Source: an uncultured Dehalococcoidia bacterium
GTDB lineage: Bacteria; Chloroflexota; Dehalococcoidia; UBA2247; RBG-13-53-26
Direction: 5' to 3'
NCBI GenBank assembly: GCA_964423835.1
Contig: CAYRGJ010000006.1
Coordinates: 11,284 to 75,283 of the forward strand
Length of the DNA: 64,000 nt
The translations under genes and the position numbers were made by a program. Below are positions 1-64,000 of the stretch, one piece after another (position 1 is the stretch's first letter; each line of letters starts with the position of its first letter). The notes under the pieces are model-generated. The model saw only the letters and a list, made by a program, of their open reading frames with translations, was not told the DNA's origin and searched no databases.

Positions 1-236
1 GGTTTGGTCCGGATCACAACCGGGGGCCAATCGTTTATAGCACAATGGGCCCGGGAGAGCCAAGCGGCGCTGACAGAGCCAGGGCCCGGCGGTGACCAAT
101 CTGTGATGCGGCCGGCTGCGCCTGAGACCTGCCGGCAAAGTAGATATAGTACTCTCAAGGTGCAGCCGGGCCGGCCCGAACGGCCACGAAAGGCTGCTGG
201 CGGCCGGAGGCTGGCGTCACCGCTTGGGAGGCGGCT

Positions 237-2183
237 ATGTGGAATCCGAGGGCTGGAAACAGGCTATTCTCACTTTTCGGGGTCACCCGCCGCAACCGGG
301 AGTGGCTGGCGGCCCGTATCAGCAGCCGCCTGGGCATTGCTCCGGCGGTCATCCCATATCCCAACGGCGAGTGCGGCTTCTACTACACTACCCATGGCGA
401 GGTCCAGGAGACCGGCGAGTCGGCCTGCCTGAAGCTGGGCTTCCTCAGGTCTCCGGATGGCCTGCCCCTGTCGGTGGAGCCGGCCCTCGAGCGCAGGCTC
501 GATCCCGACGATTTCCCCAGCGGCTGCATCTCGGGGAACGGCTACCTGGTCCGGTTCCACCGGTTCGAGCCCCGCCTGGCCATCTTCATGACCTTCATGG
601 CCACGTCCCAGGTGTACTACGCACCCTGGGAAGGAGGAGTGCTCTTCTGCACGGATTTGCCGGTCCTGCTGCGCCTCATCGGCCGGGTGGAGCTCAACGA
701 AGAAGCCCTGCCCCTGCACCTCATGTTCCGGACACTCCCCGGACCGGCCACCTACTTCAAGGACGTCTCCCGCATGTTCCCCGGCGACATCATCGCCTGG
801 CGCGACGGCGCCCTGGAGGTGAGGCGACGGCGCGACATGTACGCCCCGGCCGAGAAGCCGGCCCATGATCACCTGGACAGCGCCATATTCGAAGAGTACT
901 TTGACAGGCTGTCCGCCATCATGCGCTCCTATGTGCGTGAGATCGAGAGAAGGCACGGAAGCATCGCCAATCAGCTATCGGGCGGAGTCGACTCCTCGCT
1001 GGTCCAGCTCCTGATCAGCCGGCAGTTGCCCCAGGGCCAGCCCCCTCTCTCCCTCAGCTTCACCTTCGAAGCGCAGGGCTTCCAGTTCGAGATCGAGTAT
1101 GCCCGGCAGGCCAGCGAGATGCTGGGCACCAGGCACACCTTTGTGGAGGTTCCAAAGCGGGACTATGTGGACCTCCTGATCAAAAGCGTTGAGAACCTGG
1201 GGCATCCCATGATAATTGCCGAGAATGATCCGGGCCACATGGTCCTGGCGCAGCACCTCGCGGCCGGCAGCGCCGCGCCGCACTACGTCTTCGCCGGTCA
1301 GGGGGCTGACGTGCTGCAGGGATCGGACGTGGACGAGTGCACCGCCAACCTGGATGCGCTGCATTATGCCTTCGGTGAATCCTGGAGGCTGTTCGGGACC
1401 CCGGTCTTCCGCAAGAAGGTGGGGGGGCTGCTGGACGTCTCCCGTTACTTGTTCATGGCCAGTACCTACCGCTGCCTTCGCACGCCTCCGGACCTCTTCG
1501 ATCCGGTCAACAGGGTGGCCATACCGTACACCAGCTTCGAGACGGTGCGCCATTTCCTGGGCGACGAGGTCATCATGGATTGCCTGGAGTACAGGCAGAG
1601 ACTGGCCGAGGAGACTCTCACCAGCCACACCCTGGTGGAGCACCTGCACGACATTGACCTGGTCACCATGGGATACGGCCCGGCCACGGCCTTCGAGGCG
1701 CTGTTCGCGGCTTCGGGGCAGGTGCTGATACCCTTCTACTTCGATCAGGACGTGGTGCGGCTGGTCAAGAGCATAGCGCCGGAGGTCAGGTACCAGCAGA
1801 ACGGCGAGGTGAAGCCCATTCCGAAGTCGATCCTGAGGCTCAAGGGGCTGGAGAAGATCGTCCATCAGAGAAAAGGGTCATCGGGGTTCTGGCGGGAATT
1901 CCAGACCTGGATGATGACCGGAATACTGCGGGATATGGTGCACTCGATCGAGAGGCCCGGCTTCATCAGCCAGAAGGACTTCGCTGCCCTGATAGAGAAC
2001 AGGCACCCGTATGGGTACGACCTTGTCTGGCCCCTGCTGACCTACGATATCTTCCGCAAGCACGTGGCCAGTCAGCAGTCGCAGACGGGCGAGGCGCAGG
2101 CCTGGCAGCCCGGGGACGGAGCAGTCCTGCCCCCCTCCGGCACCGGGGCCGCCGCCGGCTCCGGCCAGGCGCCGCTGCTGTAG
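237..2183 (+). CDS. Asparagine synthetase (AsnB)-family ATP-dependent adenylating/amidotransferase-like enzyme lacking the N-terminal Cys nucleophile
   Basis: 648-aa ORF. PP-loop motif SGGVDSS (QLSGGVDSSLVQLL). GGGAGG RBS a few nt before ATG 237. The N-terminus MWNPRAG is not MCG. Low-complexity Gly/Ala/Gln C-terminal tail. Confidence 0.75.
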   Translation: MWNPRAGNRLFSLFGVTRRNREWLAARISSRLGIAPAVIPYPNGECGFYYTTHGEVQETGESACLKLGFLRSPDGLPLSVEPALERRLDPDDFPSGCISGNGYLVRFHRFEPRLAIFMTFMATSQVYYAPWEGGVLFCTDLPVLLRLIGRVELNEEALPLHLMFRTLPGPATYFKDVSRMFPGDIIAWRDGALEVRRRRDMYAPAEKPAHDHLDSAIFEEYFDRLSAIMRSYVREIERRHGSIANQLSGGVDSSLVQLLISRQLPQGQPPLSLSFTFEAQGFQFEIEYARQASEMLGTRHTFVEVPKRDYVDLLIKSVENLGHPMIIAENDPGHMVLAQHLAAGSAAPHYVFAGQGADVLQGSDVDECTANLDALHYAFGESWRLFGTPVFRKKVGGLLDVSRYLFMASTYRCLRTPPDLFDPVNRVAIPYTSFETVRHFLGDEVIMDCLEYRQRLAEETLTSHTLVEHLHDIDLVTMGYGPATAFEALFAASGQVLIPFYFDQDVVRLVKSIAPEVRYQQNGEVKPIPKSILRLKGLEKIVHQRKGSSGFWREFQTWMMTGILRDMVHSIERPGFISQKDFAALIENRHPYGYDLVWPLLTYDIFRKHVASQQSQTGEAQAWQPGDGAVLPPSGTGAAAGSGQAPLL

Positions 2184-2186
2184 GCG

Positions 2187-2220
2187 CCGGCCTTGCCGGG
2201 AAAGGTCCCGGCAAGGCCGG
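2187..2220 (+). terminator. Strong hairpin immediately after the asnB-like stop (terminator-like, no T-tract)
   Basis: CCGGCCTTGCCGGGA-aagg-TCCCGGCAAGGCCGG. Perfect 15-bp stem with a 4-nt loop, starting 4 nt after TAG 2181-2183. Confidence 0.5.
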
Positions 2221-2380
2221 AGAGGTCTCGCTTCACCGGGCAAGGTCCCCGCTCTTGCCGGCATGCCGCGTGGCTCACCTCCGGAAGACCGGAAGCGCCG
2301 GGCTCCAAAGCCCGCCGGCATGGTATCATGTCTCTGGGCCGGACGGTCCCGGATTCACTTCAGCCGACAAGGAGACACGC

Positions 2381-2935
2381 GTGAAAGAGCTGACGGACTA
2401 CAGCGGAGCATTCGATCCGGAGGTTGCCTACAAGGACTTCTCGAAGGAAACGCTTCTGAAGGCGCTCAAGGCCTATTCCCACTACATCAGGAAGATGGAT
2501 GGCCTGTGGTACCTTGCGGTCAAGGACCGCTCGGATGACGATCTGGCCCTGGCCTGCGACATGGCCGTCTGGGACCAGATGGAAGTGCACGACGTCGAGA
2601 TGGCGCTGGATCTCTTCAATGCCCGGGGCCAGGACGTGACGGCCATGTTCAAGTCCCTGCAGATGAGCCCTCACTCGTGGAACCTGGAGCACCACTTCGA
2701 GCTGCTCAGCCCGAAGCGGGGGATATGGACGGTGACCCGCTGCCCCTCCCTACTGGCGCTGGAAAGAGAGGGGCAGGGACGGGAGCGCCGCATCTGCCAG
2801 ATACAGGAGACCAAGAACTTCACCCTCAGGGCGCGGACGGTGAACCCCAAGATGAAGGCCATACCCCTGAAGCTCCCGCCGAGGTCCAGTGGCGAGGAAA
2901 TACCCTGCCAGTGGGAGTTCCGGATCGACGACTGA
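2381..2935 (+). CDS. Conserved hypothetical protein, paralogue of 33416..34075 (possibly DUF6125 / ATC-hydrolase-like fold)
   Basis: ORF 2255..2935 trimmed to in-frame GTG 2381, preceded by AGGAG (2370-2374). By-eye alignment to the 33416 ORF shares KEL.D.SG, SKE.LLK, RC..LE, CQ, NP, LK.PPR.S.EI.C.W.F. Confidence 0.6.
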   Translation: MKELTDYSGAFDPEVAYKDFSKETLLKALKAYSHYIRKMDGLWYLAVKDRSDDDLALACDMAVWDQMEVHDVEMALDLFNARGQDVTAMFKSLQMSPHSWNLEHHFELLSPKRGIWTVTRCPSLLALEREGQGRERRICQIQETKNFTLRARTVNPKMKAIPLKLPPRSSGEEIPCQWEFRIDD

Positions 2936-3231
2936 GCTGTTCAGGACCCGAACCCTCCCTCAGGGGGGGCCGTCGTCGCCGGGGCTGGCCGGGCCGAATG
3001 GCTCAATAGTAGAACCGATGGTCATCTCCCCCTCTTGGGTGCCGGAACTCCTGCACTATCTTCCTCAGCGAACGATCGTGTCCGCACGGCGTCCGCCACT
3101 CAGGCGGGACGCTCATTGCCGCCCGGCAACTAAGTGTTTACCACAACCCACCGGTAGCTGGAAATGCGTATATCCCCGCCCCTGTCAAGCTGGAAGAATG
3201 ATGATGGACGCCATATCGCAAGGAGGCAGCT

Positions 3232-4191
3232 ATGATCAGCGGGAGGCCCATCATCCCCAATCTCTGGTTTGACCGCCAGGCCGAGGAGGCTGCGGGCTTC
3301 TACACCGCGCTCTTCGCCAGGTCCAGGACAGGACGTGCTGCCCGGGCCAGCAAAGCGGGCTTCGAGATCCACGGGATCCCGGAGGGCACTCTCCTGAACG
3401 TCGAGTTCGAGATCGCGGGACAGCGATTCATCGCCATCAACGGAGGGCCGATCTTCAAGTTCACGCCGGCCGTGTCCTATCTGGTGGCCTGCGATACGAA
3501 GGAGCAGGTTGATGCTATCTGGGCCAGGCTCTCTCAGGGCGGAGCGGCCCTCATGGAGCTGGGCGAGTATCCGTTCAGTGGCAGGTACGGGTGGACGCAG
3601 GACAGGTTCGGCGTCTCGTGGCAGGTGATGCTGATGGGCGACCGCCCGGCGCGGCAGCTGATCACCCCGACACTGATGTTCGTCGGAGAGCAGGCGGGCC
3701 GGGCTGAGGCCGCCATCGGGCTCTACACGTCCCTGTTCAACGGCTCCGCGCTCGGCGACATCTCCCGGTATGGCCCGGGCGAGGAGCCAGACACGGCGGG
3801 CTCCATCAGGCATGCCTCCTTCACCATCGAGGGGCAGGAGTTTGCCGCCATGGACAGCGCCCACCAGCACGAGTTCTCCTTCAGCGAGGCCAACTCGTTC
3901 CTGGTTGAGTGCGAAACGCAGAACGAGATCGACTACTACTGGGATCAGCTCACCGCCGGCGGAGGCCAGGAAGGCATGTGCGGCTGGCTGAAGGACCGGT
4001 TCGGCGTGTCCTGGCAGGTGGCCCCGGCTGTCCTCGCCGAGATGCTGCGGGATGGTGACACGCAGAAGGTGGAGCGGGTCACCAACGCCTTCCTGGCAAT
4101 GCAGAAATTCGATCTGGCAGCGCTGAGGAGGGCCTACGAAGGAAAGGCGGAGGAGAGGGCGGCATCGATGCCGGGAAAGAAGGCCGCATGA
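3232..4191 (+). CDS. VOC-superfamily protein with two PhnB / 3-demethylubiquinone-9 3-methyltransferase-like domains
   Basis: 319-aa ORF with an AGGAGG RBS. The signature DRFGVSWQV occurs twice (internal duplication). Starts PIIPNLWF, typical of this family. Confidence 0.7.
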   Translation: MISGRPIIPNLWFDRQAEEAAGFYTALFARSRTGRAARASKAGFEIHGIPEGTLLNVEFEIAGQRFIAINGGPIFKFTPAVSYLVACDTKEQVDAIWARLSQGGAALMELGEYPFSGRYGWTQDRFGVSWQVMLMGDRPARQLITPTLMFVGEQAGRAEAAIGLYTSLFNGSALGDISRYGPGEEPDTAGSIRHASFTIEGQEFAAMDSAHQHEFSFSEANSFLVECETQNEIDYYWDQLTAGGGQEGMCGWLKDRFGVSWQVAPAVLAEMLRDGDTQKVERVTNAFLAMQKFDLAALRRAYEGKAEERAASMPGKKAA

Positions 4192-4259
4192 CGAAGTCGA
4201 CGTCTGCTTGAATCCGGCACGGAGTGCGGAGGATCCAAATTCAACCTGGGGAGGTCATC

Positions 4260-4529
4260 ATGGAGAGCGTCTACAAGGTCATCGAGCTGATCGGCACCAG
4301 CACGGATTCCTGGGAGAAAGCGGCGGCGGCGGCAGTGGCGCAAGCCTCCCTCACCCTCAGAGACCTGCGCATTGCCGAGGTGGTCGAGATGGACATCCAG
4401 ATCGACGCGGGGAAGGTGCGGGCCTACCGCACCAAGGTGAGGGTCTCGTTCAAGTACGTGAAGGAGACCCCGGAAGAAGGCCCGGATGCCGTGGAAGCGG
4501 TATCCAACCCGGCGGCCTTGCCGCCCTAG
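4260..4529 (+). CDS. Dodecin-family (flavin-binding, DUF1458) small protein
   Basis: ORF 4224..4529 trimmed to ATG 4260 after a GGGGAGG RBS. SVYKVIELIGTS...WEKAA...RAYRTKVRVSFKY matches the dodecin pattern as I recall it. Confidence 0.65.
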   Translation: MESVYKVIELIGTSTDSWEKAAAAAVAQASLTLRDLRIAEVVEMDIQIDAGKVRAYRTKVRVSFKYVKETPEEGPDAVEAVSNPAALPP

Positions 4530-4661
4530 CCCGTTCCCGGCATTGCGGCCGGCCGGCCCGATCCGGATTGGAGCCCTTCCTGAGGGGCGTCATCGGCCTG
4601 CGTCCCCATCGCGCTGTGCCCTTTCAGGCCACCCGATAGAGACATTGCCGCTTTTGGCATG

Positions 4662-4690
4662 TTGTGAGTATACGATACTCGAAGTATAAT
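4662..4690 (+). promoter_or_regulatory. Sigma70-like promoter TTGTGA-17nt-TATAAT with operator box copy 1 (4666..4684) filling the spacer
   Basis: TTGTGAGTATACGATACTCGAAGTATAAT, 66 nt upstream of the ATG at 4756. The core GAGTAT-ACG-ATACTC is a perfect inverted repeat. Confidence 0.6.
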
Positions 4691-4755
4691 AGCGGTATGC
4701 GAACAACACGGCCTCGAGCCTGGCATTGTCAAGGTGAGGGAATGAGAGGGCCATC

Positions 4756-5928
4756 ATGAACCTGCACTTCAGCCACGAGGACGAGAGCTTTCGGCAGGAG
4801 GTGCTCCAGTTCATAAGGGCGGAGCTGCCGCCTGACTGGAAGGGGACCGGTCTCCTCTCGGAAGCCCATGGCGAGGACGAGTGGCGCTTTGCCCGTGACA
4901 TGCTGCGCAAGGTAGGCGCGCGGGACTGGCACTCGCTGGCCTGGCCGAAGGAATATGGCGGCCAGGAGTCCATGACGAAGCAGTTCATCTTCAGCGAGGA
5001 GATGTACTACCACGAGCTGCCCGGGGTGGACCTGGTGGGCACCCTCATGCTGGCGCCTTCCATCATGCAGCACGGCAGCGAGGAGCAGAAGCGCGAGCAC
5101 CTGCCCCGGATTGCCCGGGGCGAGGTGGTCTGGTGCCAGGGATTCAGCGAGCCCGGGGCCGGCTCTGATCTGGCCTCTCTGTCGTCGCGGGCCATGGACC
5201 TCGGCGACGGCTTCCTGGTCAACGGGCAGAAGGTGTGGAGCACCAACGCCAATCGAGCCGACTGGGGCTACTTCCTGGTCCGGACCGATCCGGACGCTCC
5301 CAAGCACAAGGGCATCACCTTTCTGCTCATAGACATGCGGACGGAAGGAGTCACCGTTCGCCATCTGCCCAACATCGTCGGCACCTATTGCGAGATATTC
5401 CTGGATAACGTTCGGGTTCCGAAGAAGAACATGGTAGGCCGCATGAACGACGGATGGAGGGTGGCGAATACGGTCCTGGGCTATGAGAGGTCCGGTGTGC
5501 ACCGGATCAGCGCCGCCAGGCGCAACCTGGACAAGCTGATCCAGTACGCCAGAGAGACCACTCGAAACGGCCAACCGCTCTTCAAGGCACCGCTGATAAG
5601 AAGCAGGCTGACGGATCTCTACATCGAGGCCCAATCCGTCAGGCTCCTGGCCCTGAGGGTGCTGTCGCTGCAGAGCAGTGGGAGAGACATCAGCTATGAG
5701 GTGTCCCTCTCGCGGCTGGGCGGCAGCCTGCTGCAGCAGCACGTGGCGAGCGCGGCCATGGATATCCTGGGCCCTCTGGGGTTGCTGGACCCAGGCTCGA
5801 AGTGGGGGCCGGCATCGGACTTCCGTCGCGAGTACCTCTACTCGCTGGGGGCGACCGTCGGCGCGGGGACCGCGGAGATTCAGCGGAACATCATTGCCAC
5901 CCGGGGACTGGGAATGCCCCGGTCCTAG
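4756..5928 (+). CDS. Acyl-CoA dehydrogenase family protein
   Basis: 390-aa ORF with ACAD-like features (WCQGFSEPGAGSDLASL, C-terminal GTAEIQRNIIA). Confidence 0.85.
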   Translation: MNLHFSHEDESFRQEVLQFIRAELPPDWKGTGLLSEAHGEDEWRFARDMLRKVGARDWHSLAWPKEYGGQESMTKQFIFSEEMYYHELPGVDLVGTLMLAPSIMQHGSEEQKREHLPRIARGEVVWCQGFSEPGAGSDLASLSSRAMDLGDGFLVNGQKVWSTNANRADWGYFLVRTDPDAPKHKGITFLLIDMRTEGVTVRHLPNIVGTYCEIFLDNVRVPKKNMVGRMNDGWRVANTVLGYERSGVHRISAARRNLDKLIQYARETTRNGQPLFKAPLIRSRLTDLYIEAQSVRLLALRVLSLQSSGRDISYEVSLSRLGGSLLQQHVASAAMDILGPLGLLDPGSKWGPASDFRREYLYSLGATVGAGTAEIQRNIIATRGLGMPRS

Positions 5929-5937
5929 ACCTCAGGC

Positions 5938-6702
5938 ATGGCGCTGGTCATGGGCAGACTGCAGGAAAGAGTGGCGCTGGTAACCGGAGGTGCCTCGGGG
6001 ATCGGCCGGGCCAGCGCCCTGGCCTTTGCCCGGGAAGGCGCCGTGGTGGCCATCGCGGACGTGGATGCCGTGGGTGGGAACGAGACGCGGCGGATGATCG
6101 AGGAGGATGGCGGTGAAGCCCTGTTCCTCAGGGCCGACGTCACCCGGGCCGCTGAGGTCGAGGTGCTGGTAAACGGGATCGTGAAGGCCTGTGGGCGGCT
6201 GGACTGCGCCTTCAACAACGCCGGCACCGTGGGAAAGCCATCGTCCACCGCGCGGTGCACAGAGGAGGACTGGGACTTCGTCGTCAGTGTAAACCTCAAA
6301 GGGGTCTTCCTGTGCCTGAAGTACGAGATCCTCCACATGCTGCAGCAGGGGCGGGGGGCGGTGGTCAATGCGGCCTCCGTGGCCGGCCTGATCGGAGTCA
6401 GGAACAACGCCGCCTATGTGGCCGCCAAGCATGGAGTGGTGGGGCTGACCAGAGCGGCGGCGCTGGAATGCGCCCAGGCTGGCGTGCGCGTCAATGCGGT
6501 GTGCCCTGGATTCGTGCGCACCCCCATCCTGGGCCTGGACGGAACACCCGAAAGCGAGTCCCGCTATGCGCGGCTCCACCCGATGGCCAGGCTGGCCGAG
6601 CCCGGAGAGGTCGCCGAGGCGGTGGTCTGGCTGTGCTCTGATGCGGCGTCCTACGTGACCGGCCACGCCATGAGCATCGACGGTGGCCTGGCGGCCCGGT
6701 GA
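5938..6702 (+). CDS. Short-chain dehydrogenase/reductase (SDR)
   Basis: TGGASGIG cofactor motif, NNAG, and YxxxK (YVAAKHG). Lies 9 nt after the upstream ACAD. Confidence 0.85.
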   Translation: MALVMGRLQERVALVTGGASGIGRASALAFAREGAVVAIADVDAVGGNETRRMIEEDGGEALFLRADVTRAAEVEVLVNGIVKACGRLDCAFNNAGTVGKPSSTARCTEEDWDFVVSVNLKGVFLCLKYEILHMLQQGRGAVVNAASVAGLIGVRNNAAYVAAKHGVVGLTRAAALECAQAGVRVNAVCPGFVRTPILGLDGTPESESRYARLHPMARLAEPGEVAEAVVWLCSDAASYVTGHAMSIDGGLAAR

Positions 6703-6787
6703 TTCGCGGCGCGTTGACCGTTCCCCGGCCATTTGTCAGAATGGAAGCCTGGATTCCTTCGACCACCGGGCCTTCGGCTGCAGCTTA

Positions 6788-7267
6788 CTAGATCTGCGTG
6801 AAGCACTCGATGTCGTGGATGGTGCCCCGGCGCGCCTCCTTGAACACCGCCCTCACCCTGGCCCCCACCGTGATCTTCTTCTCGTCGGTCTCGTCCAGCC
6901 AGTGCATCAGGCAGGTGTCCGCCCCGTCGAGCTTCACGTAGATGTCGGTGCGAGGCACCTTCATCGGCTCCCCGGTATTGGGATCGATGTAGGGCAGCTT
7001 CACCACGGTGAAGGCGTAGATAGAGCCTTCGGTGCCCAGGTCCACCCAGTGGTCCATGGTCTTGAAGCATCGCCCGCAGACCTCCCTGGGAGGCACATAC
7101 ACTCTTCCGCAATCGCGGCACTTGATGCCCAGGATCGTCTTCTGGTCCCGGAGTGCAGTGAAGAACCGGCTGAGGTAGCGCCCGCACTGCCAGTAGTAGA
7201 TGTGCTCCGCTCTGCCGGAGCCTATCTCCAGCAGCTCCACCTGTTCGCTGGCTTTCGCGCTCTTCAT
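6788..7267 (-). CDS. Zn-ribbon/OB-fold protein (DUF35 family)
   Basis: CRDCGRVYVPPREVCGRCF rubredoxin-like ribbon followed by an OB-fold-like segment. Lies directly downstream of a thiolase-fold gene. Confidence 0.8.
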   Translation of the reverse strand: MKSAKASEQVELLEIGSGRAEHIYYWQCGRYLSRFFTALRDQKTILGIKCRDCGRVYVPPREVCGRCFKTMDHWVDLGTEGSIYAFTVVKLPYIDPNTGEPMKVPRTDIYVKLDGADTCLMHWLDETDEKKITVGARVRAVFKEARRGTIHDIECFTQI

Positions 7268-7288
7268 ATTGCTTCCTCCCGTGCCGGC

Positions 7289-8443
7289 CTACGGCTTGAC
7301 CGATCTGAGGATAGTGGCCTCGAACCAGTAGCAGGAGCCAAAGGCGGTGGCCATGGCCGTCCTGACGTTGCTCACCTGTCTCTCCCCGGCCTTGCCCATG
7401 ACCTGGAGGGCCGCTTCTCCGATCCTGATCAGGGCCGTGGCCCCGATGGGGTTCGTTGACATTACCCCGCCCGAGGGGTTGATGGGCAGCTCGCCGTTCA
7501 TCTCGAATACCCCCTGCCTGACCAGCTTCGGCGCCTCGCCCGGGTCGCAGAACCGCATGTGGTCCATCCAGACCACGCCGCAGGTGGAGAAGGGCAGATA
7601 GAGCTCCATCACGTCTATCTCCTTGAGCGGGGCGGTGACCCCGGCCCGCCGGTACACCCGGTCCACCGCGGCCTGCTGGCAGGGCATCCTCTCCCAGTCG
7701 TAGTCCCCGAAGTACACGTAGTCGTGGGAGACGGCGGTGGCATGCACCCAGGCCGGCTGGCGGGCGATCCTCGGCGCCCTGGTCTCCGAAGCGTAGATGA
7801 CAGCGCAGGCGCCGTCCGTCCTGGGGCAGCTATCGAGCAGCTTGATGGGCCAGCACAGCATGGGCGACTTCAGCACGTCCTCAACAGTGATGTGCTTCCT
7901 GAGGTGGGCATAAGGATTGCGGAGAGCGTTGTTGTGGTCCCGGACCGAGACCAGGGCGGCGTCCTCCTGGGTGGCCCCGAACTGCTTCATGTACATGGCA
8001 TAGTGCGAGGCATTGGGGCCGATGGCCCCGCCGAAGAAGTCCCTCTCCACGATGGGGTCGGCGCAGGTGCTTATGGCCGCCTGGGTGTCCGACTCGGAGT
8101 TCTTCTCCCATCCGATGACCATGACCACGTCAAACAGGCCCGAGGCGACATGGTAGTAGCCGCACGACCCCAGCGTGCCGCCGGTGCTGCCTCCGGTGGT
8201 CACCTTCATGATGGGCTTCATGAACGCGCCGGAGCCATCGATGCTCCATCCGTCCACGCAGTTGATGCCCTCGAAGTGGTCCATATTGCCGATGACGATG
8301 GCGTCTATGTCCTTCAGGCTGAGCTGGGCGTCATCCAGCGCCCTCTTCACCGCCTCGGCGATCAGCTCCTGCCCGTTGACGTCCTTCCGCTTGGAGGCGT
8401 GATTGGTCTGCCCTACTCCGACAATGGCCGTTCTCGTACCCAT
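7289..8443 (-). CDS. Thiolase-fold (SCP-x/Ltp-like) protein lacking the nucleophilic Cys motif
   Basis: N-terminus TAIVGVGQT. At the position of the CxSG nucleophile it reads VTTGGSTGG. At the position of C-F-G-H-P it reads MSTNPIGA. Confidence 0.8.
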   Translation of the reverse strand: MGTRTAIVGVGQTNHASKRKDVNGQELIAEAVKRALDDAQLSLKDIDAIVIGNMDHFEGINCVDGWSIDGSGAFMKPIMKVTTGGSTGGTLGSCGYYHVASGLFDVVMVIGWEKNSESDTQAAISTCADPIVERDFFGGAIGPNASHYAMYMKQFGATQEDAALVSVRDHNNALRNPYAHLRKHITVEDVLKSPMLCWPIKLLDSCPRTDGACAVIYASETRAPRIARQPAWVHATAVSHDYVYFGDYDWERMPCQQAAVDRVYRRAGVTAPLKEIDVMELYLPFSTCGVVWMDHMRFCDPGEAPKLVRQGVFEMNGELPINPSGGVMSTNPIGATALIRIGEAALQVMGKAGERQVSNVRTAMATAFGSCYWFEATILRSVKP

Positions 8444-8456
8444 CTTGCCCTGCCTC

Positions 8457-9593
8457 CTAGTTGCTCAGCACCCAGACGCAGTGAGTCTGGGCGCATATTC
8501 CGGTGACGCCGTGGGCCACGGCCAGCTTCGCCCCCGGGACCTGCCGCCGTCCGGCTTCGCCTCTGAGCTGCAGCACGGCTTCGGCTATCCTGGCCAGCCC
8601 GGCCACCTGAACGCTGTGCGCCGAAAGGACCCCTCCGGAGGGATTGACCGGCAGCCTGCCTCCCATCTGCGTCGCTCCGCTGTCGATCAGCCTCCCCCCT
8701 TCGCCCAGGCCGCAGAGCCCCAGCCCCTCATACCACATGAGCTCCATGTAGGAGAAGGCGTCATACACCTCGGCCACCTGGATTTCCCGAGAAGGATCGC
8801 TGACGCCGGCCATCCGGTAGGCCTTCCCCGCTGCCGCTTCCAGGGCCGGCGAGACCGCCAGGTCCCTTTCGCCCAGGCGATAGGCGTCCGCGCAGTGCCC
8901 CACGCCCCTGACCCATACGGGCTTCCGGGCCATCTTCCTGGCCCTCTCCTCGGTGGCCAGGACGATGGCGCAGGCGCCGTCGGAGATGGGTGACGTGTCC
9001 AGCCGCTTGATGGGGTCCGCCAGCATGGGGGACTTCATGACGTCCGCCACCGTGATGTCCAGTGGCACGTGGGCCAGGGGGTTGTTCCTGGCGTTCCGGT
9101 GGTTCTTCACCGAGACCCTGGCGCACTGCTCTTCGGTGATGCCGAATCGATTCATGTAGGCCCTGGCCTGCAGTGCGCAAGAGGAGATGGCATCCAGGCC
9201 CAGGAACCGCTCGTATACAGGGTCAAAGGCCTGATTGAATAGCTTCCGCGGAGAGCCCTCCGACAGCTTGCAGTGGGCCGTCACCATGGTGCTGCCGTAG
9301 ACCCCCGAGAGCGTCCTCATCAGCCCGTAGAAGGCGCCGAGGGTCCCGTCTCCTTCGACGTTGGTGGCGTCCCGGCCGTAGGACCCGGCTGCCTCCGCCA
9401 CGGCCATGCAGGCGATGGTGCGCCCGTCGTAGAAATCATTGGTGGTGGTGACCACGTTGTCGATGTCCTTCAGCTCCAGGCCGGCGTCGTCCAGGGCGTT
9501 CCTGGCCGCCTCGTACACCAGCTCGGCGAAGCTCTGGGTCTTGCCTCTTTCATACCGGGTTTGCCCCACGCCGACTATGGCTATCCTCTCCAT
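8457..9593 (-). CDS. Thiolase-fold (SCP-x/Ltp-like) protein, second paralogue, nucleophilic Cys also absent
   Basis: N-terminus MERIAIVGVGQTRY. The nucleophile position reads VEGDGTLG. C-terminal NPSGGVLSAHS. Confidence 0.8.
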   Translation of the reverse strand: MERIAIVGVGQTRYERGKTQSFAELVYEAARNALDDAGLELKDIDNVVTTTNDFYDGRTIACMAVAEAAGSYGRDATNVEGDGTLGAFYGLMRTLSGVYGSTMVTAHCKLSEGSPRKLFNQAFDPVYERFLGLDAISSCALQARAYMNRFGITEEQCARVSVKNHRNARNNPLAHVPLDITVADVMKSPMLADPIKRLDTSPISDGACAIVLATEERARKMARKPVWVRGVGHCADAYRLGERDLAVSPALEAAAGKAYRMAGVSDPSREIQVAEVYDAFSYMELMWYEGLGLCGLGEGGRLIDSGATQMGGRLPVNPSGGVLSAHSVQVAGLARIAEAVLQLRGEAGRRQVPGAKLAVAHGVTGICAQTHCVWVLSN

Positions 9594-9596
9594 GGG

Positions 9597-10118
9597 CTAC
9601 TTCTCCCTCTTGACCAGCCGGAAATATCTGATGTCGAGGTAGTTCCCCTGGGGCTGGCTCCTGAAGACGGCCTTCAGCCGCACCCCTTCCTTCAGGGCCC
9701 TGAGGCCGGCTCCGGCGATGAGGTGGGTCAGTCCGGTATCGGCCCCGTCCAGCTTGATGATGCCGCAGGCGAAGGGGGCCTTTAACGGATGCAACTCCGG
9801 CTCGCGGTAGCGCACCACGGTGAAGGTCTGCAGCGTGCCCTCAGGGCCCACCTCCACCCAGTCGTCAAGCTCCCCGAAGCAGCGGTGGCAGTTCTTCTTG
9901 GGGGGCACCATGACCAGCCGGCACCTGGGGCAGCGGACGCCGTAGATCTTCTTGTTCCGCAGCCCGGCATAGAACCGGCTGGCCGTCGCCCCGGCCGCCC
10001 AGGTGTAGGGAACGCGGATCACCCCCTGATGGGTCAGCAGGCCGTCCTTCTCCCTGACCTCCAGAAGAGTCTCATTCTCCATTTCATCCTCCAGAACCGG
10101 TTTGGCGGCCTCCGGCAT
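9597..10118 (-). CDS. Zn-ribbon/OB-fold protein (DUF35 family)
   Basis: CPRCRLVMVPPKKNCHRCF ribbon. Only a 3-nt gap to the downstream thiolase-fold gene. Confidence 0.8.
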   Translation of the reverse strand: MPEAAKPVLEDEMENETLLEVREKDGLLTHQGVIRVPYTWAAGATASRFYAGLRNKKIYGVRCPRCRLVMVPPKKNCHRCFGELDDWVEVGPEGTLQTFTVVRYREPELHPLKAPFACGIIKLDGADTGLTHLIAGAGLRALKEGVRLKAVFRSQPQGNYLDIRYFRLVKREK

Positions 10119-10162
10119 GGCGTCACTCCAGCCGGCCGCCGGCCGGGCCGAGCCCGGCCGCC

Positions 10163-10612
10163 CTACGAGCCTTTCGCGCTGCGTCGCGCGATGAAGGTGC
10201 GCATGGTGCCCACCGCCACGTCCTCCCCCCTCTGGTTCTTGACCGTCTGCTTGAAGGTCACTACCCCGCCGCGCTCGTCCTTGTCCTCTTTTCCGGCCGT
10301 CTCAAACTCCACGTGGATAGTGTCCAGCAGCTTCACCGGGCTCACGAACCTCAGCTTGTCGATGCCGTAGAAGGCCACAATGGCGATCTGGGACAGGGGC
10401 AGGAGGCCCGACGCCACCGAGAGCACCAGAAAGCCGTGGGCAATCCTCTCCTTGAAGGGGCCCGTCCGGGCGTACTCGATATCCGTGTGCAGCGGGTGCC
10501 AGTCCCCGCTGAACGCGGAGAACATTACCACATCGGCCTCGGTAATGGTCCGGCCACGGGTGACGATCCGGTCACCGACCTGAAAATCCTCGAAATACCT
10601 CATCTCCGGCAT
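10163..10612 (-). CDS. MaoC-like (R)-specific enoyl-CoA hydratase (hot-dog fold)
   Basis: 149 aa; FSAFSGDWHPLHTD motif. Confidence 0.8.
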   Translation of the reverse strand: MPEMRYFEDFQVGDRIVTRGRTITEADVVMFSAFSGDWHPLHTDIEYARTGPFKERIAHGFLVLSVASGLLPLSQIAIVAFYGIDKLRFVSPVKLLDTIHVEFETAGKEDKDERGGVVTFKQTVKNQRGEDVAVGTMRTFIARRSAKGS

Positions 10613-10641
10613 ATCACCACTCCCGAATGCCCGGCCGGACC

Positions 10642-12219
10642 TCAGTGGACCCGGCGCTTCTCCCCGTGCCAGTACCTCTCGCGAAGCGCCTTCTTGTCAT
10701 GCTTGCCCACCGATGTAAGGGGGATCTGATCCACGAAGTCAACGGACTTGGGCGCCTTTATCGATCCCTTCCGGTCCTTGCACAGCTGGATGATCTCCTC
10801 GGCGGTGACCGCCTTGCCGGGGTGCCGGACCACCACGGCCTTCAGTGCTTCGCCCCAGCTCGGGTCCGGAACGCCGATGACCGCCACGTCGGCCACGGCG
10901 GGGTGCTCGTGAATGGTGGCCTCGATCTCCTTCGGATACACGTTCCAGCCGCCGCTTATCACCATGTCCTTCTTGCGGTCCAGGATGTAGACATAGCCTT
11001 CGCTGTCCCGGCGGCCGACGTCCCCGGTGTGCAGCCAGCCGTTCTTCATGGTCTTCGCCGTCTCCTCCGGCTTGTTCAGGTAGCCCAGCATCATGTTGGG
11101 GGCTTTCACCGCTATCTCCCCCTCGCCGCCGGGGGCCACTTCCCGGCCGTCATCGTCCACCAGGCGCAGCTGGCACATGAGGGTCGGCTTCCCGCACGAA
11201 GCCAGGCGGCCCTCGTGTTTCAGGGCCTCCACGTGGTCCTCCTTGCTGAGGGTGGTCAGGAACATGGGGGATTCGGTCTGGCCAAAGACCTGCACCAACA
11301 CCGGTCCGAAGGCGGCCATGGCCTGCCTCAGCCGCTCCGGGCCGATGGGAGACGCGCCATAGATGATGGTGTTGAGGCTGCCGCTGTCGAACTTCTTCAG
11401 GTCCGGGTAGTCCAGGATGCGGTAGAGCATGGTCGGCACCACGAAGGTGGCCGTGACCTTGTGTTTGGCCACTGTCTGCAGGAAGAGCTCGGGGGTGAAG
11501 CGGTCCAGTACCAGCTGGGTGCCGCCCCGCAGGCAGACCGGCAGCATGAACACGTTAGACGCGTGGGACATGGGGGCCACATGCAGAAAGGTGTGCCTCA
11601 CCCCCAGGCCGATTTCGGACATGGCCGTGAGGTACGTGTGCACCCGGTTGGCCGAAGCGTGAAGGCACCCCTTGGGGACCCCCGTCGTCCCGCCCGTGTA
11701 GTAGATGGAGATGACATCGTCCTCGCTCACGCTCACTCCGGGGTCCCCCGTCGACTCGGAGCCCACTACCTCCCAGAAATCGGCGCTGTGGGAAGGGACG
11801 GCGCTGCCCTGGGAGATCATCAGCGAGTGCTTCACCGTCCGCAGTTCCGGGCGCATCTGGTCGAAGTGCTCCGCATACCTGGCCCCGTAGATGACGGCGC
11901 CGGCGCCGGAGTCGTTGGCCATGTAGGCATTGTCGGCCGGGGACACGATCCCGTCGTGCAGAATGACCTGGGTCAGCCCGGCCTTGGCCAGGCCATAGTC
12001 CAGGATGATGCTCTCGATGCTGTTGGCAATCAGCGTGCCCACTCGGTCGCCCTTCCTCAACCCCATCTTCAGCAGGGCGTGGCCCAGCTGGCGCCCTCTA
12101 TCCCCCAGCTCCCGGTACGTCATCTGGCGGTCGTCTTTCACCGCAGCCACCCTGTCCGCATAGTGATCGATGGCCCAGTCATAGAGCTGGCCTATGGTGT
12201 ATCCCAGGTATCCCGCCAT
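10642..12219 (-). CDS. AMP-dependent acyl-CoA synthetase/ligase
   Basis: 525 aa; AMP-binding motif YTGGTTGVPKG; GWLHTGD; C-terminal conserved Lys region (GKHDKKALR). Confidence 0.9.
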   Translation of the reverse strand: MAGYLGYTIGQLYDWAIDHYADRVAAVKDDRQMTYRELGDRGRQLGHALLKMGLRKGDRVGTLIANSIESIILDYGLAKAGLTQVILHDGIVSPADNAYMANDSGAGAVIYGARYAEHFDQMRPELRTVKHSLMISQGSAVPSHSADFWEVVGSESTGDPGVSVSEDDVISIYYTGGTTGVPKGCLHASANRVHTYLTAMSEIGLGVRHTFLHVAPMSHASNVFMLPVCLRGGTQLVLDRFTPELFLQTVAKHKVTATFVVPTMLYRILDYPDLKKFDSGSLNTIIYGASPIGPERLRQAMAAFGPVLVQVFGQTESPMFLTTLSKEDHVEALKHEGRLASCGKPTLMCQLRLVDDDGREVAPGGEGEIAVKAPNMMLGYLNKPEETAKTMKNGWLHTGDVGRRDSEGYVYILDRKKDMVISGGWNVYPKEIEATIHEHPAVADVAVIGVPDPSWGEALKAVVVRHPGKAVTAEEIIQLCKDRKGSIKAPKSVDFVDQIPLTSVGKHDKKALRERYWHGEKRRVH

Positions 12220-12235
12220 ATCGACCCCTCCGGCC

Positions 12236-13396
12236 TCAGTCTCTCAGCAGCTCCCGGGCGATTATGATCTTGCGCACTTCGGTAGTCCCGGCGCCGATCT
12301 CGCCCAGCTTGGCATCCCTCAGCAGGCGGTTCACCGGGTAGTCCAGCATGTAGCTGTATCCGCCGTGGATCTGCACTGCATGCAGGGCCGCCTGCGTCGC
12401 CACCTGCCCGGCCAGGAGCAGGGCGGCGGCGGCCATCTTGTTGATCTCGGAGCCCTTGCCGCCCCGGTGGGACCCCTGGGCCAGGGTAGCCGCCTTAAAC
12501 ATGAGCAGCCTGGTGGACTCGATGCCCACGTACATATCCACCAGCTTCTCCTGGATCAGCTGGAACTGGCCGATGGGTTGCCCGAATTGCACCCGCTCCC
12601 TGGCGTATTTCAGGGACAGGTCCAGGGCCCTCTCCGCTATGCCCAGCGTCCACCCCGTCCCCGCCACCCTCTCGAAATCCAGCCCGCCCATCATCACTGC
12701 CACCCCCTGGTTTAGGCCGCCCAGGATGTTCTCTTCCGGAACGCGGTACTCGTCGAAGATGAGCTCGCCGGTGGGCGAGCCCCTCTCCCCCATCTTCTCC
12801 AGGTGCCGGGCGGTGAACGTGCCCGGATACCCCGGCTCGACGATGAAGGCGGTGATGCCCCTGGCCCCTTTCTCGGGCTCGGTCTTGGCGTAGAGTATCA
12901 TGGCCCCGGCCTCGGGCCCGTTGGTGATGAAGGTCTTGGTGCCACTCAGGAGGTAGTGGCTGCCTTCCCGTTTGGCCCTCATCTGGATGCCGACGGCATC
13001 GGACCCGGCGTTGGGCTCGGTCAGCGCCAGGGCCCCCAGCTTCTCGCCCCGGCATAGCGGCGGCAGGTACTTCTGCCGCTGCGCTTCAGTCCCGTTGCGG
13101 TACAGGTTGTCGCAGCACAGGTTGGAGTGCGCGTGGCAGGACAGGCTCAGCGCCGGGCAGATGCGACTCATCTGCTCCAGGCAGAGGCACTGGGCCAGGT
13201 AGTCCATGCCCGAGCCCCCATAGCTCTCGGGAACGCTGACCCCCATCCAGCCCAGGCCGCCCAGCTTCCGGAATATCCCGTCCGGCAGCCTGTCCTCTCT
13301 GTCGATCCGCTCCGCAATGGGATCGATCTCCCGCAGCATGAAGTCGTAGACCGACTCGGCCAGCATCTTGTGGGCTTCGCCCAGCTCGAAATCCAT
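12236..13396 (-). CDS. Acyl-CoA dehydrogenase
   Basis: ORF trimmed to ATG 13396, preceded by a GAGGAGAAGG RBS. ALTEPNAGSD and a C-terminal GTTEVRKIIIAREL signature. Confidence 0.9.
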   Translation of the reverse strand: MDFELGEAHKMLAESVYDFMLREIDPIAERIDREDRLPDGIFRKLGGLGWMGVSVPESYGGSGMDYLAQCLCLEQMSRICPALSLSCHAHSNLCCDNLYRNGTEAQRQKYLPPLCRGEKLGALALTEPNAGSDAVGIQMRAKREGSHYLLSGTKTFITNGPEAGAMILYAKTEPEKGARGITAFIVEPGYPGTFTARHLEKMGERGSPTGELIFDEYRVPEENILGGLNQGVAVMMGGLDFERVAGTGWTLGIAERALDLSLKYARERVQFGQPIGQFQLIQEKLVDMYVGIESTRLLMFKAATLAQGSHRGGKGSEINKMAAAALLLAGQVATQAALHAVQIHGGYSYMLDYPVNRLLRDAKLGEIGAGTTEVRKIIIARELLRD

Positions 13397-13456
13397 GCCT
13401 TCTCCTCTTCTCCGCGTCAAGCACCGACGAGGACGGAACGGCTCGTCGAGATGGAT

Positions 13457-14320
13457 TCACCCCTTGGCGGAGATGTTGTAGAACCCTTTGCCCACCTTCT
13501 TGCCCAGGTAGCCGGATTCCACCATCCTCCTCAGTATGGGAGCCGCCTTGTACCTCTCCCATCCGGTCTGCTGGTAAATGGCATCGGCCATGTCCAGCAC
13601 CACCTCGGCGCCCACCATGTCGATCATCTCGAATATGCCGATAGGCCAGTTGAACGCCAGCTTGCAGACCTTGTCGATATCGTCGGAGGTGGCCAAACCC
13701 TCCTGGAGCACCTTGAGGGCCTCATTGCCGGCGGCGTTGATGATCCGGTTGGCCACGAACCCGGGCGAGTCCTTGACCACCACGGGCTCCTTGCCCAGCG
13801 CCTGGCCGAAGCTGACGGCAGCGCTCACGGTCTCCTCGGAGGTGGTGAGGGAGCGGACTACCTCTATCAGCCGCATTACCGCCACAGGGTTGAAGAAATG
13901 CATGCCTACGAACTTCTGGGGGCGCCTGGTGGCCGAGCCCAGCAGGCTGATGGGAATCGACGACGTGTTACTGGCGATGACGGTCCTCTCCGGGCAGGCC
14001 TCATCCAGCTGTCGGAGCACCGGGAGCTTTACGTCGGCCCTCTCAAACACGGCCTCTATGACGAAGTCCACGTCCCTGGCCGCTTCCTTCATGTCCGTCG
14101 TCGGCTGCAGGCGGGCCAGCGCCTGGTCTGCATCCGCCTGCTGCACGGTCCCCTTCTTGACCATCCTGGCCAGGCTGCCGCTGATGCCGCCCAGGCCCCG
14201 ATCGAGGATCTCCTTCTTCACGTCCAGCAGTGCCACCTCGAAGCCAGACTGGGCCACTGCCTGGGCTATGCCGCTGCCCATAGTCCCGGCGCCGACAACG
14301 CACACCCTCTTTATGTCCAT
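13457..14320 (-). CDS. 3-hydroxyacyl-CoA (3-hydroxybutyryl-CoA-type) dehydrogenase
   Basis: ATG 14320 after AGGAGG. Rossmann motif VCVVGAGTMGSGIA. Confidence 0.9.
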   Translation of the reverse strand: MDIKRVCVVGAGTMGSGIAQAVAQSGFEVALLDVKKEILDRGLGGISGSLARMVKKGTVQQADADQALARLQPTTDMKEAARDVDFVIEAVFERADVKLPVLRQLDEACPERTVIASNTSSIPISLLGSATRRPQKFVGMHFFNPVAVMRLIEVVRSLTTSEETVSAAVSFGQALGKEPVVVKDSPGFVANRIINAAGNEALKVLQEGLATSDDIDKVCKLAFNWPIGIFEMIDMVGAEVVLDMADAIYQQTGWERYKAAPILRRMVESGYLGKKVGKGFYNISAKG

Positions 14321-14376
14321 TTGTACCCCTCCTTCCTGTTGCCCGACCATTCAGGGATGGCCGGGATCACCCCGGC

Positions 14377-15141
14377 TCACCGGCCGGTGAACTTGGGCTT
14401 CCGCTTCTCCATGAAGGCCTTCCGGGCCTCGGCCACGTCGTCAGTGGCAAAGACGGCCGGCATTATCCCCAGCCCGAAGTCCCAGTCCTCGTGGCACCGG
14501 CGATTGAGTATTCGCTTGATGGCCGCCTGGGCAAACGGCGCGCTGTTCTTCAGCCTGTCGCACACCCGGGCCACCTCCTCCCGGAACTTGTCATGAGGAA
14601 CCACCACATTGACCAGCCCAAAGCTGCGGGCTTCCTCGGCGGTTATGTCATTGGCCATAAGAGACAGGTACGAGATCCTGTGTTTCCCCATTACCTCCAG
14701 GCCCCGGGTCAGGGTCTCTATGGGGATGGCGCCGTGGTTGATCTCCCTGATGCTGAACCGGGCCCTGTCCGAGGCGATGACGATGTCGCCGGTCAGGGTT
14801 ATTCCGGCGCCGAAGCCGAAGGCAATGCCGTTGACCGCCATGACCACCGGCTTGGGGATGTACTCGAAGTGGTTGAAGACCCTGGCCACCAGCTGCATGA
14901 AGTGCATGCCGGCGCTGACCTTCTGGAAGTCAAAGCCGGAGACGTCGGCCCCGGCGGAGAAGACATCCTCCTGGCCCGTCAGGACCACCACCCGCATGTC
15001 GTCATCCTCCTCGATGTCAGTGAGCGCAGCCTCGAGGTCCCGGAACACCTGGTGGTTGGCCGCGTTCTTCTTCTGCATGCGGTCGAAGGTGATGGTGGCT
15101 ACCCTGTCTTCCTTCTCCAGCTTAATGGTTTCGTATCCCAT
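14377..15141 (-). CDS. Enoyl-CoA hydratase/isomerase (crotonase) family
   Basis: 254 aa; VATITFDR...VVLTG...FSAGADV crotonase pattern. Confidence 0.85.
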   Translation of the reverse strand: MGYETIKLEKEDRVATITFDRMQKKNAANHQVFRDLEAALTDIEEDDDMRVVVLTGQEDVFSAGADVSGFDFQKVSAGMHFMQLVARVFNHFEYIPKPVVMAVNGIAFGFGAGITLTGDIVIASDRARFSIREINHGAIPIETLTRGLEVMGKHRISYLSLMANDITAEEARSFGLVNVVVPHDKFREEVARVCDRLKNSAPFAQAAIKRILNRRCHEDWDFGLGIMPAVFATDDVAEARKAFMEKRKPKFTGR

Positions 15142-15262
15142 GGCCAGTCTCTCCCCCTATACTACCGAATCCGCGAGCACGCGCCTGGCGCGAGTACACC
15201 TGCCGCAACTCGCACGCTGTCTCCAGATGGCGCGCCATCGCCGGTACGCGGCGACGCGCGCA

Positions 15263-16129
15263 TCACCCCGCGCCCTGCAGGCCCAGGGCCTTGAGCTCCT
15301 TTTCCAGGATGCTCCTGAGGTAGGCCGGCCGGTCCTTTCCCGGCAGGAAATCGAAGGCCACCATGCCGTAGGGGTCGACCTTCTCCCTCAGGATCCTGAT
15401 CTGCTCCTCCGTGGGCTTCTCCGTCTCCGGCACGTCCCCGGCCGCCTGCAGCTCGAAGCCGGTGTTACTCACCACGTCGCTCACCGAGACGCCGGGATGC
15501 ACTGAGGCGATCCGGAAGGGCCGGTCTTCCTCCTCCTTGATCAGGACCGCCAGGTTGGTGATCAGCTTCAGTGGGCCCGGCCTCAGGCCGGCCTTAAGGC
15601 GCTCCTGGTTGCTGATCTTCCACCTGGTGCCCGTTATGAAGTCGACTTTGGCCACCAGGGTCCTCTTGTTATGGCTGGGGAAGTAGCCCAGCATCTTGCG
15701 ATGCAGCTTCACCACCTCAGGCGCCCCCGCTCCCCCGGGCCCCCGCAGCATGGGCTTCTGGTAGTCTCCCACCACCGACAGGTTCATGTTTCCCTGCCCG
15801 TCGATCTGGATGCTGGAGATCGGCTCCACATCTACGCCCACCCCCAGGTACAGCGAGTGGATGCACTCCGTCATGTTCCAGCGGGCCAGCCCGCCCCTGG
15901 TGGCGGCCGCCTCATACGTGCCAAAGGTGAGCTGGAACGGCCCGGCATCCACCGACGAGTAGGCCATGTACATGATGTTGGGGGCGTGGGTGACCTTGGC
16001 CAGAACGTAGCTGACAAAAGCCAGCGGGGTGAAAGAGCCCAGGATCAGGATGTCTCCATCCTCGATCTCGCGGGCCACGGTCACGCAAACCATCTCCGCC
16101 GGTGTGTAGTCGTCCGAGTAGCTGCTCAT
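15263..16129 (-). CDS. Family I CoA-transferase, subunit B-like
   Basis: EMVCVTVAREIEDGDILILG N-terminal pattern. 4-nt overlap with the upstream subunit A gene. Confidence 0.75.
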   Translation of the reverse strand: MSSYSDDYTPAEMVCVTVAREIEDGDILILGSFTPLAFVSYVLAKVTHAPNIMYMAYSSVDAGPFQLTFGTYEAAATRGGLARWNMTECIHSLYLGVGVDVEPISSIQIDGQGNMNLSVVGDYQKPMLRGPGGAGAPEVVKLHRKMLGYFPSHNKRTLVAKVDFITGTRWKISNQERLKAGLRPGPLKLITNLAVLIKEEEDRPFRIASVHPGVSVSDVVSNTGFELQAAGDVPETEKPTEEQIRILREKVDPYGMVAFDFLPGKDRPAYLRSILEKELKALGLQGAG

Positions 16130-17040
16130 AGTGACTTCACCTCCCGCGCCAGCTTCTTGAGCACGTTGGTCTGCCTCAGGCCGCCGATGGCCTCCAGGTA
16201 CTCATCCTCCGACTTCATCACGAACTGGTCCAGGTAGCTTCTGAAGGTCTCCGGTGTGGCCGCCATCTCCATGTACTTCATCATGTGCCAGGGGTCGCCG
16301 ACATAGCTGGGGACCAGGGATGTCGGGTGGGCCCCGAAGGGCTGCTCGATGACCATGTCCACGTAGAAGCGAGGTATCTTGGTCTTGAAGGGGTTCTCCC
16401 TCAACACCGCCGTCGGCACCACCTCCTCCACGGTCACGATGACCTTCTTTGCCGCCTTGGCCAGCTCCAGATCGGAGCCGGCCGTGCCCTCGATCTGGAT
16501 GGTGCCGGCGGCATCGGCACGTTGGGCATGGATAATGGCCACGTCAGGCCTGATGGCGGGTATGGCCACCATCTCCTCTCCGGTGAACGGGCATTTGATC
16601 TGCTGGTAGAAATCGGGCCTTCGCTTCATCAGGTCGGACCCCGAGGGGCCACGATAGGGCAGGAAGGGCACTCCCCTGCCGGTGGCCTCGAATCCGATGA
16701 TTATGGCCAGGCCGCTGATCTCGTCCAGCTTCAGATTGCCCTTCTCCACGGCCCGCCGGAAGTTGGGCGGCAAGCCGTAGGCCTCCATGCTGACAAAGGA
16801 GAAGAGCAGCTGGTCGGCACAGCCGGCGCCCACCAGCATGTCGATGTCGACGCTGCCCAGGATGGTCATCACGTTCAGGTGCTTCAGGCCTGACCGGATG
16901 ATCTGGCGCACCAGCGCCATGGGGTGGCTGGCCAGCCAGGCCCCCCCCACGGCGATGCTGTCGCCATCCTTTATGAGCTGGCCGATATCGGTCAGCCTGG
17001 CCACCTTGTTCTGGTTCAGAACCCTGTCTCTGGTACTCAT
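16126..17040 (-). CDS. Family I CoA-transferase, subunit A-like
   Basis: ATG 17040. LTDIGQLIKDGDSIAVGG pattern typical of glutaconate/3-oxoacid CoA-transferase A subunits. Confidence 0.75.
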   Translation of the reverse strand: MSTRDRVLNQNKVARLTDIGQLIKDGDSIAVGGAWLASHPMALVRQIIRSGLKHLNVMTILGSVDIDMLVGAGCADQLLFSFVSMEAYGLPPNFRRAVEKGNLKLDEISGLAIIIGFEATGRGVPFLPYRGPSGSDLMKRRPDFYQQIKCPFTGEEMVAIPAIRPDVAIIHAQRADAAGTIQIEGTAGSDLELAKAAKKVIVTVEEVVPTAVLRENPFKTKIPRFYVDMVIEQPFGAHPTSLVPSYVGDPWHMMKYMEMAATPETFRSYLDQFVMKSEDEYLEAIGGLRQTNVLKKLAREVKSL

Positions 17041-17170
17041 TGGCACCCCCCGCACTCAATAGTTGTAATCACCCCCGATTCAGTCGTTGCAACACGACTG
17101 GCATCGGCAAAGCACTATCACACCGAGAGCGACCACGTTGCCGGCTCAGCTTTGTGGCTTGGTCGTCCGC

Positions 17171-18376
17171 CTAGCGTCCGACTATGTTGATGCTGACCAC
17201 GTTCCTGACGGGTACCCCACCCAGATTATGCGTCAGCCCGAACTTTGGATCCTTGATCTGCCTGGCGCCGGCCTTGCCCTGGAGCTGCTTGTACATCTCG
17301 TACATCATGCGCAGCCCGGAGGCCCCTATGGGATGGCCGAAGCACTTCAGGCCGCCGTCTGGCTGGCACGGGATCTTCCCGCCCAGCTCGAAGAAGCCGG
17401 CGTCAATGTCTTCCTTGGCCTTGCCCCGCGGCGAGATGCCCAGGTCCTCGTAGGTGACCATCTCCGTGATGGAGAAGCAGTCATGGACCTCCATCATGCT
17501 GATCTCCTCGCGCGGGTTCTTGATGCCCGCCTCCTGGTAGGCCTTGGGGGCCGCTCGGCAGGTGGACTCCACGTGTATGAGGTCGTACTTGGTATAGGAC
17601 AGCTCCTCGCCGGTGCTGGCGGCGATCTGACAGGATTTGATGAATACCGGGTCACTCCGGAACTTCTTGGCCAGGTCCGCCCGGCAGACGATGGCCGCGG
17701 CAGAGCCGTCGCTGACACCGCAGCAGTCGAACAGGCCCAGGGGCCAGGCGATTATGGGGGCCGACATGACCTGCTCTACGGTAACCTCGCGGCGCAGGTG
17801 GGCCTTCTCATGCATGGCGCCATTGTGGTGGCTTTTCACCGATATCTTGGCCAGCGCCTTCTTGCCCTCCTCCGGGCTCAGCCCATAGTGCGAGAAGTAC
17901 CGGGTGGCCATCATGGCGAACATCCCGGGCGTGGTGTTGTTGGCCAGGACTACCCTCAGCTTGGTGCCCACTGCTATCACGTGTGAGAACTCGGGCAGCC
18001 CACCGTAGCCGGTGTCCTTCAGCTTCTCCACACCCAGCGCCAGAGCGATATCGCAAGCTCCCGAGGCTACGGCGTAGGTAGCTGCCCGCAACGCCTCCGA
18101 GCCGCTGGCGCACATGTTCTCCACCTTGGTGCAAGCTATGTACGGTAGCTTCAGGGCGGTGGACAGGGGGATGGCGCTGTGGCCGGTGCTCACCTCCGTC
18201 ATCTCGGGCCCGCCCTGCCAGGCCGCCTGAATGTCCTTCTTTTCAATGCCGGCATCCTGAATGGCCTCGGTGAAGGCCTCCACCATGAGGTCCTCAGGGC
18301 TCTTGTCCCACAGCTCACCAAACCTGGTGCAGCCCATGCCGATTATGGCTACCTTGTCTCTTATGCCTTCCGCCAT
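17171..18376 (-). CDS. Thiolase (SCP-x type) with intact catalytic residues
   Basis: VENMCASGSEALR (nucleophile Cys present) and GGLKCFGHPIGASG. Confidence 0.85.
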   Translation of the reverse strand: MAEGIRDKVAIIGMGCTRFGELWDKSPEDLMVEAFTEAIQDAGIEKKDIQAAWQGGPEMTEVSTGHSAIPLSTALKLPYIACTKVENMCASGSEALRAATYAVASGACDIALALGVEKLKDTGYGGLPEFSHVIAVGTKLRVVLANNTTPGMFAMMATRYFSHYGLSPEEGKKALAKISVKSHHNGAMHEKAHLRREVTVEQVMSAPIIAWPLGLFDCCGVSDGSAAAIVCRADLAKKFRSDPVFIKSCQIAASTGEELSYTKYDLIHVESTCRAAPKAYQEAGIKNPREEISMMEVHDCFSITEMVTYEDLGISPRGKAKEDIDAGFFELGGKIPCQPDGGLKCFGHPIGASGLRMMYEMYKQLQGKAGARQIKDPKFGLTHNLGGVPVRNVVSINIVGR

Positions 18377-18445
18377 TTTGCCTCCATCTACTTGTCGCTC
18401 ACTATTTCTCTCAGTACGGCACAGTTTGTGCCTACAGAAAGCTCC

Positions 18446-19264
18446 TCAGGATATGGTCAGCCCCTGATCCAGGTATATGTTCTGACCGGTCATGTTGTTG
18501 GCCGCATCCGAGGCCAGATAGACCGCCAGAAGGCCGATGTCCCTGGCCTCGCCCACCCTCCTCAAGGGCAGGCTCTTGATGGCCGCCTGCAGCAGATTGG
18601 GGTCCTGGAAGAACCCCTCCGACTGGTCCGTGCGAATGAGCCCGGGCCCGATGGCATTGACATTGATATTGTAGCGGGCCCATTCCAGGGCCAGGGTCCT
18701 GGTGAGCATGGCCACGGCCGCCTTGCTGGCGGCGTATGGCCCCCGGTGGGCCGCCACCTTGTCCGCATAGCCGGAGGTTATGTTTATGATCTTCCCCTGC
18801 TTCCGCTGCATCATGTGGGCCCCGACGATTCGGGTGCAGAGGAAGAGGGCCGTCAGGTTGACGTCCACCACCCGCCGCCACTCGTCCTCGCTGATGGGCG
18901 TGTTCAGGTCGGTGGTCTTGTCCGCGCCCAGGACCCTCTGCGCCGCGTCGGGCAGAAAGGGCTTGACCAGCACGATGCCCGCGTTGTTGACCAGGATATC
19001 GATCTTGCCCAGCTCCCGGATGGCTGCTTCCGCCATCCGGCTGAGGTCCTCGGCCCTGGTGATGTCCGTCGGGATGGGCACCCCTTTTCTTCCCAGGGCA
19101 CGCACCTCCCGGGCCACCTCCTCCAGCTCCAGGGCGCTTCGGGCCGCCACCGCCACGTCTGCGCCGGCCTCGGCCAGGGTCAGGGCGATCACTCTGCCGA
19201 TGCCCCGGCCTCCCCCGGTCACAATGGCCGACCTGCCGTCCAGGCTGAACTCCTTCAGTGCCAT
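18446..19264 (-). CDS. Short-chain dehydrogenase/reductase (SDR)
   Basis: ATG 19264 (MALKEF). TGGGRGIG, NNAG, YAASKAA motifs. Confidence 0.85.
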   Translation of the reverse strand: MALKEFSLDGRSAIVTGGGRGIGRVIALTLAEAGADVAVAARSALELEEVAREVRALGRKGVPIPTDITRAEDLSRMAEAAIRELGKIDILVNNAGIVLVKPFLPDAAQRVLGADKTTDLNTPISEDEWRRVVDVNLTALFLCTRIVGAHMMQRKQGKIINITSGYADKVAAHRGPYAASKAAVAMLTRTLALEWARYNINVNAIGPGLIRTDQSEGFFQDPNLLQAAIKSLPLRRVGEARDIGLLAVYLASDAANNMTGQNIYLDQGLTIS

Positions 19265-19266
19265 GG

Positions 19267-19527
19267 TCAGTTCCTCCCCCCTCTGAAGCACCGGCGAAAG
19301 ACCTCGCGCAACGAGAAGTAGGGCAGGAGCAGGATGTAGGAGACTACGCCCCAGGAGAAGGCTATCTTCAAGCCCCGGAGCAGCTCCGGCGACGTGAGGA
19401 CCATGTCCATGCGCATCACGCCCAAAGCCTTGCCATCGATGATCAGCCTGTTGTCCTGTCGCTTGACAGCGAAGAACTCGGCGATGACCTCTCCGTCCTG
19501 ATCCAGCACCTTCACCCCGTTTTCCAT
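19267..19527 (-). CDS. Small hypothetical protein with a C-terminal hydrophobic segment
   Basis: 86-aa ORF filling the gap between the CrtI-like and SDR genes. Its stop lies 2 nt from the SDR start. GAGG sits upstream of the ATG. No family recognised. Confidence 0.45.
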   Translation of the reverse strand: MENGVKVLDQDGEVIAEFFAVKRQDNRLIIDGKALGVMRMDMVLTSPELLRGLKIAFSWGVVSYILLLPYFSLREVFRRCFRGGRN

Positions 19528-19572
19528 CGCGGCTGCCTCAGCGGACCATCTTTATCCGCACCATGCCCGCGG

Positions 19573-21153
19573 CTACTTCCCTATCACCTTCTTGAAATCA
19601 AGGCCGAGGTCCTCCATGATGACCTGGGCCGCGGCCCGGCCGCCGCCGGAGACCCCGCCGCCGGGATGGGTGCTGGCCCCGCACATGTACAGCTTCTTGA
19701 CCGGCGTCTTGTATTGGCCCCATCCCGGGAGGGGCCGGTTGGTGAGGAACTGCGAAAGATAGACGCCAATGTGCATCACATCTCCCTCGATCATGGCCGG
19801 GTTGTACCTCTCCAGGTCCAGCGGGCTCATTATGTGCCGGCCCAGGATGTTGTCCGGCCCCATGTTGGTGGTCCGCTGCCTCACCGCGTCCATGATGCCA
19901 TCGGCCACCTCGTCCTTGATGGCATCCCACCGCTGGGCGCCGCCCGGCTTCAGGTTATAGGGCTCGTAGTGATAGAGATAGAGCGTGTGCTGGCCGGCCG
20001 GGGCCCGGGTCGGATCGCACAGTGTGGCGGTGATCAACAGCGGCATGGTGGTGTTCGGCACCCCGTACTTGTACTGATCGAACAGCTGCAGGAACTCATC
20101 CATGGTGGCCGGAGTGGCCTCTACCATGACTGCCTTGTTGACGTCTCCCCCCGCCTTGAACCTGGGGGCCTCCTTCAGAGCCACCGACTGATTGATGGCC
20201 GAGAATGGGCTGTGCTTGATGCGCCTGACTCTGTCCTGAAAGCCCTCCGGGAGCTCGGCCGGCTTCAGGAAATCCAGGAACAGCTGCTTGACATTCACGG
20301 CGCTGACGACGGCCTTCTTCGCCGCTAATTCCTCGCCATTGCGCAGCACCACCCCTTTGACCTCGCCGCCGGCGACTTTGAGGCCGGCCACCGGGCTCGA
20401 GAGCTTGATGGTGCCCCCGCTGTCCCTGATGCAGGCGGCCAGTTTCTCGGTCAGGGCACCGGATCCGCCCTCCGGCCAGGCAATCCCCCAGGCGTGGAAA
20501 TGGGGCAGGCCGAACATGTAGTAGCCGGTCCCTATCTCCTGGGGGGCAAACATGACCTCGGAGGCCCACCTGTTCAGGGCTATCCGCATCTGCTCGCTCT
20601 CAAACCACTCCTTGGCCAGGTCCGTGGTGCTGGACAGTATTACTCGCAGGTACTCGCGCCCCATGTCGCTCTGGTCCATCAGGGACACCAGCCGGCCAAA
20701 GGGCGCCGCCGCCGAGAAGGTAGCCACTCCCCCCGCCTTAAGGAGCTGACCGGCTCCGGCCACGAACTTGCGGTACATCTCGGCGTCTTTCCGGGAGAAC
20801 TGGGCAATGGACTGGCAGGTCTGGTCCAGGTCTCGATAGAAGACCAGCGCGCTGTCATCCGGGAACACGATGGCCAACTGGACGTCCGGGGCGATGTACT
20901 TGAGCCCGTACTTGGAGCGCAGGCCCAGCTCGTCCCGGTGCAACATGGGATTGGCCTGCATGGTCATGTGAACGGTGGCCCCCGGGTCGTGTATGAATCC
21001 AGGCAAGGTCAACTGGCGGCTGGCGGCGGCGCCGCCAACCATGTCGGAGGACTCCACCACGCAGACGTCCACCCCGGCGCGGGCCAGGTAGGCCGCCACA
21101 ATGAGGCCGTTGTGGCCCGCGCCTACTATGATTACATCGTGTGCCATAGCCAC
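19573..21153 (-). CDS. Phytoene-desaturase (CrtI)-family FAD/NAD(P)-dependent oxidoreductase
   Basis: 526 aa; dinucleotide-binding N-terminus DVIIVGAGHNGLIVAAYLARAG; C-terminal GASTHPGGGVSG. Confidence 0.8.
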   Translation of the reverse strand: MAMAHDVIIVGAGHNGLIVAAYLARAGVDVCVVESSDMVGGAAASRQLTLPGFIHDPGATVHMTMQANPMLHRDELGLRSKYGLKYIAPDVQLAIVFPDDSALVFYRDLDQTCQSIAQFSRKDAEMYRKFVAGAGQLLKAGGVATFSAAAPFGRLVSLMDQSDMGREYLRVILSSTTDLAKEWFESEQMRIALNRWASEVMFAPQEIGTGYYMFGLPHFHAWGIAWPEGGSGALTEKLAACIRDSGGTIKLSSPVAGLKVAGGEVKGVVLRNGEELAAKKAVVSAVNVKQLFLDFLKPAELPEGFQDRVRRIKHSPFSAINQSVALKEAPRFKAGGDVNKAVMVEATPATMDEFLQLFDQYKYGVPNTTMPLLITATLCDPTRAPAGQHTLYLYHYEPYNLKPGGAQRWDAIKDEVADGIMDAVRQRTTNMGPDNILGRHIMSPLDLERYNPAMIEGDVMHIGVYLSQFLTNRPLPGWGQYKTPVKKLYMCGASTHPGGGVSGGGRAAAQVIMEDLGLDFKKVIGK

Positions 21154-21181
21154 CCCCCTTTCGGCAGGCCCCGGCCGGGGC

Positions 21182-21703
21182 CTAGGTCTTCTCCTCCGTT
21201 TCCATTAACTCGTAGTACGAATAGCAGCCATCGGCGCCGTTCACCAGGTACCTGTCGCCCGTCAGCTTGATCCGGGGATTGGCCGCCCGGGCCGCGCCTT
21301 CCTCGATGGCCCGGGACACAACGGGACAGGCCTTCGGGCATTCCCGGCCAATCACGTCGGCCACGTTGCACTCCCGGACGTGGTACAGGTACCTGTTCGG
21401 CCCCATCTTCTCGATCAGAGGCTTCTGCTTCATGGTGAAGAGGACCTCGTCGCCGGCCTCCAGCACCCTGTGCAGCGTGTCCTCCAGGCTGGTCTCGCCC
21501 GGCACCAGCCCGGCCTTCCTGACCGGGACCTTCCAGAAGTCCCAGTCCCTCAGCCCCTCGTATATGACCTGCAGGCCCTCGTCGCCATACCGGTCGCCGA
21601 CGACCTTCACCATCCTGGCTATGATGCGCCACATCAGCCGCTGCGTGGCATTGAGCCTGGCGGCGCACTCGGGCGATACGGCGTCTCCGGCTTTGTCCGT
21701 CAT
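21182..21703 (-). CDS. Hypothetical Cys-containing protein, L-2-amino-thiazoline-4-carboxylate (ATC) hydrolase-like by recollection
   Basis: ORF trimmed to ATG 21703. Its C-terminal pattern is RxC...C...NP(R)IK...C.SYYEL, similar to the 2381 and 33416 ORFs. Confidence 0.5.
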   Translation of the reverse strand: MTDKAGDAVSPECAARLNATQRLMWRIIARMVKVVGDRYGDEGLQVIYEGLRDWDFWKVPVRKAGLVPGETSLEDTLHRVLEAGDEVLFTMKQKPLIEKMGPNRYLYHVRECNVADVIGRECPKACPVVSRAIEEGAARAANPRIKLTGDRYLVNGADGCYSYYELMETEEKT

Positions 21704-21734
21704 CCTGCACCTGCTCTCCCGGCTTCCGCCATCG

Positions 21735-23171
21735 TTACAGCGCGGGCCTGACCTTCCAGAAGTAGCCCAGGATGCCATGGGCCTTGTCGGCGTACCGCCT
21801 CCTGAAGGTCATCTCCACGGGCATGTCTATCTTGAGCGACTCGGGCTCGGCGTCGGTGATGTCCAGCAGAAACCGGCCGCCGCCATCCCAGTCAATCACC
21901 CCGTACATCTCCGGGGGGCTGACGCTGAAAGCCAGACTGTCGCTGGTGTAGCTGAACAGGCGGGCCTTCTTGTCGGCAAAACGGTACTCCTCCATCTGGT
22001 CGACCGCTCCGCACTCGGGGTTGACGCAGATCCGCTGCGCCGGGTACTGGGGCGTGCCGCATTTCCGGCATTTCGACCCGTAGAGCGCCATGATCTCCTT
22101 CCGGTCTCTCCACAGCAGCGTGACCAGCGTGGGGCCGGTCTCTCCCCGGATCCCCTGCTCTGTGGGCAGCACGTCCCGAAGGGCCAGGTACCTCTCGTAG
22201 CTGGCCAGGTCCTTCTTCAGGGCCAGGTGCTTCTTCATTCCCCGCCTGTCTCCGGCGCCGGCGATGTCCTTGGTCACCTCGAAGAACACGGCGTCGCTGC
22301 CGTTGCCGTAGCTGGCTACCAGTATCCTGTCTCCGGGCTTGGCCTCCTGCAGGGCGGCCACCAGCATCATCAGGGGGTGGGCCGCTCCGGAATCGCCGAC
22401 GGTGGTCAGCTGCTCAGGCTGGATCTGCTCCGGCTTGAAACCGCACGACTTGCCTATGGCGGCGTGCTCCCGGACGTAAAGGCAGGGATAGATGACTTTG
22501 GCGAAGTCCTTGGGGCTCAGCCCGTATTTCTTCATCAGGCCGGAGATGGCCTGCGCGATGAACTTGGTGTACCCCTCGTCGCGGATCCACCGGTCTTCAG
22601 CCGTATGAACGAACCGGTCATCCTCGGCTCTCCACCGGTCGGTGAAGTCGCGGGTCACGGAGTAAGAGCCCCCCAGGGAGGCGATCACCTTGCTGTCACC
22701 GATCACGAAGGCGGCCGCTCCATCCCCGTAGTTCCCTTCCTCGAAGCTACCCGGCTTGGCCACCCGGCAGTCGGAGGCGCAGACCAGCACCTGCTTCGCC
22801 GAAGCTCCATTCACCGCATCGCAGCCCGCGATGAGAGCGGCGGTGCCCGCCTTGGACGAGTCGGTGAAATCGGCGGTCCTGATATCGCCGTTGAGGTCCA
22901 GCGCGGCCGCGACGATGCCGGCGTCCTGCCTCTCCCTGTAGGGAGCGGTGGTAGTCGCCAGGTACAGGGCCTCCAGCGCCTCCCTGCCGACTCCCGTCAG
23001 GGCATCGAATCCCGCGGCCACCGCCATGGTGACGCTATCTTCATCGTAGTTGGCCACAGCCTTTTCGCCCGCGACCCCGGTCCCGCTGAACCAGCCCATA
23101 GCTGCAGTTACCGTCTTGCGGCTGAGACGGTACCGAGGCACATACGCCCCGTAAGAAACGATACCTACCAT
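21735..23171 (-). CDS. HMG-CoA-synthase-like (thiolase superfamily) domain fused to a C-terminal DUF35 Zn-ribbon/OB-fold
   Basis: N-terminus MVGIVSYGAYVPRYRL is typical of archaeal-type HMGCS. The C-terminus carries a CRKCGTPQYPAQRICVNPECG ribbon. The active-site position reads DSSKAGTAAL (Ser where Cys is expected). Confidence 0.75.
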   Translation of the reverse strand: MVGIVSYGAYVPRYRLSRKTVTAAMGWFSGTGVAGEKAVANYDEDSVTMAVAAGFDALTGVGREALEALYLATTTAPYRERQDAGIVAAALDLNGDIRTADFTDSSKAGTAALIAGCDAVNGASAKQVLVCASDCRVAKPGSFEEGNYGDGAAAFVIGDSKVIASLGGSYSVTRDFTDRWRAEDDRFVHTAEDRWIRDEGYTKFIAQAISGLMKKYGLSPKDFAKVIYPCLYVREHAAIGKSCGFKPEQIQPEQLTTVGDSGAAHPLMMLVAALQEAKPGDRILVASYGNGSDAVFFEVTKDIAGAGDRRGMKKHLALKKDLASYERYLALRDVLPTEQGIRGETGPTLVTLLWRDRKEIMALYGSKCRKCGTPQYPAQRICVNPECGAVDQMEEYRFADKKARLFSYTSDSLAFSVSPPEMYGVIDWDGGGRFLLDITDAEPESLKIDMPVEMTFRRRYADKAHGILGYFWKVRPAL

Positions 23172-23242
23172 GCTCCTTGCCTCCTACTGACTTCGACTAT
23201 CAATGTGGAATACGCCCTCTGCCGGCAGGCCGGCGGCCCGCT

Positions 23243-24460
23243 TCAGGTTATCCCCTCTTCCTTCATTCCGGCGATGTCTTCCCACGTGTACCCCAGCTCC
23301 AGGAGGACCTCTTCCGTGTGCTCTCCCAGCTCCGGCGCTTTCGTCCTGGGGCTGGTCTCCATCTTGCTCAGGCTGAAGGGCGAGCCGGGAACCTTCACGT
23401 CGCCCAGCACCGGGTGATGGAAGTCCGTCACGTATCCGTTGGCCAGGGTCTGTGGGTCAAGAGCCGCTTCGGAGACGGTATTGACCACGTCCCAGGCAAA
23501 AAGGGCCTTCTCCTTGAAGAGCGCCACCCAGTCCTGGCGGGGTTTCCCGGCGAAGACCGCATCCAGGAGCTTTATGAACTCCTTGTTGTTGGTTCTCCTC
23601 ATATCCGGGGTGGCAAACATCCTCTGGACTTCATCATCCGGCAGACCCAGGGTCTCTCGCACATTGTCCCAGAATCTATCATACTGCATGTCGGAGAGTT
23701 CTATCCATTTTCCATCGGCGCACCGGTAGCTGTTGGTGAAGGCGTTCCCGGATCTGAGCCGGGAGTGCCTGGGCTGCTGCCGTCCCCGCCAGAGCGAGGT
23801 CTGTATGTTGAGCGCCTGCAGGTGTATGGCCGACCCCAGCATGGACACGCTGATCTCCTGGCCGATGCCCGTCCGCTCTCTGGCCAGAAGGCCGGCCAGG
23901 ATAGCGTAGGCGGTCATGGTCGCCGACAGCTGGTCTACCACGGCCCCCACTATCTCGTACGGCTCGGTGCTGTCCCTGTCTCCGCAGGACATCATCAGCC
24001 CGGAACGCGCCTGCACCAGGACGTCGAAGGCCCTCTTTTCCGCATCGTCTCCTCTCGAGCCGTAGCCTGACGCCACCACGTATATGATCTGAGGATTGTG
24101 CCGGCACAGGGCCTCGTAGTCGATCCCCAGCCGCTTCCGCAGCCCTTCGCGGTAGTTGGTGTAGAAGACGTCTGACCTCCTGGTCAGCGCGTAGAACACC
24201 TCCAGCCCTCTTGGCTTGGTGATGTCGATGGCCACCCCCCTCTTGTTGCGATTGAAGGTCTCAAAAACCAGGTTCAGATTGTGAGGTAGCATCATCTGGC
24301 GATCCCAGAGCCTCTGAGATCCCCTGGCCGGGTCCCCGACGCCAGGCTGCTCGATCTTCACCACTTCGGCGCCGAGGTCGCCCAGCATGTAGCCGGCGCC
24401 CGGCCCATTAATGAACGAGGCCCACTCCAGTAGCCTTATGCCGTCCAGTGGTCTGCTCAT
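23243..24460 (-). CDS. Family III (CaiB/BaiF) CoA-transferase
   Basis: Trimmed to ATG 24460 (MSRPLDGIRLLEWASFINGPGAGYMLGDLGAEVVKIEQP). The longer ORF N-terminus is the antisense of the neighbouring gene. Confidence 0.85.
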   Translation of the reverse strand: MSRPLDGIRLLEWASFINGPGAGYMLGDLGAEVVKIEQPGVGDPARGSQRLWDRQMMLPHNLNLVFETFNRNKRGVAIDITKPRGLEVFYALTRRSDVFYTNYREGLRKRLGIDYEALCRHNPQIIYVVASGYGSRGDDAEKRAFDVLVQARSGLMMSCGDRDSTEPYEIVGAVVDQLSATMTAYAILAGLLARERTGIGQEISVSMLGSAIHLQALNIQTSLWRGRQQPRHSRLRSGNAFTNSYRCADGKWIELSDMQYDRFWDNVRETLGLPDDEVQRMFATPDMRRTNNKEFIKLLDAVFAGKPRQDWVALFKEKALFAWDVVNTVSEAALDPQTLANGYVTDFHHPVLGDVKVPGSPFSLSKMETSPRTKAPELGEHTEEVLLELGYTWEDIAGMKEEGIT

Positions 24461-24503
24461 CCAGCCCTCTCCGCTCTTGTGATACCGGCCTGGGTCAGCG
24501 GTG

Positions 24504-25427
24504 CTACTCCTTCTTCTTCGTCTTCTTCTTCGTCTTGTCGTAGTACTTGGGAGGATGTTTGACGAACCGGTCCTGCATCCCGTGCAGCGAGTCCTTGAGG
24601 CCCTGATTCCGCCGCTCCTTGAAGAAGCTGTACTCATCCTCCTCCCAGCGCAGATTGGTGAACAGGGTGTGCGAGAAGTACGCGGCGCTGACGCTGGCGG
24701 TATGCATCCCCATTATGTTCAGCCAGAGCTCCATGGTGGCCTTGCCGATGGCGATCCCGTCCCTGGGCAGCTTGGCCAGGTCCTCCGCCAGGTCCCAGAC
24801 CTCTCTCTCCAGCCGGGCCGCAGGCACCGACATGGTTACCAGGTTCATGTCCGCCGCCTCTTTGCCGGTGAATCTCCGGGCCGTGTAGATCAGGTCCCGG
24901 GCCCTTCTCAGCCCCACCGACAGGATGAGCGACGGCACGAAGGGATTGGCGCTGCCCACTGTCCCGATTCTCTCCTCAATGAAGCCCAGCTCGGCGTCAT
25001 CAGCCACGATGGCGAAGTCACAGAAGTGGAGTATCATGGTCCCGGCGCCCAGGCAATAGCCCTGGGCCACCCCGATGGTGAGCTTGGGGCAGTACAGGAT
25101 GCGGCACCAGTCCTGCATGAATCTCTTGTCGTACTTTAGCCTGATGCGCTCACTGGGGCGGCGCTCGCCCTTGCCGCCGGTCCCGAAGCCGTAGACGAAG
25201 CCCGCCTGAGACAGGTCTTCACCGGCGCAGAAGTGCTTCCCGGCTCCCCTGATGATGATGACCTTGACCTCATCGTCGTCTTCCGCTTCCGTCATGGCCC
25301 TCAGCATGTCGCTGAACACACCCTCATTGGTGCCCATCATGTTAAGGACATTCAGTTTCTCCGGCCGGTTGAGCGTGATGGCAGCTACGTTCCCCTTCTT
25401 CTCATACAAGACGTACTGGTACTCCAT
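24504..25427 (-). CDS. Enoyl-CoA hydratase/isomerase family protein with a Lys-rich C-terminal tail
   Basis: Trimmed to ATG 25427 (MEYQYVLYEKKGNVAAITLNRPEKLN). FCAGEDL crotonase motif. Ends KTKKKTKKKE. Confidence 0.8.
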   Translation of the reverse strand: MEYQYVLYEKKGNVAAITLNRPEKLNVLNMMGTNEGVFSDMLRAMTEAEDDDEVKVIIIRGAGKHFCAGEDLSQAGFVYGFGTGGKGERRPSERIRLKYDKRFMQDWCRILYCPKLTIGVAQGYCLGAGTMILHFCDFAIVADDAELGFIEERIGTVGSANPFVPSLILSVGLRRARDLIYTARRFTGKEAADMNLVTMSVPAARLEREVWDLAEDLAKLPRDGIAIGKATMELWLNIMGMHTASVSAAYFSHTLFTNLRWEEDEYSFFKERRNQGLKDSLHGMQDRFVKHPPKYYDKTKKKTKKKE

Positions 25428-25511
25428 CCGACCTCCTCTTCTTGAATCCGGCTCCCGCTTCTTGAATCCGGCTTCCCCCGGAGAGGCCCCGCCATGGGGC
25501 CGCCATGTTAT

Positions 25512-25530
25512 GAGTATACGATGATCGAAC
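25512..25530. promoter_or_regulatory. Operator box copy 2 (GAGTATACGATGATCGAAC), upstream of the minus-strand gene run
   Basis: Intergenic, 85 nt upstream of start 25427. On the minus strand the box contains TATACT, a possible -10. Confidence 0.55.
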
Positions 25531-25622
25531 TGTAATTCCGAATCATAGCACGGCATTTGCCCGGCGTCAACTGCCGGCCGCCCGGCCGATTTGGCGGTCT
25601 ACGGTGACAGCGCGAGGGGCCA

Positions 25623-26180
25623 CTAGCCTGCTCCAAGCTGCACATCATCCTGGGCCGAGTCCCGGTCCGGCCCCCCCCAGCCATACGGAGCCGAAAGGCC
25701 GCTCTTTAGCTCCTCGATGGCCTTCTTCAGCAGTTTCTCCAGCGCCGCCTCCACCGTCTCGCTCTCTTTCGGGGTGAGCTGTGACAGGATTCTGGCCACG
25801 GCCCCCGCTTCCTTCTGCCGCTGGAAAGCCCTTTCGCCCTTCTCGGTCAGCAGGATGCGGGATACGTTCCTCCGTTTGGAGTCTCTCTTGCGGCGCACCA
25901 GGCCTTGCTTCTCCATGCGATCCAGCAGGTCCGACACCGTGTGCGGCCTCCGGAAGAGCAGCCTGGCCAGATCGGCCGGCGTTGGGGGCTCCCTGGAGAT
26001 CTTCACCCAGTACAGCACCGCGGCCTGGATCATGGTGAGGCCCAGGGCCCTCATCTCCGCCTCCGCGACCCTGATCACCACCCAGTACGCCTGGTTGAAT
26101 GTGTTCCAGAAGGGTCCGTACCCCTGACCGGCGGCAATCGACTCAACATCTCCCGCTACCTTCTTCTTGGATGCTCTCAA
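25623..26180 (-). CDS. MarR-family transcriptional regulator
   Basis: 185 aa with a winged-helix pattern (LTMIQAAVLYWV...PTPADLARLLFRRPHTVSDLLDRMEKQGLVRR). GAGGAGG RBS. Confidence 0.85.
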   Translation of the reverse strand: MRASKKKVAGDVESIAAGQGYGPFWNTFNQAYWVVIRVAEAEMRALGLTMIQAAVLYWVKISREPPTPADLARLLFRRPHTVSDLLDRMEKQGLVRRKRDSKRRNVSRILLTEKGERAFQRQKEAGAVARILSQLTPKESETVEAALEKLLKKAIEELKSGLSAPYGWGGPDRDSAQDDVQLGAG

Positions 26181-26232
26181 ACCTGCCTCCTCTCACGCGC
26201 CGCGGCGGCGCGCTGGCAGCGCCCGGTATCAG

Positions 26233-26251
26233 GAGTATACGATACTCGAAC
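26233..26251. promoter_or_regulatory. Operator box copy 3 (GAGTATACGATACTCGAAC), upstream of marR
   Basis: 53 nt upstream of the marR start. TATACT reads toward marR on the minus strand. Confidence 0.6.
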
Positions 26252-26363
26252 TATGCCTTCCAAATGCTACCACGGTCATTTCGGCGAGTCAATATGGCGT
26301 GCTTGTTCACCATGAACGGCGCACTTGACAGTGCAGAACCGGAGTAATATGATGCGCAGTACA

Positions 26364-26382
26364 CTTCGAGTTTCGTATACTC
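26364..26382. promoter_or_regulatory. Operator box copy 4 (CTTCGAGTTTCGTATACTC, reverse orientation), upstream of the mutase gene
   Basis: 79 nt upstream of ATG 26461. TATACT (26376-26381) reads toward the mutase gene. Confidence 0.6.
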
Positions 26383-26460
26383 ACAAGACCTGTGCCCTTT
26401 GCCAAGTCCGCGTGACCATCGTATTTTTGCCATGCTCACGGAGCTGGCCAAGGAGGTTAG

Positions 26461-28068
26461 ATGGCCTACAAAAGCGATGGGCAGGTACAGTCGCCATCAG
26501 GGATTCCCATCAAGGACATTTACACCCCGGAGGACGTCAAGAGCATCAACTATGAGAAGGACATCGGCTCGCCCGGGCAACCCCCCTACACCAGGGGAGT
26601 CTACGCCAGCATGTACCGGGGGCAGCTGTGGACCATCCGGCGCCTGACGGGGTACGACAGCCCGGAGGCCACCAACGCCCGCTACAAGGAAGAGTACGCC
26701 CTGGGCCAGACGGGCTTCTCCATCGCTCCGGATATCTCCACGGCCTCCGGAATGGACCCGGACGACCCCCGGGTCGAGCACGACATCGGCCACGCCGGGG
26801 TCCCCATCTATTCCATCGAGGACATGGAGGCAGTGTTCAAGGACCTGCCCATAGAGAAGTGCTCCACCTACCTGGCCGATCGCGTCTCCGGCCTGCTCAC
26901 CCCGGCCTACTTCGCCATGGCCCAGAGGCGCGGGATACCTCTGGAGAGGTTGAGAGGGACCACGGCCTATGACATGCTCACCTGGAGCTCGATGGAGTGC
27001 GCCAACCAGCCGCCGCCGGAAGCCTATCTCCGGCTGGAGGTGGACCTGATAGAGTGGTGTGCCCAGCATGCACCGCGCTGGTACCCCATATGCATGAACT
27101 CCTACAACCCCAGGGATAACGGCATCAGCGCCATCCAGGAGCTGGGCATGCTCATGGCCGACGCCATCCAGATCTGCGAAGAAGGGAAGCGCCGCGCCCG
27201 GGTCCCCATGGACACGTTCTGCAAGAGGTTCGCCTTCAACATGGCGGCGCACAATGACCTGTTCGAGGAGGCCTGCAAGCTGCGGGCGGCGCGGCGCATG
27301 CTGCGCAAGATCATCAATGAGAGGTACGGGGTCCAGGACCCATCGTGCGGGCAGTTCCGGGTGCACGTCCAGACCTCCGGCTCCACGCACACTCACCAGG
27401 AGCCGCTCAACAACGTCATCCGCATTGCCTACCAGACTCTGGCGGCGGTGCTGGGCGGGGCCCAGTCCATACATGCCAATGGCTACGACGAGGCGGTATG
27501 CCTGCCCACGGAGCAGGCCATGCTGCTGGCCATCCGGACGGAGCAGATCGTCGGCCTGGAGACGGGCGTGACAAACACCATAGACCCGCTGGGCGGCTCG
27601 TACTACGTGGAGTCTCTCACCAACCAGATCGAGGAAAGGGCCTGGGAGTACGTCAAGAAGATCGAGGACCAGGGCGGCCTCATGAAGGCCATTTCCAATG
27701 GCTGGATCCACCGCGAGTACAAGCAAGCCATAGTGGACTACGACGGCAAGCTGAAATCGGGCGATATCACCATCGTCGGCGTCAACAAGTTCCGCCTCGA
27801 TCCGGACAAGGTCCCCTACAAGGTGCCCATCTTCAAGTCCGACCGCAGCTCCGTCGAGGTCCTCAAGAAGAGGATCAAGAAGCTCCGGGAGACCCGGGAC
27901 AAGGCCCGACATGCCGCGGCCATCAAGAGCTTCGAAGAGGTTCTCCGCACCGACGCCAACTCCTTCCCGGCCAGCCAGGAGGCGGTGGCCGCCCATGCCA
28001 CCCCGGGGGAGATGGCCGATGTGGTCATGAAGGTCTACGGCAAGTGGACCTACCCTATAGGTGTCTAA
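26461..28068 (+). CDS. Acyl-CoA mutase large (substrate-binding TIM-barrel) subunit, divergent, no B12-binding domain
   Basis: 535 aa; AAGGAGG RBS; PPYTRGVYASMYRGQLWTIR and GQTGFS motifs like methylmalonyl-CoA mutase. Ends before the region where the cobalamin-binding domain would be. Confidence 0.8.
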   Translation: MAYKSDGQVQSPSGIPIKDIYTPEDVKSINYEKDIGSPGQPPYTRGVYASMYRGQLWTIRRLTGYDSPEATNARYKEEYALGQTGFSIAPDISTASGMDPDDPRVEHDIGHAGVPIYSIEDMEAVFKDLPIEKCSTYLADRVSGLLTPAYFAMAQRRGIPLERLRGTTAYDMLTWSSMECANQPPPEAYLRLEVDLIEWCAQHAPRWYPICMNSYNPRDNGISAIQELGMLMADAIQICEEGKRRARVPMDTFCKRFAFNMAAHNDLFEEACKLRAARRMLRKIINERYGVQDPSCGQFRVHVQTSGSTHTHQEPLNNVIRIAYQTLAAVLGGAQSIHANGYDEAVCLPTEQAMLLAIRTEQIVGLETGVTNTIDPLGGSYYVESLTNQIEERAWEYVKKIEDQGGLMKAISNGWIHREYKQAIVDYDGKLKSGDITIVGVNKFRLDPDKVPYKVPIFKSDRSSVEVLKKRIKKLRETRDKARHAAAIKSFEEVLRTDANSFPASQEAVAAHATPGEMADVVMKVYGKWTYPIGV

Positions 28069-28146
28069 GGAGAGCGCCCGGAGGCAAGTCTGCGGTGGCA
28101 GCGGGCCGGTGGCGAGGGTCACTAAGTAACGGAACGGAGCTGAGAG

Positions 28147-29337
28147 TTGGAGAAGGCGATATCAGGCATCAGGGTCCTTGATTTCTCACGGTGGTTTGCC
28201 GGGCCTTATGCAGCCACGCTGCTGGCGGCCATGGGCGCCGAAGTGATCAGGGTGGAAAGGCCTGCCGGCGAGGAAGAGAGGAACTTCGGGCCTTTCGCTC
28301 CCAACGGTCAGGCCATGCTGGCCCTGGTGACTCTGCAGAACCGGAAAGGCATTACGTTGGACCCCATGTGTGGTCAGGGCCGGGGGATCATGGAAAGGCT
28401 GGTGCGGAAGAGCGACGTGGTGCTGCACAGCTACGTCAGCGGCTCGCCGGAAGAAAGCCTTTTGAGCTACGGGTCCCTGGTGAAGCTGAATCCGGCCATC
28501 ATCGTGGCCAAGGTCTCTGGCTTCGGCTCCACCGGGCCGTACGCCCAGCGGCCGTGCTTCGATACCATTGCCCAGGCGCTCTCGGGGTCCATGAGCTACA
28601 CCGGGTTCCCCGAGACCGCCCCCACCAGGTCGGGCTCCGCCTGGGTGGACTTCAGCACTGGCTCTCATGCCGCCCTGGGCATCATGTTTGCTCTCTACGA
28701 GCGGCAGAGGACAGGCACAGGGCAGTTCATCGACGTTGCCCTGCTGGACGTGGCCGTGTCCTGCGTGGCCGGGCTCGCGGTGGCGGCGGAGTACAAGGTG
28801 GCGGGCATAGTCCGCGGCCGGCAGGGGAACTACAGCTACTACAACTACACCAACTGCGTCAGGGCCAGGGACGGGTGGGTCATGATCGGCATCACCGGGA
28901 CGGCCATCTGGAGGCGGTTCCTGCGGGCAGTCGGGAGAGAGGAACTGAAGGAAGACCCCCGGTTTCAGAGCGACAGGCTCCGCTACGACAACCGCCTGGC
29001 CATTCAGGCGATCGTGGAGGAGTGGCTCAAAGACAGGCCGGTGGATGAGGTGATCAGGCTTCTGGAAAAGGCCCGGGTGCCCTGCTCCAAGGTGAACAGC
29101 ATCGCCGAGATGGTAGAAGACCCGCAGGTCAGGGCCAGGGACATGCTGATCGACATGGAGTACCCCGGCATCGGCAGGGTGCCGCTGCCCGGCGTGCCCA
29201 TAAAGATGTCCCGGACTCCGGGGACGATCGACATGCCCGCGCCCCAGGTGGGGGAGCACAACGCTGAGGTCTATGGCCGGCTCCTGGGCCTGACGAAGGA
29301 GGACCTGGCCGGGCTGAAGGCGGAAGGGGTTATCTGA
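28147..29337 (+). CDS. Family III (CaiB/BaiF) CoA-transferase
   Basis: TTG start 28147. GIRVLDFSRWFAGPYAATLLAAMGAEVIRVERP. Confidence 0.85.
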   Translation: MEKAISGIRVLDFSRWFAGPYAATLLAAMGAEVIRVERPAGEEERNFGPFAPNGQAMLALVTLQNRKGITLDPMCGQGRGIMERLVRKSDVVLHSYVSGSPEESLLSYGSLVKLNPAIIVAKVSGFGSTGPYAQRPCFDTIAQALSGSMSYTGFPETAPTRSGSAWVDFSTGSHAALGIMFALYERQRTGTGQFIDVALLDVAVSCVAGLAVAAEYKVAGIVRGRQGNYSYYNYTNCVRARDGWVMIGITGTAIWRRFLRAVGREELKEDPRFQSDRLRYDNRLAIQAIVEEWLKDRPVDEVIRLLEKARVPCSKVNSIAEMVEDPQVRARDMLIDMEYPGIGRVPLPGVPIKMSRTPGTIDMPAPQVGEHNAEVYGRLLGLTKEDLAGLKAEGVI

Positions 29338-30784
29338 GGGGCGGCGGTCCGCTGTTCCGGGTGTGGTACTGCCTCACGCCGGCCACAGCTTTGGCCGCCC
29401 GCGCCATGGACGGATAGACCGGTATGCCCGCCTCGGACAGCCGGCCCTCCAACTCCAGGCGGTCCGTCTCCAGGCAGCCCGGCGGGGATACCACAATCAC
29501 CGGTTTGCCGGCCGCCCGGCTGTCCTTCAGGATCACGCTGCCGGCTGAATCCGCGGTTTCCCGGCCCATAAGGTCCAGCAGGGCGTCGACATCCTGGTAT
29601 ACCACGATCAAATCCAGGCGCCGGTCCGTGGCGGCGAGGTCCATCGCCCGCTGGAAGGCCCGCAGGACGCTGGGGCCAGGATTCGCTCCCGGCTTGCCGC
29701 CCGGCTCGACGGGGCACCGGCCGGGTGACGGCCGCCCCTTCCGGCCTGTACCGGCCGAGAAGACTGAGACCTCGATCCCGAAGAGGCGGCACTCATCCTC
29801 CGCCAGCCGGGCCTCGCTCTCTGCGTCGCCAGTCAACCCGCAGATGAGCCCGAGGCGGGCCTTCCGGATGGGGGCAGCCCTCTGGAGGAGCAGGAGAACG
29901 TCGGCCATCTCGTCCAGGCCCCGGACTTCGAGCGCGCCGGCCTGCTTCAGCGCCGCCGTCCAGACGGCCGCGGAGGTCCTCATGGCCCCGGTGTGAGAGC
30001 CGGCCGCCTTGGCGCCGGCTTCGGTGGCGCCTCCCTTCCAGACCACCACGGGCTTCCTGGCGGACGTGGCCCGCATCACCTGAAGCAATCGCCGGGTGTC
30101 CCGCGGTCCTTCCAGGTAGAGACCGATGGGGCCGGTCTTGGGATCGACGGCCATGTACTCCAGGAAGTCGGCGCTCCCCAGGTCGCAGCAATTGCCAATG
30201 CTGGCGATCTTGCTGAAGCCGATGCCCCGGGTCAGGCCCATCACCAAGAGCTTCTGGGCATGCCCGCCGCTCTGGGATATGAAGCCCACGGACCCGGGCC
30301 GGCCCACCACACTGGAGGCCCCGTAGGGCGTTTTGTGCTCGGGGCAGGACAGGCCAATGCAGTTGGGCCCGATGATCCGGAATCCCCCCTTTCCAGCCCT
30401 CCGGGCCATCTCCTCTTCAACCTGAATCCATTCCGGCTCGCCGGTTTCCCGGAACCCGGCGGTGAAGAAGTGCACTCCGCGCACCCTCTTGGCGGCGCAG
30501 TCATCCAGAAGATCCATAACAAAGGCCCGGGGGATGCAGGAGATAACCAGGTCCACCGGGCCCGGGATGGCCTGCAGATTGGGGTATATCCTGGCTCCCA
30601 GGAGCTCGCCGCCGGCGGGGTTGACGGGATAGACCCGGCCCTCGAAACTGGACTCCATCAGGGCCTTGACCCAGAGCGAGCCCATCTTTGCGCTATCCCG
30701 GGAGACGCCGACCACGGCGATGGAACGGGGATAGAAGATGTGCTCGAATTCCTTGAGCCTGCTCTCAGGCAACTGGTACTGCAA
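29330..30784 (-). CDS. ADP-forming acyl-CoA synthetase alpha-like / CoA-binding protein (no ATP-grasp part)
   Basis: FYPRSIAVVGVSRD CoA-binding start. GPNCIG. Phosphohistidine-loop-like GSHTGAM. Its stop overlaps the convergent CaiB gene by 8 nt. Confidence 0.75.
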   Translation of the reverse strand: MQYQLPESRLKEFEHIFYPRSIAVVGVSRDSAKMGSLWVKALMESSFEGRVYPVNPAGGELLGARIYPNLQAIPGPVDLVISCIPRAFVMDLLDDCAAKRVRGVHFFTAGFRETGEPEWIQVEEEMARRAGKGGFRIIGPNCIGLSCPEHKTPYGASSVVGRPGSVGFISQSGGHAQKLLVMGLTRGIGFSKIASIGNCCDLGSADFLEYMAVDPKTGPIGLYLEGPRDTRRLLQVMRATSARKPVVVWKGGATEAGAKAAGSHTGAMRTSAAVWTAALKQAGALEVRGLDEMADVLLLLQRAAPIRKARLGLICGLTGDAESEARLAEDECRLFGIEVSVFSAGTGRKGRPSPGRCPVEPGGKPGANPGPSVLRAFQRAMDLAATDRRLDLIVVYQDVDALLDLMGRETADSAGSVILKDSRAAGKPVIVVSPPGCLETDRLELEGRLSEAGIPVYPSMARAAKAVAGVRQYHTRNSGPPPLR

Positions 30785-30960
30785 TCGTCATGTCCCTCGA
30801 AATTGACCGGCCCTGGCCACCAGTATAGTCAGGGGATGCCCTCGATGGCAAAGGCGGCGCGGTCCGGGTATCGCCCGGCTATCACTTCACGTAGGCTGCC
30901 TGGGCCTGCTTGACACAGGCCTATTATTAGTGAGACGGAGTCTGGACTTGGAGGCGCGTG

Positions 30961-31644
30961 ATGGCGACAGAGAGGGTTTTCACCGACGAAGAGCTGCAGG
31001 AGATGGGCCGGCGCACTGTTGACCTCATCCGGGATGCCATCGATGAGGGCGACCTGGAGCGGGCGAAGAAGCTGGCCGGCCGCATGCAGCACGAGTTCTC
31101 CCTGATGCACGACATGTACGTTGACTGGGTGGCCGGGCTTATGGACTACATCTACCGGAGCTGCGGCGAGGAGGCTCTCTGCCAGGCGCTGAGGAAGGCC
31201 ATTGGCGGCCAGCAGGGGCCCCTGGCCGACGTCAGGGGCGTCGATTTTAAGAAGCGGGTGCAGACCACTGCCACCTTCATGAGGGGACATCTGGAGCGGA
31301 TGAAGGTGGAGGAGGATGACGAGAAGGTGAGCATCACCATGCTGCCGTGCGGCAGCGGACAGCGGCTCTGCCAGAAAGGCGCATACGGCCCCCCCCGCAA
31401 CTTGGCCAGGGTGGCCGGGCCGCACCCCATAACCTGGGGCCTGTCCGGCTTCCCCATCTACTGCACCCACGAGCCGGTGCTGGAGATGCTGGCCATCGAG
31501 CAGTTGGGCTACCCCCTGGCGGCGGGCTTCCCGGCCAGAGAGATAGCCGGCGAGTCCTGCACCCTGTGCATCTACAAGAGGGTAGAGGACACGCCGGAGG
31601 AGGTCTACAGCAGGCTGGGAAAGCGAAAGCCCCAGAGAGAATAG
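30961..31644 (+). CDS. Cys-rich hypothetical protein
   Basis: 227 aa from ATG 30961 (GGAGG 7 nt upstream). Cys motifs LPCGSGQRLCQ, IYCTHEP, ESCTLCIY. No family recognised. Confidence 0.6.
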   Translation: MATERVFTDEELQEMGRRTVDLIRDAIDEGDLERAKKLAGRMQHEFSLMHDMYVDWVAGLMDYIYRSCGEEALCQALRKAIGGQQGPLADVRGVDFKKRVQTTATFMRGHLERMKVEEDDEKVSITMLPCGSGQRLCQKGAYGPPRNLARVAGPHPITWGLSGFPIYCTHEPVLEMLAIEQLGYPLAAGFPAREIAGESCTLCIYKRVEDTPEEVYSRLGKRKPQRE

Positions 31645-31698
31645 CCGGGGCTGGCTCCGGTCTGCCGGGCTCGTCGGGGTCTGCCGGGCCCCGAACGG

Positions 31699-33063
31699 CT
31701 AGTCCGGCCAGTCTTCGCCCGGAAGAGGCAGCATGAGCGGCTGGGGCTCGTCGTCCTTCCAGTACAGCTTGACTATGGGATGTCCCTTATCCCGCAGCAG
31801 CCTCTTCAGCTCCGCGGCGTCCACCGTGTCTTCGTTGGTGGCTATCTTGTCGTAGATCTCCTCGGGAATCACCTGGGCCACTTCCTTCTTCAGGTCCAAC
31901 GGCATCCAGACTATCCGGTTCCAGCCGCCGTCCCCTTTGAGGAAGTTCTTGCTGGCCATCCCGGCGATGGACAGCCCCTTGAAGCCGTGGTTCTGGGCCC
32001 CCCCGGAGATCGAGCCGGCCAGGGTCGAGAACTTCACCCCCAGCGGCGTCATGCCCGTGTAGCGCCGCATGGCCAGGCCGATACCGTCGACCTCTGGGAT
32101 ATAGAAGGATGCAGCTTCGAAGCAGCCGCAGTTGGTGGTGGGGTACCTGATGCTGCTGTAGATGTTGACCTGCTTCACCAGGTGGTTGCATCGCTCGTAG
32201 ATGGCCCGGTCGACACCGGCGTAGTGTCCCCTGGCTTCATCGATGCACTCTCCCTTGGGGATGCGGAAGACGTAGCCCTCGGGGTCCATCTCGCAGGTGA
32301 TCTTGGCGGAGTCATAGCCGATGATGCCGCAGTAGGGCAGGGCGCTCGGCGTCAGCACGCAGGCATGGTTGGGCGCCAGCGACTTGCATATGGTGCACCC
32401 GTAGAAGGTGTCCACGTCCTCATCATCGTACAGCTCCTTGGCGCTGATGACCTTGTGCTTGTCCCTGGCCCATTTCAACACCGGCTGCAGCATGTCCAGC
32501 CCGCCGGCCTCGGGAGAGCCCATGGCCCAGAAAAAGGACACGGCGTCCACCTGCGGCACCAGGGTCCGAGCCGTGGCATAGCAGAACTGAGATATCTTGG
32601 CGAAGGTGAGGCGGTCGGCCACATCCTTGCTGATCCTGATCCACAGGGCGTCCGGCGAGCCGAACAGCATGAAGCCCTCCAAGCCCTGGAGCGCCGTGCC
32701 TATCTGCCGCGAGACATAGCCCTGATGCCCCTGGTTCAGCGTCCGGCCGTAGACCCTGATGGTGAACACCCCGGGCAATGAAGTCCCCGGTTTGACCTCA
32801 TTCACGTCCGGGCCGATCAGCTTCACTTCGCCGTCCCTGACCTTCTCCGGATCCTCCTCGATGTAGAACACAGAGACCATGTTGTAGTCCCATTTGGGGC
32901 CGCCCAGCTCGACCTGCATGTCTGCCTTCTTCACCTCGCCCAGCCACCTCAGGCCGAGGCCGATGTCATCGAGGCCATCCCAAAGATGGTCCAGCTCGGT
33001 GGGCAGCTGAAATGTCCTCCCCGGCGGGAGCGGGGCTACTGATTCTTCATCTGGAACTGCCAT
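31699..33063 (-). CDS. Acetyl-CoA synthase catalytic (A-cluster) subunit homologue, AcsB C-terminal/CdhC-type, truncated
   Basis: 454 aa. C223-x2-C226-x8-C235-x9-C245 and N-C312-G-C314-FE, 67 residues after C245. The spacing is identical to the A-cluster ligands of Moorella AcsB as I recall them. Confidence 0.8.
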   Translation of the reverse strand: MAVPDEESVAPLPPGRTFQLPTELDHLWDGLDDIGLGLRWLGEVKKADMQVELGGPKWDYNMVSVFYIEEDPEKVRDGEVKLIGPDVNEVKPGTSLPGVFTIRVYGRTLNQGHQGYVSRQIGTALQGLEGFMLFGSPDALWIRISKDVADRLTFAKISQFCYATARTLVPQVDAVSFFWAMGSPEAGGLDMLQPVLKWARDKHKVISAKELYDDEDVDTFYGCTICKSLAPNHACVLTPSALPYCGIIGYDSAKITCEMDPEGYVFRIPKGECIDEARGHYAGVDRAIYERCNHLVKQVNIYSSIRYPTTNCGCFEAASFYIPEVDGIGLAMRRYTGMTPLGVKFSTLAGSISGGAQNHGFKGLSIAGMASKNFLKGDGGWNRIVWMPLDLKKEVAQVIPEEIYDKIATNEDTVDAAELKRLLRDKGHPIVKLYWKDDEPQPLMLPLPGEDWPD

Positions 33064-33086
33064 CCGGGCCCCCTCTCTCCATCATG

Positions 33087-33105
33087 CTTCGACTATCGTA
33101 TACTC
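33087..33105. promoter_or_regulatory. Operator box copy 5 (CTTCGACTATCGTATACTC), 24 nt from the ACS-like start codon
   Basis: Reverse complement is GAGTATACGATAGTCGAAG. It lies in the divergent intergenic region 33064..33415. Confidence 0.6.
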
Positions 33106-33197
33106 ACTCCCTGCTCTGTGTCAAGACTTCCGCGCGGCCGGGCCTCCCTCGTTGACTTGGTTCGGGGTCCGTGCTATAGTCGCAGCAGTGCCTGATG

Positions 33198-33216
33198 GTT
33201 CGAGTATCGTATACTC
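33198..33216. promoter_or_regulatory. Operator box copy 6 (GTTCGAGTATCGTATACTC)
   Basis: Perfect core in reverse orientation. TATACT (33210-33215) reads toward the plus-strand gene at 33416. Confidence 0.6.
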
Positions 33217-33415
33217 AGAACGGCTGGCATCGGGGGTACCGCTCTGTGCCTCGCCACGAGGTGATCAGCGCTCTCTGCCGACCATCACGCCAAGGCACGC
33301 GTCCTGTGCGGCGTTGCCGGCGAAGAAGGAAGCCTTCCGCCGGAAAAGAGGCGGCCGGCCTCGTTAGGAATGGCTGGCGCGCCCTGCTGAGTATTGGAAA
33401 GGAGATGTGACAGAT

Positions 33416-34075
33416 ATGCCACTGGAAAACCTGACCCTGGAGCAGCTGAAGAAGGAGCGCCCCGACCTGGTGGCCGCGCTGGAGGAAGAGATCAAGTCGA
33501 CGGGAAAAAAGGAGCTCGAGGACCTTAGCGGTCCCTGGAACCCCAATCTGACCTTCGACGACCTGTCCAAGGAGTTCCTCCTGAAGCTGATGAACATCTG
33601 GCAGTATGCCTGGATAACTCTCAGCGGATGCTGGTATGACCAGATTCGGGCCAGGGCCGGCTTCGATGCCGCCAACGAGTGCGAGCTCGCGGCCTGGCTG
33701 GCGATGGCCAGGAAGGTCAACCCCAGATACGCCAAGCTGGGGAACATCCAGCTGCACACGGTGCTCGATTCCATGAAGGCTTTCCAGCTGCCCCTGGACA
33801 ACATCATGAAGGGCAAGAACGCGGGACTGTACGAAGGGGATTTCGAGGTCATCAACCCCAACAAGGTCCACGTGACCTACAAGAGGTGCGTTGCCCTGGA
33901 AGGGCTGGAGAGGAACTGGCCGGAGAGGATAGTGCCTCTGTGCCAGAAGCTGGAGAAGCCCATAATCGAGGCGTACTCCCTGAACCCCCGGTTCGAGGCC
34001 GTGATGCTCAAAGCGCCTCCGCGCAAGAGCCAGGATGAAATCGCCTGCGAGTGGATGTTTCAGCTGAAGGAATAG
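33416..34075 (+). CDS. Conserved hypothetical protein, paralogue of 2381..2935 (possibly DUF6125-like)
   Basis: ORF 33407..34075. ATG 33416 is preferred (GGAG at 33401-33404), but the start is uncertain. The C-terminal signature LKAPPRKSQDEIACEWMFQLKE matches LKLPPRSSGEEIPCQWEFRIDD. Confidence 0.6.
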   Translation: MPLENLTLEQLKKERPDLVAALEEEIKSTGKKELEDLSGPWNPNLTFDDLSKEFLLKLMNIWQYAWITLSGCWYDQIRARAGFDAANECELAAWLAMARKVNPRYAKLGNIQLHTVLDSMKAFQLPLDNIMKGKNAGLYEGDFEVINPNKVHVTYKRCVALEGLERNWPERIVPLCQKLEKPIIEAYSLNPRFEAVMLKAPPRKSQDEIACEWMFQLKE

Positions 34076-34112
34076 GCGGCCGGCCAGAGCTGCGGCGTCG
34101 TGCGCATTTCGG

Positions 34113-35348
34113 CTACTGCAGTGTGGGCCGTCCCCGGTCCTGGCCGGTTCTGGGCCTTGGGGTGCCCAGGAAAGCCAGGATGCCGCCCACCACCAGAAGG
34201 GCGCCGCCGAAGGCGTAGGCCAGGGACACTGCGATGGCGCCGCCGATACCGCTGACCAGCATGAAGACCCCTGCCGCCCTGGGCTTCGGTATGGAGATGG
34301 CCCCCCCGACGACGCCCAGAATCGACAGCCCGAGGGCAACGTAGCCCAGGTCGGTGATAGAGGCTCCCTCGATGTCGCCGAAGGCGGTGCTGATCCCTCC
34401 CATCACTATCGCCACTGTGGCGCCGATGCCGCCCGCGATTCCCCCGATGACGCCCAGGATAGTAGCGGCAATCCGGAGCGCCCGGGAGTGATGACCGGGG
34501 GCCGGAGCTGACGCCCCGGCGCCGCCGTTGGCCGTCTGCCGCGGCGCCTCCCTGCCTTTCCTGGCGGCCGCGCCCTGGGCTGCCACCTCCCTGGACCTCA
34601 CCGGAGGCCCCGATGGCGCCTTCTGCGGCTGCAGGCCGGCCGGCGCTGCTATGCCGGCGGATGAAGCGGCCCGCAGGAATCCCAGCAGGGGAGCCCTGGC
34701 GCTGGCATTCAGGACCATGATGTCCAGGGGTTCCGGCCGCTGCCGGAGGGACAGCCTCAGAAGGCCATCCAGCTGGCGCAGGTCCGAGTGCGCCTGGCTG
34801 CCCTTGAGCTCGATCACCTCGGCCAGGTCCCCATACTCTATCTGCAACAGGACGTCCAGCCTGCGGCTGCCCGGCCTTGAGGTGAAGATGATCAGCCGAT
34901 CGTTGGTTCCCATGAACCCGGCGATGGGTAGCATCGCGCTGGCATCGAAACCCTGCCAGAAGACATGGAAGTCAATGCTGGATCGGCCCGCCAGCACAAT
35001 GCCTTCGCCCTTGCGAGGCGACAGGGACCGGCTCAGGTCGCCGCGGATGTGCTCCTCGAAGGCCTCTGGTCCCCAACCGACGGCCCTGAACGCGGAGGCC
35101 CACTCCGCCGCGGATTCGGGCGTGGCTGGCGGCGGGGTGGCGCTGGCTTCAACATCCCTGGCCTCTTCCAGCCTGGCGCCGCACGCCCCGCAGAAGTTCA
35201 GGTTGGGATCAGAGGGCGTCCCGCACTCGGGGCAGGCCAGCATCAGCCTGGCGCCACACATGGCGCAGAAACGACTGCTGTTCTGGTTCTCTGCCGAACA
35301 GGCCTGGCACGTTGTGACCGCCTCAGTTCTACAGATAGTCAGTGTCAT
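34113..35348 (-). CDS. Double zinc-ribbon membrane protein (hypothetical)
   Basis: N-terminal CQACSAEN..FCAMCGARL and CPECGTP..FCGACGARL ribbons. Gly-rich multi-pass hydrophobic C-terminus. Confidence 0.6.
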   Translation of the reverse strand: MTLTICRTEAVTTCQACSAENQNSSRFCAMCGARLMLACPECGTPSDPNLNFCGACGARLEEARDVEASATPPPATPESAAEWASAFRAVGWGPEAFEEHIRGDLSRSLSPRKGEGIVLAGRSSIDFHVFWQGFDASAMLPIAGFMGTNDRLIIFTSRPGSRRLDVLLQIEYGDLAEVIELKGSQAHSDLRQLDGLLRLSLRQRPEPLDIMVLNASARAPLLGFLRAASSAGIAAPAGLQPQKAPSGPPVRSREVAAQGAAARKGREAPRQTANGGAGASAPAPGHHSRALRIAATILGVIGGIAGGIGATVAIVMGGISTAFGDIEGASITDLGYVALGLSILGVVGGAISIPKPRAAGVFMLVSGIGGAIAVSLAYAFGGALLVVGGILAFLGTPRPRTGQDRGRPTLQ

Positions 35349-35401
35349 AGAGTAAGACTCTAGGAGACCTGTACGCCAATGTCAAGGAGCACGTAAAGTG
35401 C

Positions 35402-35839
35402 CTATCGCCTGGCCACCATGACGGCTGCTTCATACTCAAGGACCTTCTCGCTATTCTGGTTGTGCATGGTGACCGTGATTCTGGCGATCCCACGGTCCGC
35501 CTTGGTCCTCGACGGACGCTTCCCGGTGCACTCCGTGACGCAGACCAGGCGGTCGCCTGGCCGGACCGGACGGAAGAACCGCGCTTTCCATTCACTGCCG
35601 CCCACAAACACCCCCCGCTCGCGGATGGGATTGGGAGCCGAGCTGGCGATCCCCAGGACATACAGCGCCGGCGCAATCAGGCCGCCATGCGGGGACCGTT
35701 TGGCGGCCTCACGGTCTGTGTGCATGGGCAGAGGGTCCCATTTCCGGGCGAAGGAGACCAGCTCCTCTTCGGTCACCAGGTATTCCGGAGCTGCCCATGG
35801 TTCATTCAAGGGAATGTCATCCAGATACCACTCCTCCAT
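35402..35839 (-). CDS. MaoC-like dehydratase (hot-dog fold)
   Basis: Trimmed to ATG 35839 after AGGAGG. WDPLPMHTD motif. Confidence 0.75.
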   Translation of the reverse strand: MEEWYLDDIPLNEPWAAPEYLVTEEELVSFARKWDPLPMHTDREAAKRSPHGGLIAPALYVLGIASSAPNPIRERGVFVGGSEWKARFFRPVRPGDRLVCVTECTGKRPSRTKADRGIARITVTMHNQNSEKVLEYEAAVMVARR

Positions 35840-36004
35840 TGGCGGTCGCACCTCCTTCTTCAGGCGGGGGCCTGCACACCCGCCCACACCGCTAGCCTCG
35901 CCTTCGGCAGACCATCGGGCGCCAGCTCATAGAACATGACGACCTTCATAGATATCCTTTCCGGGTTGGGTTGTGTCCGTATGCGGCGTGACCCTGGGGG
36001 ATTC

Positions 36005-36079
36005 TGGTAGCAGGGAGTGGATTTGAACCACTGACCAAGGGCTTATGAGTCCCCTGCTCTACCTCTGAGCTACCCTGCC
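36005..36079 (-). tRNA. tRNA with CAT anticodon (tRNA-Met; elongator type likely, Ile2 not excluded), CCA encoded
   Basis: Reverse complement folds by eye: GGCAGGG-TA-GCTC-AGAGGTA-GAGC-A-GGGGA-CTCATAA-GCCCT-TGGTC-AGTGG-TTCAAAT-CCACT-CCCTGCT-ACCA. Confidence 0.85.
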
Positions 36080-36284
36080 ACACTCAAAATCTAGCACAAG
36101 CCAGCGCAGAGTGTCAAAGGCCTGGCATCCCTTTTTCCGGTTGCCGGGTGGCGGGTTGATGGGATTTTGTGTCATCAACGCGGAGGCATGAGTCCGCCCC
36201 GTGACATGACCCCGCTATGATTCTGGCTGGTAGCATTCCCTTGCTCCGACCGCCCCCTCCGTGGCGGAAGTTGCCGAGGAGAAG

Positions 36285-36367
36285 ACTCTGTGAGCCATTC
36301 TGTGGCCGGAGCTGACTCTGTGAGCCATTCTGCGGCCGGAGAATACTCTGTGAGCCATTCTGCGGCC
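36285..36367. repeat. Tandem direct repeat, 30-bp period, 2.8 copies (ACTCTGTGAGCCATTCTG[T/C]GGCCGGAG...)
   Basis: Units start at 36285, 36315 and 36345. The repeat lies between the tRNA and the signal-peptide-like start of the large surface protein. Confidence 0.85.
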
Positions 36368-36415
36368 TTGGCCGCCTGGATACACAGGGTGTTGCGGGCG
36401 GTGCCGGTGCCTGGG

Positions 36416-39400
36416 ATGGCCGTGGCAGCAGCGCTGGCCGTGGCGCTGGCAAGCCTGGCCGTTCTTCCGGCCGCACCAGCCCCGCAAACCATCGACGCCA
36501 GGGCCCTGACCGCCAATGATGAGACGCCGGCCATCACCTGGGCTGATCCGGCCGACATCGTCTACGGCACCCCTCTGGGCGGCACGCAGCTCAACGCCGC
36601 CGCCTCTGTCCCGGGCACCTTCGCCTACACCCCGGGGGCCGGCACGGTGCTTCCGGCGGGTGCCGGCCAGACGCTGCATGTCGATTTCGTTCCCGAGGAC
36701 AGCGCCGGATATGGCCCGGCTTCGGCGGATGTGACCATCAACGTCCAAGCGATGGAGATAACGGTCTCCGCCGATGCCGGCAGCAAGACATACGGCGATC
36801 CTGACCCGGCCCTGACCTATCAGGTAGTCTCCGGCTCCATGGTGGGCAGTGATGCCTTCAACGGCGCCCTGGCCAGGGAGGCCGGCGAAGACGCGGGCAG
36901 CTACGATATCTATCGGGGGACCCTGGCCTTGAGCGACAACTACCATCTCGCCTTTGATGGGGCCGGCGCCGGTGGCGGGGAGGCCGGGATCGACACCCCG
37001 GTGTGCGTGGGCCCGGGAAGGGTCTACCGTCTGCGCTTCTCGGGGTCGATATCCGGCCCGTCCGAAAGCGGCAGCCGCATTGCGGAGCACGGCTCGAGCA
37101 GCCTCTACCTGTACTGGGAAGGGGAGGCCGATGGCGCGTCGCCGCCCCATGTCTGCGTCACCCAGGGCGACCGCGTGCAGCACCTGGGCCCGCTGACCGA
37201 CGCCGTCTACTACAGCAACCGCATCTGCTGGGTGGACGAGTCCGATTTCCTGGTGATCACCGGGGGCTACAATGGCACCGACCCGGATCTGGCGGTCATG
37301 CGCTACCACGTCGGCGACGGGACCATCTCGCTGGTGGGGACGGCCCGCTTCGGCAACAGCGCCTCCCGCTACCTCGACATGATCAAGCTCCAGAGCGGGG
37401 CCATGGTCATGTGCTGGTTTCAGAGGGCCTCCTTTGTGGAGACACCGCTCTACTTCTCGTACACCATGGACGGCCTGACCTGGCAGACACTGGCCTCGTC
37501 GGTGACCCCGGGTTACCAGGGGCAGTACAAGGGGGCGCTATGCCAGCACCCCGCGGACGGCTCCCTCTGGTTCTTCGGCCACGGTGACAGTTTCCACAAC
37601 ATGAACGGCTATCGCCTGGTGGAGTCGGCCGGCACCCTGTCTCTGGACTGGGCCGACCCCATGTTCATCACGGGCACCGGCCCGTCGGGCTCGGAGCTGG
37701 AGCCGGACCCTGAGTATCCCTGCATCGTCGCCATACCGGATGACGCCGCAGGCACCATCCTTCTGGCCTACCAGCGGGGAGCGGACCATGTCCGATGGTA
37801 CTGGGACGGGGCGCGCTGGTCTCTGGACCCGGCAGGCTTCGTCACCTACGTGCTGGTGAGCAAGGTGGCCGTTGTCGATGTTCAGGCGGACGGGACCTGT
37901 GCCCTGCGGACGGTGGTGGACCAGTATGTGGAAAGGATCAGCCCCTTCGGCATAGGCCTGCTCCCCGATGGCCGGCTCTGGTTCGTGGGCCTGTCGTGCG
38001 ACCAGTCGCGGACACCGCAGCGCATGCAGCGGCTGGTGGCCCTGACCGTCCCTGACTATGAGAGGCTCTACCTGCAGGGCGAGAACGAGAGCCCTTCAGA
38101 CTTCGTCTGCTCCGGAGACGAGGTTCTCTACGAGGCTGGGGATAACAGCCTCTTCAGCCTGGCCTGGCCTGACGCAAACGGCGGCGAAGACGATGCCGGC
38201 GACGTGGTGGGTACCTTCACCATCGTCCCCCGGCACATCACGGTGACCGCCCATGCCCAGGGCAAGGCATATGGCGCTGCCGACCCGGCCCTCACCTACA
38301 GCTGGGCGCCGGCGCTCACAGGGGGCGACAGCTTCAGCGGGTCTCTCAGCCGGGTGGCCGGGGAGGACGCGGGCTCATATGCCATCCACCAGGGCACCCT
38401 GTCCCTGTCCGGCAACTACACCATCACCTTCACCGGGGCCACCCTGACCATCGCGCCTCCGGTGCTCACCATCACCACCATCTCGCCGCTTCAGGCCGGC
38501 ACGGTCGGCGCGGCCTACTCCCAGACCCTGACCGCCTCCGGCGGCACGGCGCCCTGCGCCTGGTCCATCGACTCCGGCACACTGCCTGACGGTCTGGCCC
38601 TCAATCCCGCTACCGGTGAGATCTCCGGCACGCCCACCACGGCGGGCGGCCCCGTCACCATCACCTTCAGGGTCACCGACAGCGTGTCCGGGTCCGCCAC
38701 CGTGGACCTGTCGATCACCGTCGCCAAGGGCACGACTGCCGTCACCTGGGCCAACCCGGACGACATCGTCTACGGCACGGCGCTGGACGGCACCCAGCTC
38801 GATGCCGCCGCCTCCGTGCCCGGCGGCTTCGTCTACACGCCGGCCTCCGGGACCCTGCTGAACGCGGGTAACGGTCAGACGCTGCACGTGGACTTCACTC
38901 CCGCTGACACGGCCAACTACAACACGGCCTCCGCGGACGTAACCATCAACGTCAGCCCGCTGGGCATCACGGTCACCGCCGATGCCCAGGGCAAGACCTA
39001 CGGCGAGGCCGACCCGGCGCTGACCTACACCTGCACCCCGTCGCTCACAGGGAGCGCCGGCTTCAGCGGTTCGCTGACCCGTGAAGCCGGCGAGGACGCC
39101 GGAGCCTACGCCATCACCCTGGGGACACTGTCGCTCCCCGCCAACTACACCCTGACTTACGTCGGGGCCAACTTCACCATCAGTCCTCCGCCTCTGGCTA
39201 TCACCGCCGCTTCGCGGCTTCCGGACGGGAGGGTGGGGGAGGCCTACTATGAGGCCCTGACCGCCACCGGCGGCGTATCGACCTATACCTGGTCGGTTGA
39301 CTCGGGCGCGCTGCCTGACGGGCTGACGCTGGCGGCCGACGGGGCCATCAGCGGCACGCCCACCACGGCCGGCGGGGACAGCAGCATCACCTTCAGAGTG

Positions 39401-40537
39401 ACCGATGGCGTGGCCACCTCGGCCACCGTAGTGCTCCCCATCATGATAGCCAGGGGCACCCCGGTCGTCACCTGGGGCAGCCCAGACGCCATTGTGTACG
39501 GCAGTGCACTGGGCGGAGGGCAGCTTGGTGCCGCTGCCTCGGTGCCGGGCGAGTTCGTCTATACCCCGGCTGCGGGGACCCGGCTCGATGCCGGCAGCGG
39601 CCGGACGCTCCATGTGGATTTCACCCCCACCGACGCGGCCAACTACAACGCGGCCTCGGCGGAGGTGAGCATCACCGTGGTGCCTAGAGCGGTCACGGTC
39701 ACCGCCGGCGCGCTGAGCAAGACCTACGGCGACCCCGATCCCGCTTTCGCCCACCGCGTGAGCTCGGGTTCCGTGGTATCAGGTGATGCCTTCTCCGGCG
39801 CCCTGGCCCGTCAGCGTGGAGAGGACGTCGGAGCCTACGCCATACTCCAGGGCACCCTCAGCCTCAGCGCCAACTACCGCCTGACCTTCGTCGAGGGGAC
39901 GCTGAGGATAGACGCCAGAGACATCACGGTCACCCCGGATGACCGGAACAAGGCCTTCGGCGAGACGGTGGTCTTCGCCGGTTCGGAATTCACCGTCGAT
40001 GGTCTTCTGGAGGGCGATACCATAACCAGCGTGACCCTGGCGAGTGCCGGCGCGAACGGCGCCGCCCTGGCGGGGACCTATGGCATTCTGGCCGGCGATG
40101 CGGTCGGAGAAGGGCTGGAGAACTACACCATTACCTGTGGCAGCGGCACCCTGACCGTGGCCAGGGCCAGCCCTTTCGTAGGCCTGACCTGCTCTTCCGG
40201 ATCCGAGCGGCTGACGGGCAGCGCCCCGGTGGTCCTGGTGGCCACGGTCGCCGGGCCGGGCGCCACCGGCACGGTGACGTTCAAGGACGGGGAGACCCCG
40301 CTCATGAGCGCCTCACTGGTCAATGGCAATGTCACGTGCACCCTGTCATCGCTTCCTTCGGGGATTCACTCCATCACCGCCGTCTACAGTGGTGACGCCA
40401 ACTTCGCGGGCAGCATTTCAGCGCCCCTGGCTTTCACGGTTGAAGCCGCCAGCGGGTCCAGCCGGGCTCCGGTGGCCGCGGCGCTCGGCGCCGCGGCCGT
40501 CGGCCTGCTGTTTGTAGCGCTGAGGCGAGCGCGATAG
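36416..40537 (+). CDS. Large repeat-rich cell-surface protein (MBG-type and Ig-like repeats, BNR/Asp-box-containing central module, C-terminal TM anchor)
   Basis: ORF open from 36290. A signal-peptide-like MAVAAALAVALASLAVLPAAPA starts at ATG 36416 (a GTG a few codons upstream is also possible). Five or more KTYGDPDPALTY...GEDAGSY...NY modules. Two LPDGL..G.ISGTPT Ig modules. TMDGLTW Asp-box near 37462. C-terminus is hydrophobic followed by RRAR. Confidence 0.75.
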   Translation: MAVAAALAVALASLAVLPAAPAPQTIDARALTANDETPAITWADPADIVYGTPLGGTQLNAAASVPGTFAYTPGAGTVLPAGAGQTLHVDFVPEDSAGYGPASADVTINVQAMEITVSADAGSKTYGDPDPALTYQVVSGSMVGSDAFNGALAREAGEDAGSYDIYRGTLALSDNYHLAFDGAGAGGGEAGIDTPVCVGPGRVYRLRFSGSISGPSESGSRIAEHGSSSLYLYWEGEADGASPPHVCVTQGDRVQHLGPLTDAVYYSNRICWVDESDFLVITGGYNGTDPDLAVMRYHVGDGTISLVGTARFGNSASRYLDMIKLQSGAMVMCWFQRASFVETPLYFSYTMDGLTWQTLASSVTPGYQGQYKGALCQHPADGSLWFFGHGDSFHNMNGYRLVESAGTLSLDWADPMFITGTGPSGSELEPDPEYPCIVAIPDDAAGTILLAYQRGADHVRWYWDGARWSLDPAGFVTYVLVSKVAVVDVQADGTCALRTVVDQYVERISPFGIGLLPDGRLWFVGLSCDQSRTPQRMQRLVALTVPDYERLYLQGENESPSDFVCSGDEVLYEAGDNSLFSLAWPDANGGEDDAGDVVGTFTIVPRHITVTAHAQGKAYGAADPALTYSWAPALTGGDSFSGSLSRVAGEDAGSYAIHQGTLSLSGNYTITFTGATLTIAPPVLTITTISPLQAGTVGAAYSQTLTASGGTAPCAWSIDSGTLPDGLALNPATGEISGTPTTAGGPVTITFRVTDSVSGSATVDLSITVAKGTTAVTWANPDDIVYGTALDGTQLDAAASVPGGFVYTPASGTLLNAGNGQTLHVDFTPADTANYNTASADVTINVSPLGITVTADAQGKTYGEADPALTYTCTPSLTGSAGFSGSLTREAGEDAGAYAITLGTLSLPANYTLTYVGANFTISPPPLAITAASRLPDGRVGEAYYEALTATGGVSTYTWSVDSGALPDGLTLAADGAISGTPTTAGGDSSITFRVTDGVATSATVVLPIMIARGTPVVTWGSPDAIVYGSALGGGQLGAAASVPGEFVYTPAAGTRLDAGSGRTLHVDFTPTDAANYNAASAEVSITVVPRAVTVTAGALSKTYGDPDPAFAHRVSSGSVVSGDAFSGALARQRGEDVGAYAILQGTLSLSANYRLTFVEGTLRIDARDITVTPDDRNKAFGETVVFAGSEFTVDGLLEGDTITSVTLASAGANGAALAGTYGILAGDAVGEGLENYTITCGSGTLTVARASPFVGLTCSSGSERLTGSAPVVLVATVAGPGATGTVTFKDGETPLMSASLVNGNVTCTLSSLPSGIHSITAVYSGDANFAGSISAPLAFTVEAASGSSRAPVAAALGAAAVGLLFVALRRAR

Positions 40538-40543
40538 CGTGCC

Positions 40544-40561
40544 CGCCGGCCCGGGCCGGCG
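40544..40561 (+). terminator. GC palindrome after the surface-protein stop (weak terminator candidate)
   Basis: CGCCGGCCCGGGCCGGCG, a perfect 18-nt palindrome 7 nt after TAG 40535-40537. No T-tract. Confidence 0.3.
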
Positions 40562-40564
40562 CGA

Positions 40565-40593
40565 TCGACCCTGTACGAGCCCTGCTGTAAAAT
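40565..40593 (+). promoter_or_regulatory. Candidate promoter TCGACC-17nt-TAAAAT for mnmG
   Basis: The -10 ends 9 nt before ATG 40603, implying a very short or absent leader. Confidence 0.35.
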
Positions 40594-40602
40594 GGGATCG
40601 GG

Positions 40603-42516
40603 ATGCACGACCCGGAGCCAGTCTACGACGTCATCGTGATCGGGGCCGGCCACGCCGGCTGCGAGGCGGCCTTGGCGGCGGCCCGCATGGGGTGCTCTAC
40701 CCTGCTCTGCAGCCTGAACCTGGACAACATCGCCCTCATGCCCTGCAACCCCTCCATCGGCGGGCCGGCCAAGGGGCACCTGGTTCGGGAGATCGACGCC
40801 CTGGGCGGCGAGATGGGGCGGGCCACGGACCAGGCCTTCATCCAGGTCCGCATGCTCAACACGGGCAAGGGGCCGGCCGTTCAGGCCCCCCGGGCGCAGT
40901 GCGACAAGAAGGCCTACAGCTCCGGCATGAAGAGCACGCTGGAAAGACAGCCCCGACTGGCGCTGAAGCAGGCGCTGATCCATGAGATCGAGCCCATCGC
41001 GGCCGATGGCGGTCCCCGGCGGGGCCTGCGGGTGATCACGCACCTGGGGCAGGCGTACGAAGGCCGGACGGTGATACTGACCGCCGGCACATCGCTGGGG
41101 GGGCGCATCATCGTGGGGGACACCAGCTATGACGGCGGGCGCTGCGGTGAGCCGGCTGCGGCCGGGCTGTCGCAGAGCCTCAGAAGGCTGGGCCTTAAGC
41201 TGGGCCGGCTGAAGACGGGAACGCCGCCGCGGATCGACGCCCGGAGCATCGACTTCTCCCGGACCGCGCTGCAGCCCGGCAGCGCCTGGCCGATCCATTT
41301 CAGCTTCACCGCGGACGGCGGCCGCATCCCCCCCTTCCTGTCGGCTCCGGCCAACCCGGCGTACCCCCCGGGGCCGTCCGCCGCCTGGCGGCCCCAGTTG
41401 CCCTGCTACCTGGTATCCACCAATGCGCGGACGCATCAGATCATCCGGGCCAACCTCCACCGGGCGCCGCTCTTCACCGGAGCCATCAAGGGGACGGGCC
41501 CCCGTTACTGCCCCTCGATCGAGGACAAGATCGTCAAGTTCGCTCACAAGGAGTCGCACCAGCTCTTTCTGGAGCCCGAAGGCTGGGAGACGGCCGAGGT
41601 CTATGTCCAGGGGGCCAACACCAGCCTGCCCGAGGACGTTCAGCTGGAGGTCCTGCGGTCCATACCGGCCCTGGAAAGGGTGGAGATGATGCGGGTGGGG
41701 TATGCCATCGAATACGACTTCGTGCCGCCGTCCCAGACGGGGGCCAGGCTGGAATCGAGGGTGGTGCCGGGGCTGTTTCTGGCAGGGCAGGTGAACGGCA
41801 CCACGGGCTACGAGGAGGCCGCCGGGCAGGGGTTGATCGCGGGCATCAATGCCGCCAGCCTGGTGCTGGGCCGGCCGCCCCTGGTGCTGCGGCGGGACCA
41901 GGCCTACCTGGGGGTGATGATCGACGATCTGGTCACCCGGGAGCTGACCGAGCCCTACCGCCTGTTCACCTCCCGGGCCGAGTTCAGACTGCTGCTGCGG
42001 CAGGACAACGCCGACCTGCGGCTGACCCATCTGGGCTACGGGGCGGGGCTGGTGGACCGGGGCCGCCACCAGGCGGTGGAGGCCAAGCGGGAGACCATAG
42101 CCGCCGAGATCCGGCGGCTGGACCGGACCCACTTCCGGCCCCCCGGAGAGGCGCGCGCCACCAGCGTGGCCGCGTTCCTCAGGCGGCCGGAGACGAACTA
42201 CGGCGGTCTCCTTTCCCTGGGCGTGGGCTGCGGCGAGCTCGAGCCGGAGGCCCGGGACCAGGTGGAGATCGAGGTGAAGTACGCCGGGTACATCGAGATG
42301 CAGGCGAAGGAGATAGAGAGGGTGAGGCGGCTGGAGGAGTGGCGCGTGCCGCCGGACGTCGACTACGCCTCCCTGGCCGGCCTGCGCTTCGAAGCCGGCC
42401 AGAAGCTGAACCGGTTCCGCCCGGCCACCCTGGGGCAGGCCTCCCGGGTGGACGGCGTCACTCCGGCGGATGTGGCCGTGCTCATGGTGCACATGGAGAA
42501 GGCGAGGAGACGTTGA
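40603..42516 (+). CDS. mnmG: tRNA uridine 5-carboxymethylaminomethyl modification enzyme MnmG (GidA)
   Basis: 637 aa; YDVIVIGAGHAGCEAALAAARMG; GPRYCPSIEDK; GQINGTTGYEEAA-like motifs. Confidence 0.95.
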   Translation: MHDPEPVYDVIVIGAGHAGCEAALAAARMGCSTLLCSLNLDNIALMPCNPSIGGPAKGHLVREIDALGGEMGRATDQAFIQVRMLNTGKGPAVQAPRAQCDKKAYSSGMKSTLERQPRLALKQALIHEIEPIAADGGPRRGLRVITHLGQAYEGRTVILTAGTSLGGRIIVGDTSYDGGRCGEPAAAGLSQSLRRLGLKLGRLKTGTPPRIDARSIDFSRTALQPGSAWPIHFSFTADGGRIPPFLSAPANPAYPPGPSAAWRPQLPCYLVSTNARTHQIIRANLHRAPLFTGAIKGTGPRYCPSIEDKIVKFAHKESHQLFLEPEGWETAEVYVQGANTSLPEDVQLEVLRSIPALERVEMMRVGYAIEYDFVPPSQTGARLESRVVPGLFLAGQVNGTTGYEEAAGQGLIAGINAASLVLGRPPLVLRRDQAYLGVMIDDLVTRELTEPYRLFTSRAEFRLLLRQDNADLRLTHLGYGAGLVDRGRHQAVEAKRETIAAEIRRLDRTHFRPPGEARATSVAAFLRRPETNYGGLLSLGVGCGELEPEARDQVEIEVKYAGYIEMQAKEIERVRRLEEWRVPPDVDYASLAGLRFEAGQKLNRFRPATLGQASRVDGVTPADVAVLMVHMEKARRR

Positions 42517-44054
42517 GCCCGCCGGCCAGCCTGATCCTGTGCCATGCCAACGTGATCACCCTTGACCGGGCCCGGCCGGCCGCCGGCGCCGTGGCCGTCA
42601 GCGGCTCCCGCATTGCGGCGGTGGGCGCCGACACTGACATCCTGCCCCTGCGGGGGGCCGCAACGGAGGTCATCGACTGCGAGGGGCAAACGGTGGTCCC
42701 GGGCTTCCATGATGCCCACTGCCACCCCATCGCCCTGGCCGCCGCCTACCTGGCCGTGGATTGCGGGCCGGCTTCGGTCCGCAGCATCGCCGAAATAAGG
42801 GAGGCCATCGGGCGGCGGGCAAGCCGGACGCCGCCGGGCCGCTGGATCCGGGCCACCGGCTACAACGAGTTCTACCTGGCGGAGAAGCGACATCCGACCA
42901 GCCGGGACCTGGATGCCGTCTCGCCGCAGCACCCGGTGAAGCTGGTGCATCGTTCCGGCCACGCCTGCGTTCTGAACAGCCGGGCCATGGAGCTCCTGGG
43001 CATATCCGCGGAGACGGAGGAGCCTGAGGGCGGGATGATGGAGAGGGACCTTGACACCGGCCAGCCCAACGGCCTCCTCTTTGAGATGAACACCATCATC
43101 GATCAGGCGGTCCCTCCGCTGACGGATGACGAGCTGGAGACCGGGATCGGCCTGGCCAACCGGGACCTGCTGGCCGCCGGCATCACCTCCCTCCAGGATG
43201 CCAGCTGGAACAACAGCCAGGGCCGCTGGCGGCTCCTGCGCCGCCTGAAGGAGCAGGGGAAGCTCATCCCCCGGGTCTCCATGATGACTGGAGAGGACGC
43301 GCTGGCGGAGCGGGAGGCCTTCGCCCGGGAAGCCCTGGCCGGCCAGCTCGTCCCGGGCCCGGTCAAGATAGTCCTGCAGACAGCCACCGGGTCGCTCAGC
43401 CCGCCGCAGGAGGATCTGGACCGGCTGGTGCTCGAGCTGCACGCCCGGGGCCGGCAGGCGGCATTCCACGCGGATGAGGCTGCCACCCTGGAGGCGGCGC
43501 TGACCGCCCTGGAGCGCGCTCTGTCGCGGGCCCCCCGCGGGGACCACCGCCACCGGATCGAGCACTGCTCCGTCTGCCCGCCGCCATTGATGGAGCGGCT
43601 GCGCCGCACGGGGGCCATGGTGGTTACCCAGCCGCCCTTCATTTATTACAGCGGCGAGAGATACCTGGCTACCGTGGCGGCCGCCGATCTGCCGTGGCTC
43701 TATGCCATGGGCTCGTTGCGCCGCCGGGGAATCCGGGTGGCCGCCAGCTCGGATGCGCCCGTGGTGCCGTTCCAGCCACTGGTGGGCATGGGGGCGGCCG
43801 TCACCCGAAGGGCGGCTTCGGGGCAGGAGCTCCTGCCCCACGAGGGTATCACGCCGCTGGAGGCGCTGCAGGCGTACACTCTGGATGCGGCCTACGCCGG
43901 CTTCGAGGACCGGGACAAGGGCCTCATCGCCCCGGGAAAGCTGGCGGACCTGGCAATCCTGGGCGATGACCCGGCCGCGGTGCCGCCGGAGCAGATCAAG
44001 GACATACCGGTGACGGCCACCATCCTGGGTGGCCAGGTGGTCTGGAGGAGGTGA
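42513..44054 (+). CDS. Amidohydrolase-family metal-dependent hydrolase (YtcJ-like)
   Basis: In-frame TTG 42513 overlaps the mnmG stop (TTGA). VVPGFHDAHCHP metal-binding motif. The start is uncertain. Confidence 0.75.
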   Translation: MSPPASLILCHANVITLDRARPAAGAVAVSGSRIAAVGADTDILPLRGAATEVIDCEGQTVVPGFHDAHCHPIALAAAYLAVDCGPASVRSIAEIREAIGRRASRTPPGRWIRATGYNEFYLAEKRHPTSRDLDAVSPQHPVKLVHRSGHACVLNSRAMELLGISAETEEPEGGMMERDLDTGQPNGLLFEMNTIIDQAVPPLTDDELETGIGLANRDLLAAGITSLQDASWNNSQGRWRLLRRLKEQGKLIPRVSMMTGEDALAEREAFAREALAGQLVPGPVKIVLQTATGSLSPPQEDLDRLVLELHARGRQAAFHADEAATLEAALTALERALSRAPRGDHRHRIEHCSVCPPPLMERLRRTGAMVVTQPPFIYYSGERYLATVAAADLPWLYAMGSLRRRGIRVAASSDAPVVPFQPLVGMGAAVTRRAASGQELLPHEGITPLEALQAYTLDAAYAGFEDRDKGLIAPGKLADLAILGDDPAAVPPEQIKDIPVTATILGGQVVWRR

Positions 44055-45385
44055 GCCAGCTGGACTATGCCGCCGCCCTGGACTACATCCTGGGATTCGC
44101 CGACTTCGAGAGGGCCTCCCGCACGGCCACGATCTTCGACACCTCCCGCATCGAGGCCCTTCTGGACCGCCTGGGCCAGCCCCACCATGCCGCGGCATCG
44201 GTCCACATAGCCGGCACCAAGGGCAAGGGCAGCACGGCGGCCATGATCGCCTCCATACTCACGGCCTCGGGCCGGCGCACCGGGCTCTACACCTCGCCCC
44301 ACCTCCACAGCTTCACCGAGAGGATCCGCATCGACGGGCGGCCCATCAGCGAGGCCGATTTCGCCGCGCTGGTTCGCAGGCTCCGGCCGGCCATCGAGGC
44401 CTTCCACCGCGCCGGCGGCCACGGGGAGCTGACCACTTTCGAGATACTGACGGCCCTGGCCTTCGTCCACTTCCGGGAAACGGAGGCTGTCTACCAGGTG
44501 CTGGAAACCGGCCTGGGCGGCCGCCTGGATGCCACCAACGTGGTTCAGCCCCGGGTCTGCGGCATCACCTCCATCAGCCTGGACCACACCGAGGTCCTGG
44601 GCCACAGCCTGGCCTTGATAGCCGCCGAGAAGGCGGGCATCATCACGGCCGGCAGCACTGTGATCTCGGCCCCGCAGGCCCCGGAGGTACGCCATGTTAT
44701 GTCAAGTATATGCGCTGAGCGGGGGGCCCGTCTGCTGGAGGTGGGCCGGGACATCACCTGGACCCTGACCCGCCGCGGCCAATCCGGCCAGTGGTTCCGC
44801 GTGGAGGGGCGGCGGGATCGGTACGATCTCACCCTGCCCCTCCTGGGCGAGCATCAGCTGGACAACGCCGCCGTGGCTGTGGGCATGGCGGAGGAGCTGG
44901 CCGCCGCTGATGATGCCATTGGGGCGGCCAGCATCGCCGCCGGTCTCTCCCGTGTTTCATGGCCGGGCCGGCTGCAGGTCCTGCGCCGGCATCCGCTGCT
45001 GGTGGTGGACGGGGCCCACAATGCCGATTCGGCGGAGAAGCTGGCCAGGGCGCTGCCGCAGTATTTCACCTTCCGCGATGTCATCCTGGTGGTGGGCACC
45101 TCCAGGGACAAGGACATCGGCGGAATCGTACGGGGGCTGCGGTCTCTTCCGGCCCGGGTGATTGCCACCCGGGCCCGGAACCCGCGGGCCGCCGGCGCAT
45201 CCGCGGTGGCGCGGGAGTTCTCCAGGGGTGGCCTGAGCGTCACGGAGACGGAGAGCGTGGAGTCGGCCCTGGCGCTGGCCCTGGGCGAGGCTGGGCCGGA
45301 GGACCTGGTCTGTGTCACCGGCTCATTGTTCGTGGTGGCAGAGGCTATCGGGTGGTACGAGGCAACGCCTGGCATGCAGGGCTGA
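44051..45385 (+). CDS. folC: Folylpolyglutamate synthase / dihydrofolate synthase
   Basis: GTG 44051 overlaps the upstream stop (GTGA). P-loop HIAGTKGKGST. Mur-ligase-like domains. Confidence 0.9.
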   Translation: MSQLDYAAALDYILGFADFERASRTATIFDTSRIEALLDRLGQPHHAAASVHIAGTKGKGSTAAMIASILTASGRRTGLYTSPHLHSFTERIRIDGRPISEADFAALVRRLRPAIEAFHRAGGHGELTTFEILTALAFVHFRETEAVYQVLETGLGGRLDATNVVQPRVCGITSISLDHTEVLGHSLALIAAEKAGIITAGSTVISAPQAPEVRHVMSSICAERGARLLEVGRDITWTLTRRGQSGQWFRVEGRRDRYDLTLPLLGEHQLDNAAVAVGMAEELAAADDAIGAASIAAGLSRVSWPGRLQVLRRHPLLVVDGAHNADSAEKLARALPQYFTFRDVILVVGTSRDKDIGGIVRGLRSLPARVIATRARNPRAAGASAVAREFSRGGLSVTETESVESALALALGEAGPEDLVCVTGSLFVVAEAIGWYEATPGMQG

Positions 45386-45416
45386 CCGGGACGGTCAGCC
45401 ACAGTTCTGGCGGCAG

Positions 45417-45671
45417 CTACGCGGGCTGCGGTGAGAGGGCCTCTTCCGGCAGCATCTCACCAAGCATTCTCTGCAGGGCCATGGTGTGGCTGCAGATACC
45501 CTCAGAGGCGAAGTGATGGCAGGAGCAGGTCCAACGGCCCTGCCCGTAGGTGAGGATGTAGTCGTCGTTGTCCCCCCGAAAGCTGACTGTCAGCTCGGCG
45601 AACTTGACCCTGCCCTTTTCCTCCGCGTAGCGCTTGGCTTTCTCGATCTTGCCGATCAGGCTGGACTGCAT
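45417..45671 (-). CDS. SWIM zinc-finger protein (small)
   Basis: 84 aa; CxC-x9-CxH pattern, CSCHHFASEGICSH. Confidence 0.6.
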   Translation of the reverse strand: MQSSLIGKIEKAKRYAEEKGRVKFAELTVSFRGDNDDYILTYGQGRWTCSCHHFASEGICSHTMALQRMLGEMLPEEALSPQPA

Positions 45672-45762
45672 CGCGCTCCTTCGTCAAGGCTCTCTAGATT
45701 CTAGCCCCCGGGGAAGGGAAGGTCAACCCGGAAATGCCCGGCCGGACCGGGTCGCGGCCTCT

Positions 45763-45790
45763 CCGGCAGCCTCCCTCCGGAGGCTGCCGG
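45763..45790 (-). terminator. 12-bp perfect-stem hairpin downstream of the platform-protein gene, followed by a second 6-bp hairpin (45791..45809)
   Basis: CCGGCAGCCTCC-ctcc-GGAGGCTGCCGG, then TCCGCT-gacgaaa-AGCGGA. No clear U-tract. Confidence 0.45.
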
Positions 45791-45821
45791 TCCGCTGACG
45801 AAAAGCGGATGGCGGCTGGCG

Positions 45822-47027
45822 CTACAGGCTGCCCATCATGCCGTACATGGTCTGCATCATGGCCATGGCCAGGAATCCCACGAATCCGCCGATCAGGATG
45901 CCGCTGATAGGCGTTATCAGGCCGGTCATGGCCGATGTCTTGTCATCGGCCTCCATGCCATAGCTTGCAGCGACGGTATCCATGGTGCTGTCCAGGTTCC
46001 CGGTGTTCTCGCCTACCGATGCCATCTGCACCATCAGGGCCGGGAATACCGGCTTGCGCGACATGGGCTTGGCCAGGCCCTGCCCCTGCAGCATCTCCTG
46101 CCTGACGTCGGTCAGCGACTTGGCAATGACCCTGTTCTCGCAGGACTGCGAAGCCAGGGTCATGATCTCCGGCAGGGGCACGCCGGCCCGGAACAGGGTG
46201 GCGATGGTGGCCGCTACCCGGGCCAGCTCGCTCAGCACTATTACCTGGCCCACCAGAGGCAGGCGCAGCATGAACGCATCCCGCTGGTACTTGCCCTGCT
46301 CAGACCGCGTGAAGGCGAAGACCGCGACCACGGCCAGCACGATGGCGCCCAGCAGGAAGATGCCGTAGGACTTCAGGAAGTCGGCGAAGTCCATCAGTAT
46401 GCGGGCGGTCACCGGGATGTCGGCGCCCATGGACGCATACATCTTCTCGAAGGACGGCACGATGAAGAACACCATGGCCAGCACCACGATGACGCCCAGG
46501 ACCATGGTCATGGCCGGGTACATCAGGGCGCTCTTCACCTTCTTGGCCGCGTTCGCGTTCTTCTCTATGTGCTCCGCCATCTGGCGCAGTGCCTTCTCCA
46601 GGTTGCCCGTTTCCTCCGCCACGGCGATGGTCCGGCAGTACAGGCTGCTGAACGCCACAGGGTGCTTGGCGAAGGCCTGTGATGGCTTCAGGCCATTGCG
46701 GATGTCCGAGGTGATCTCCCCCACGACCCGTTTCAGGTTCCGGTCCCCGATCTGGCTCTCCAGGAGGTCCAGTGAGGCCGCGATGTCGAAGCCGGACTCT
46801 ATCATGAGGGCCAGCTGCCTGGAGAACATCACGATCTCCTTGTTCTTGATCTTGTAGGTGGTCCCCCTGATCTTGTTCATGTCCAGCAGGGGCTTCGACT
46901 CCTTCAAGCTGACCGTCTTCAGGCCGGTGAAGTTCAGCATCTCCTGAGCCACCGCTTCGTTGGGGGCATCGACCTTGCCGTTCACCAACTGCTTGCTCTG
47001 GTTGTATGCCACGTACTTGTACTGCAT
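45822..47027 (-). CDS. Type II secretion system F family / type IV pilus platform protein (PilC-like)
   Basis: ATG 47027 after GGGAGG. About 400 aa with two T2SF-like repeats and three hydrophobic segments. Confidence 0.85.
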   Translation of the reverse strand: MQYKYVAYNQSKQLVNGKVDAPNEAVAQEMLNFTGLKTVSLKESKPLLDMNKIRGTTYKIKNKEIVMFSRQLALMIESGFDIAASLDLLESQIGDRNLKRVVGEITSDIRNGLKPSQAFAKHPVAFSSLYCRTIAVAEETGNLEKALRQMAEHIEKNANAAKKVKSALMYPAMTMVLGVIVVLAMVFFIVPSFEKMYASMGADIPVTARILMDFADFLKSYGIFLLGAIVLAVVAVFAFTRSEQGKYQRDAFMLRLPLVGQVIVLSELARVAATIATLFRAGVPLPEIMTLASQSCENRVIAKSLTDVRQEMLQGQGLAKPMSRKPVFPALMVQMASVGENTGNLDSTMDTVAASYGMEADDKTSAMTGLITPISGILIGGFVGFLAMAMMQTMYGMMGSL

Positions 47028-47135
47028 CTCTACCTCCCTACTTGCGGTCCTCCCATTGGACCGCCAGCCAATTGACCCCCAGGGAGAATAATGCCCGGGC
47101 AGCAACCGCCGTTGGCGGGCCTGGCCAGGGGCCCG

Positions 47136-50100
47136 CTAATCGATGGAGTAGGCATTGCGCATCACCTCCGACACGGTTGTCTTCCCGGCCTTGACTTTCT
47201 GCATGCCGTCCTTGAAGAGGGTGACCATGCCCTCCTTGACAGCCTGGTTCCTCAATTCCGTCGTTGTCGCTCCTTTCAGCACCATGGCCCTGGTGGTGTC
47301 GGTCATCGCCAGTACTTCGTAGATGCCCAGCCGGCCCTTGTAGCCGGAGAAGTTGCAGAGGTCGCATCCGGTCCCGGATACGAAGCTCTCCAGCTTCTCC
47401 CCCATGACGCTTTCGTAGGCGGCTGCCTCTACCTCGGTGGGCTTGGTCTCCACGGCGCAGTTGGCGCATACCCGCCGTGCCATCCGCTGGGCCAGTGTTC
47501 CGGTGATGACCGAAGCCACCATGAAGGCCTCGACGCCCAGGTCGAGCAAACGGTAGACGACGCTCACCGCGTCGTTGGCATGGATGGAGCAGAGCACGGT
47601 GTGGCCCGTGAGGGCCGCTTTAACCGCGATCGAAGCCGTCTCCGCATCACGGATCTCGCCCACCAGAATGACGTCCGGGTCGAGACGCATCATGGAGCGC
47701 AGCACACTGGCGAAGGTGAGGCCGGCCTTCGGGTTCACCTGGATCTGCTTGATGCCCTCGAAGCGGTACTCCACCGGGTCCTCGGCGGTGATGATATTGC
47801 GCGTCACCTTGTCCATGGTGTTCAGGGAGGCGTACAGGGTGGTGGTCTTGCCGGCTCCGGTGGGCCCGCTGACGCAGATCATTCCGAAGGGGACGGCCAG
47901 CATCTTCATGTACTTGGCCAGGCAGTCTTCCGTGAAGCCGAGCTGGGGCAGCTCCATCACGGCCATCGACTTGTCCAGGATCCTCATGACCACCGTCTCG
48001 CCGTGAACGGTGGGGCTGGTGGCCACGCGGACATCCACTCCCTTCCCTTTCACGTCCAGCGAGAACTGGCCGTCCTGGGGACGGAGGTGGTCCGCGATGT
48101 TCAAGTCCGACATGACCTTCACTCGAGAGGTCAAAGGAGGGTGGATCTTGATGGGCAGAGACATGACCTCCTGCAGCACGCCGTCTATGCGGTAGCGAAC
48201 CCGCAGCCGCTTCTCCTCGGGCTCTATGTGGATGTCGGAGGCCCGCGCCTTGACCGCCTCCTCCACGATCAGGTTCAGGGCGGCCGCCACCGGGGCGTTG
48301 GCGGTGGAGGCCACCAGGTCCACCCCCTGGGCCGCGTCGGCTGCAGTCTCTATTCGAGAGATCTGATCGGCGATCTGGCCGAAGCCCTTGTAGTTGAAGT
48401 CGATGGCATCCAGGATTTCCTTCTGGTCAGCGGCCACGGCTTTGATCCGCATCTTGCTCTGCATCTCCAGGACCTGGATGGTGGCCAGGTCGCTGGAGTT
48501 CACCATGGCTACCTCGAGTATGCCCTCGTTCACGCTGATGGGCAGCACCGTGAACCTTCTGGCCGTGGATTCCGGGATGGCCTGCAGCGCCTCGGGGCGA
48601 GCCGCCTTGGAGAGCTTCACCTTCGGCTTCTCCACCACCTCTTCCACCACCGGCTTCGCCGGCTCGGCGGGCTTGTCCGGAAGCTTGGCCTTGGCTGCCA
48701 GCCCCTGCCGCTTGTCGATGCCGGTCTTATCCAGCGTGGGCTTCAGGTACTGGGCATTCGCCGCCCCGTTCGGCGGCCCGCCGACCACGCCCTGTTTGGA
48801 GTCCCGGTCCGCGGCCGGCAGTTTTGGCGGGACCGGCTGCCGGGCCGCCGAAGGCAGCACATTCCCCTGCCCGGCTTTCCCCGGGATGGCCGGCCTGGCC
48901 TTCTGCGGCTCCTCAGCCGGCGCGTTGCCGGAGGCCCTGTCATCCGCCGGCTTTGCCTCGGCCGCCTTCGGCGCCTCTGTCCTGGCGGCCTCCGCCTTTG
49001 CGGCCTCTGTCCTGGCGGCCTGCGCCGGCCCTGCGGCCGGCTTGCCGTTGGCGGGCCTGCTATCGGCGCCCATGGGCCCCTTGCCGTTGGCCGGCTTGCC
49101 GTTGGCGGGCCTGCTATCGGCGCCCGCGGCCGCTTTGCCGTCCTCGACTGCCTTCGTCTGCGGCGTGCCCGGCTTATCGGCTGCCGGCACGGTCCCGGAG
49201 TCCGGCGGTTTGGTCTGAGGCACAATGACCGGCTTGGCCATGAACGGGCCAGGCCTGGCAGCAGTGGCCTGGGCTTCGGCGCCGGCCGGCTTTCCGGCGG
49301 CCTCGGCCTGGGCCGTCTCACCCGAGGGCCTGGCTTCGGTGGCCTCGTTACCGGGGGCGGCCGCCTTGCTGTCGGGCAGTCTGGCGCCACCGTTCGCCTT
49401 GTCCGGCGCCGCCGGCGTTGCGGATGCCTGGCCGGCAGCAGCCTCCGTGGCCGCGGCGGCCGCGGTCCTGGCGCCAACCGGAGCCGGGGTCTTGTCCGGC
49501 GGCTTCGGCCTCACCTGCGGACTCAGGAATTGGTCTATCACGCTGCGCATCGAGAACTGCTTCGCCCGGGAGGGCGGCTCCAGGGGGGCAAACACGTTAC
49601 CCCCGGGTGGGGTGGCGGTACTGGGTGCGGTGGCGGTACCGGGCGGGGTGGCCGGCCCTGCCTTGCCGGCGGGCGGGCTCGCCCCCCCTTCCGGCGCGGC
49701 CGGCTTGATCTCGGAAACCACGATGGTCTTCTTGCGGTCACCGGGCTTGTCCGGCGTTTCCGGTGGCGGCACGGGTGGTGGTGCGGCCGCCCGGGGCGGT
49801 TTCGGGGCGTCCTCCAAGCCCGGCCTCTGGGAAGGAGAGGGGAGAGGCTCCAGGCCCTCCGGCACGACCTCCCGGGGCCGTCCATCGAGGCCGATCACCT
49901 CGATCCTCTTCTCCTGCGCCAGCTTCCTGGCTTCGTCCGTCAACCCTTTCGGGACCAGGAGCATCTTTTCGGTGATGCCGGCGTCCCGGCACTTGTCTTC
50001 AAACAGGCTGACCTCCGTATGGTCCACGGCGTCGCTGTAGAGGTAGTCTATGCCCAGCCTGGAAAGCACAAATCCGTCATCCCAGATGGCTATGGCGCCG

Positions 50101-50624
50101 AAGACATGCTCCGTGCCGGAGGCGCCAATCACCCTGACTGTCTCGTCGACCCGATAGCCCAGCACCTTGAGCGACTGGTGCACCTCGCCCTTCTGCATGA
50201 AGGTCTTGGGGATGCTCTCTGCAGAGGCGCGCGCAGATGGAGCGCGGCTGAGGAACATCTGGATGGCCTGCTCATCGAAGACCTCGACCCCGTCCTTCTG
50301 GGCAAACTGGCTGGCCACGAAGCTCAGGCGGGGAATGGCGATGACCACCGAACGGCTGATGCCGCATTCGGTGCACTTGTCCTGGAAGGCGAACAGCCGG
50401 TGCAGGCTGGTCTCCGGGTCTTCGGCGTCGTTGATGACCTCGATGGCTGCCAGCAGGTTGGTGAACCCGTCACGCCGCAGCACCAGGTAGTCGAATGTGT
50501 GATCGACGCCGGAGCGGCCGCGCCTGGCCGCGTTGGGCCGCACTTCGTATCCCTGCGATTTCAGGCGCTCGACCAGCTTAATAACGGTCTGATCCGACTG
50601 TTTCTGGGCCAACAAATCCGCCAC
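47136..50624 (-). CDS. PilB/GspE-family secretion ATPase with a ~650-aa N-terminal extension
   Basis: The C-terminal ~500 aa hold a T2SSE_N-like segment, Walker A GPTGAGKTTT and a tetracysteine CANC...CDLC. The N-terminus holds two duplicated alpha/beta modules plus ~400 aa of Pro/Ala-rich low complexity. The start (GTG 50624 or a nearby TTG) is uncertain. Confidence 0.8.
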   Translation of the reverse strand: MADLLAQKQSDQTVIKLVERLKSQGYEVRPNAARRGRSGVDHTFDYLVLRRDGFTNLLAAIEVINDAEDPETSLHRLFAFQDKCTECGISRSVVIAIPRLSFVASQFAQKDGVEVFDEQAIQMFLSRAPSARASAESIPKTFMQKGEVHQSLKVLGYRVDETVRVIGASGTEHVFGAIAIWDDGFVLSRLGIDYLYSDAVDHTEVSLFEDKCRDAGITEKMLLVPKGLTDEARKLAQEKRIEVIGLDGRPREVVPEGLEPLPSPSQRPGLEDAPKPPRAAAPPPVPPPETPDKPGDRKKTIVVSEIKPAAPEGGASPPAGKAGPATPPGTATAPSTATPPGGNVFAPLEPPSRAKQFSMRSVIDQFLSPQVRPKPPDKTPAPVGARTAAAAATEAAAGQASATPAAPDKANGGARLPDSKAAAPGNEATEARPSGETAQAEAAGKPAGAEAQATAARPGPFMAKPVIVPQTKPPDSGTVPAADKPGTPQTKAVEDGKAAAGADSRPANGKPANGKGPMGADSRPANGKPAAGPAQAARTEAAKAEAARTEAPKAAEAKPADDRASGNAPAEEPQKARPAIPGKAGQGNVLPSAARQPVPPKLPAADRDSKQGVVGGPPNGAANAQYLKPTLDKTGIDKRQGLAAKAKLPDKPAEPAKPVVEEVVEKPKVKLSKAARPEALQAIPESTARRFTVLPISVNEGILEVAMVNSSDLATIQVLEMQSKMRIKAVAADQKEILDAIDFNYKGFGQIADQISRIETAADAAQGVDLVASTANAPVAAALNLIVEEAVKARASDIHIEPEEKRLRVRYRIDGVLQEVMSLPIKIHPPLTSRVKVMSDLNIADHLRPQDGQFSLDVKGKGVDVRVATSPTVHGETVVMRILDKSMAVMELPQLGFTEDCLAKYMKMLAVPFGMICVSGPTGAGKTTTLYASLNTMDKVTRNIITAEDPVEYRFEGIKQIQVNPKAGLTFASVLRSMMRLDPDVILVGEIRDAETASIAVKAALTGHTVLCSIHANDAVSVVYRLLDLGVEAFMVASVITGTLAQRMARRVCANCAVETKPTEVEAAAYESVMGEKLESFVSGTGCDLCNFSGYKGRLGIYEVLAMTDTTRAMVLKGATTTELRNQAVKEGMVTLFKDGMQKVKAGKTTVSEVMRNAYSID

Positions 50625-50658
50625 TCCTGGAGACTAGTGAGCGTGCCACCCCGCAGCT

Positions 50659-50687
50659 ATCCTATGTCCCGCTATACTGAGTGTCAA
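50659..50687 (-). promoter_or_regulatory. Sigma70-like promoter TTGACA-17nt-TAGGAT for the PilB-like gene
   Basis: Read on the minus strand as TTGACActcagtatagcgggacaTAGGAT, about 35 nt upstream of the start. Confidence 0.5.
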
Positions 50688-50815
50688 TAACAAAATTCCC
50701 TCACTCAAAGCTGGCGCGCCGTGTTGTGAGGAAATTGAGAACAAACCTGAGCGGGCTGTGATGGGTACGCTATGGGCTGCCGCCCCCGGCGGGCCCCGTT
50801 TCCCCGTCCCGGCGG

Positions 50816-50845
50816 TTGAGTTGCACGCAAGCTGGGGACTATAAT
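50816..50845 (+). promoter_or_regulatory. Sigma70-like promoter TTGAGT-18nt-TATAAT for the radical SAM gene
   Basis: TTGAGTtgcacgcaagctggggacTATAAT, about 108 nt upstream of GTG 50954. Confidence 0.45.
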
Positions 50846-50953
50846 CATCTGGTTGGTCCGCGTTGGGACGGGCGCCGGAGCAGATTGGCTCCTGGTACTT
50901 TGTAGCTTATACGATAATAATCCCAGAGACTGGCCCTCCGGGGTGGAGCAGAG

Positions 50954-52783
50954 GTGGCAGTGTCCTACCCAGACAGCATGCTGAGCCAGGTAAGCAAGCC
51001 CGGGCGCTACACCGGCGGAGAATGGAACAGCCGTCTCCGGGACTGGCCGGCGGCCGAGGTGAAGGTGGCATTGGCCTACCCGGACATCTACGAGATCGGC
51101 ATGTCCAACCTGGCCCTGCCCATCCTGTACGAGATCATCAACGGCCGGCCCGGGCTTCTCGCCGAGCGCGTCTTCGCCCCCTGGGTCGACATGGAGGCCG
51201 CCATGCGGCAGGCGGGCGTGCCCCTGCTCAGCCTGGAGTCGAAGCGGCCGCTCTCCGAGTTCGACGTCCTCGGCTTCTCGCTGGGGTACGAGCTGACCTA
51301 CACCAATGTTCTGAACATGCTGGATCTGGCCGGCATACCGGTGCAGGCCGTAGATCGGGCGGATGCCCATCCGCTGGTCATTGCCGGCGGCAGCTGCGCC
51401 CTCAATCCCGAGCCCATGGCCGACTTTGTGGATGCTTTCGCCCTGGGTGAGGCGGAGGACCTGATTGTCGAGATGCTGGAGGAGCTCCGCCGCTGTAAGA
51501 AGGAAGGCCTGAGGAAGGATGCCGTCCTGGCCCGCCTGGCGCGGATACCCGGGGTCTATGTCCCCAGCCTGTACCAGGAGCAGCGCAACGCGGACGGGGA
51601 CTTCGCCGGCATCCGGCCGCTGGCCGCCTGCGCCCCGCCGAGCGTGCGCCGGCGGATCGTGAGCCCGCTGCCGCCCCCGGTCGTCAGGCCGGTGGTGCCG
51701 TACATCTCCGTCATCCACGACAGGGGATCGGTGGAGGTGCAGCGCGGCTGCACCAGGGGTTGCCGCTTCTGCCAGGCCGGCGTGGTCTACCGTCCCCAGC
51801 GGCACCGCAGCCACCAGGAGGTCCGGGAAGCGGCCAGGGATCTCATCCGCAACTGCGGCTACAGCGAGATATCCCTGGTATCGCTGACCACGACCGATTA
51901 TCCCGGGGTAGAATCCCTGGTCGGAAAGCTCATCGACGAGAATAGCGATTGCCGTCTCACGCTGTCCCTGCCCAGCCTGCGGATCGACGGCTTCTCGGTC
52001 CGGCTGATGGAGTCACTGCGCTTCAACCGGAAGCCGGGGCTGACCTTCGCCCCGGAGGCGGGGACCGAGCGGCTGAGGCGGGTGGTCAACAAGACCGTAC
52101 CGGATGACGCCATTATCGAAACCATCGGCGCCGCTCTGGCCAAGGGCTGGAGCAACATCAAGCTGTACTTCATGATCGGGCTGCCCACCGAGACCATGGA
52201 GGATGTGGAGGGCATCGTCCGCATCGTGGACAGGGTGCGGCGGGAGACCCGGAAATCACCGCCCCGGATGCGCATCAGCGTCTCCACCTTCGTCCCCAAG
52301 GCGCACACCCCGTTCCAGTGGGCGGTCCAGGACAGCCAGGAGTTGCTGGCGGCCAAGCACGAGGTCCTGAAGAGCGGCCTGCGCCGCGTCAGGGCCCACC
52401 TCTCCTGGGACGACCCGCAGGCCAGCATGCTGGAGACCATCCTGGCCAGGGGAGACCGGCGGCTGGGGCGGGTCATCTACCTGGCCTGGAAGGGAGGGGC
52501 GGTGTTCGATGCCTGGAGCGAGCGCTTCAAGTATGCCATCTGGCAGGCGGCTTTCGACCGGGCCGGGGTGGATCCGGCCGGCTACGCCCATCGTCAGCGC
52601 CCCGTGGAGGAGGTGCTGCCCTGGTCCCACATCGATGTCGGTGTGAGCCCGGGCTTCCTGAAGCAGGAATACGAGCGCACCTTCACTGGGGAGGAGACGC
52701 CTGACTGCCGGGTGGCCTGCAGCGGCTGCGGCCTGGAGGCGGCCGGTGATGTCTGCCGCCTGGGGAACGAAGGGCCCGCCTAG
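50954..52783 (+). CDS. Radical SAM protein (TIGR03960-like, B12-binding-like N-terminal domain)
   Basis: 609 aa; SKPGRYTGGEWN N-terminal pattern; CxxxCxxC motif CTRGCRFCQAG. Confidence 0.85.
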   Translation: MAVSYPDSMLSQVSKPGRYTGGEWNSRLRDWPAAEVKVALAYPDIYEIGMSNLALPILYEIINGRPGLLAERVFAPWVDMEAAMRQAGVPLLSLESKRPLSEFDVLGFSLGYELTYTNVLNMLDLAGIPVQAVDRADAHPLVIAGGSCALNPEPMADFVDAFALGEAEDLIVEMLEELRRCKKEGLRKDAVLARLARIPGVYVPSLYQEQRNADGDFAGIRPLAACAPPSVRRRIVSPLPPPVVRPVVPYISVIHDRGSVEVQRGCTRGCRFCQAGVVYRPQRHRSHQEVREAARDLIRNCGYSEISLVSLTTTDYPGVESLVGKLIDENSDCRLTLSLPSLRIDGFSVRLMESLRFNRKPGLTFAPEAGTERLRRVVNKTVPDDAIIETIGAALAKGWSNIKLYFMIGLPTETMEDVEGIVRIVDRVRRETRKSPPRMRISVSTFVPKAHTPFQWAVQDSQELLAAKHEVLKSGLRRVRAHLSWDDPQASMLETILARGDRRLGRVIYLAWKGGAVFDAWSERFKYAIWQAAFDRAGVDPAGYAHRQRPVEEVLPWSHIDVGVSPGFLKQEYERTFTGEETPDCRVACSGCGLEAAGDVCRLGNEGPA

Positions 52784-53526
52784 CTCTGGTCTTCTTCGGC
52801 GCCCACCTGCGTCTTGGCGATCTCAATCCACTGCAGGTACTCGGCGGAGATGCCCATGGCCTGAGAGGCCTCCACATCGACGTCGTAGGGCTCACCCACG
52901 AAGATCTTGCCGCATTCCTGGCTCTTGCCGACGGACGGCTCGTCCTTGCCCACGAACTTCTTGCGCCCGTCGATGATCCCCAGGTCAAAGGGCAGGGTGA
53001 AGTAGAGGTCCGCGATGACCTTGTCTATGCCCAGGTCGTATAGCGAGCCCCAGGCGGAGCCGTTGCTGCCGTGGTACTTGCTCACCGGCAGCAACCCGAG
53101 CAGGTTCTTGATGGTGAAATCCCCCTGCCTGTTCACCACCTTGAAGGGGGTGATGCTGATCATGTAGTCGCAGTACAGGATGACGTTGGGGATCCAGAAA
53201 GTGGCCATGGCAAAGGGGCGGACCAGCGGGTTCTCCACTTCCACCAGGACCGAGTCCCTCACGTCGAGGGCTATCACCCGGGGGAACTCGTACCCCAGCG
53301 TCTTGTAGATGGGCTTCATCTCCTCCTCAGAGGGGCTGCCTTCGAGCAGGATGATGTCGGCCTCACTGACGGCCCTTATGGAGCTGATGACCTTCTCCAG
53401 GGTCTCGCGGCACGTCGTGGCCGGGTACGGCACGGCGTAGCCGGCGCAGGGTTTGATGAGGATCCGCCGGGCCCATCTCACCCGGGGTGGGAGCTCAAAG
53501 ATGAACCGCTCCGCGTCGAGGATCAA
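52780..53526 (-). CDS. DUF362 domain-containing protein
   Basis: 248 aa; RILIKPC...LEG pattern. Its stop shares a CTAG with the convergent radical SAM stop. Confidence 0.65.
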   Translation of the reverse strand: MILDAERFIFELPPRVRWARRILIKPCAGYAVPYPATTCRETLEKVISSIRAVSEADIILLEGSPSEEEMKPIYKTLGYEFPRVIALDVRDSVLVEVENPLVRPFAMATFWIPNVILYCDYMISITPFKVVNRQGDFTIKNLLGLLPVSKYHGSNGSAWGSLYDLGIDKVIADLYFTLPFDLGIIDGRKKFVGKDEPSVGKSQECGKIFVGEPYDVDVEASQAMGISAEYLQWIEIAKTQVGAEEDQS

Positions 53527-54047
53527 GCCCGCCCCTCCGGATTCTTCAGTCTCCGGACCAGAAGATCAGCCACAGCGGCCCCGTCACCGCTGGAGAACTG
53601 CGGCACGGGGATGTCCAGGTCTTCGTCGCTGACCAAAGCCAAGAGCTCCTCTGGGGAGGAAGAGACCAGGCTGCCCAATTCTCTTCGGTGCACTTCGATC
53701 CTGGGAATGTCGCCGTACCAGCCGCTGCCGCTCTCTTGCTTGTAGCCCTCGACGATAATGAAATCGAACCCGTTGCCGAGCAGGCGGACCGCTTCCTCGA
53801 GGGTCGGAGGATGGCTTGCCTTCTGCATTAGAGCTAGCTTATGGGGGGAAACCAGTACCACCGCGTCGCTTCCGGCCTCGGCTAACCGCCAGCTGTCCTT
53901 GCCGGGATGATCCAGTTGAAAGTCGCCGCTGGAGTGCTTGACTGCAGCTACGGTGAAGCCCCGTTTCTTCAACTCTGCGATCAGGTTTTCGAGCAGGGAG
54001 GTCTTGCCGGTATTGGACCTTCCCACGACAGATACGATGAGAGACAT
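53523..54047 (-). CDS. mobB: Molybdopterin-guanine dinucleotide biosynthesis adaptor protein MobB
   Basis: VVGRSNTGKTSL P-loop and AAVKHS motif. 4-nt overlap with the downstream gene. Confidence 0.8.
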   Translation of the reverse strand: MSLIVSVVGRSNTGKTSLLENLIAELKKRGFTVAAVKHSSGDFQLDHPGKDSWRLAEAGSDAVVLVSPHKLALMQKASHPPTLEEAVRLLGNGFDFIIVEGYKQESGSGWYGDIPRIEVHRRELGSLVSSSPEELLALVSDEDLDIPVPQFSSGDGAAVADLLVRRLKNPEGRA

Positions 54048-54056
54048 TTGCCCCGA

Positions 54057-56135
54057 CTACTTTATTCTATCATCTGCGTCAATAATGAGCAGCCGCCGCA
54101 GGTCACCCGGGGCCGTGACGGCGGGGTAACACCGGCGTCCGCGGCAGACGTAGGCGGCCGGGGCCCCGTCGATACTGCCGCGGTCCCGGGCCAGGTCAAG
54201 GAGGCGCGGGGAGACCGGGTTGTCAGGCGCCCAGCCCACCATTGTCCGGTGCGGCAGGTACTGCCCGTGCACGGCCGCCAGCAGGTCCTCCGTCTTCTGG
54301 TCGCCGGCCTGCCCTACCACTACGATCTCCTCCGGCTCCGCCAGGTACAGCTCCAGGGCGCACAGCCAGTGGCCCGAGGCCAGGGGGTGGGCCCCCATCT
54401 GCTCCGCGGCCAGACCCAGCAGGGCCGTTGCCGGGCGCTGGTGCGCCTCCTGGCCGGTTATCCTCGACAGCCGCAACAGCACCTCGCTCGCCGAAGACAG
54501 GCCGCAGGGCGCGGCGGAGTCGGCCGTGTTCCGGGGCCGGGCAAACAGGGCGCCGTGCCCCGGCTCCGTGTCATAGAGCAGGCCGGGCTGGCTGGCCTCG
54601 CCGAAGCGGGCCAGCATGGCCTCGCCGAGATCGAAGGCCTTCTCCAGCCAGCCCTGGTCCAGGGTGATTTCATGCAGACTGAGAAAGCCGCGGGCCACGG
54701 CAGCGTAGTCCTCCAGGTACCCCGGGATGTCCGGGCCCTGGTGGCTGTGCGCCAGCCGGCTGCCGGCCATCATCTGTCCGGCCAGGAAACGGCCGCAGCG
54801 CAGCGCCGCCTCCCGGTAGTCCGGCCGGCCCAGGGCGCCGCCGGCCTCGGCCAGGGCCTGCAGCATCAGGCCGTTCCAGGACGCCAGCACCTTGCTGTCG
54901 CGCGCCGGGGGCGCCCGCCTCCCTCTCTCTTCCAGCATCCTGGCCCTGGCGCGGGCCACGATGGCCTCTGCGTCATCCTGCCGGGATTCGCCCCCGCCGG
55001 CCGGTCCTGCCTCTCCAGGAAGGTGCAGCACGCTGCGGCCCTCGATCTCCCCGCTGCCGCTGCCGACACCGAAGTAGCGGCTGACGATCCGGCCATCCTC
55101 TTCCCCCAGCAGCCGGCCGATCTCTTCCGGGGTCCACAGGTAGTACCGGCCCTCTTCGCCGCCGGTGTCCGCGTCCTGCGACGAGCAGAACCCGCCGGCC
55201 GGGCTGGACATCTCCCGAAGGACGTAGTCCAGGGTCTCCTGGGCGACGCGCCGGTAGCCGGCCTTCCCCATCACCAGCCAGGCGTGAAGGTACAGGCGGG
55301 CGAGGAGGGCGTTGTCATAGAGCATCTTCTCGAAGTGCGGGACGAGCCAGCGGCCATCGGTGGCGTAGCGGTGGAAGCCTCCGCCCAGGTGATCGTAGAT
55401 CCCGCCCGCGGCCATACGGTCCAGGGTCAGCTCTGCCATCTGCCGGGGCCGGGCGGCGCCCGTGCGGTGATGATGCTGCAGCAGGAACTCGAGCACAGGG
55501 GCCTGAGGGAACTTGGGTCCCGGGCCGAAGCCGCCATGCCGTCCATCGAAGGCAGCCTCCAGGCCCTGCAGGGCCTGGGCCGGGACGGACTCCGCCAGCG
55601 GTCCGGGCGGGGCCTCGGCCTCGGGCCCCTGGCCCAGATGGGAGGCCAGCTCCTGAGCCACGGCCGTTACCTGTGATCGCCTGTTCAGGTAGGCCTCAGC
55701 CACCGCCGCCAGGACGTGGGGAAACCCGGGCAGCCCGTGCCGGTTTTCGGGGGGGAAGTAGGTCCCCCCGTAGAAAGGCTCCCCCGAGGGGGTCAGGAAT
55801 ACGGTAAGCGGCCACCCGCCGTGGCCGGTCATGGCCTGCACCGCCTCCATGTAGAGGTGGTCGATGTCCGGGCGCTCTTCGCGGTCCACCTTGATGCAGA
55901 CGAAGTGCCGGTTCATCAGCCGGGCGATCCCCTGGTCCTCGAAGCATTCGCGCCCCATCACGTGGCACCAGTGGCAGGCCGAGTAGCCCACGCTCAGCAG
56001 GATGGGCTTGTCCTGGGCCCTGGCCCGGGACAGCGCCTCTTCGCCCCAGGGGTACCAGTCCACGGGATTTCCGGCGTGCTGCAGCAGGTACGGGCTGCTC
56101 TCAGCGGCCAGCCGGTTGCGGTGGTCCTGGCTCAC
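54057..56135 (-). CDS. Thioredoxin-domain protein (DUF255, YyaL/SSP411-like)
   Basis: [22 protein letters not shown]...[14 protein letters not shown]-terminal signature, followed by an alpha/alpha-toroid-like remainder. Confidence 0.85.
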
Positions 56136-56446
56136 TTCTTCCGGCTCACCTTGACATCGACCTGCAGCGACCTGACGGAGTCCACGCCCTTGAGGGACGA
56201 GACCACGGCCTTGACGGTCTTGAGGAGGATGTCATTAGGGAACTGGGTCAGCGTCAGGCCCTGGCCGTTCACCACCAGGCCCACGGACTTGCCGGCGGCC
56301 TTCAGCTCGATGGTGCGCGGCTCCTCCGCGCCCTTCAGGGTGCGCACGCCCCCGGTCACGATGCCCCCCAGCAGCTCCTCCACGAAAGGATGCAGCTCGA
56401 TGTCCTTGTCGTTCACCTGAAGCCTGGTCTGATAGCTCTCCTTCAT
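56132..56446 (-). CDS. Hypothetical small protein
   Basis: ORF 56132..56506. ATG 56446 is preferred (GGAGG upstream). Overlaps the stop/start of both neighbours. No family recognised. Confidence 0.45.
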
Positions 56447-56502
56447 TCTGACCTCCATCTCCGGGGCGCCCTTTTCGGAAGCCCCCACACGTTTGCCGGC
56501 CC

Positions 56503-59037
56503 TCAAGCCGTCTTCTCAGCCGGCCGCGCCATGCGGTACCGGTTCATCAGCAACGAGTTGGCCACCACCGAGACCGAGCTCAGCGCCATGGCCGCGGCCG
56601 CTATGGCCGGGTTCAGCAGGATCCCGGTCCAGGGGTAGAGCAGCCCCGCGGCCACGGGTATGCCCACCACGTTGTAGGCGAAGGCCCAGAACAGGTTTTG
56701 CTTCACCTTGCCGATAGTGTATCGGCTCAGCCGGATGGCCTCCACCACGTCCCTCAGGTCATTTCGCACCAGGACTATCTCCCCGCTCTCCATGGCCACG
56801 TCGGTGCCGCTGCCCAGCGCTATCCCGATATCGGCCTGGGCCAGGGCCGGCGCGTCATTGATGCCGTCCCCTACCATGGCCACCAGCTGGCCGGCCTCCT
56901 GCAAGCGGCGTACCTCACGGGCCTTGTCGCCCGGGAGGACCTGGGCCAGCACCTTGCTGATCCCGGCCTGCCTGGCTATGGCCTCCGCCGTCCGCTGGTT
57001 GTCGCCCGTGATCATGACCGTCTCCAGCCGCATGGCGTGGAGCAGCGCCACAGCCTCCGCCGCCTCGTCCCGGGGGGTGTCGGCGACGGCGATCAGCCCC
57101 GCCAGCACCCGGTCCACCGCCAGCAGCATCACCGTCTTGCCCTGGGCCTCAAGCGTGGCGATCTGCCCTTCGGCCGCCTCCGCCGGCACGTCGTTATCGC
57201 TCATCAGCAGGCGGTTACCCAGCAGGACCTCCCGGCCGTCAACCCGCGCCAGCACCCCTCGCCCGCTGAAGGCCTGGAAGGACTCCGGATCGGCGGGCTC
57301 CGGCCCTTCCATCCTGGCGGCAGCCACGATGGCCTGCCCGGCCGGGTGCTCCGATCCTTTCTCGGCCGCGGCGGCCATCCTCAGGATCTCGGCCCGCCCG
57401 TCCGCGGCTGCGCCCGGAAGGCCTGATCGGCCGTCTGCCGCCGGTGCTGCCCGGCCCGGACTGCCGTCTGCCGCCGGCCGCGAAAGGCTGTCCCCGCCGG
57501 CCCCCAGCGGCACCACGTCGGTGACGCCCGGGGCGCCGCGGGTCAGCGTGCCGGTCTTGTCGAAGACCACGGTTTGCAGCCGGTGGGCCCGCTCCAGGGA
57601 GGCCGCGTCCTTGATCAGTATCCCGTTCTGCGCCCCCTTGCCCGTGCCCACCATGATGGCCGTCGGCGTGGCCAGGCCCAGGGCGCAGGGGCAGGCGATG
57701 ACCAGGACGGAGATGGCGGTCTCCAGGGCGAAGGCGAAGGGCTTCCCCAGGATGGCGAACCAGGCGATGAAGGTCACCAGGGCCACGCTGATGACGGCCG
57801 GCACGAAGATGGCGGCTGCGGAGTCGGCCACGCGCTGGATGGGAGCTCTCGATCCCTGCGCCTGCTCCACCAGCTTGATGATCTGGGCCAGCACCGTGTC
57901 CCGGCCCACCCGGGCCGCCCGGAACTTCAGCCGGCCGTCCTTGTTGATGGTGGCGCCCACCACCTGGTCCCCGGGCCTCTTGTCAACGGGCATGGATTCC
58001 CCCGTCAGCATGGACTCGTCCACGGCGGAGCTTCCCTCCACCACTTCCCCGTCCACCGGGATCTTCTCGCCGGGCCGGACCACCACCATCTGGCCCACCT
58101 GCACCTCCCCCACGGGGACCTGCATTTCGACCCCGTCCACGATGACGCTGGCGGTCCGGGGCCTCAGGCCCATCAGCCGCCGGATGGCCTCCGAGGCCCG
58201 TCCCTTGGCGCGGTCCTCCAGGTACCGGCCCAGGAGGACGATGGAGATGATCAGGGCTGCCGTATCGAAGTAGACGTCGCCCTGAAAGGTGCCGGGCATG
58301 GCCGTAACCAGCAGGCTGTAGACGTAGGCCGCGGTCGTGCCCAGGGCCACCAGCACATCCATGTTGGCCCGGCCGTGGCGTATGGCCCGGTAGCTCCCCG
58401 CGTAGAAGCGCCACCCCACGAAGAGCTGGACCGGCGTGGTCAGCCCCAGCAGGAGCCAGCTGTCGGCCCGGCTCCCGAAAGGCATGACCATCGACAGCAC
58501 GAAGACCGGGATGGAGAGGGAGAAGCTGAATATGAGCAGCAGCGTCAGCCGCCGCCGCTCGCGGTCCCTGGCCCGCTGCTCGTAGTCCGGGGCCTCCTCC
58601 TCCGTGTCGGCAACGTTATAGCCGGCGTCGCGGATGGCCTTCTTCAGGCCGGCGATGCCGACGGCCTCCGGATTGTAGCGGACATAGGCCTTCTCGCTGG
58701 CCAGGTTCACCGAGACCGACACCACCCCCTCCAGCGAGTCCAGCGCGCTCTCTATGTTCCGGGCGCAGGTGGCGCAGGTCATGCCGGTTATGTCGAGTAC
58801 AGCCTGGCCGAGGGCCACTCCGTACCCGGCCTCCTCGACCGTCTTCACCAGGTCCTTCTCGGCGACCTGCGACGGATCGTACTCCACCGTGGCCTTCTCC
58901 GAGGCCAGGTTGACCTCCGCCCGGGATACGGCGGGAAGCCGCGACAAGCTCTGCTCCACTGCGCCGGCGCAGGTGGCGCAACTCATGCCGGTTATCTGCA
59001 GCGTGCTTCTCCGGCTCGATGGTGCCATGAAACCCAT
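56503..59037 (-). CDS. copA: Copper-translocating P1B-type ATPase with two N-terminal HMA domains
   Basis: [12 protein letters not shown] and [12 protein letters not shown]; CPC motif [11 protein letters not shown]; DKTGTLT; GDGINDAP. Trimmed to ATG 59037. Confidence 0.9.
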
Positions 59038-59079
59038 GTTATCAGCATCGCCCCGGTCACGGAAGCGACCCACGTCTCG

Positions 59080-59155
59080 CTGGCGGGCGGGGCCCGCCGC
59101 CCCTGCCGCCGCCTCCCGGGCTGCTGTCCCAGGGCGCGTCTGGCGGGCGGGGCCC
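59080..59155. repeat. Two identical 16-bp direct repeats (CTGGCGGGCGGGGCCC), 60 bp apart, in the copA/dnaE divergent region
   Basis: Copies at 59080..59095 and 59140..59155. The second abuts the -35 position of the dnaE promoter candidate. Confidence 0.7.
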
Positions 59156-59159
59156 AAGA

Positions 59160-59168
59160 TGGTATAAT
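59160..59168 (+). promoter_or_regulatory. Extended -10 element TGgTATAAT upstream of dnaE
   Basis: TATAAT at 59163..59168 with TG at 59160-59161. GTG start at 59204. Confidence 0.45.
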
Positions 59169-59203
59169 GTCTCCGGTTCCCCCGCTTCCGGAAAGACATA
59201 GCT

Positions 59204-62200
59204 GTGTTCACACACCTGCACGTCCATACTGAGTTCAGCCTGCTGGACGGCATGTGCCGCATCCCGCAGCTCCTGGCGCGCGTCAGGGACCTGGGCATGG
59301 ACTCTCTGGCCATCACGGACCACGGGGCCCTTCACGGCGTGCTCGAGTTCTACCTCCAGGCCAGAGAGGCCGGGATCAAGCCCATCATCGGTTGCGAGGT
59401 CTACGTGGCGCCCAACGCCCGCCAGAGCCGGACCGCTGCTGACAAGGACCCCTTTCACCTGGTCCTGCTGGCCAGGGACGGGGTGGGGTACAAGAACCTG
59501 CTCAAGCTGGCGACGAAGGCCCACCTCGAAGGCTTCTACTACAAGCCCCGGGTGGACCGGGAGCTCCTGGCGGAGCACCATGAGGGCCTGGTGGCCCTTT
59601 CGGCCTGCCTCGGCGGCGAGATCCCGCGCCTCATCCTGGAAGGGCGTCTCCAGGATGCCGAGAAGAGCGCCGGGTGGCACCGGGAGGTCTTCGGCGACGG
59701 CCACTACTACCTGGAGGTCCAGAGGCACCCCCTGCCGGAGCTGGAGCGGGTCAACCAGGGGCTGGTGGACCTCAGCTCCAGGCTGAACATCCCCCTGGTG
59801 GCCACCAACGACGTGCACTACATAGAGCGGCAGGACGCCCGCTGGCAGGACCTGATGCTCTGCATCCAGACCAACACCACGGTCAAGGACGAGAAGCGGA
59901 TGAAGATGCCCGGGGACTTCTTCTATCTCAAGACCCCGGAGGAAATGGCCGCCGAGTTCGCCGACCTGCCGGAGGCCCTGCGCAACACGGAGAGGATCGC
60001 CGGGCTCTGCCATCTGGAGCTGGAGTTCGGGCGGCTGCACCTGCCAGAGGTGGAGATAGCTCCCGGCCAGACCCCGGATGAGTACCTGGCGGAGCAATGC
60101 CGCCGCGGGCTGGAGCAGCGCTACGGCTCCAGCCCGGCCCCGGAGATCCAGGAGCGCCTGAAGTACGAGCTGGAGGTGGTGCGCCAGACCAGCTTCGCCC
60201 AGTACTTCCTGGTGGTCTGGGACATCGTGTCGTTCGCCCGCCGCCAGAAGATCCCCTGCGGGGTGCGCGGCAGCGCCGCGGCCAGCCTCATCCTCTACTG
60301 CCTGGGCATCACCGACGTCGACCCGCTGGAGCACCGGCTGGTCTTCGAGCGCTTCCTCAACATCGAGCGCAAGGAGATGCCGGACATCGACCTGGATTTC
60401 CAGGATGACCGCCGCGACGAGGTCATCTCCTACGTCGCCGGGAAGTACGGCCAGGACCACGTGGCCCAGATCATCACCTTCGGCACGCTGGGGGCCAGGG
60501 CCGCGTTGCGGGATGTGGGGCGGGCGCTGGGCCTGCCCTACGGCCAGGTGGACCAGGTGGCCAGGCTGGTGCCCTTCGGGGTCGGCATGACCCTGGACAA
60601 GGCCCTGCAGGAGAACGAGGACATGCGCCGCATGTACCAGGAGGACGCCATCGTCCGCAACCTGGTGGACTCCGCCCGGCACCTGGAGGGGGTATCCCGC
60701 CATGCCAGCACACACGCCGCCGGCATCGTCATCTCCCGAGACCCCCTGGTGGAGCACGTTCCGCTGCAGCAGGTGACCCGGGGCGAGGCCAAGGGCATGG
60801 CCATGACCCAGTTTGTCATGCAGGACATCGCCCGGGTGGGGCTGCTCAAGATGGACCTGCTGGGCCTGATCAACCTGACCACCCTGTCCCGGGCCCGGGA
60901 CATCATCGCCCAGCACCGGGGGGTGGACCTGGACCTGCAGCGGCTGCCCCTGGACGATGCCCGGACCTTTGAGCTGCTGTCGGCGGGGGATACCGGGGGC
61001 GTCTTCCAGCTGGAAGGGTCCGGCATGAGGCGCTACCTGAAGGAGCTGCGGCCGGCCAAGTTCAGCGACGTGTCGGCCATGGTGGCCCTCTACCGCCCCG
61101 GCCCCATGGACCACATACCGCGGTTCATCAAGTCCAAGCAGGGCCTGGAGCCCATTACCTACCCCCATCCGTCCCTGGAGCGCATCCTCGAGGAGACCTA
61201 CGGCGTCATCGTCTACCAGGACCAGGTGCTGTTCGTGGTCCGGGAGTTCGCCGGCTACAGCCTGGGCCAGGCGGACATCGTCCGCAAGGCGATGGGGAAG
61301 AAGATCCCCGAGATCATGCAGAAGGAGAGGGTCCGCTTTCTCGAAGGCGCCCAGAAGAAAGGGTTCTCACCGGAGGTGGCCCAGGAGGTCTTTGAGCTCA
61401 TCGAGCCCTTCGCCGGCTATGCCTTCAACAAGGCCCACAGCGTCAGCTACGCCATGATCGCCTACCAGACGGCCTACCTGAAGGCCAACTACCCGGTGGA
61501 GTACATGACGGCCCTGCTGCTGTCGCACAGCGGCCAGCAGGAGAAGGTGGCCGCGGCCGTAGCCGACTGCCAGCGCATGGACATCAGGGTGCTGCCTCCC
61601 GACGTGAACCGCAGCCAGGCCAGCTTCAGCATCGAGGGCTCGGAGGCGCCGGCCATCCGGTACGGGCTGGCCGACATCAAGAACGTTGGGGCGGGCGCCG
61701 TGGCCCCCATCCTGGAAGCCCGCCGCAAGGGCGGGCCGTTCCAGTCCATCGAGGACTTCTGCCGCCGGGCCGACCTTCGCGGCCTCAACAAGAAGGTCAT
61801 GGAGAGCCTGATCAAGGCCGGCGCCCTGGATTGCCTGGCCGGGCGTGGCGGGCTGCTGAACCAGATCGACCGCATCATGTCCCTGTCCCAGCGGGAGCAG
61901 AACCTGCGGGAGTCGGGCCAGGCCACCATGTTCGATTTGTGGGGGGCCGCCACCGCCACGCCCCTCCCCGAGATGAGGATCGAGGAGGTGGAGGTGTCCT
62001 ACCGGGACAAGCTGGCCTGGGAGAAGGACCTGATCGGCGTGTACCTGTCCGGGCACCCGTTCTTTCAGGCCGCCCGGGAGCTCAAGTCCAGCACCACCGC
62101 CTTCTGCGGAGAGATCAACGCCGAGATGGCGGGCCAGACGGCGATCGTGGCCGGCCAGGTGGTCTCGGTGCGCCCCGGCGTCACCCGTAGCCGCCAGCCC

Positions 62201-62683
62201 TTCATCAGCGCCACGCTGGAGGACCTGGACGGAAGCGTGGAGGTCACCTGCTGGTCCCAGGTCTACCATCAGACGCAGGACCTGTGGATCGAGGGCAACA
62301 TACTGCTGGTCCAGGGCAAGGTGAGGGCCCGCAACGACGGCGCCCAGCTGGTCTGCGACCAGGTGCGGCAGTACGAGCCGGGGAGGGAGAAGCCTCCGGA
62401 GCCGCCGGCCGCCCCCCGGCCGCGCCATGAGCGGCACCTCCTCCACCTGTCCATGGCCCAGACCGACAACTGGCGGGAGGATGTGGACCGGCTGGACGCG
62501 CTGGTGGAGATGCTTCGGAGCTACCCGGGAGAGGACGAGGTATCGCTGACCGTGGTCAGCGATGGCGAGCGCATCAGGCTGGATCTGCCCAGTATCGCCG
62601 TATGCTGTGGCCCGGAGCTGCGGCAGCGGCTGGCGGAGCTTCTGGGCGAGAGAAACCTCAGGGTGGAGAGGCTGCCGTCCTGA
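59204..62683 (+). CDS. dnaE: DNA polymerase III alpha subunit
   Basis: 1159 aa; PHP-domain start [15 protein letters not shown]; polymerase core and OB-fold regions. Confidence 0.95.
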
Positions 62684-62744
62684 CCCCGAATGAGACCAAA
62701 GTCGCATTCCCCATCTCCCGCCGACCGCTAGAATCCTCGTGTGT

Positions 62745-62773
62745 GATGTCGCCCGGGCGGCTCATGATATAAT
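62745..62773 (+). promoter_or_regulatory. Candidate promoter with extended -10 (TGaTATAAT), ~205 nt upstream of the rubrerythrin-like gene
   Basis: TATAAT at 62768..62773 with TG at 62765-62766. The -35 is weak. Confidence 0.35.
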
Positions 62774-62979
62774 TGCGCCAGGAGGGTCAAACGGCCGGGG
62801 CGGGGACGATCCGCAGCAGCGCGGGGGCTCCCCGGCGGAGCCCAGGCTATCCATCAGGCGGTGAGGATCAGTACGCCCGTCGTGGCGGGACTGAACGGGC
62901 CGCCTTCCTGTCGCCCTTGTCCGGTGGACCATCCGGTCACCCTCCGGTGTAAGACTGGATCGAAAGGAGCAAAGCAGGC

Positions 62980-63465
62980 ATGGGCATCTTTCTTACGGGC
63001 AAGGAGCTTCTGGACACGGCTGTCAACATAGAGAAGGCGGGCGCGGCCTTCTACGAAACGATGGTCGGATGCGCCAGGAGCCCGAAGGCCCAGACCGCAT
63101 TCAAGTACCTCGCTGACCAGGAGAAGTCTCATATCGAGGCCTACCGGAAAATGCTCGGCTCGCTGACCGATTCCCCGCCGCCCGAGAGCTACACTGAGGA
63201 GTATGACCGGTACCTCAAGTCACTGGCCGACTCCGGCGTCTTCTCCAGCGAGAAGGAGGCCTGCAGCCTGGCGGAGAAGGCTGCCAGCGACGCTGAGGGC
63301 ATAGACCTCGGCATCCGGGCGGAGAAGGACTCCATCCTGTTCTATACCGAGCTGCAGAACCTGGTGCGGCGGGCGGACGCCAAGGTGGTCAGCAGCATAA
63401 TCGATGAGGAGCGGTCGCACCTGAAGCGGCTCTCCGAGCTCAAGGCGGGCCTGGCCAGGGGCTGA
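62980..63465 (+). CDS. Rubrerythrin/ferritin-like diiron-domain protein
   Basis: 161 aa; two ExxH motifs (EKSHIE, EERSHL) in a four-helix-like layout; AAGGAG RBS. Confidence 0.7.
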   Translation: MGIFLTGKELLDTAVNIEKAGAAFYETMVGCARSPKAQTAFKYLADQEKSHIEAYRKMLGSLTDSPPPESYTEEYDRYLKSLADSGVFSSEKEACSLAEKAASDAEGIDLGIRAEKDSILFYTELQNLVRRADAKVVSSIIDEERSHLKRLSELKAGLARG

Positions 63466-63519
63466 GGCCCGGGGCCCCGCCTCAGCATTAAGCACGCCTG
63501 ATCAATAAGGAGGGAAGAG

Positions 63520-64000
63520 ATGGCCTACTCTGCGAAAGACTACGGGAAACTCATAGGCATGACCGGTTTCAGCGAGACCCTGCTCAAGAACCACTTCACT
63601 CTCTACCAGGGCTATGTCACCAACACCAACAAGCTGCTGGACACGCTGGCGGCCATGGCCGCGGAGGGCAAGACCGGCACCCCGGAGTACGCGGAGCTCA
63701 AGCGGCGCCTGGGGTTCGAGTTCAACGGGATGAGGGTCCATGAGTACTACTTCGAGAACCTGGGCGGGAAAGCGGCCCCGGACAAGTCCGGGAAGCTGGG
63801 CCGGAAGCTGGCGGAGGAGTTCGGCAGCTGGGAGGCCTGGGAGAAGGACTTCAGGGGCACCGCCAGCATGAGAGGCATTGGCTGGGCCATCCTGTACCAG
63901 GATGTGGCCACCGGGCGCCTGATCAACCAGTGGATCAATGAGCACGAGACGGGGCACCTGGCCGGCGGCGCGCCGATACTGGTGCTGGACGTCTTCGAGC
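63520..64000 (+). CDS. Fe/Mn superoxide dismutase-family protein, 3' end truncated by the window
   Basis: Absent from the ORF track because there is no stop inside the window. ATG 63520 after AAGGAGG. Translates to MAYSAKDYGKLIGMTGFSETLLKNHFTLYQGYVTNTNKLL...GWAILY...LVLDVFE, with SOD-like H and D/H motif positions. Confidence 0.7.
   Translation, partial: MAYSAKDYGKLIGMTGFSETLLKNHFTLYQGYVTNTNKLLDTLAAMAAEGKTGTPEYAELKRRLGFEFNGMRVHEYYFENLGGKAAPDKSGKLGRKLAEEFGSWEAWEKDFRGTASMRGIGWAILYQDVATGRLINQWINEHETGHLAGGAPILVLDVFE

Follow-up and report, generated by a model that had tools for sequence, protein, structure and literature searches.

Escherichia coli MarR is an autoregulated winged-helix dimer that binds to (pseudo)palindromes within its promoter and downstream of it, from which it is released by small ligands. 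One of its sites in marO lies between the -35 and -10 elements and the other nearer the ribosome-binding site, and through these two sites MarR controls essentially one operon, marRAB. CouR, a MarR-family repressor of Rhodococcus jostii RHA1, governs p-hydroxycinnamate catabolism (PMC4737184). Its inverted-repeat box, cATTGA-N5-TCAATg, overlaps the -35 element and is found at four promoters, two of which form a divergent pair beside the gene of CouR; the repressor is released by a CoA thioester, its ligand being p-coumaroyl-CoA (PMC4737184).

The stretch of DNA analyzed here (the window, 64 kb) comes from an uncultured Chloroflexota bacterium rather than from Rhodococcus, and contains an arrangement of the same kind: the gene of a candidate MarR-type repressor lies inside a CoA-dependent catabolic cluster, and several promoters (six, compared with four for CouR) carry one and the same type of inverted-repeat box. 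These include the promoter of marR itself and a divergent pair, and the promoters have canonical -35 and -10 elements, as in the CouR system. In the relatives L018, L019 and L036 one operator can also serve two promoters, as it can for CouR. Unlike the CouR box, however, the box found here is GAGTAT-N3-ATACTC and would lie mostly downstream of the -10 element, at about +9 to +23, and the two proteins resemble each other only at the level of the family. The arrangement differs from that of E. coli MarR in that a single type of site recurs at six promoters within a metabolic cluster. Our interpretation, to which we assign a probability of about 0.72, is that the box (extended consensus TTGT-GAGTAT-ACG-ATACTC-GAAC) serves as the operator at which a dimeric repressor of the winged-helix type binds to DNA, and that this repressor is most probably MarR, the gene of which lies between two copies of the box. 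This interpretation builds on the sequence pattern, the promoter geometry, the conservation of the box and its co-occurrence with marR, from which we infer MarR binding, repression and release by a ligand. The most likely account is thus a real and well-conserved but ordinary gene switch of the known MarR type, comparable to CouR, with a predicted mechanism of conventional MarR-type repression. The features of the locus are collected in the table.

Table. Boxes, promoter-like sites and genes of the cluster, in window coordinates
Feature	Coordinates	Strand	Description
Box c1	4666..4684	+	GAGTATACGATACTCGAAG, 0 mismatches; occupies spacer of ACAD-SDR promoter
Box c2	25512..25530	+	2 mismatches; transcribed (-) strand reads GTTCGATCATCGTATACTC, predicted ~+5..+23 of 19-gene operon transcript
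Box c3	26233..26251	+	Perfect; downstream of marR promoter; candidate autoregulatory site
Box c4	26364..26382	-	1 mismatch; begins 10 nt past mutase -10
Box c5	33087..33105	-	1 mismatch; overlaps -10 of ACS-beta-like gene promoter
Box c6	33198..33216	-	Perfect; begins 17 nt past DUF6125 promoter -10
Promoter-like TTGTGA-17-TATAAT	4662..4690	+	ACAD (4756-5928) / SDR (5938-6702) operon
Promoter-like TTGACG-17-TATGAT	25542..25570	-	19-gene minus-strand operon (25427 down to 6788)
Promoter-like TTGACT-17-TAGCAT	26264..26292	-	marR
Promoter-like TTGACA-17-TATGAT	26325..26353	+	11/12 consensus; mutase-CaiB operon (26461-29337)
Promoter-like TTGACA-18-TACGAT	33095..33124	-	ACS/CODH-beta-like gene (31699-33063)
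Promoter-like TTGACT-17-TATAGT	33152..33180	+	DUF6125 gene (33407-34075)
marR	25623..26180	-	185 aa, TTG start after GAGGAGG; candidate repressor
19-gene operon	6788..25427	-	Acyl-CoA catabolic genes, ECH first (start 25427)

The original prediction listed six copies of the box. A search of both strands of the window with the pattern GAGTATACGATACTC, allowing up to 2 mismatches, recovered exactly these six, at 4666, 25512 and 26233 on the plus strand and at 26368, 33091 and 33202 on the minus strand; shuffled sequences led us to expect 0.01, and none of 100 shuffles gave six or more. From c1 to c6, the mismatches to the pattern number 0, 2, 0, 1, 1 and 0. As had been proposed, they are confined to one half-site, i.e., the three imperfect copies deviate solely in the right half (ATGATC, AAACTC and ATAGTC). 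All six copies have the flank CGAA(G/C) in common, and each of them contains the invariant 9-mer CGTATACTC, which is found nowhere else in the window (six occurrences, 0.08 expected). When 4 mismatches were tolerated, the window scan returned just two further weak matches, at 41244, in coding sequence, and at 50905. The boxes all lie within the acyl-CoA catabolic cluster at 4.6-33.2 kb; no copy was found in the remaining 34-64 kb of the window, nor in the divergent region at 30785-30957 between the acyl-CoA-synthetase-like gene and hyp228.

When genes are called from GC3, Pfam and orthologue alignment, the six copies are all intergenic, as the original prediction held; intergenic DNA makes up 7.2% of positions 237-35348, and the chance of such a result is about 1e-7. 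Box c2 falls within the longest open reading frame, 24504-25556. It is counted as intergenic despite this frame because the true start of the ECH gene is the ATG at 25427, which is preceded by AAGAGGAGG; tblastn against ECH orthologues covers only about 294-299 residues, which fits a start well downstream of 25556. The distances from box to start codon are 71, 84, 52, 78, 23 and 190-199 nt for c1 to c6. The 190-nt leader between c6 and the DUF6125 gene was inspected for a small open reading frame or a known RNA, and nothing conserved was seen.

Each box is adjoined by a strong promoter-like site, and five such sites fall within 1.1 kb where 0.4 would be expected. The description of c1 as filling the spacer of TTGTGA-17-TATAAT proved correct. 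By contrast, the proposal that TATACT within c2, c3, c4 and c6 serves as the -10 hexamer did not hold, in that better promoters, matching 9-11 of the 12 consensus positions, are found upstream of these boxes; a weak partner for TATACT, TTGGAA-18 (9/12), exists at c3 only, and the element conserved in relatives is the upstream promoter instead. Specifically, TTGACN-16..18-TANNNT faces the box at 50 of 61 non-redundant related sites, compared with 0.2% of shuffled controls, and the gap between the -10 element and the 15-mer is exactly 15 nt at 41 of the 61. In the window, the distances from the end of the corresponding promoters to the 15-mer downstream are 14, 16, 14 and 21 nt. Because the promoter lies upstream of the box, c2, c3, c4 and c6 are predicted to occupy the initially transcribed region, at about +9 to +23 if transcription starts ~7 nt after the -10 element, rather than the -10 element itself. 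The spacer-filling TTGTGA/TATAAT type accounts for 11 of the 61 related sites, with 6 sites counted in both promoter classes, and six relatives (L005, L018, L019, L028, L033 and L036) have the layout TTGT-box-GAAGTATAAT ahead of their ACAD orthologues. A 6-3-6 inverted repeat in or beside six promoter-like sites is what would be expected of a MarR-type operator, of about 15-20 bp.

This geometry suggests how repression might work. The six promoters, of the sigma-70 type, would drive about 26 catabolic genes and marR. At four of them (19-gene operon, marR, mutase-CaiB and DUF6125) the 15-mer starts 14-21 nt after the -10 element, and a dimer bound at about +9 to +23 would collide with RNA polymerase in the open complex or keep it from escaping the promoter. 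In the ACAD-SDR promoter the dimer would occupy the -35/-10 spacer, and in the ACS-like promoter the -10 element. A pathway metabolite would then release the repressor, plausibly a CoA thioester by analogy with MarR regulators of CoA-dependent catabolism.

Transcription of the box, as predicted for four of the window's six copies and for 50 of the 61 related sites, would also suit a palindrome that acts as RNA, namely as a 6-bp hairpin with a 3-nt loop near the 5' end of the transcript, stabilizing the mRNA or serving as a leader element. We consider this extremely unlikely, and rejected a cis-regulatory hairpin or leader as a candidate. Not all copies would be transcribed in full: the spacer position of c1 and the overlap of c5 with a -10 element would leave these two untranscribed or only partly transcribed. 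Covariation is absent: 13 distinct orthologous sequences contain no compensatory change, and all six departures break pairs. The consensus fold of the leaders is weak (RNAalifold, -7.3 kcal/mol, with a covariation term of +0.24), and the Rfam search, whose sole match was a tRNA, indicated no RNA family for the box.

Beyond the window, the exact 18-mer occurs only six times in 185,579 representative genomes. Five of these occurrences are in three Chloroflexota/Dehalococcoidia metagenome-assembled genomes (MAGs), all within syntenic orthologous clusters whose proteins are 70-93% identical in amino-acid sequence. In sediment metagenomes, 53 contigs carry the 18-mer, and about 40 have orthologues of cluster genes beside it, with BOX-marR-BOX-ECH as the recurring layout; because the search for these loci required an exact 18-mer, the apparent conservation of the box is inflated in this set. 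In relatives the box occupies orthologous positions, i.e., upstream of marR, ECH-CaiB, ACAD-SDR and DUF6125/ACS. Ten of the 59 loci with the 18-mer, mostly on low-GC contigs, were set aside as chance or unrelated occurrences, having neither the promoter cassette nor a cluster homologue (L006, L009, L011, L013, L016, L021, L024, L025, L027 and L052).

An alignment of 14 orthologous intergenic regions between marR and ECH, with a mean column identity of 64%, provides a phylogenetic footprint. Invariant columns concentrate in TTGAC, the -10 element and GA..ATCGTATACTC, with five isolated invariant bases outside these elements. Within the box the conservation is asymmetric, in that the promoter-distal half and the center are invariant and positions 3-4 of the proximal half vary, a pattern that a simple symmetric dimer model does not explain.

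Could the box belong to a repeated or mobile (REP/MITE-like) element, or to a promoter module that multiplied through duplication or gene conversion, and thus be conserved independently of any bound protein? In relatives with 54-58% GC, paralogous cassettes are indeed alike over ~110-150 nt, including spacer and leader positions. In the window, however, the copies have only the box and the -35/-10 hexamers in common, their spacers and leaders being unrelated, and in the orthologous alignment the box is far better conserved than its flanks. None of the three MAGs that carry the exact 18-mer contains it outside the orthologous cluster, and the related copies are all at promoters of one functional gene set, with none at 3' ends or unrelated loci. 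Copying as the origin of the pattern is therefore very improbable, and a dispersed repeat was discarded as a candidate, given that all six window copies lie in one cluster and the MAG copies in the orthologous cluster only.

The product of marR is a MarR-type winged helix-turn-helix protein according to Pfam, with scores above the gathering thresholds for MarR_2 (46 bits, cut-off 27), MarR (34.9, cut-off 24.6) and HTH_27 (29.4, cut-off 22.2), and its 185 residues fit the range of the family, about 140-190 aa. Thirty-five MarR-family structures in the PDB match it at E <= 1e-3. The best match, 5e1w (180 aa; E = 1.3e-10, residues 25-150), is similar in length and likewise has an N-terminal extension; the similarity is low and at the level of the family, and the deposited name gives no function. 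A literature search turned up no paper with the box sequence, DUF6125 or the PDB code 5E1W. Pfam and NCBIfam revealed no other transcription factor among the open reading frames of the cluster, in which hyp228, hyp198 and hyp86 had no significant family match. At the sequence level, the position of c3 in the promoter of marR points to autoregulation.

Regulator and box also travel together across genomes. More than 20 loci have boxes adjoining or flanking an orthologue of marR, and at least 15 loci have a box on the upstream side of the orthologue. Retrieval by protein rather than by box gave a consistent picture: a MarR of 74% identity (L061) has four exact boxes within 20 kb, and those of 64% identity (L062-L065), beside a syntenic ECH operon, are accompanied by a box with 1-2 mismatches. 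The exception is L064, of the 64%-identity lineage, in which the region upstream of marR itself yielded no box. That exception would sit well with a box that is an operator of some other regulator, either a MarR paralogue or an unlinked factor, with the neighboring marR a mere member of the regulon. Paralogues of 42-50% identity keep a near-identical recognition helix, FRePHTVS.LL.RMEKQGL, and because this helix is almost shared, one of them, or an unlinked factor, could be the true binder; two loci (L007 and L031) carry a paralogue of 44-46% identity ~0.7-0.8 kb from an exact box. We nonetheless judge another regulator unlikely, in view of the box-flanked orthologues, the lack of any other conserved factor in the cluster, and the loss of the box at the locus of a non-syntenic paralogue of 42% identity, where a search found none. 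The view of the original prediction, that one palindromic operator defines one regulon with the adjacent MarR as its candidate regulator, thus has strong in silico support from synteny, phylogenetic footprinting and co-occurrence with MarR orthologues. With its rigid promoter geometry, this candidate operator-repressor pair is suited to EMSA, DAP-seq and biosensor work.

The box provides a means to assign genes, from sequence only, to one uncharacterized CoA-dependent pathway in uncultured sediment bacteria related to the Chloroflexota/Dehalococcoidia. In the window the six box promoters precede about 26 acyl-CoA catabolic genes and marR; relatives would add genes for transport, activation and oxidoreductases. 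The minus-strand run was confirmed by gene calling to comprise 19 genes. These encode ECH, a CaiB-type CoA-transferase, an HMG-CoA-synthase-like/DUF35 fusion, a CrtI/CrtO-family FAD oxidoreductase, SDR and thiolase, as well as CoA-transferase A/B, ECH, 3HCDH, ACAD, AMP-ligase, MaoC and thiolase-like/DUF35 pairs, and the operon is syntenic in eight relatives (L002, L003, L029, L035, L058, L061, L062 and L064). A B12-type acyl-CoA mutase and CaiB-type CoA-transferases are among the genes predicted to be under box control in the window. The box would further link to the pathway two domains of unknown function and a stand-alone ACS β-subunit. Tentatively, it may delimit an undescribed anaerobic pathway by which sediment Chloroflexota break down a hydroxylated carboxylic acid of alicyclic or isoprenoid-like structure. 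This pathway would be co-regulated with the ACS (acetyl-CoA synthase) β-subunit and DUF6125 proteins, and MarR would sense one of its intermediates, a CoA thioester; if so, β-oxidation-like degradation would be tied directly to acetyl-CoA cleavage. The product of the ACS β-subunit gene stands alone and keeps the A-cluster ligands, and the additional box-associated genes in relatives encode 3β-HSD/epimerase-type dehydrogenases, a PaaK-like CoA ligase and a solute-binding protein.

A palindromic box with a 15-mer core (GAGTAT-ACG-ATACTC) was searched for in the window with the pattern GAGTATACGATACTC. With at most two mismatches allowed, the search returns exactly the six sites of the original prediction, c1 to c6, compared with a mean of 0.01 matches in dinucleotide-preserving shuffles, none of which reached six. 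Raising the tolerance to four mismatches adds two weak, chance-like matches. Within the 64 kb (65% GC), the six boxes are the only places with the invariant 9-mer CGTATACTC, for which 0.08 occurrences are expected; all six boxes carry a CGAA(G/C) flank, and in the imperfect copies the right half-site is the sole place of change. Gene calls made from GC3, Pfam and orthologue alignments bear out that all six boxes are intergenic. Because the intergenic share of the 35-kb cluster region is just 7.2%, this placement has P ~1e-7. Taken at its longest, the ECH ORF does include box c2; the actual start of this gene, however, is the ATG at 25427, preceded by AAGAGGAGG, and tblastn alignments with the orthologues extend over only ~294-299 residues, which fits a start well downstream of 25556.

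Boxes (pattern starts), promoter-like sites and genes of the cluster
Feature	Position	Strand	Detail
c1	4666	+	0 mismatches
c2	25512	+	2 mismatches
c3	26233	+	0 mismatches
c4	26368	-	1 mismatch
c5	33091	-	1 mismatch
c6	33202	-	0 mismatches
ACAD-SDR promoter-like site	4662-4690	+	TTGTGA-17-TATAAT; c1 fills spacer
19-gene operon promoter-like site	25570-25542	-	TTGACG-17-TATGAT; c2 downstream of -10
marR promoter-like site	26292-26264	-	TTGACT-17-TAGCAT; c3 downstream of -10
mutase-CaiB promoter-like site	26325-26353	+	TTGACA-17-TATGAT; c4 downstream of -10
ACS-like gene promoter-like site	33124-33095	-	TTGACA-18-TACGAT; c5 overlaps -10
DUF6125 promoter-like site	33152-33180	+	TTGACT-17-TATAGT; c6 downstream of -10
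ACAD-SDR	4756-6702	+	
19-gene operon	6788-25427	-	
marR	25623-26180	-	
Methylmalonyl-CoA-mutase-like large subunit, then CaiB-type transferase	26461-29337	+	
ADP-forming acyl-CoA-synthetase-like gene	29330-30784	-	
ACS/CODH β-subunit homologue	31699-33063	-	
DUF6125	33407-34075	+	

In consensus scans, each box of the window has a strong σ70-type site beside it. From the positions of these predicted promoters, the 15-mer of c2, c3, c4 and c6 starts 14-21 nt past the -10; that is, if +1 is assumed to lie ~7 nt past the -10, these four boxes are at roughly +9 to +23. The half-site TATACT had been read as the -10 itself in these copies, but this reading finds support, and weak support, at c3 only (TTGGAA-18-TATACT, 9/12). 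The marR/mutase and ACS/DUF6125 promoters form back-to-back divergent pairs, with one box per promoter. The leader between c6 and the DUF6125 start (33217-33406) is unusually long, ~190-200 nt, and reaches ~300 nt in the related loci L004, L012 and L053; neither an Rfam match nor a small ORF conserved across loci was found in it.

In a set of 185,579 species, each represented by one genome, there are only six exact occurrences of the 18-mer GAGTATACGATACTCGAA. Five of these occurrences lie in three Chloroflexota/Dehalococcoidia MAGs, and tblastn identifies all five loci as syntenic orthologues of the window cluster (70-93% amino-acid identity), with the box at matching positions; the remaining one is in a Clostridia genome, without any related context. 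Metagenomes contain the 18-mer in 53 contigs, chiefly from freshwater and aquifer sediment, and ~40 of them have cluster-gene orthologues beside the box, in repeated layouts, namely BOX-marR-BOX-ECH-CaiB-…, BOX-ACAD-SDR and mutase-CaiB…BOX…DUF6125-ACS. That the related copies all lie at promoters of one gene set argues against a REP/MITE element or a copied promoter module, as does the lack of similarity between the window copies outside the box and promoter hexamers; we thus disfavour this explanation. The 15-mer is also present inside a different, ~60-nt repeat at L021 (2011 and 2348; flanks identical, copies 337 nt apart) and L052:1229, in an unrelated 45% GC contig context. These sites are without promoter cassette or cluster genes; the match looks coincidental and internal to a separate repeat family.

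Among 61 non-redundant related sites, TTGACN-16..18-TANNNT faces the box at 50, versus 0.2% of shuffled controls, and the gap from the -10 to the 15-mer is exactly 15 nt in 41 of those 50. The spacer-filling TTGTGA/TATAAT type is found at 11 sites, and both types at six, where one box is common to two face-to-face promoters, one for ACAD and the other for a divergent CrtI-like oxidoreductase gene. Such pairs are seen at L018:1229, L019:4322, L033:3079, L036:3939 and L048:3260, with TTGTGA-17-TATAAT toward ACAD and TTGACC-17-TATCAT toward the CrtI-like FAD oxidoreductase gene; upstream of ACAD in the window, the opposite promoter is degenerate and the divergent gene absent. Other genes under the box in relatives encode 3β-HSD/epimerase-family dehydrogenases, further CrtI-family oxidoreductases, a Peripla_BP_6 solute-binding protein and a PaaK-like CoA ligase.

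Fourteen orthologous marR→ECH intergenic regions were aligned, with a mean column identity of 64%. Invariant columns cluster in TTGAC, the -10 (G..TA...T) and GA..ATCGTATACTC; five further single bases outside these motifs are also invariant, and the Shine-Dalgarno region is likewise highly conserved. The constraint is asymmetric, i.e., the distal half and central CGT are invariant and proximal-half positions 3-4 vary. If the box acted instead as an RNA hairpin, compensatory changes might be expected; there are none, and all six departures break pairs. Box c1, moreover, is untranscribed, the leader consensus fold is weak (-7.3 kcal/mol, covariation term +0.24) and there is no match in Rfam, and a hairpin is accordingly disfavoured. 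Many orthologous leaders share …AACGCGA(A/T)ACTCAGAAGAGGAGG right before the start codon (e.g., L003:960-985), which resembles the box right half CGATACTCGAAG; its role could be that of a secondary half-site or of an element in translation initiation. Its equivalent in the window, 25436-25472 (-), is instead a tandem repeat, GCCGGATTCAAGAAG ×2.

The best-supported reading of the box is a classic MarR-type repression system. We put the probability that a repressor uses the box as its operator at about 85%, and the adjacent MarR, besides which the cluster has no recognisable transcription factor, is its probable binder. A MarR winged-helix homodimer would bind the 6-3-6 inverted repeat, with half-site centres 9 bp apart. 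Bound repressor would block RNA polymerase by occupying the spacer at c1, by covering the -10 at c5, and at c2, c3, c4 and c6 from the initially transcribed region, inside the polymerase footprint. The marR gene would be autoregulated via c3, and its transcription possibly reads through into the 19-gene operon.

Because the motif-based loci were found through the box itself, we carried out a second retrieval through the MarR protein. On a 713-kb contig (L061), a MarR with 74% identity is accompanied by four exact boxes in 20 kb, and two 64%-identical MarRs beside the syntenic ECH operon by a box with 1-2 mismatches (GAGTATACGATTTTC, GAGTATACGATAATC); no box lies at the locus of a non-syntenic paralogue with 42% identity. 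It is possible that the operator belongs to a different regulator, since the recognition helix is nearly identical among MarR paralogues and in one distant lineage marR has no box in front of it. The 42%-identical paralogue locus (L066:8225-8260) has a divergent promoter, TTGACA-17-TACGAT, whose spacer contains ATACACGATATCG; this includes the palindrome CGATATCG, which loosely resembles the box core TATACGATA and may serve a paralogous regulon as a related operator.

Among described systems, the CouR regulon of Rhodococcus jostii comes closest: its MarR repressor, released by p-coumaroyl-CoA, binds an inverted-repeat box that is present at four promoters, two of which form a shared divergent pair (PMC4737184). 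By this parallel, the releasing ligand of the window repressor would plausibly be a CoA thioester, as for CouR (PMC4737184). The two systems differ in box sequence, host lineage and substrate pathway, and the box lies mostly downstream of the -10 in the window, whereas in CouR it is on the -35. Neither the box sequence nor DUF6125 turned up in any paper of the library searched. The box pattern is real, conserved and mechanistically ordinary, and useful to delimit an uncharacterised pathway.

The setting of the boxes is a 30-kb acyl-CoA catabolic cluster. Its 19-gene operon encodes ECH, a CaiB-type CoA-transferase, an HMG-CoA-synthase-like/DUF35 fusion, a CrtI/CrtO-family FAD oxidoreductase, SDR, thiolase, CoA-transferase A/B, ECH, 3HCDH, ACAD, AMP-ligase, MaoC and two thiolase-like/DUF35 pairs. 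The fusion (21735-23171, -; its DUF35 part a ChsH2 zinc-ribbon/OB domain) and the pairs (6788-10118, -) recall thiolase/HMGCS/DUF35 complexes and also steroid side-chain aldolases. On its right, the cluster is bounded by a tRNA gene at 36008-36079 (-; Rfam 65 bits); beyond it lie, without boxes, genes for a 1415-aa Ig/MBG-repeat protein, mnmG, a Mur ligase, a T2SS F-like gene and radical-SAM genes. The ACS/CODH β-subunit gene, downstream of the predicted operator c5 and neighbour to DUF6125, is CdhC-like and stands alone, CODH and corrinoid-protein genes being absent from the window; its product matches 9c0s_E (E = 4.6e-81) and has retained the cysteine motifs of the A-cluster (C-x2-C…C…C and N-C-G-C-F-E). 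A second DUF6125 gene is at 2255-2935 (+), and in the relatives L012 and L053 DUF6125 and ACS lie side by side, co-oriented, 3' of one box.

Follow-up and report, generated by a model that had tools for sequence, protein, structure and literature searches.

A stretch of 64,000 nucleotides from an uncultured Dehalococcoidia bacterium (the window) contains an open reading frame that resembles acetyl-CoA synthase (ACS) and lies among genes of acyl-CoA metabolism. This raises the question of what chemistry an A-cluster subunit could serve in such a setting, and with which partners. The sequence-only reading had taken the protein for a stand-alone, N-terminally truncated ACS homologue controlled together with acyl-CoA operons, and had likened it to the ACS of Dehalococcoides. 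The positions of the features discussed below are collected in Table 1.

All six proposed A-cluster cysteines were found in the 454-aa protein with the claimed spacing (C223, C226, C235, C245, C312 and C314; spacings 3/9/10/67/2), the codons of C312-G-C314 reading from 32130 to 32122. The pattern, C-x2-C-x8-C-x9-C plus Cys-Gly-Cys, was invariant in a 46-sequence alignment. Profile searches, which had been suggested as a check, returned Pfam matches to ACS_CODH_B_C (8.9e-65) and CdhC (4.2e-18), with 219.1 bits for PF19436 (cut-off 25) and 66.1 bits for PF03598 (cut-off 24). The NCBIfam cdhC models TIGR00316 (360.0 bits, cut-off 355.95) and PRK04456 (382.6, cut-off 372) were both passed narrowly, and because the score stands just above the equivalog cut-off, canonical activity would be possible for this protein. 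The second suggested check, structure prediction, gave an AlphaFold2 model with a pLDDT of 91.7 that superposed on the A2-A3 region of truncated Moorella ACS in Foldseek (3git, TM 0.78/0.84, rmsd 2.9 Å; TMq 0.80 for 6ytt). Methanosarcina thermophila CdhC, the ACDS beta subunit, was the best match both in sequence (9c0s_E, 4.6e-81, residues 43-435) and in structure (2.5e-42), followed among solved structures by the A2-A3 region of bacterial ACS, where the alignment begins near target residue 323 and query residue 36. The product is thus a genuine, intact A-cluster subunit of CdhC architecture.

Comparison with the two known architectures clarified the supposed truncation. The A2-A3 region is superposable on AcsB of Moorella thermoacetica (1oao/3git) and Carboxydothermus hydrogenoformans (1ru3) and keeps the same ligand spacing, the Moorella ligands being C506/C509/C518/C528/C595-G-C597 in the established numbering. 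Bacterial AcsB, by contrast, is about 730 aa long and carries an N-terminal A1 domain that docks CODH and forms the CO tunnel and alcove. The window protein has no A1 domain and by this architecture lacks four of the five residues of the CO alcove; the fifth, F512, is replaced by Leu. It shares with M. thermophila CdhC (9c0s/9c0t) a two-domain build without A1 and an identical A-cluster ligand pattern. The label 'truncated' therefore holds relative to bacterial AcsB, whereas the missing A1 domain is native CdhC architecture and reflects no truncation event. The window protein differs from M. thermophila CdhC in its 34-40% identity, in a Leu for Phe195 and an Asn for the Ser before Cys-Gly-Cys, and in its surroundings, where no cdhA, cdhB, cdhD or cdhE is found.

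Table 1. Features of the window that bear on the cdhC-like gene and its regulation
Feature	Position	Strand	Remarks
cdhC-like gene, 454 aa, ATG start	31699..33063	-	A-cluster (Ni-Ni-[4Fe-4S]) subunit, A2 and A3 domains only
Codons for C223-x2-C226-x8-C235-x9-C245	32329..32397	-	[4Fe-4S]/bridging ligands
L229 codon	32377-32379	-	gate-Phe position, opposite F195 in the 9c0s_E alignment
Codons for N311-C312-G313-C314	32122..32133	-	distal-Ni Cys-Gly-Cys motif
3' rearrangement breakpoint	31699..31703	.	nucleotide homology to all orthologues stops at 31702/31703
Operator box 1 (AGTATACGATAGTCGAA)	33088..33104	-	24 nt ahead of the cdhC start codon; overlaps the -10 of a promoter-like site
Sigma-70-like cdhC promoter, TTGACA-18-TACGAT	33095..33124	-	consensus scan only
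Operator box 2 (AGTATACGATACTCGAA)	33199..33215	-	cdhC/DUF6125 divergent intergenic region
Sigma-70-like promoter, TTGACT-17-TATAGT	33152..33180	+	directed toward the DUF6125 gene, shortly before box 2
Two operator boxes between marR and the mutase gene (26234..26381)	26234-26250; 26365-26381	+; -	
Operator box, 2 mismatches	25513..25529	+	at the head of the long beta-oxidation-type operon that runs on the minus strand from 25556 to 6788
Operator box in TTGTGA-N17-TATAAT	4667..4683	+	upstream of the acyl-CoA dehydrogenase/SDR operon (4756-6702)
MarR-family regulator	25623..26180	-	candidate repressor of the box; boxes in its own upstream region, binding inferred from position
DUF6125 protein, divergent	33407..34075	+	model with V4R/H-NOX-like ligand-binding fold, weak matches
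228-aa Cys-containing protein, convergent with cdhC	30958..31644	+	
ADP-forming acyl-CoA synthetase alpha-like protein	29330..30784	-	
Mutase/CoA-transferase operon	26461..29337	+	downstream of operator boxes
B12 acyl-CoA mutase large subunit	26461-28068	+	first gene of the operon
Family III CoA-transferase	28147-29337	+	second gene of the operon

In a neighbour-joining tree, sequences with the motif TNCGCFE were set apart by a long branch from canonical CdhC (HTSCGCFE), and the window protein nested inside a Dehalococcoidia group, clade A. The signatures of this lineage are N311, which stands before Cys-Gly-Cys where canonical CdhC has Ser, H359 and a GG insert; the window protein carries both clade motifs (T-N-C-G-C-F-E and A-P-N-H) as TTNCGCFE and SLAPNH. 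By sequence, these proteins form a distinct CdhC-like clade spread over Dehalococcoidia, Syntrophales, Desulfobacterales/Thermodesulfobacteriota and alkane-oxidising archaea. The conserved gate or alcove Phe is absent from the window protein, Leu229 being aligned with M. thermophila F195 (Moorella F512). Leu occupies this position throughout clades A and B and is replaced by Ile, Val or Asn in sister clades, while Phe is found in the deeper branches and in canonical CdhC. F195 is the sole alcove residue in CdhC, and its mutation decreases the affinity for methyl-Co(III) (PMC11321310). The literature yielded nothing specific on the CdhC-like clade or on a link between CdhC and a mutase, and exact-sequence look-ups returned no record for the CdhC-like protein, the window mutase or the homologue P0003.

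To see which genes accompany the clade, the synteny of about 90 cdhC-like loci was mapped by tblastn. A 71-aa, 8-Cys zinc-ribbon protein (s71) was encoded within 400 nt downstream in 61 of the 70 distinct relatives whose downstream flank could be seen, including every such relative of at least 58% identity, and a gene of about 820 aa resembling CdhA was likewise present in all relatives of at least 58% identity wherever the flank was long enough. The nine exceptions, all at or below 53% identity, showed another gene order or no s71 or CdhA-like gene in the flank fetched. The claim that the enzyme is inherently stand-alone thus did not survive. The usual partners in the clade are s71, CdhA-like, CdhB-like, FwdB/D-like and RnfB-like Fe-S proteins together with CooC-like and ChlI/ChlD-like maturation ATPases; the larger clusters usually include a B12 acyl-CoA mutase, a short-chain dehydrogenase (SDR) and CdhB-like, FwdB/D-like, CooC-like and chelatase-like genes, with the mutase and SDR usually at the head in Dehalococcoidia. 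The relatives' cdhC-like genes also adjoin acyl-CoA genes.

The CdhA-like partner is itself unusual. It scored 436-473 bits with TIGR00314 (cut-off 781) and matched the ACDS alpha subunit in the PDB at 1e-100. In 12/12 sampled partners from five lineages the C-cluster His was replaced by D/N and CC by G[PSAN], so that the His and the first Cys ligand are lost; the D-cluster is missing as well, and the E/F-cluster insert is kept. Related CdhA groups, A-4 and A-6, have been described as adjoining COG1614 ACS beta genes in a Wood-Ljungdahl context, with no function assigned (Inoue et al. 2019, PMC6344411). The clade partners resemble these groups in the His to D/N change, in a P/S-type loss of Cys1, in the missing D-cluster and in the E/F-cluster insert; the links to s71, FwdB/D-like, chelatase-like and mutase genes go beyond that description, as does a CdhC-like gene that stands, as in the window, without such a CdhA. 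The absence of the corrinoid protein was judged from the annotation of four loci and the recurrent neighbours of 26 loci: CdhD/E was not found in the Pfam-annotated loci L001 and L091-L093 (the last three with a conserved partner core), and neither a corrinoid Fe-S protein nor a pterin methyltransferase was among 20 recurrent unexplained neighbour families from the 26 loci. The relatives depart from M. thermophila in a CdhA-like partner that lacks two C-cluster ligands and in the absence of CdhD/E from these loci. Genes for methylene-THF reductase lie close to the CdhC-like genes of Syntrophaceae relatives, a hint that this lineage, at least, has a Wood-Ljungdahl connection.

None of these partners was detected in the window, in agreement with the claimed lack of CODH, corrinoid protein, methyltransferase and CooC within 64 kb. 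Pfam scans of all called genes turned up none of the families Prismane/CODH, CdhD/E, B12-binding, pterin-binding and CbiA/CooC, and a six-frame tblastn of the window with the relatives' CdhA-like, s71, B12-binding, MeaB, CdhB-like, FwdB/D-like, VWA and CooC-like proteins returned nothing at E<=1. Hence the window showed no Ni-CODH with a complete C-cluster, no corrinoid Fe-S protein (CdhD/E or AcsC/D) with a methyltransferase, and no remnants of s71 or cdhA downstream of the cdhC-like gene. The partner of the subunit is probably encoded elsewhere, and the genes may lie in the remaining 66 kb or so of the 129.8-kb contig or at another place in the genome.

The isolated position is the outcome of a rearrangement. 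Homology to the orthologues ends at both ends of the cdhC-like gene, and the closest relatives keep the order DUF6125, cdhC, s71. The window protein ends in ...WPD*, whereas most orthologues run 5-6 residues longer (...WPDEATSKK*) and are followed by s71. As judged from these sequences, the cdhC-like gene alone moved to its place between the acyl-CoA synthetase-like gene and the DUF6125 gene and lost its last 5-6 codons. Seventeen residues differ from positions that are invariant in eight orthologues; most of these changes are conservative, and they fall outside the cluster motifs. The gene appears to be under purifying selection, with a dN/dS of 0.10-0.13 against the closest orthologues, a pairwise value that averages over both lineages and is no proof of constraint since the relocation. 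Both junctions were covered by independent assemblies: L094 is 100% identical to window positions 32317-36056, and L095 and L096, from two sequencing runs, contain the 3' junction and repeat the window order of CoA-transferase, synthetase, 228-aa protein gene and cdhC 3' end. In a further locus, L097, the synthetase-like orthologue lies directly upstream of the orthologue of the DUF6125 gene (DUF6125b), which an integrase adjoins; a tRNA-Met gene lies at 36005 of the window.

At its new site the gene has a convergent neighbour 54 nt downstream and a divergent one upstream, in keeping with the monocistronic layout that had been proposed. The two flanking genes, first noted as unknowns, differ in status. 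The upstream one encodes a DUF6125 protein, paralogues of which recur beside CdhC-like and CdhA-like clusters; the downstream one encodes the 228-aa protein, which gave no Pfam, NCBIfam or PDB relative and was never a neighbour of a cdhC-like gene in the relatives examined.

An operator box near the start codon had also been claimed, and box 1 was indeed found there. The pattern AGTATACGATA[CG]TCGAA has 6 matches in the window, compared with 0.02 expected, and its palindrome AGTAT-N3-ATACT sits between -35-like and -10-like hexamers, in the spacer of the promoter pair. The boxes are common to the promoters of cdhC, marR, the mutase/CoA-transferase operon and two beta-oxidation-type operons; the palindrome is thus repeated before a regulator gene and its target operons and overlaps their promoters, as in a regulon. 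The 30-nt segment 4661-4690 recurs upstream of the DUF6125-cdhC genes of two relatives, unchanged in L032 and with 97% identity in L033, and among more distant relatives the operator was found in these two loci only. No riboswitch or other RNA element was found between 25.5 and 34.5 kb. By gene content, the acyl-CoA genes of the regulon yield acetyl-CoA. Because a promoter-embedded operator is common to cdhC and acyl-CoA operons, a role in thioester catabolism, as the sequence-only reading had favoured, is more plausible than autotrophy.

Taken together, these results are best explained, with a probability of roughly 0.55, if the protein is the A-cluster subunit of a non-canonical Cdh-like system without a corrinoid protein that has been rewired into a MarR-type acyl-CoA regulon. 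The relocated gene would now be read from its own promoter overlapping the palindromic operator, and the MarR protein would keep every box-bearing unit repressed until an intermediate of the pathway is present. At its proximal nickel the subunit would then reversibly make and break C-C and C-S bonds in a CoA thioester (acyl-CoA <-> CoA + carbonyl + methyl/alkyl), for which acetyl-CoA and other acyl-CoAs are both candidates. It would cooperate with a CdhA-like/s71 partner whose genes lie elsewhere; since the 64 kb show no partner gene, such action in trans is assumed. That the chemistry is non-canonical, without a methyl-corrinoid cycle, is argued from the gate Phe to Leu change and from the lack of a corrinoid methyl carrier. 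We considered it rather improbable that the protein is instead an ordinary ACDS beta subunit that oxidises acetyl-CoA from beta-oxidation by a reverse Wood-Ljungdahl pathway, with cdhA, corrinoid protein and methyltransferase genes elsewhere. The passed NCBIfam equivalog cut-off, the full ligand set, the acetyl-CoA yield of the regulon and the Syntrophaceae MTHFR genes agree with such a role, and in Archaeoglobus fulgidus a functional cdhC likewise lies away from its partners cdhA-cdhBDE (PMC13240472). The A. fulgidus system, however, is of the canonical ACDS type, having CdhD/E and a complete C-cluster, whereas all 12 sampled clade partners lack two C-cluster ligands, CdhD/E and pterin methyltransferases are missing from the relatives' annotated loci and recurrent neighbours, Leu stands in place of the Phe that aids methyl-Co(III) binding, and a long branch separates the clade from canonical CdhC.

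A truly stand-alone enzyme, which would cleave or form a CoA thioester and release or take up free CO with no CODH-like partner, is somewhat more doubtful still. Isolated CdhC and monomeric ACS (e.g. PDB 1ru3) are active in vitro, and the separate promoter and operator, the monocistronic geometry, the retained purifying selection and the partner-free 64 kb also speak for this explanation; but close relatives all keep s71 and a CdhA-like gene adjacent where the flank is visible, the partner search covered only some half of the contig, and the averaged dN/dS is no proof of constraint after the move. The shortened C-terminus at the breakpoint, the 17 deviating residues and the signs of a rearrangement hot spot (tRNA-Met, integrase) could also mark a redundant or decaying duplicate that a recent rearrangement left behind and that has no function of its own. 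We regard this as very unlikely, since the reading frame is intact, every ligand is kept, dN/dS is about 0.1, the private changes are mostly conservative and away from the cluster motifs, and a promoter with the regulon operator was acquired. An arrangement unique among about 70 relatives might finally suggest an assembly chimera or binning artefact, which the agreement of L094, L095 and L096 with the window effectively refutes.

Dehalococcoides mccartyi offers a less close parallel than had been thought. Its AcsB reportedly operates in an incomplete Wood-Ljungdahl pathway without CODH, for which acetyl-CoA cleavage is said to have been proposed by Zhuang et al. in 2014, and that system is said to keep a corrinoid Fe-S protein and a methyl acceptor along with a bacterial-type ACS. 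Within the window, the gene studied here is likewise an ACS gene in Dehalococcoidia DNA without CODH. It differs in that no corrinoid protein was seen and in being a member of a distinct CdhC-like clade, with relatives that have a non-canonical CODH-like partner, and the comparison is therefore weak.

Under automated annotation the window protein and hundreds of its relatives are labelled 'CdhC', and in surveys they are taken as Wood-Ljungdahl markers. Judging from the sequences, the CODH-like partner of the clade would be unable to hold a normal C-cluster, no corrinoid protein lies nearby, the nickel-gate residue is altered and acyl-CoA enzymes are consistently linked. If the reading of a non-canonical system is true, the potential for carbon fixation or acetyl-CoA oxidation would be overestimated in Dehalococcoidia, Syntrophales, Desulfobacterota and alkane-oxidising archaea, and the CdhC-like clade would harbour an undiscovered organonickel reaction. 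The window offers an experimental handle on it, namely a copy that consists of one gene, is regulated separately and belongs to a defined regulon whose operator can be recognised. In a bolder version that we hold to be improbable, CdhC-like protein, degenerate CdhA and s71 would constitute a separate nickel system that (de)carbonylates non-acetyl CoA thioesters, or couples a ketone or alkyl group and a C1 unit, without a corrinoid methyl carrier and feeds a novel B12 acyl-CoA mutase and SDR, the relocated copy being the A-cluster subunit at work alone, controlled by an acyl-CoA-responsive repressor and cleaving C-C bonds in catabolism.

The mutase of the window had HcmA as its top PDB match and only a generic domain model in NCBIfam. 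Its assignment as a 2-hydroxyisobutyryl-CoA mutase is unsupported, the HcmA signature being lost (Ile90 to Leu, Asp117 to Ala). In Desulfococcus biacutus and Desulfosarcina cetonica, an acetone-induced cluster encodes MeaB, a two-subunit B12 acyl-CoA mutase, an SDR and a C1-adding enzyme leading to a branched acyl-CoA (PMC7888143). The mutase-SDR head of the Dehalococcoidia clusters resembles it, whereas the C1-adding enzyme of the acetone cluster is TDP-dependent and not Cdh-like, and the window mutase lacks the HcmA signature. The window mutase is 86% identical to the one that heads the relatives' CdhC-like clusters.

Pfam scanning of the cdhC-like protein returned ACS_CODH_B_C (8.9e-65) and CdhC (4.2e-18), and the NCBIfam profiles cdhC TIGR00316 and PRK04456 scored 360.0 bits (cut-off 355.95) and 382.6 (cut-off 372), respectively. 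With scores barely above the cut-offs, automatic annotation of the sequence would only just name it CdhC. The top solved-structure match was 9c0s_E, the Methanosarcina thermophila ACDS (archaeal CODH/ACS complex) beta subunit (4.6e-81, query 43-435), followed by bacterial ACS residues ~323-723. An AlphaFold2 model with 46 homologues as input (mean pLDDT 91.7) superposed on truncated Moorella ACS 3git with TM 0.78/0.84 and an rmsd of 2.9 A. Cysteines are located at residues 223, 226, 235, 245, 312 and 314, and the Cys-Gly-Cys codons at 32130..32122, exactly where the sequence-only reading had put them. The proposed ACS/CdhC homology thus held in both profile matches and fold superposition, and the gene encodes a bona fide A-cluster subunit. 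As for the claimed N-terminal truncation, a domain is indeed missing relative to bacterial ACS, but its absence is the architecture of archaeal CdhC.

Features of the window: the cdhC-like gene, operator boxes and acyl-CoA genes
Feature	Position	Strand	Basis or remark
cdhC-like gene	31699..33063	minus	ATG start, 454 residues
Operator boxes, six	4667, 25513, 26234, 26365, 33088, 33199		17-mer match
Acyl-CoA dehydrogenases, enoyl-CoA hydratases, 3-hydroxyacyl-CoA dehydrogenase	within 4.7-35.9 kb		Pfam/NCBIfam
SCP-x-type thiolases with DUF35 partners	within 4.7-35.9 kb		Pfam/NCBIfam
HMG-CoA-synthase-like/DUF35 fusion	21735-23171		Pfam/NCBIfam
CrtI/CrtO-like flavoprotein	within 4.7-35.9 kb		Pfam/NCBIfam
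CoA-transferases, class I and class III; AMP-forming ligase	within 4.7-35.9 kb		Pfam/NCBIfam
MaoC dehydratases	within 4.7-35.9 kb		Pfam/NCBIfam
MarR regulator	25623-26180		Pfam/NCBIfam
B12 acyl-CoA mutase, large subunit	26461-28068		Pfam/NCBIfam
ADP-forming acyl-CoA-synthetase-like protein	29330-30784		Pfam/NCBIfam

Window genes were called by codon-position GC, and Pfam and NCBIfam scans of the 51 genes showed that acyl-CoA enzymes dominate 4.7-35.9 kb. None of the 51 encodes a Prismane/CODH, CdhD/E, B12-binding domain, pterin-binding methyltransferase or CooC-type ATPase by these scans, and six-frame tblastn of CODH/ACS-type partner proteins from relatives gave zero matches in the 64-kb window even at E<=1. 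The reported lack of CooS/AcsA, AcsC/D, AcsE and CooC is therefore borne out by both approaches for the window, which covers about half of the 129.8-kb source contig.

Homologues of ~455 aa with 60-88% identity were plentiful in Chloroflexota/Dehalococcoidia MAGs, and homologues with 45-53% identity occurred in Syntrophales, Desulfobacterales, Thermodesulfobacteriota and the alkane-oxidising archaea Alkanophagales and Syntrophoarchaeum. Neighbourhoods were mapped by tblastn at 27 genome and 59 metagenome loci. A gene for s71, a B-box/zinc-ribbon protein of 71-73 aa with 8 Cys, lies within 400 nt downstream in 61/70 distinct CdhC-like genes whose 3' flank extends over 300 nt or more, and a CdhA-like gene comes next in 50/57 of those with enough flank. 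The s71 gene is directly 3' of the CdhC-like gene in every relative at >=58% identity with a visible downstream flank, and the nine genes lacking it within 400 nt are all at <=53%. Some exceptions show the order CooC-like, CdhC-like, VWA, s71, CdhA-like, and the remaining ones have no s71 or CdhA-like gene within the fetched flank. Across the loci compared, the stand-alone state described in the sequence-only reading is a local accident of gene order and no family trait. Many Dehalococcoidia MAGs carry a tandem pair of CdhC-like modules in a cluster headed by MeaB, mutase large subunit, B12-binding small subunit, a CdhB-like protein, a 189-aa unknown and an SDR, continuing with CdhC(B), s71 and CdhA(B), then CdhC(A), s71 and CdhA(A), and ending on the opposite strand with an RnfB-like Fe-S protein, FwdD-like, FwdB-like, ChlD-like VWA, CooC-like ATPase and ChlI/MoxR-like AAA. 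The window protein is the CdhC(A) orthologue. A conserved core near CdhC-like genes of several phyla (L001 16021-21365; L091 2578-13922; L093 8081-19911) contains FwdB-like and FwdD-like proteins, an RnfB/CdhE-N-terminal-type Fe-S protein, a ChlI/ChlD-like AAA+/VWA pair and a CooC-like ATPase, with a FwdA-type amidohydrolase also at L091. The FwdB-like protein of CdhC-like loci scored 297 bits against TIGR03129 (cut-off 328).

The CdhA-like protein (~820-840 aa) matched solved ACDS alpha subunits at 1e-100 and scored 436-473 bits against cdhA TIGR00314 (cut-off 781). Twelve sequences were aligned, representing Dehalococcoidia A and B types, Thermodesulfobacteriota, Desulfobacterales, Alkanophagales and Syntrophales. 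In all 12, Asp or Asn stands in place of the C-cluster His, and Gly-Pro/Ser/Ala/Asn in place of the Cys-Cys pair with the first Cys ligand; the other four Cys are retained. The missing residues are those holding the pendant iron of the C-cluster in the CODH structure, so ordinary CO/CO2 interconversion by this partner is doubtful. The same ligand-loss pattern characterises structural groups A-4 and A-6 of Inoue et al. (PMC6344411), described there as bacterial, deep-branching, adjoining ACS beta genes and without an assigned function. Published work has thus far listed the clade's CODH-side partner and not characterised it.

CdhD/E, the corrinoid Fe-S protein (CFeSP), was absent from the Pfam tables of L001, L091, L092 and L093, loci from four lineages that share the core. 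When unexplained ORFs of 26 long loci were clustered, no CFeSP subunit or pterin methyltransferase was found among the 20 recurrent families scanned. These families include dephospho-CoA kinase/NUDIX, aldehyde:ferredoxin oxidoreductase (flanking the CdhC-like locus at L006 8114-10216), hydantoinase/acetone-carboxylase-family proteins (L049 3436-7589) and, in Syntrophaceae, methylene-THF reductase, of MetF/MetV type at L081 2053-3647 and also at L026. The latter is the sole hint of a Wood-Ljungdahl link. In a neighbour-joining tree, a long branch divides the large TNCGCFE clade from canonical HTSCGCFE CdhC. Residues that mark the clade are Asn311, just ahead of Cys-Gly-Cys, where canonical CdhC has Ser, and His359, where it has Asp; a Gly-Gly insertion is a further signature. 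Phe195/Phe512 is the sole CO-alcove residue that CdhC possesses (PMC11321310). In our alignment residue 229 stands opposite M. thermophila Phe195 (Moorella Phe512); at this position Dehalococcoidia clades A and B have Leu, sister clades have Ile/Val/Asn, and deeper branches have Phe. The cdhC-like gene belongs to a non-canonical clade that normally occurs together with a degenerate CdhA, s71, and Fwd-like and maturation genes, and with no CFeSP at the loci examined; it is a new member of this clade, and the whole system is a new CODH/ACS variant.

Nucleotide homology to every orthologue begins at 33063/33064 and stops at 31702/31703, the ends of the gene. Most orthologues are 5-6 residues longer (...WPDEATSKK*) and followed by s71, whereas the window protein ends ...WPD*. 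L032 and L033, the closest relatives (87-88%), have the gene order CoA-transferase, divergent epimerase-like gene, the same operator box, DUF6125, cdhC and start of s71. In MAG CAYYWI01 (L097), the synthetase-like gene is followed directly by the orthologue of the window DUF6125 gene (84%), and the CdhC(A) of this MAG resides in the standard tandem cluster (L028). Given these homology limits and gene orders, a single-gene relocation of cdhC is evident, and the window locus looks like an insertion of cdhC and an unrelated 228-aa gene between the synthetase-like and DUF6125 genes, with a new operator-promoter copy. An assembly error was ruled out by contigs from SRR8925737 and SRR8925742, which keep the window order of CoA-transferase, synthetase, 228-aa gene and cdhC 3' part; one SRR8925737 Logan contig matches window 32317-36056 at 100% identity. 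The cdhC-like gene is intact, and comparison with the closest orthologues gives a dN/dS of 0.10-0.13. A tRNA-Met gene (36005-36079) borders the acyl-CoA island in the window, and in the related MAG the DUF6125b orthologue is followed by a phage-type integrase and by primase/AAA genes (L097 10927-12114); the locus seems prone to integration or rearrangement at this end.

The operator 17-mer AGTATACGATA[CG]TCGAA occurs 6 times in the window versus 0.02 expected. Aligned sites share TTGTGA-GTATACGATACTCGAAG-TATAAT, in which the palindrome AGTAT-N3-ATACT forms the spacer of the -35/-10 pair. Boxes precede an acyl-CoA dehydrogenase/SDR operon, a long minus-strand beta-oxidation-type operon, marR and the mutase/CoA-transferase operon, and two lie in the cdhC/DUF6125 divergent region. 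From the end of box 1 to the cdhC ATG we counted 24 nt, as in the sequence-only reading, and this box overlaps the -10 of a putative promoter TTGACA-18-TACGAT on the cdhC strand. With boxes near cdhC and the acyl-CoA operons alike, transcriptional control shared with thioester catabolism is thus well supported at the sequence level, and MarR is the putative operator-binding protein. For one enoyl-CoA hydratase (24504-25556), the longest ORF includes box 25513-25529; translation probably begins at the Met in position 44 (MEYQYVLYEKKG..., about 25427), placing the box about 85 nt upstream.

The window mutase is 86% identical to the one heading the relatives' Cdh-like clusters, and neither a B12-binding small subunit nor MeaB was found anywhere in the window. 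Its pocket residues, Leu and Ala, fit neither MCM (Tyr89/Arg207) nor HcmA (Ile90/Asp117), and its QxDILKE motif is divergent. At L033 1-392, the stretch separating the mutase 3' end from the CoA-transferase gene holds a ~30-residue fragment like the start of the B12-binding small subunit (ILMAKPGLEGYGRGLISV...), suggesting that the small-subunit gene was cut short on arrival of the CoA-transferase gene.

A catabolic, non-autotrophic context, as the sequence-only reading proposed, is likely, without the stand-alone trait. MarR would repress cdhC and the acyl-CoA operons, and thioester C-C/C-S chemistry would take place at the proximal nickel of the cdhC-like protein, which may cooperate in trans with a partner encoded elsewhere. 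Acetyl-CoA is a conservative guess for the substrate. Given the Phe-to-Leu change, the missing methyl carrier and the recurrent mutase/SDR cluster head, a different acyl-CoA or a ketone-plus-C1 reaction is also on the table. The cluster head resembles the acetone cluster of Desulfococcus/Desulfosarcina (PMC7888143), an analogy we do not press because the window mutase lacks the signature of 2-hydroxyisobutyryl-CoA mutase. The clade has widely been mistaken for a Wood-Ljungdahl marker, and the window copy offers a clean experimental handle.

The HMG-CoA-synthase-like domain is archaeal-type (PRK04262, 238.9 bits; cut-off 244), fused to a DUF35/ChsH2 OB-fold and zinc-ribbon and encoded in one operon with the SCP-x-type thiolases and the CrtO/CrtI-like flavoprotein, hinting at a branched or isoprenoid-like acid as regulon substrate. 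DUF6125 proteins (window 33407-34075 and 2255-2935) recurrently adjoin CdhC-like/CdhA-like clusters (L001 14477-15040; L091 18703-19209). The DUF6125 AlphaFold2 model (pLDDT 89.9) gave weak Foldseek matches (E about 2e-3, TM 0.34-0.56) to H-NOX, Bet3/TRAPPC3 and the MopR phenol-sensor domain, weakly suggesting a V4R/H-NOX-like fold of small-molecule-binding type. C161, C179, C214 and E168 are invariant, and double or fusion forms of 387 aa occur among the homologues. Two ORFs within 56698-59232 (242 and 552 aa) with extreme first-codon-position GC (0.89-0.90) and zero Pfam matches may encode Ala/Gly/Pro-rich proteins of low complexity or may have been called in the wrong frame. Finally, a 1162-aa protein (47136-50624) combines an N-terminal Mrr-type restriction endonuclease domain, an MshEN domain and a type II/IV secretion ATPase (T2SSE), and its gene adjoins one for a T2SS F-type membrane protein.
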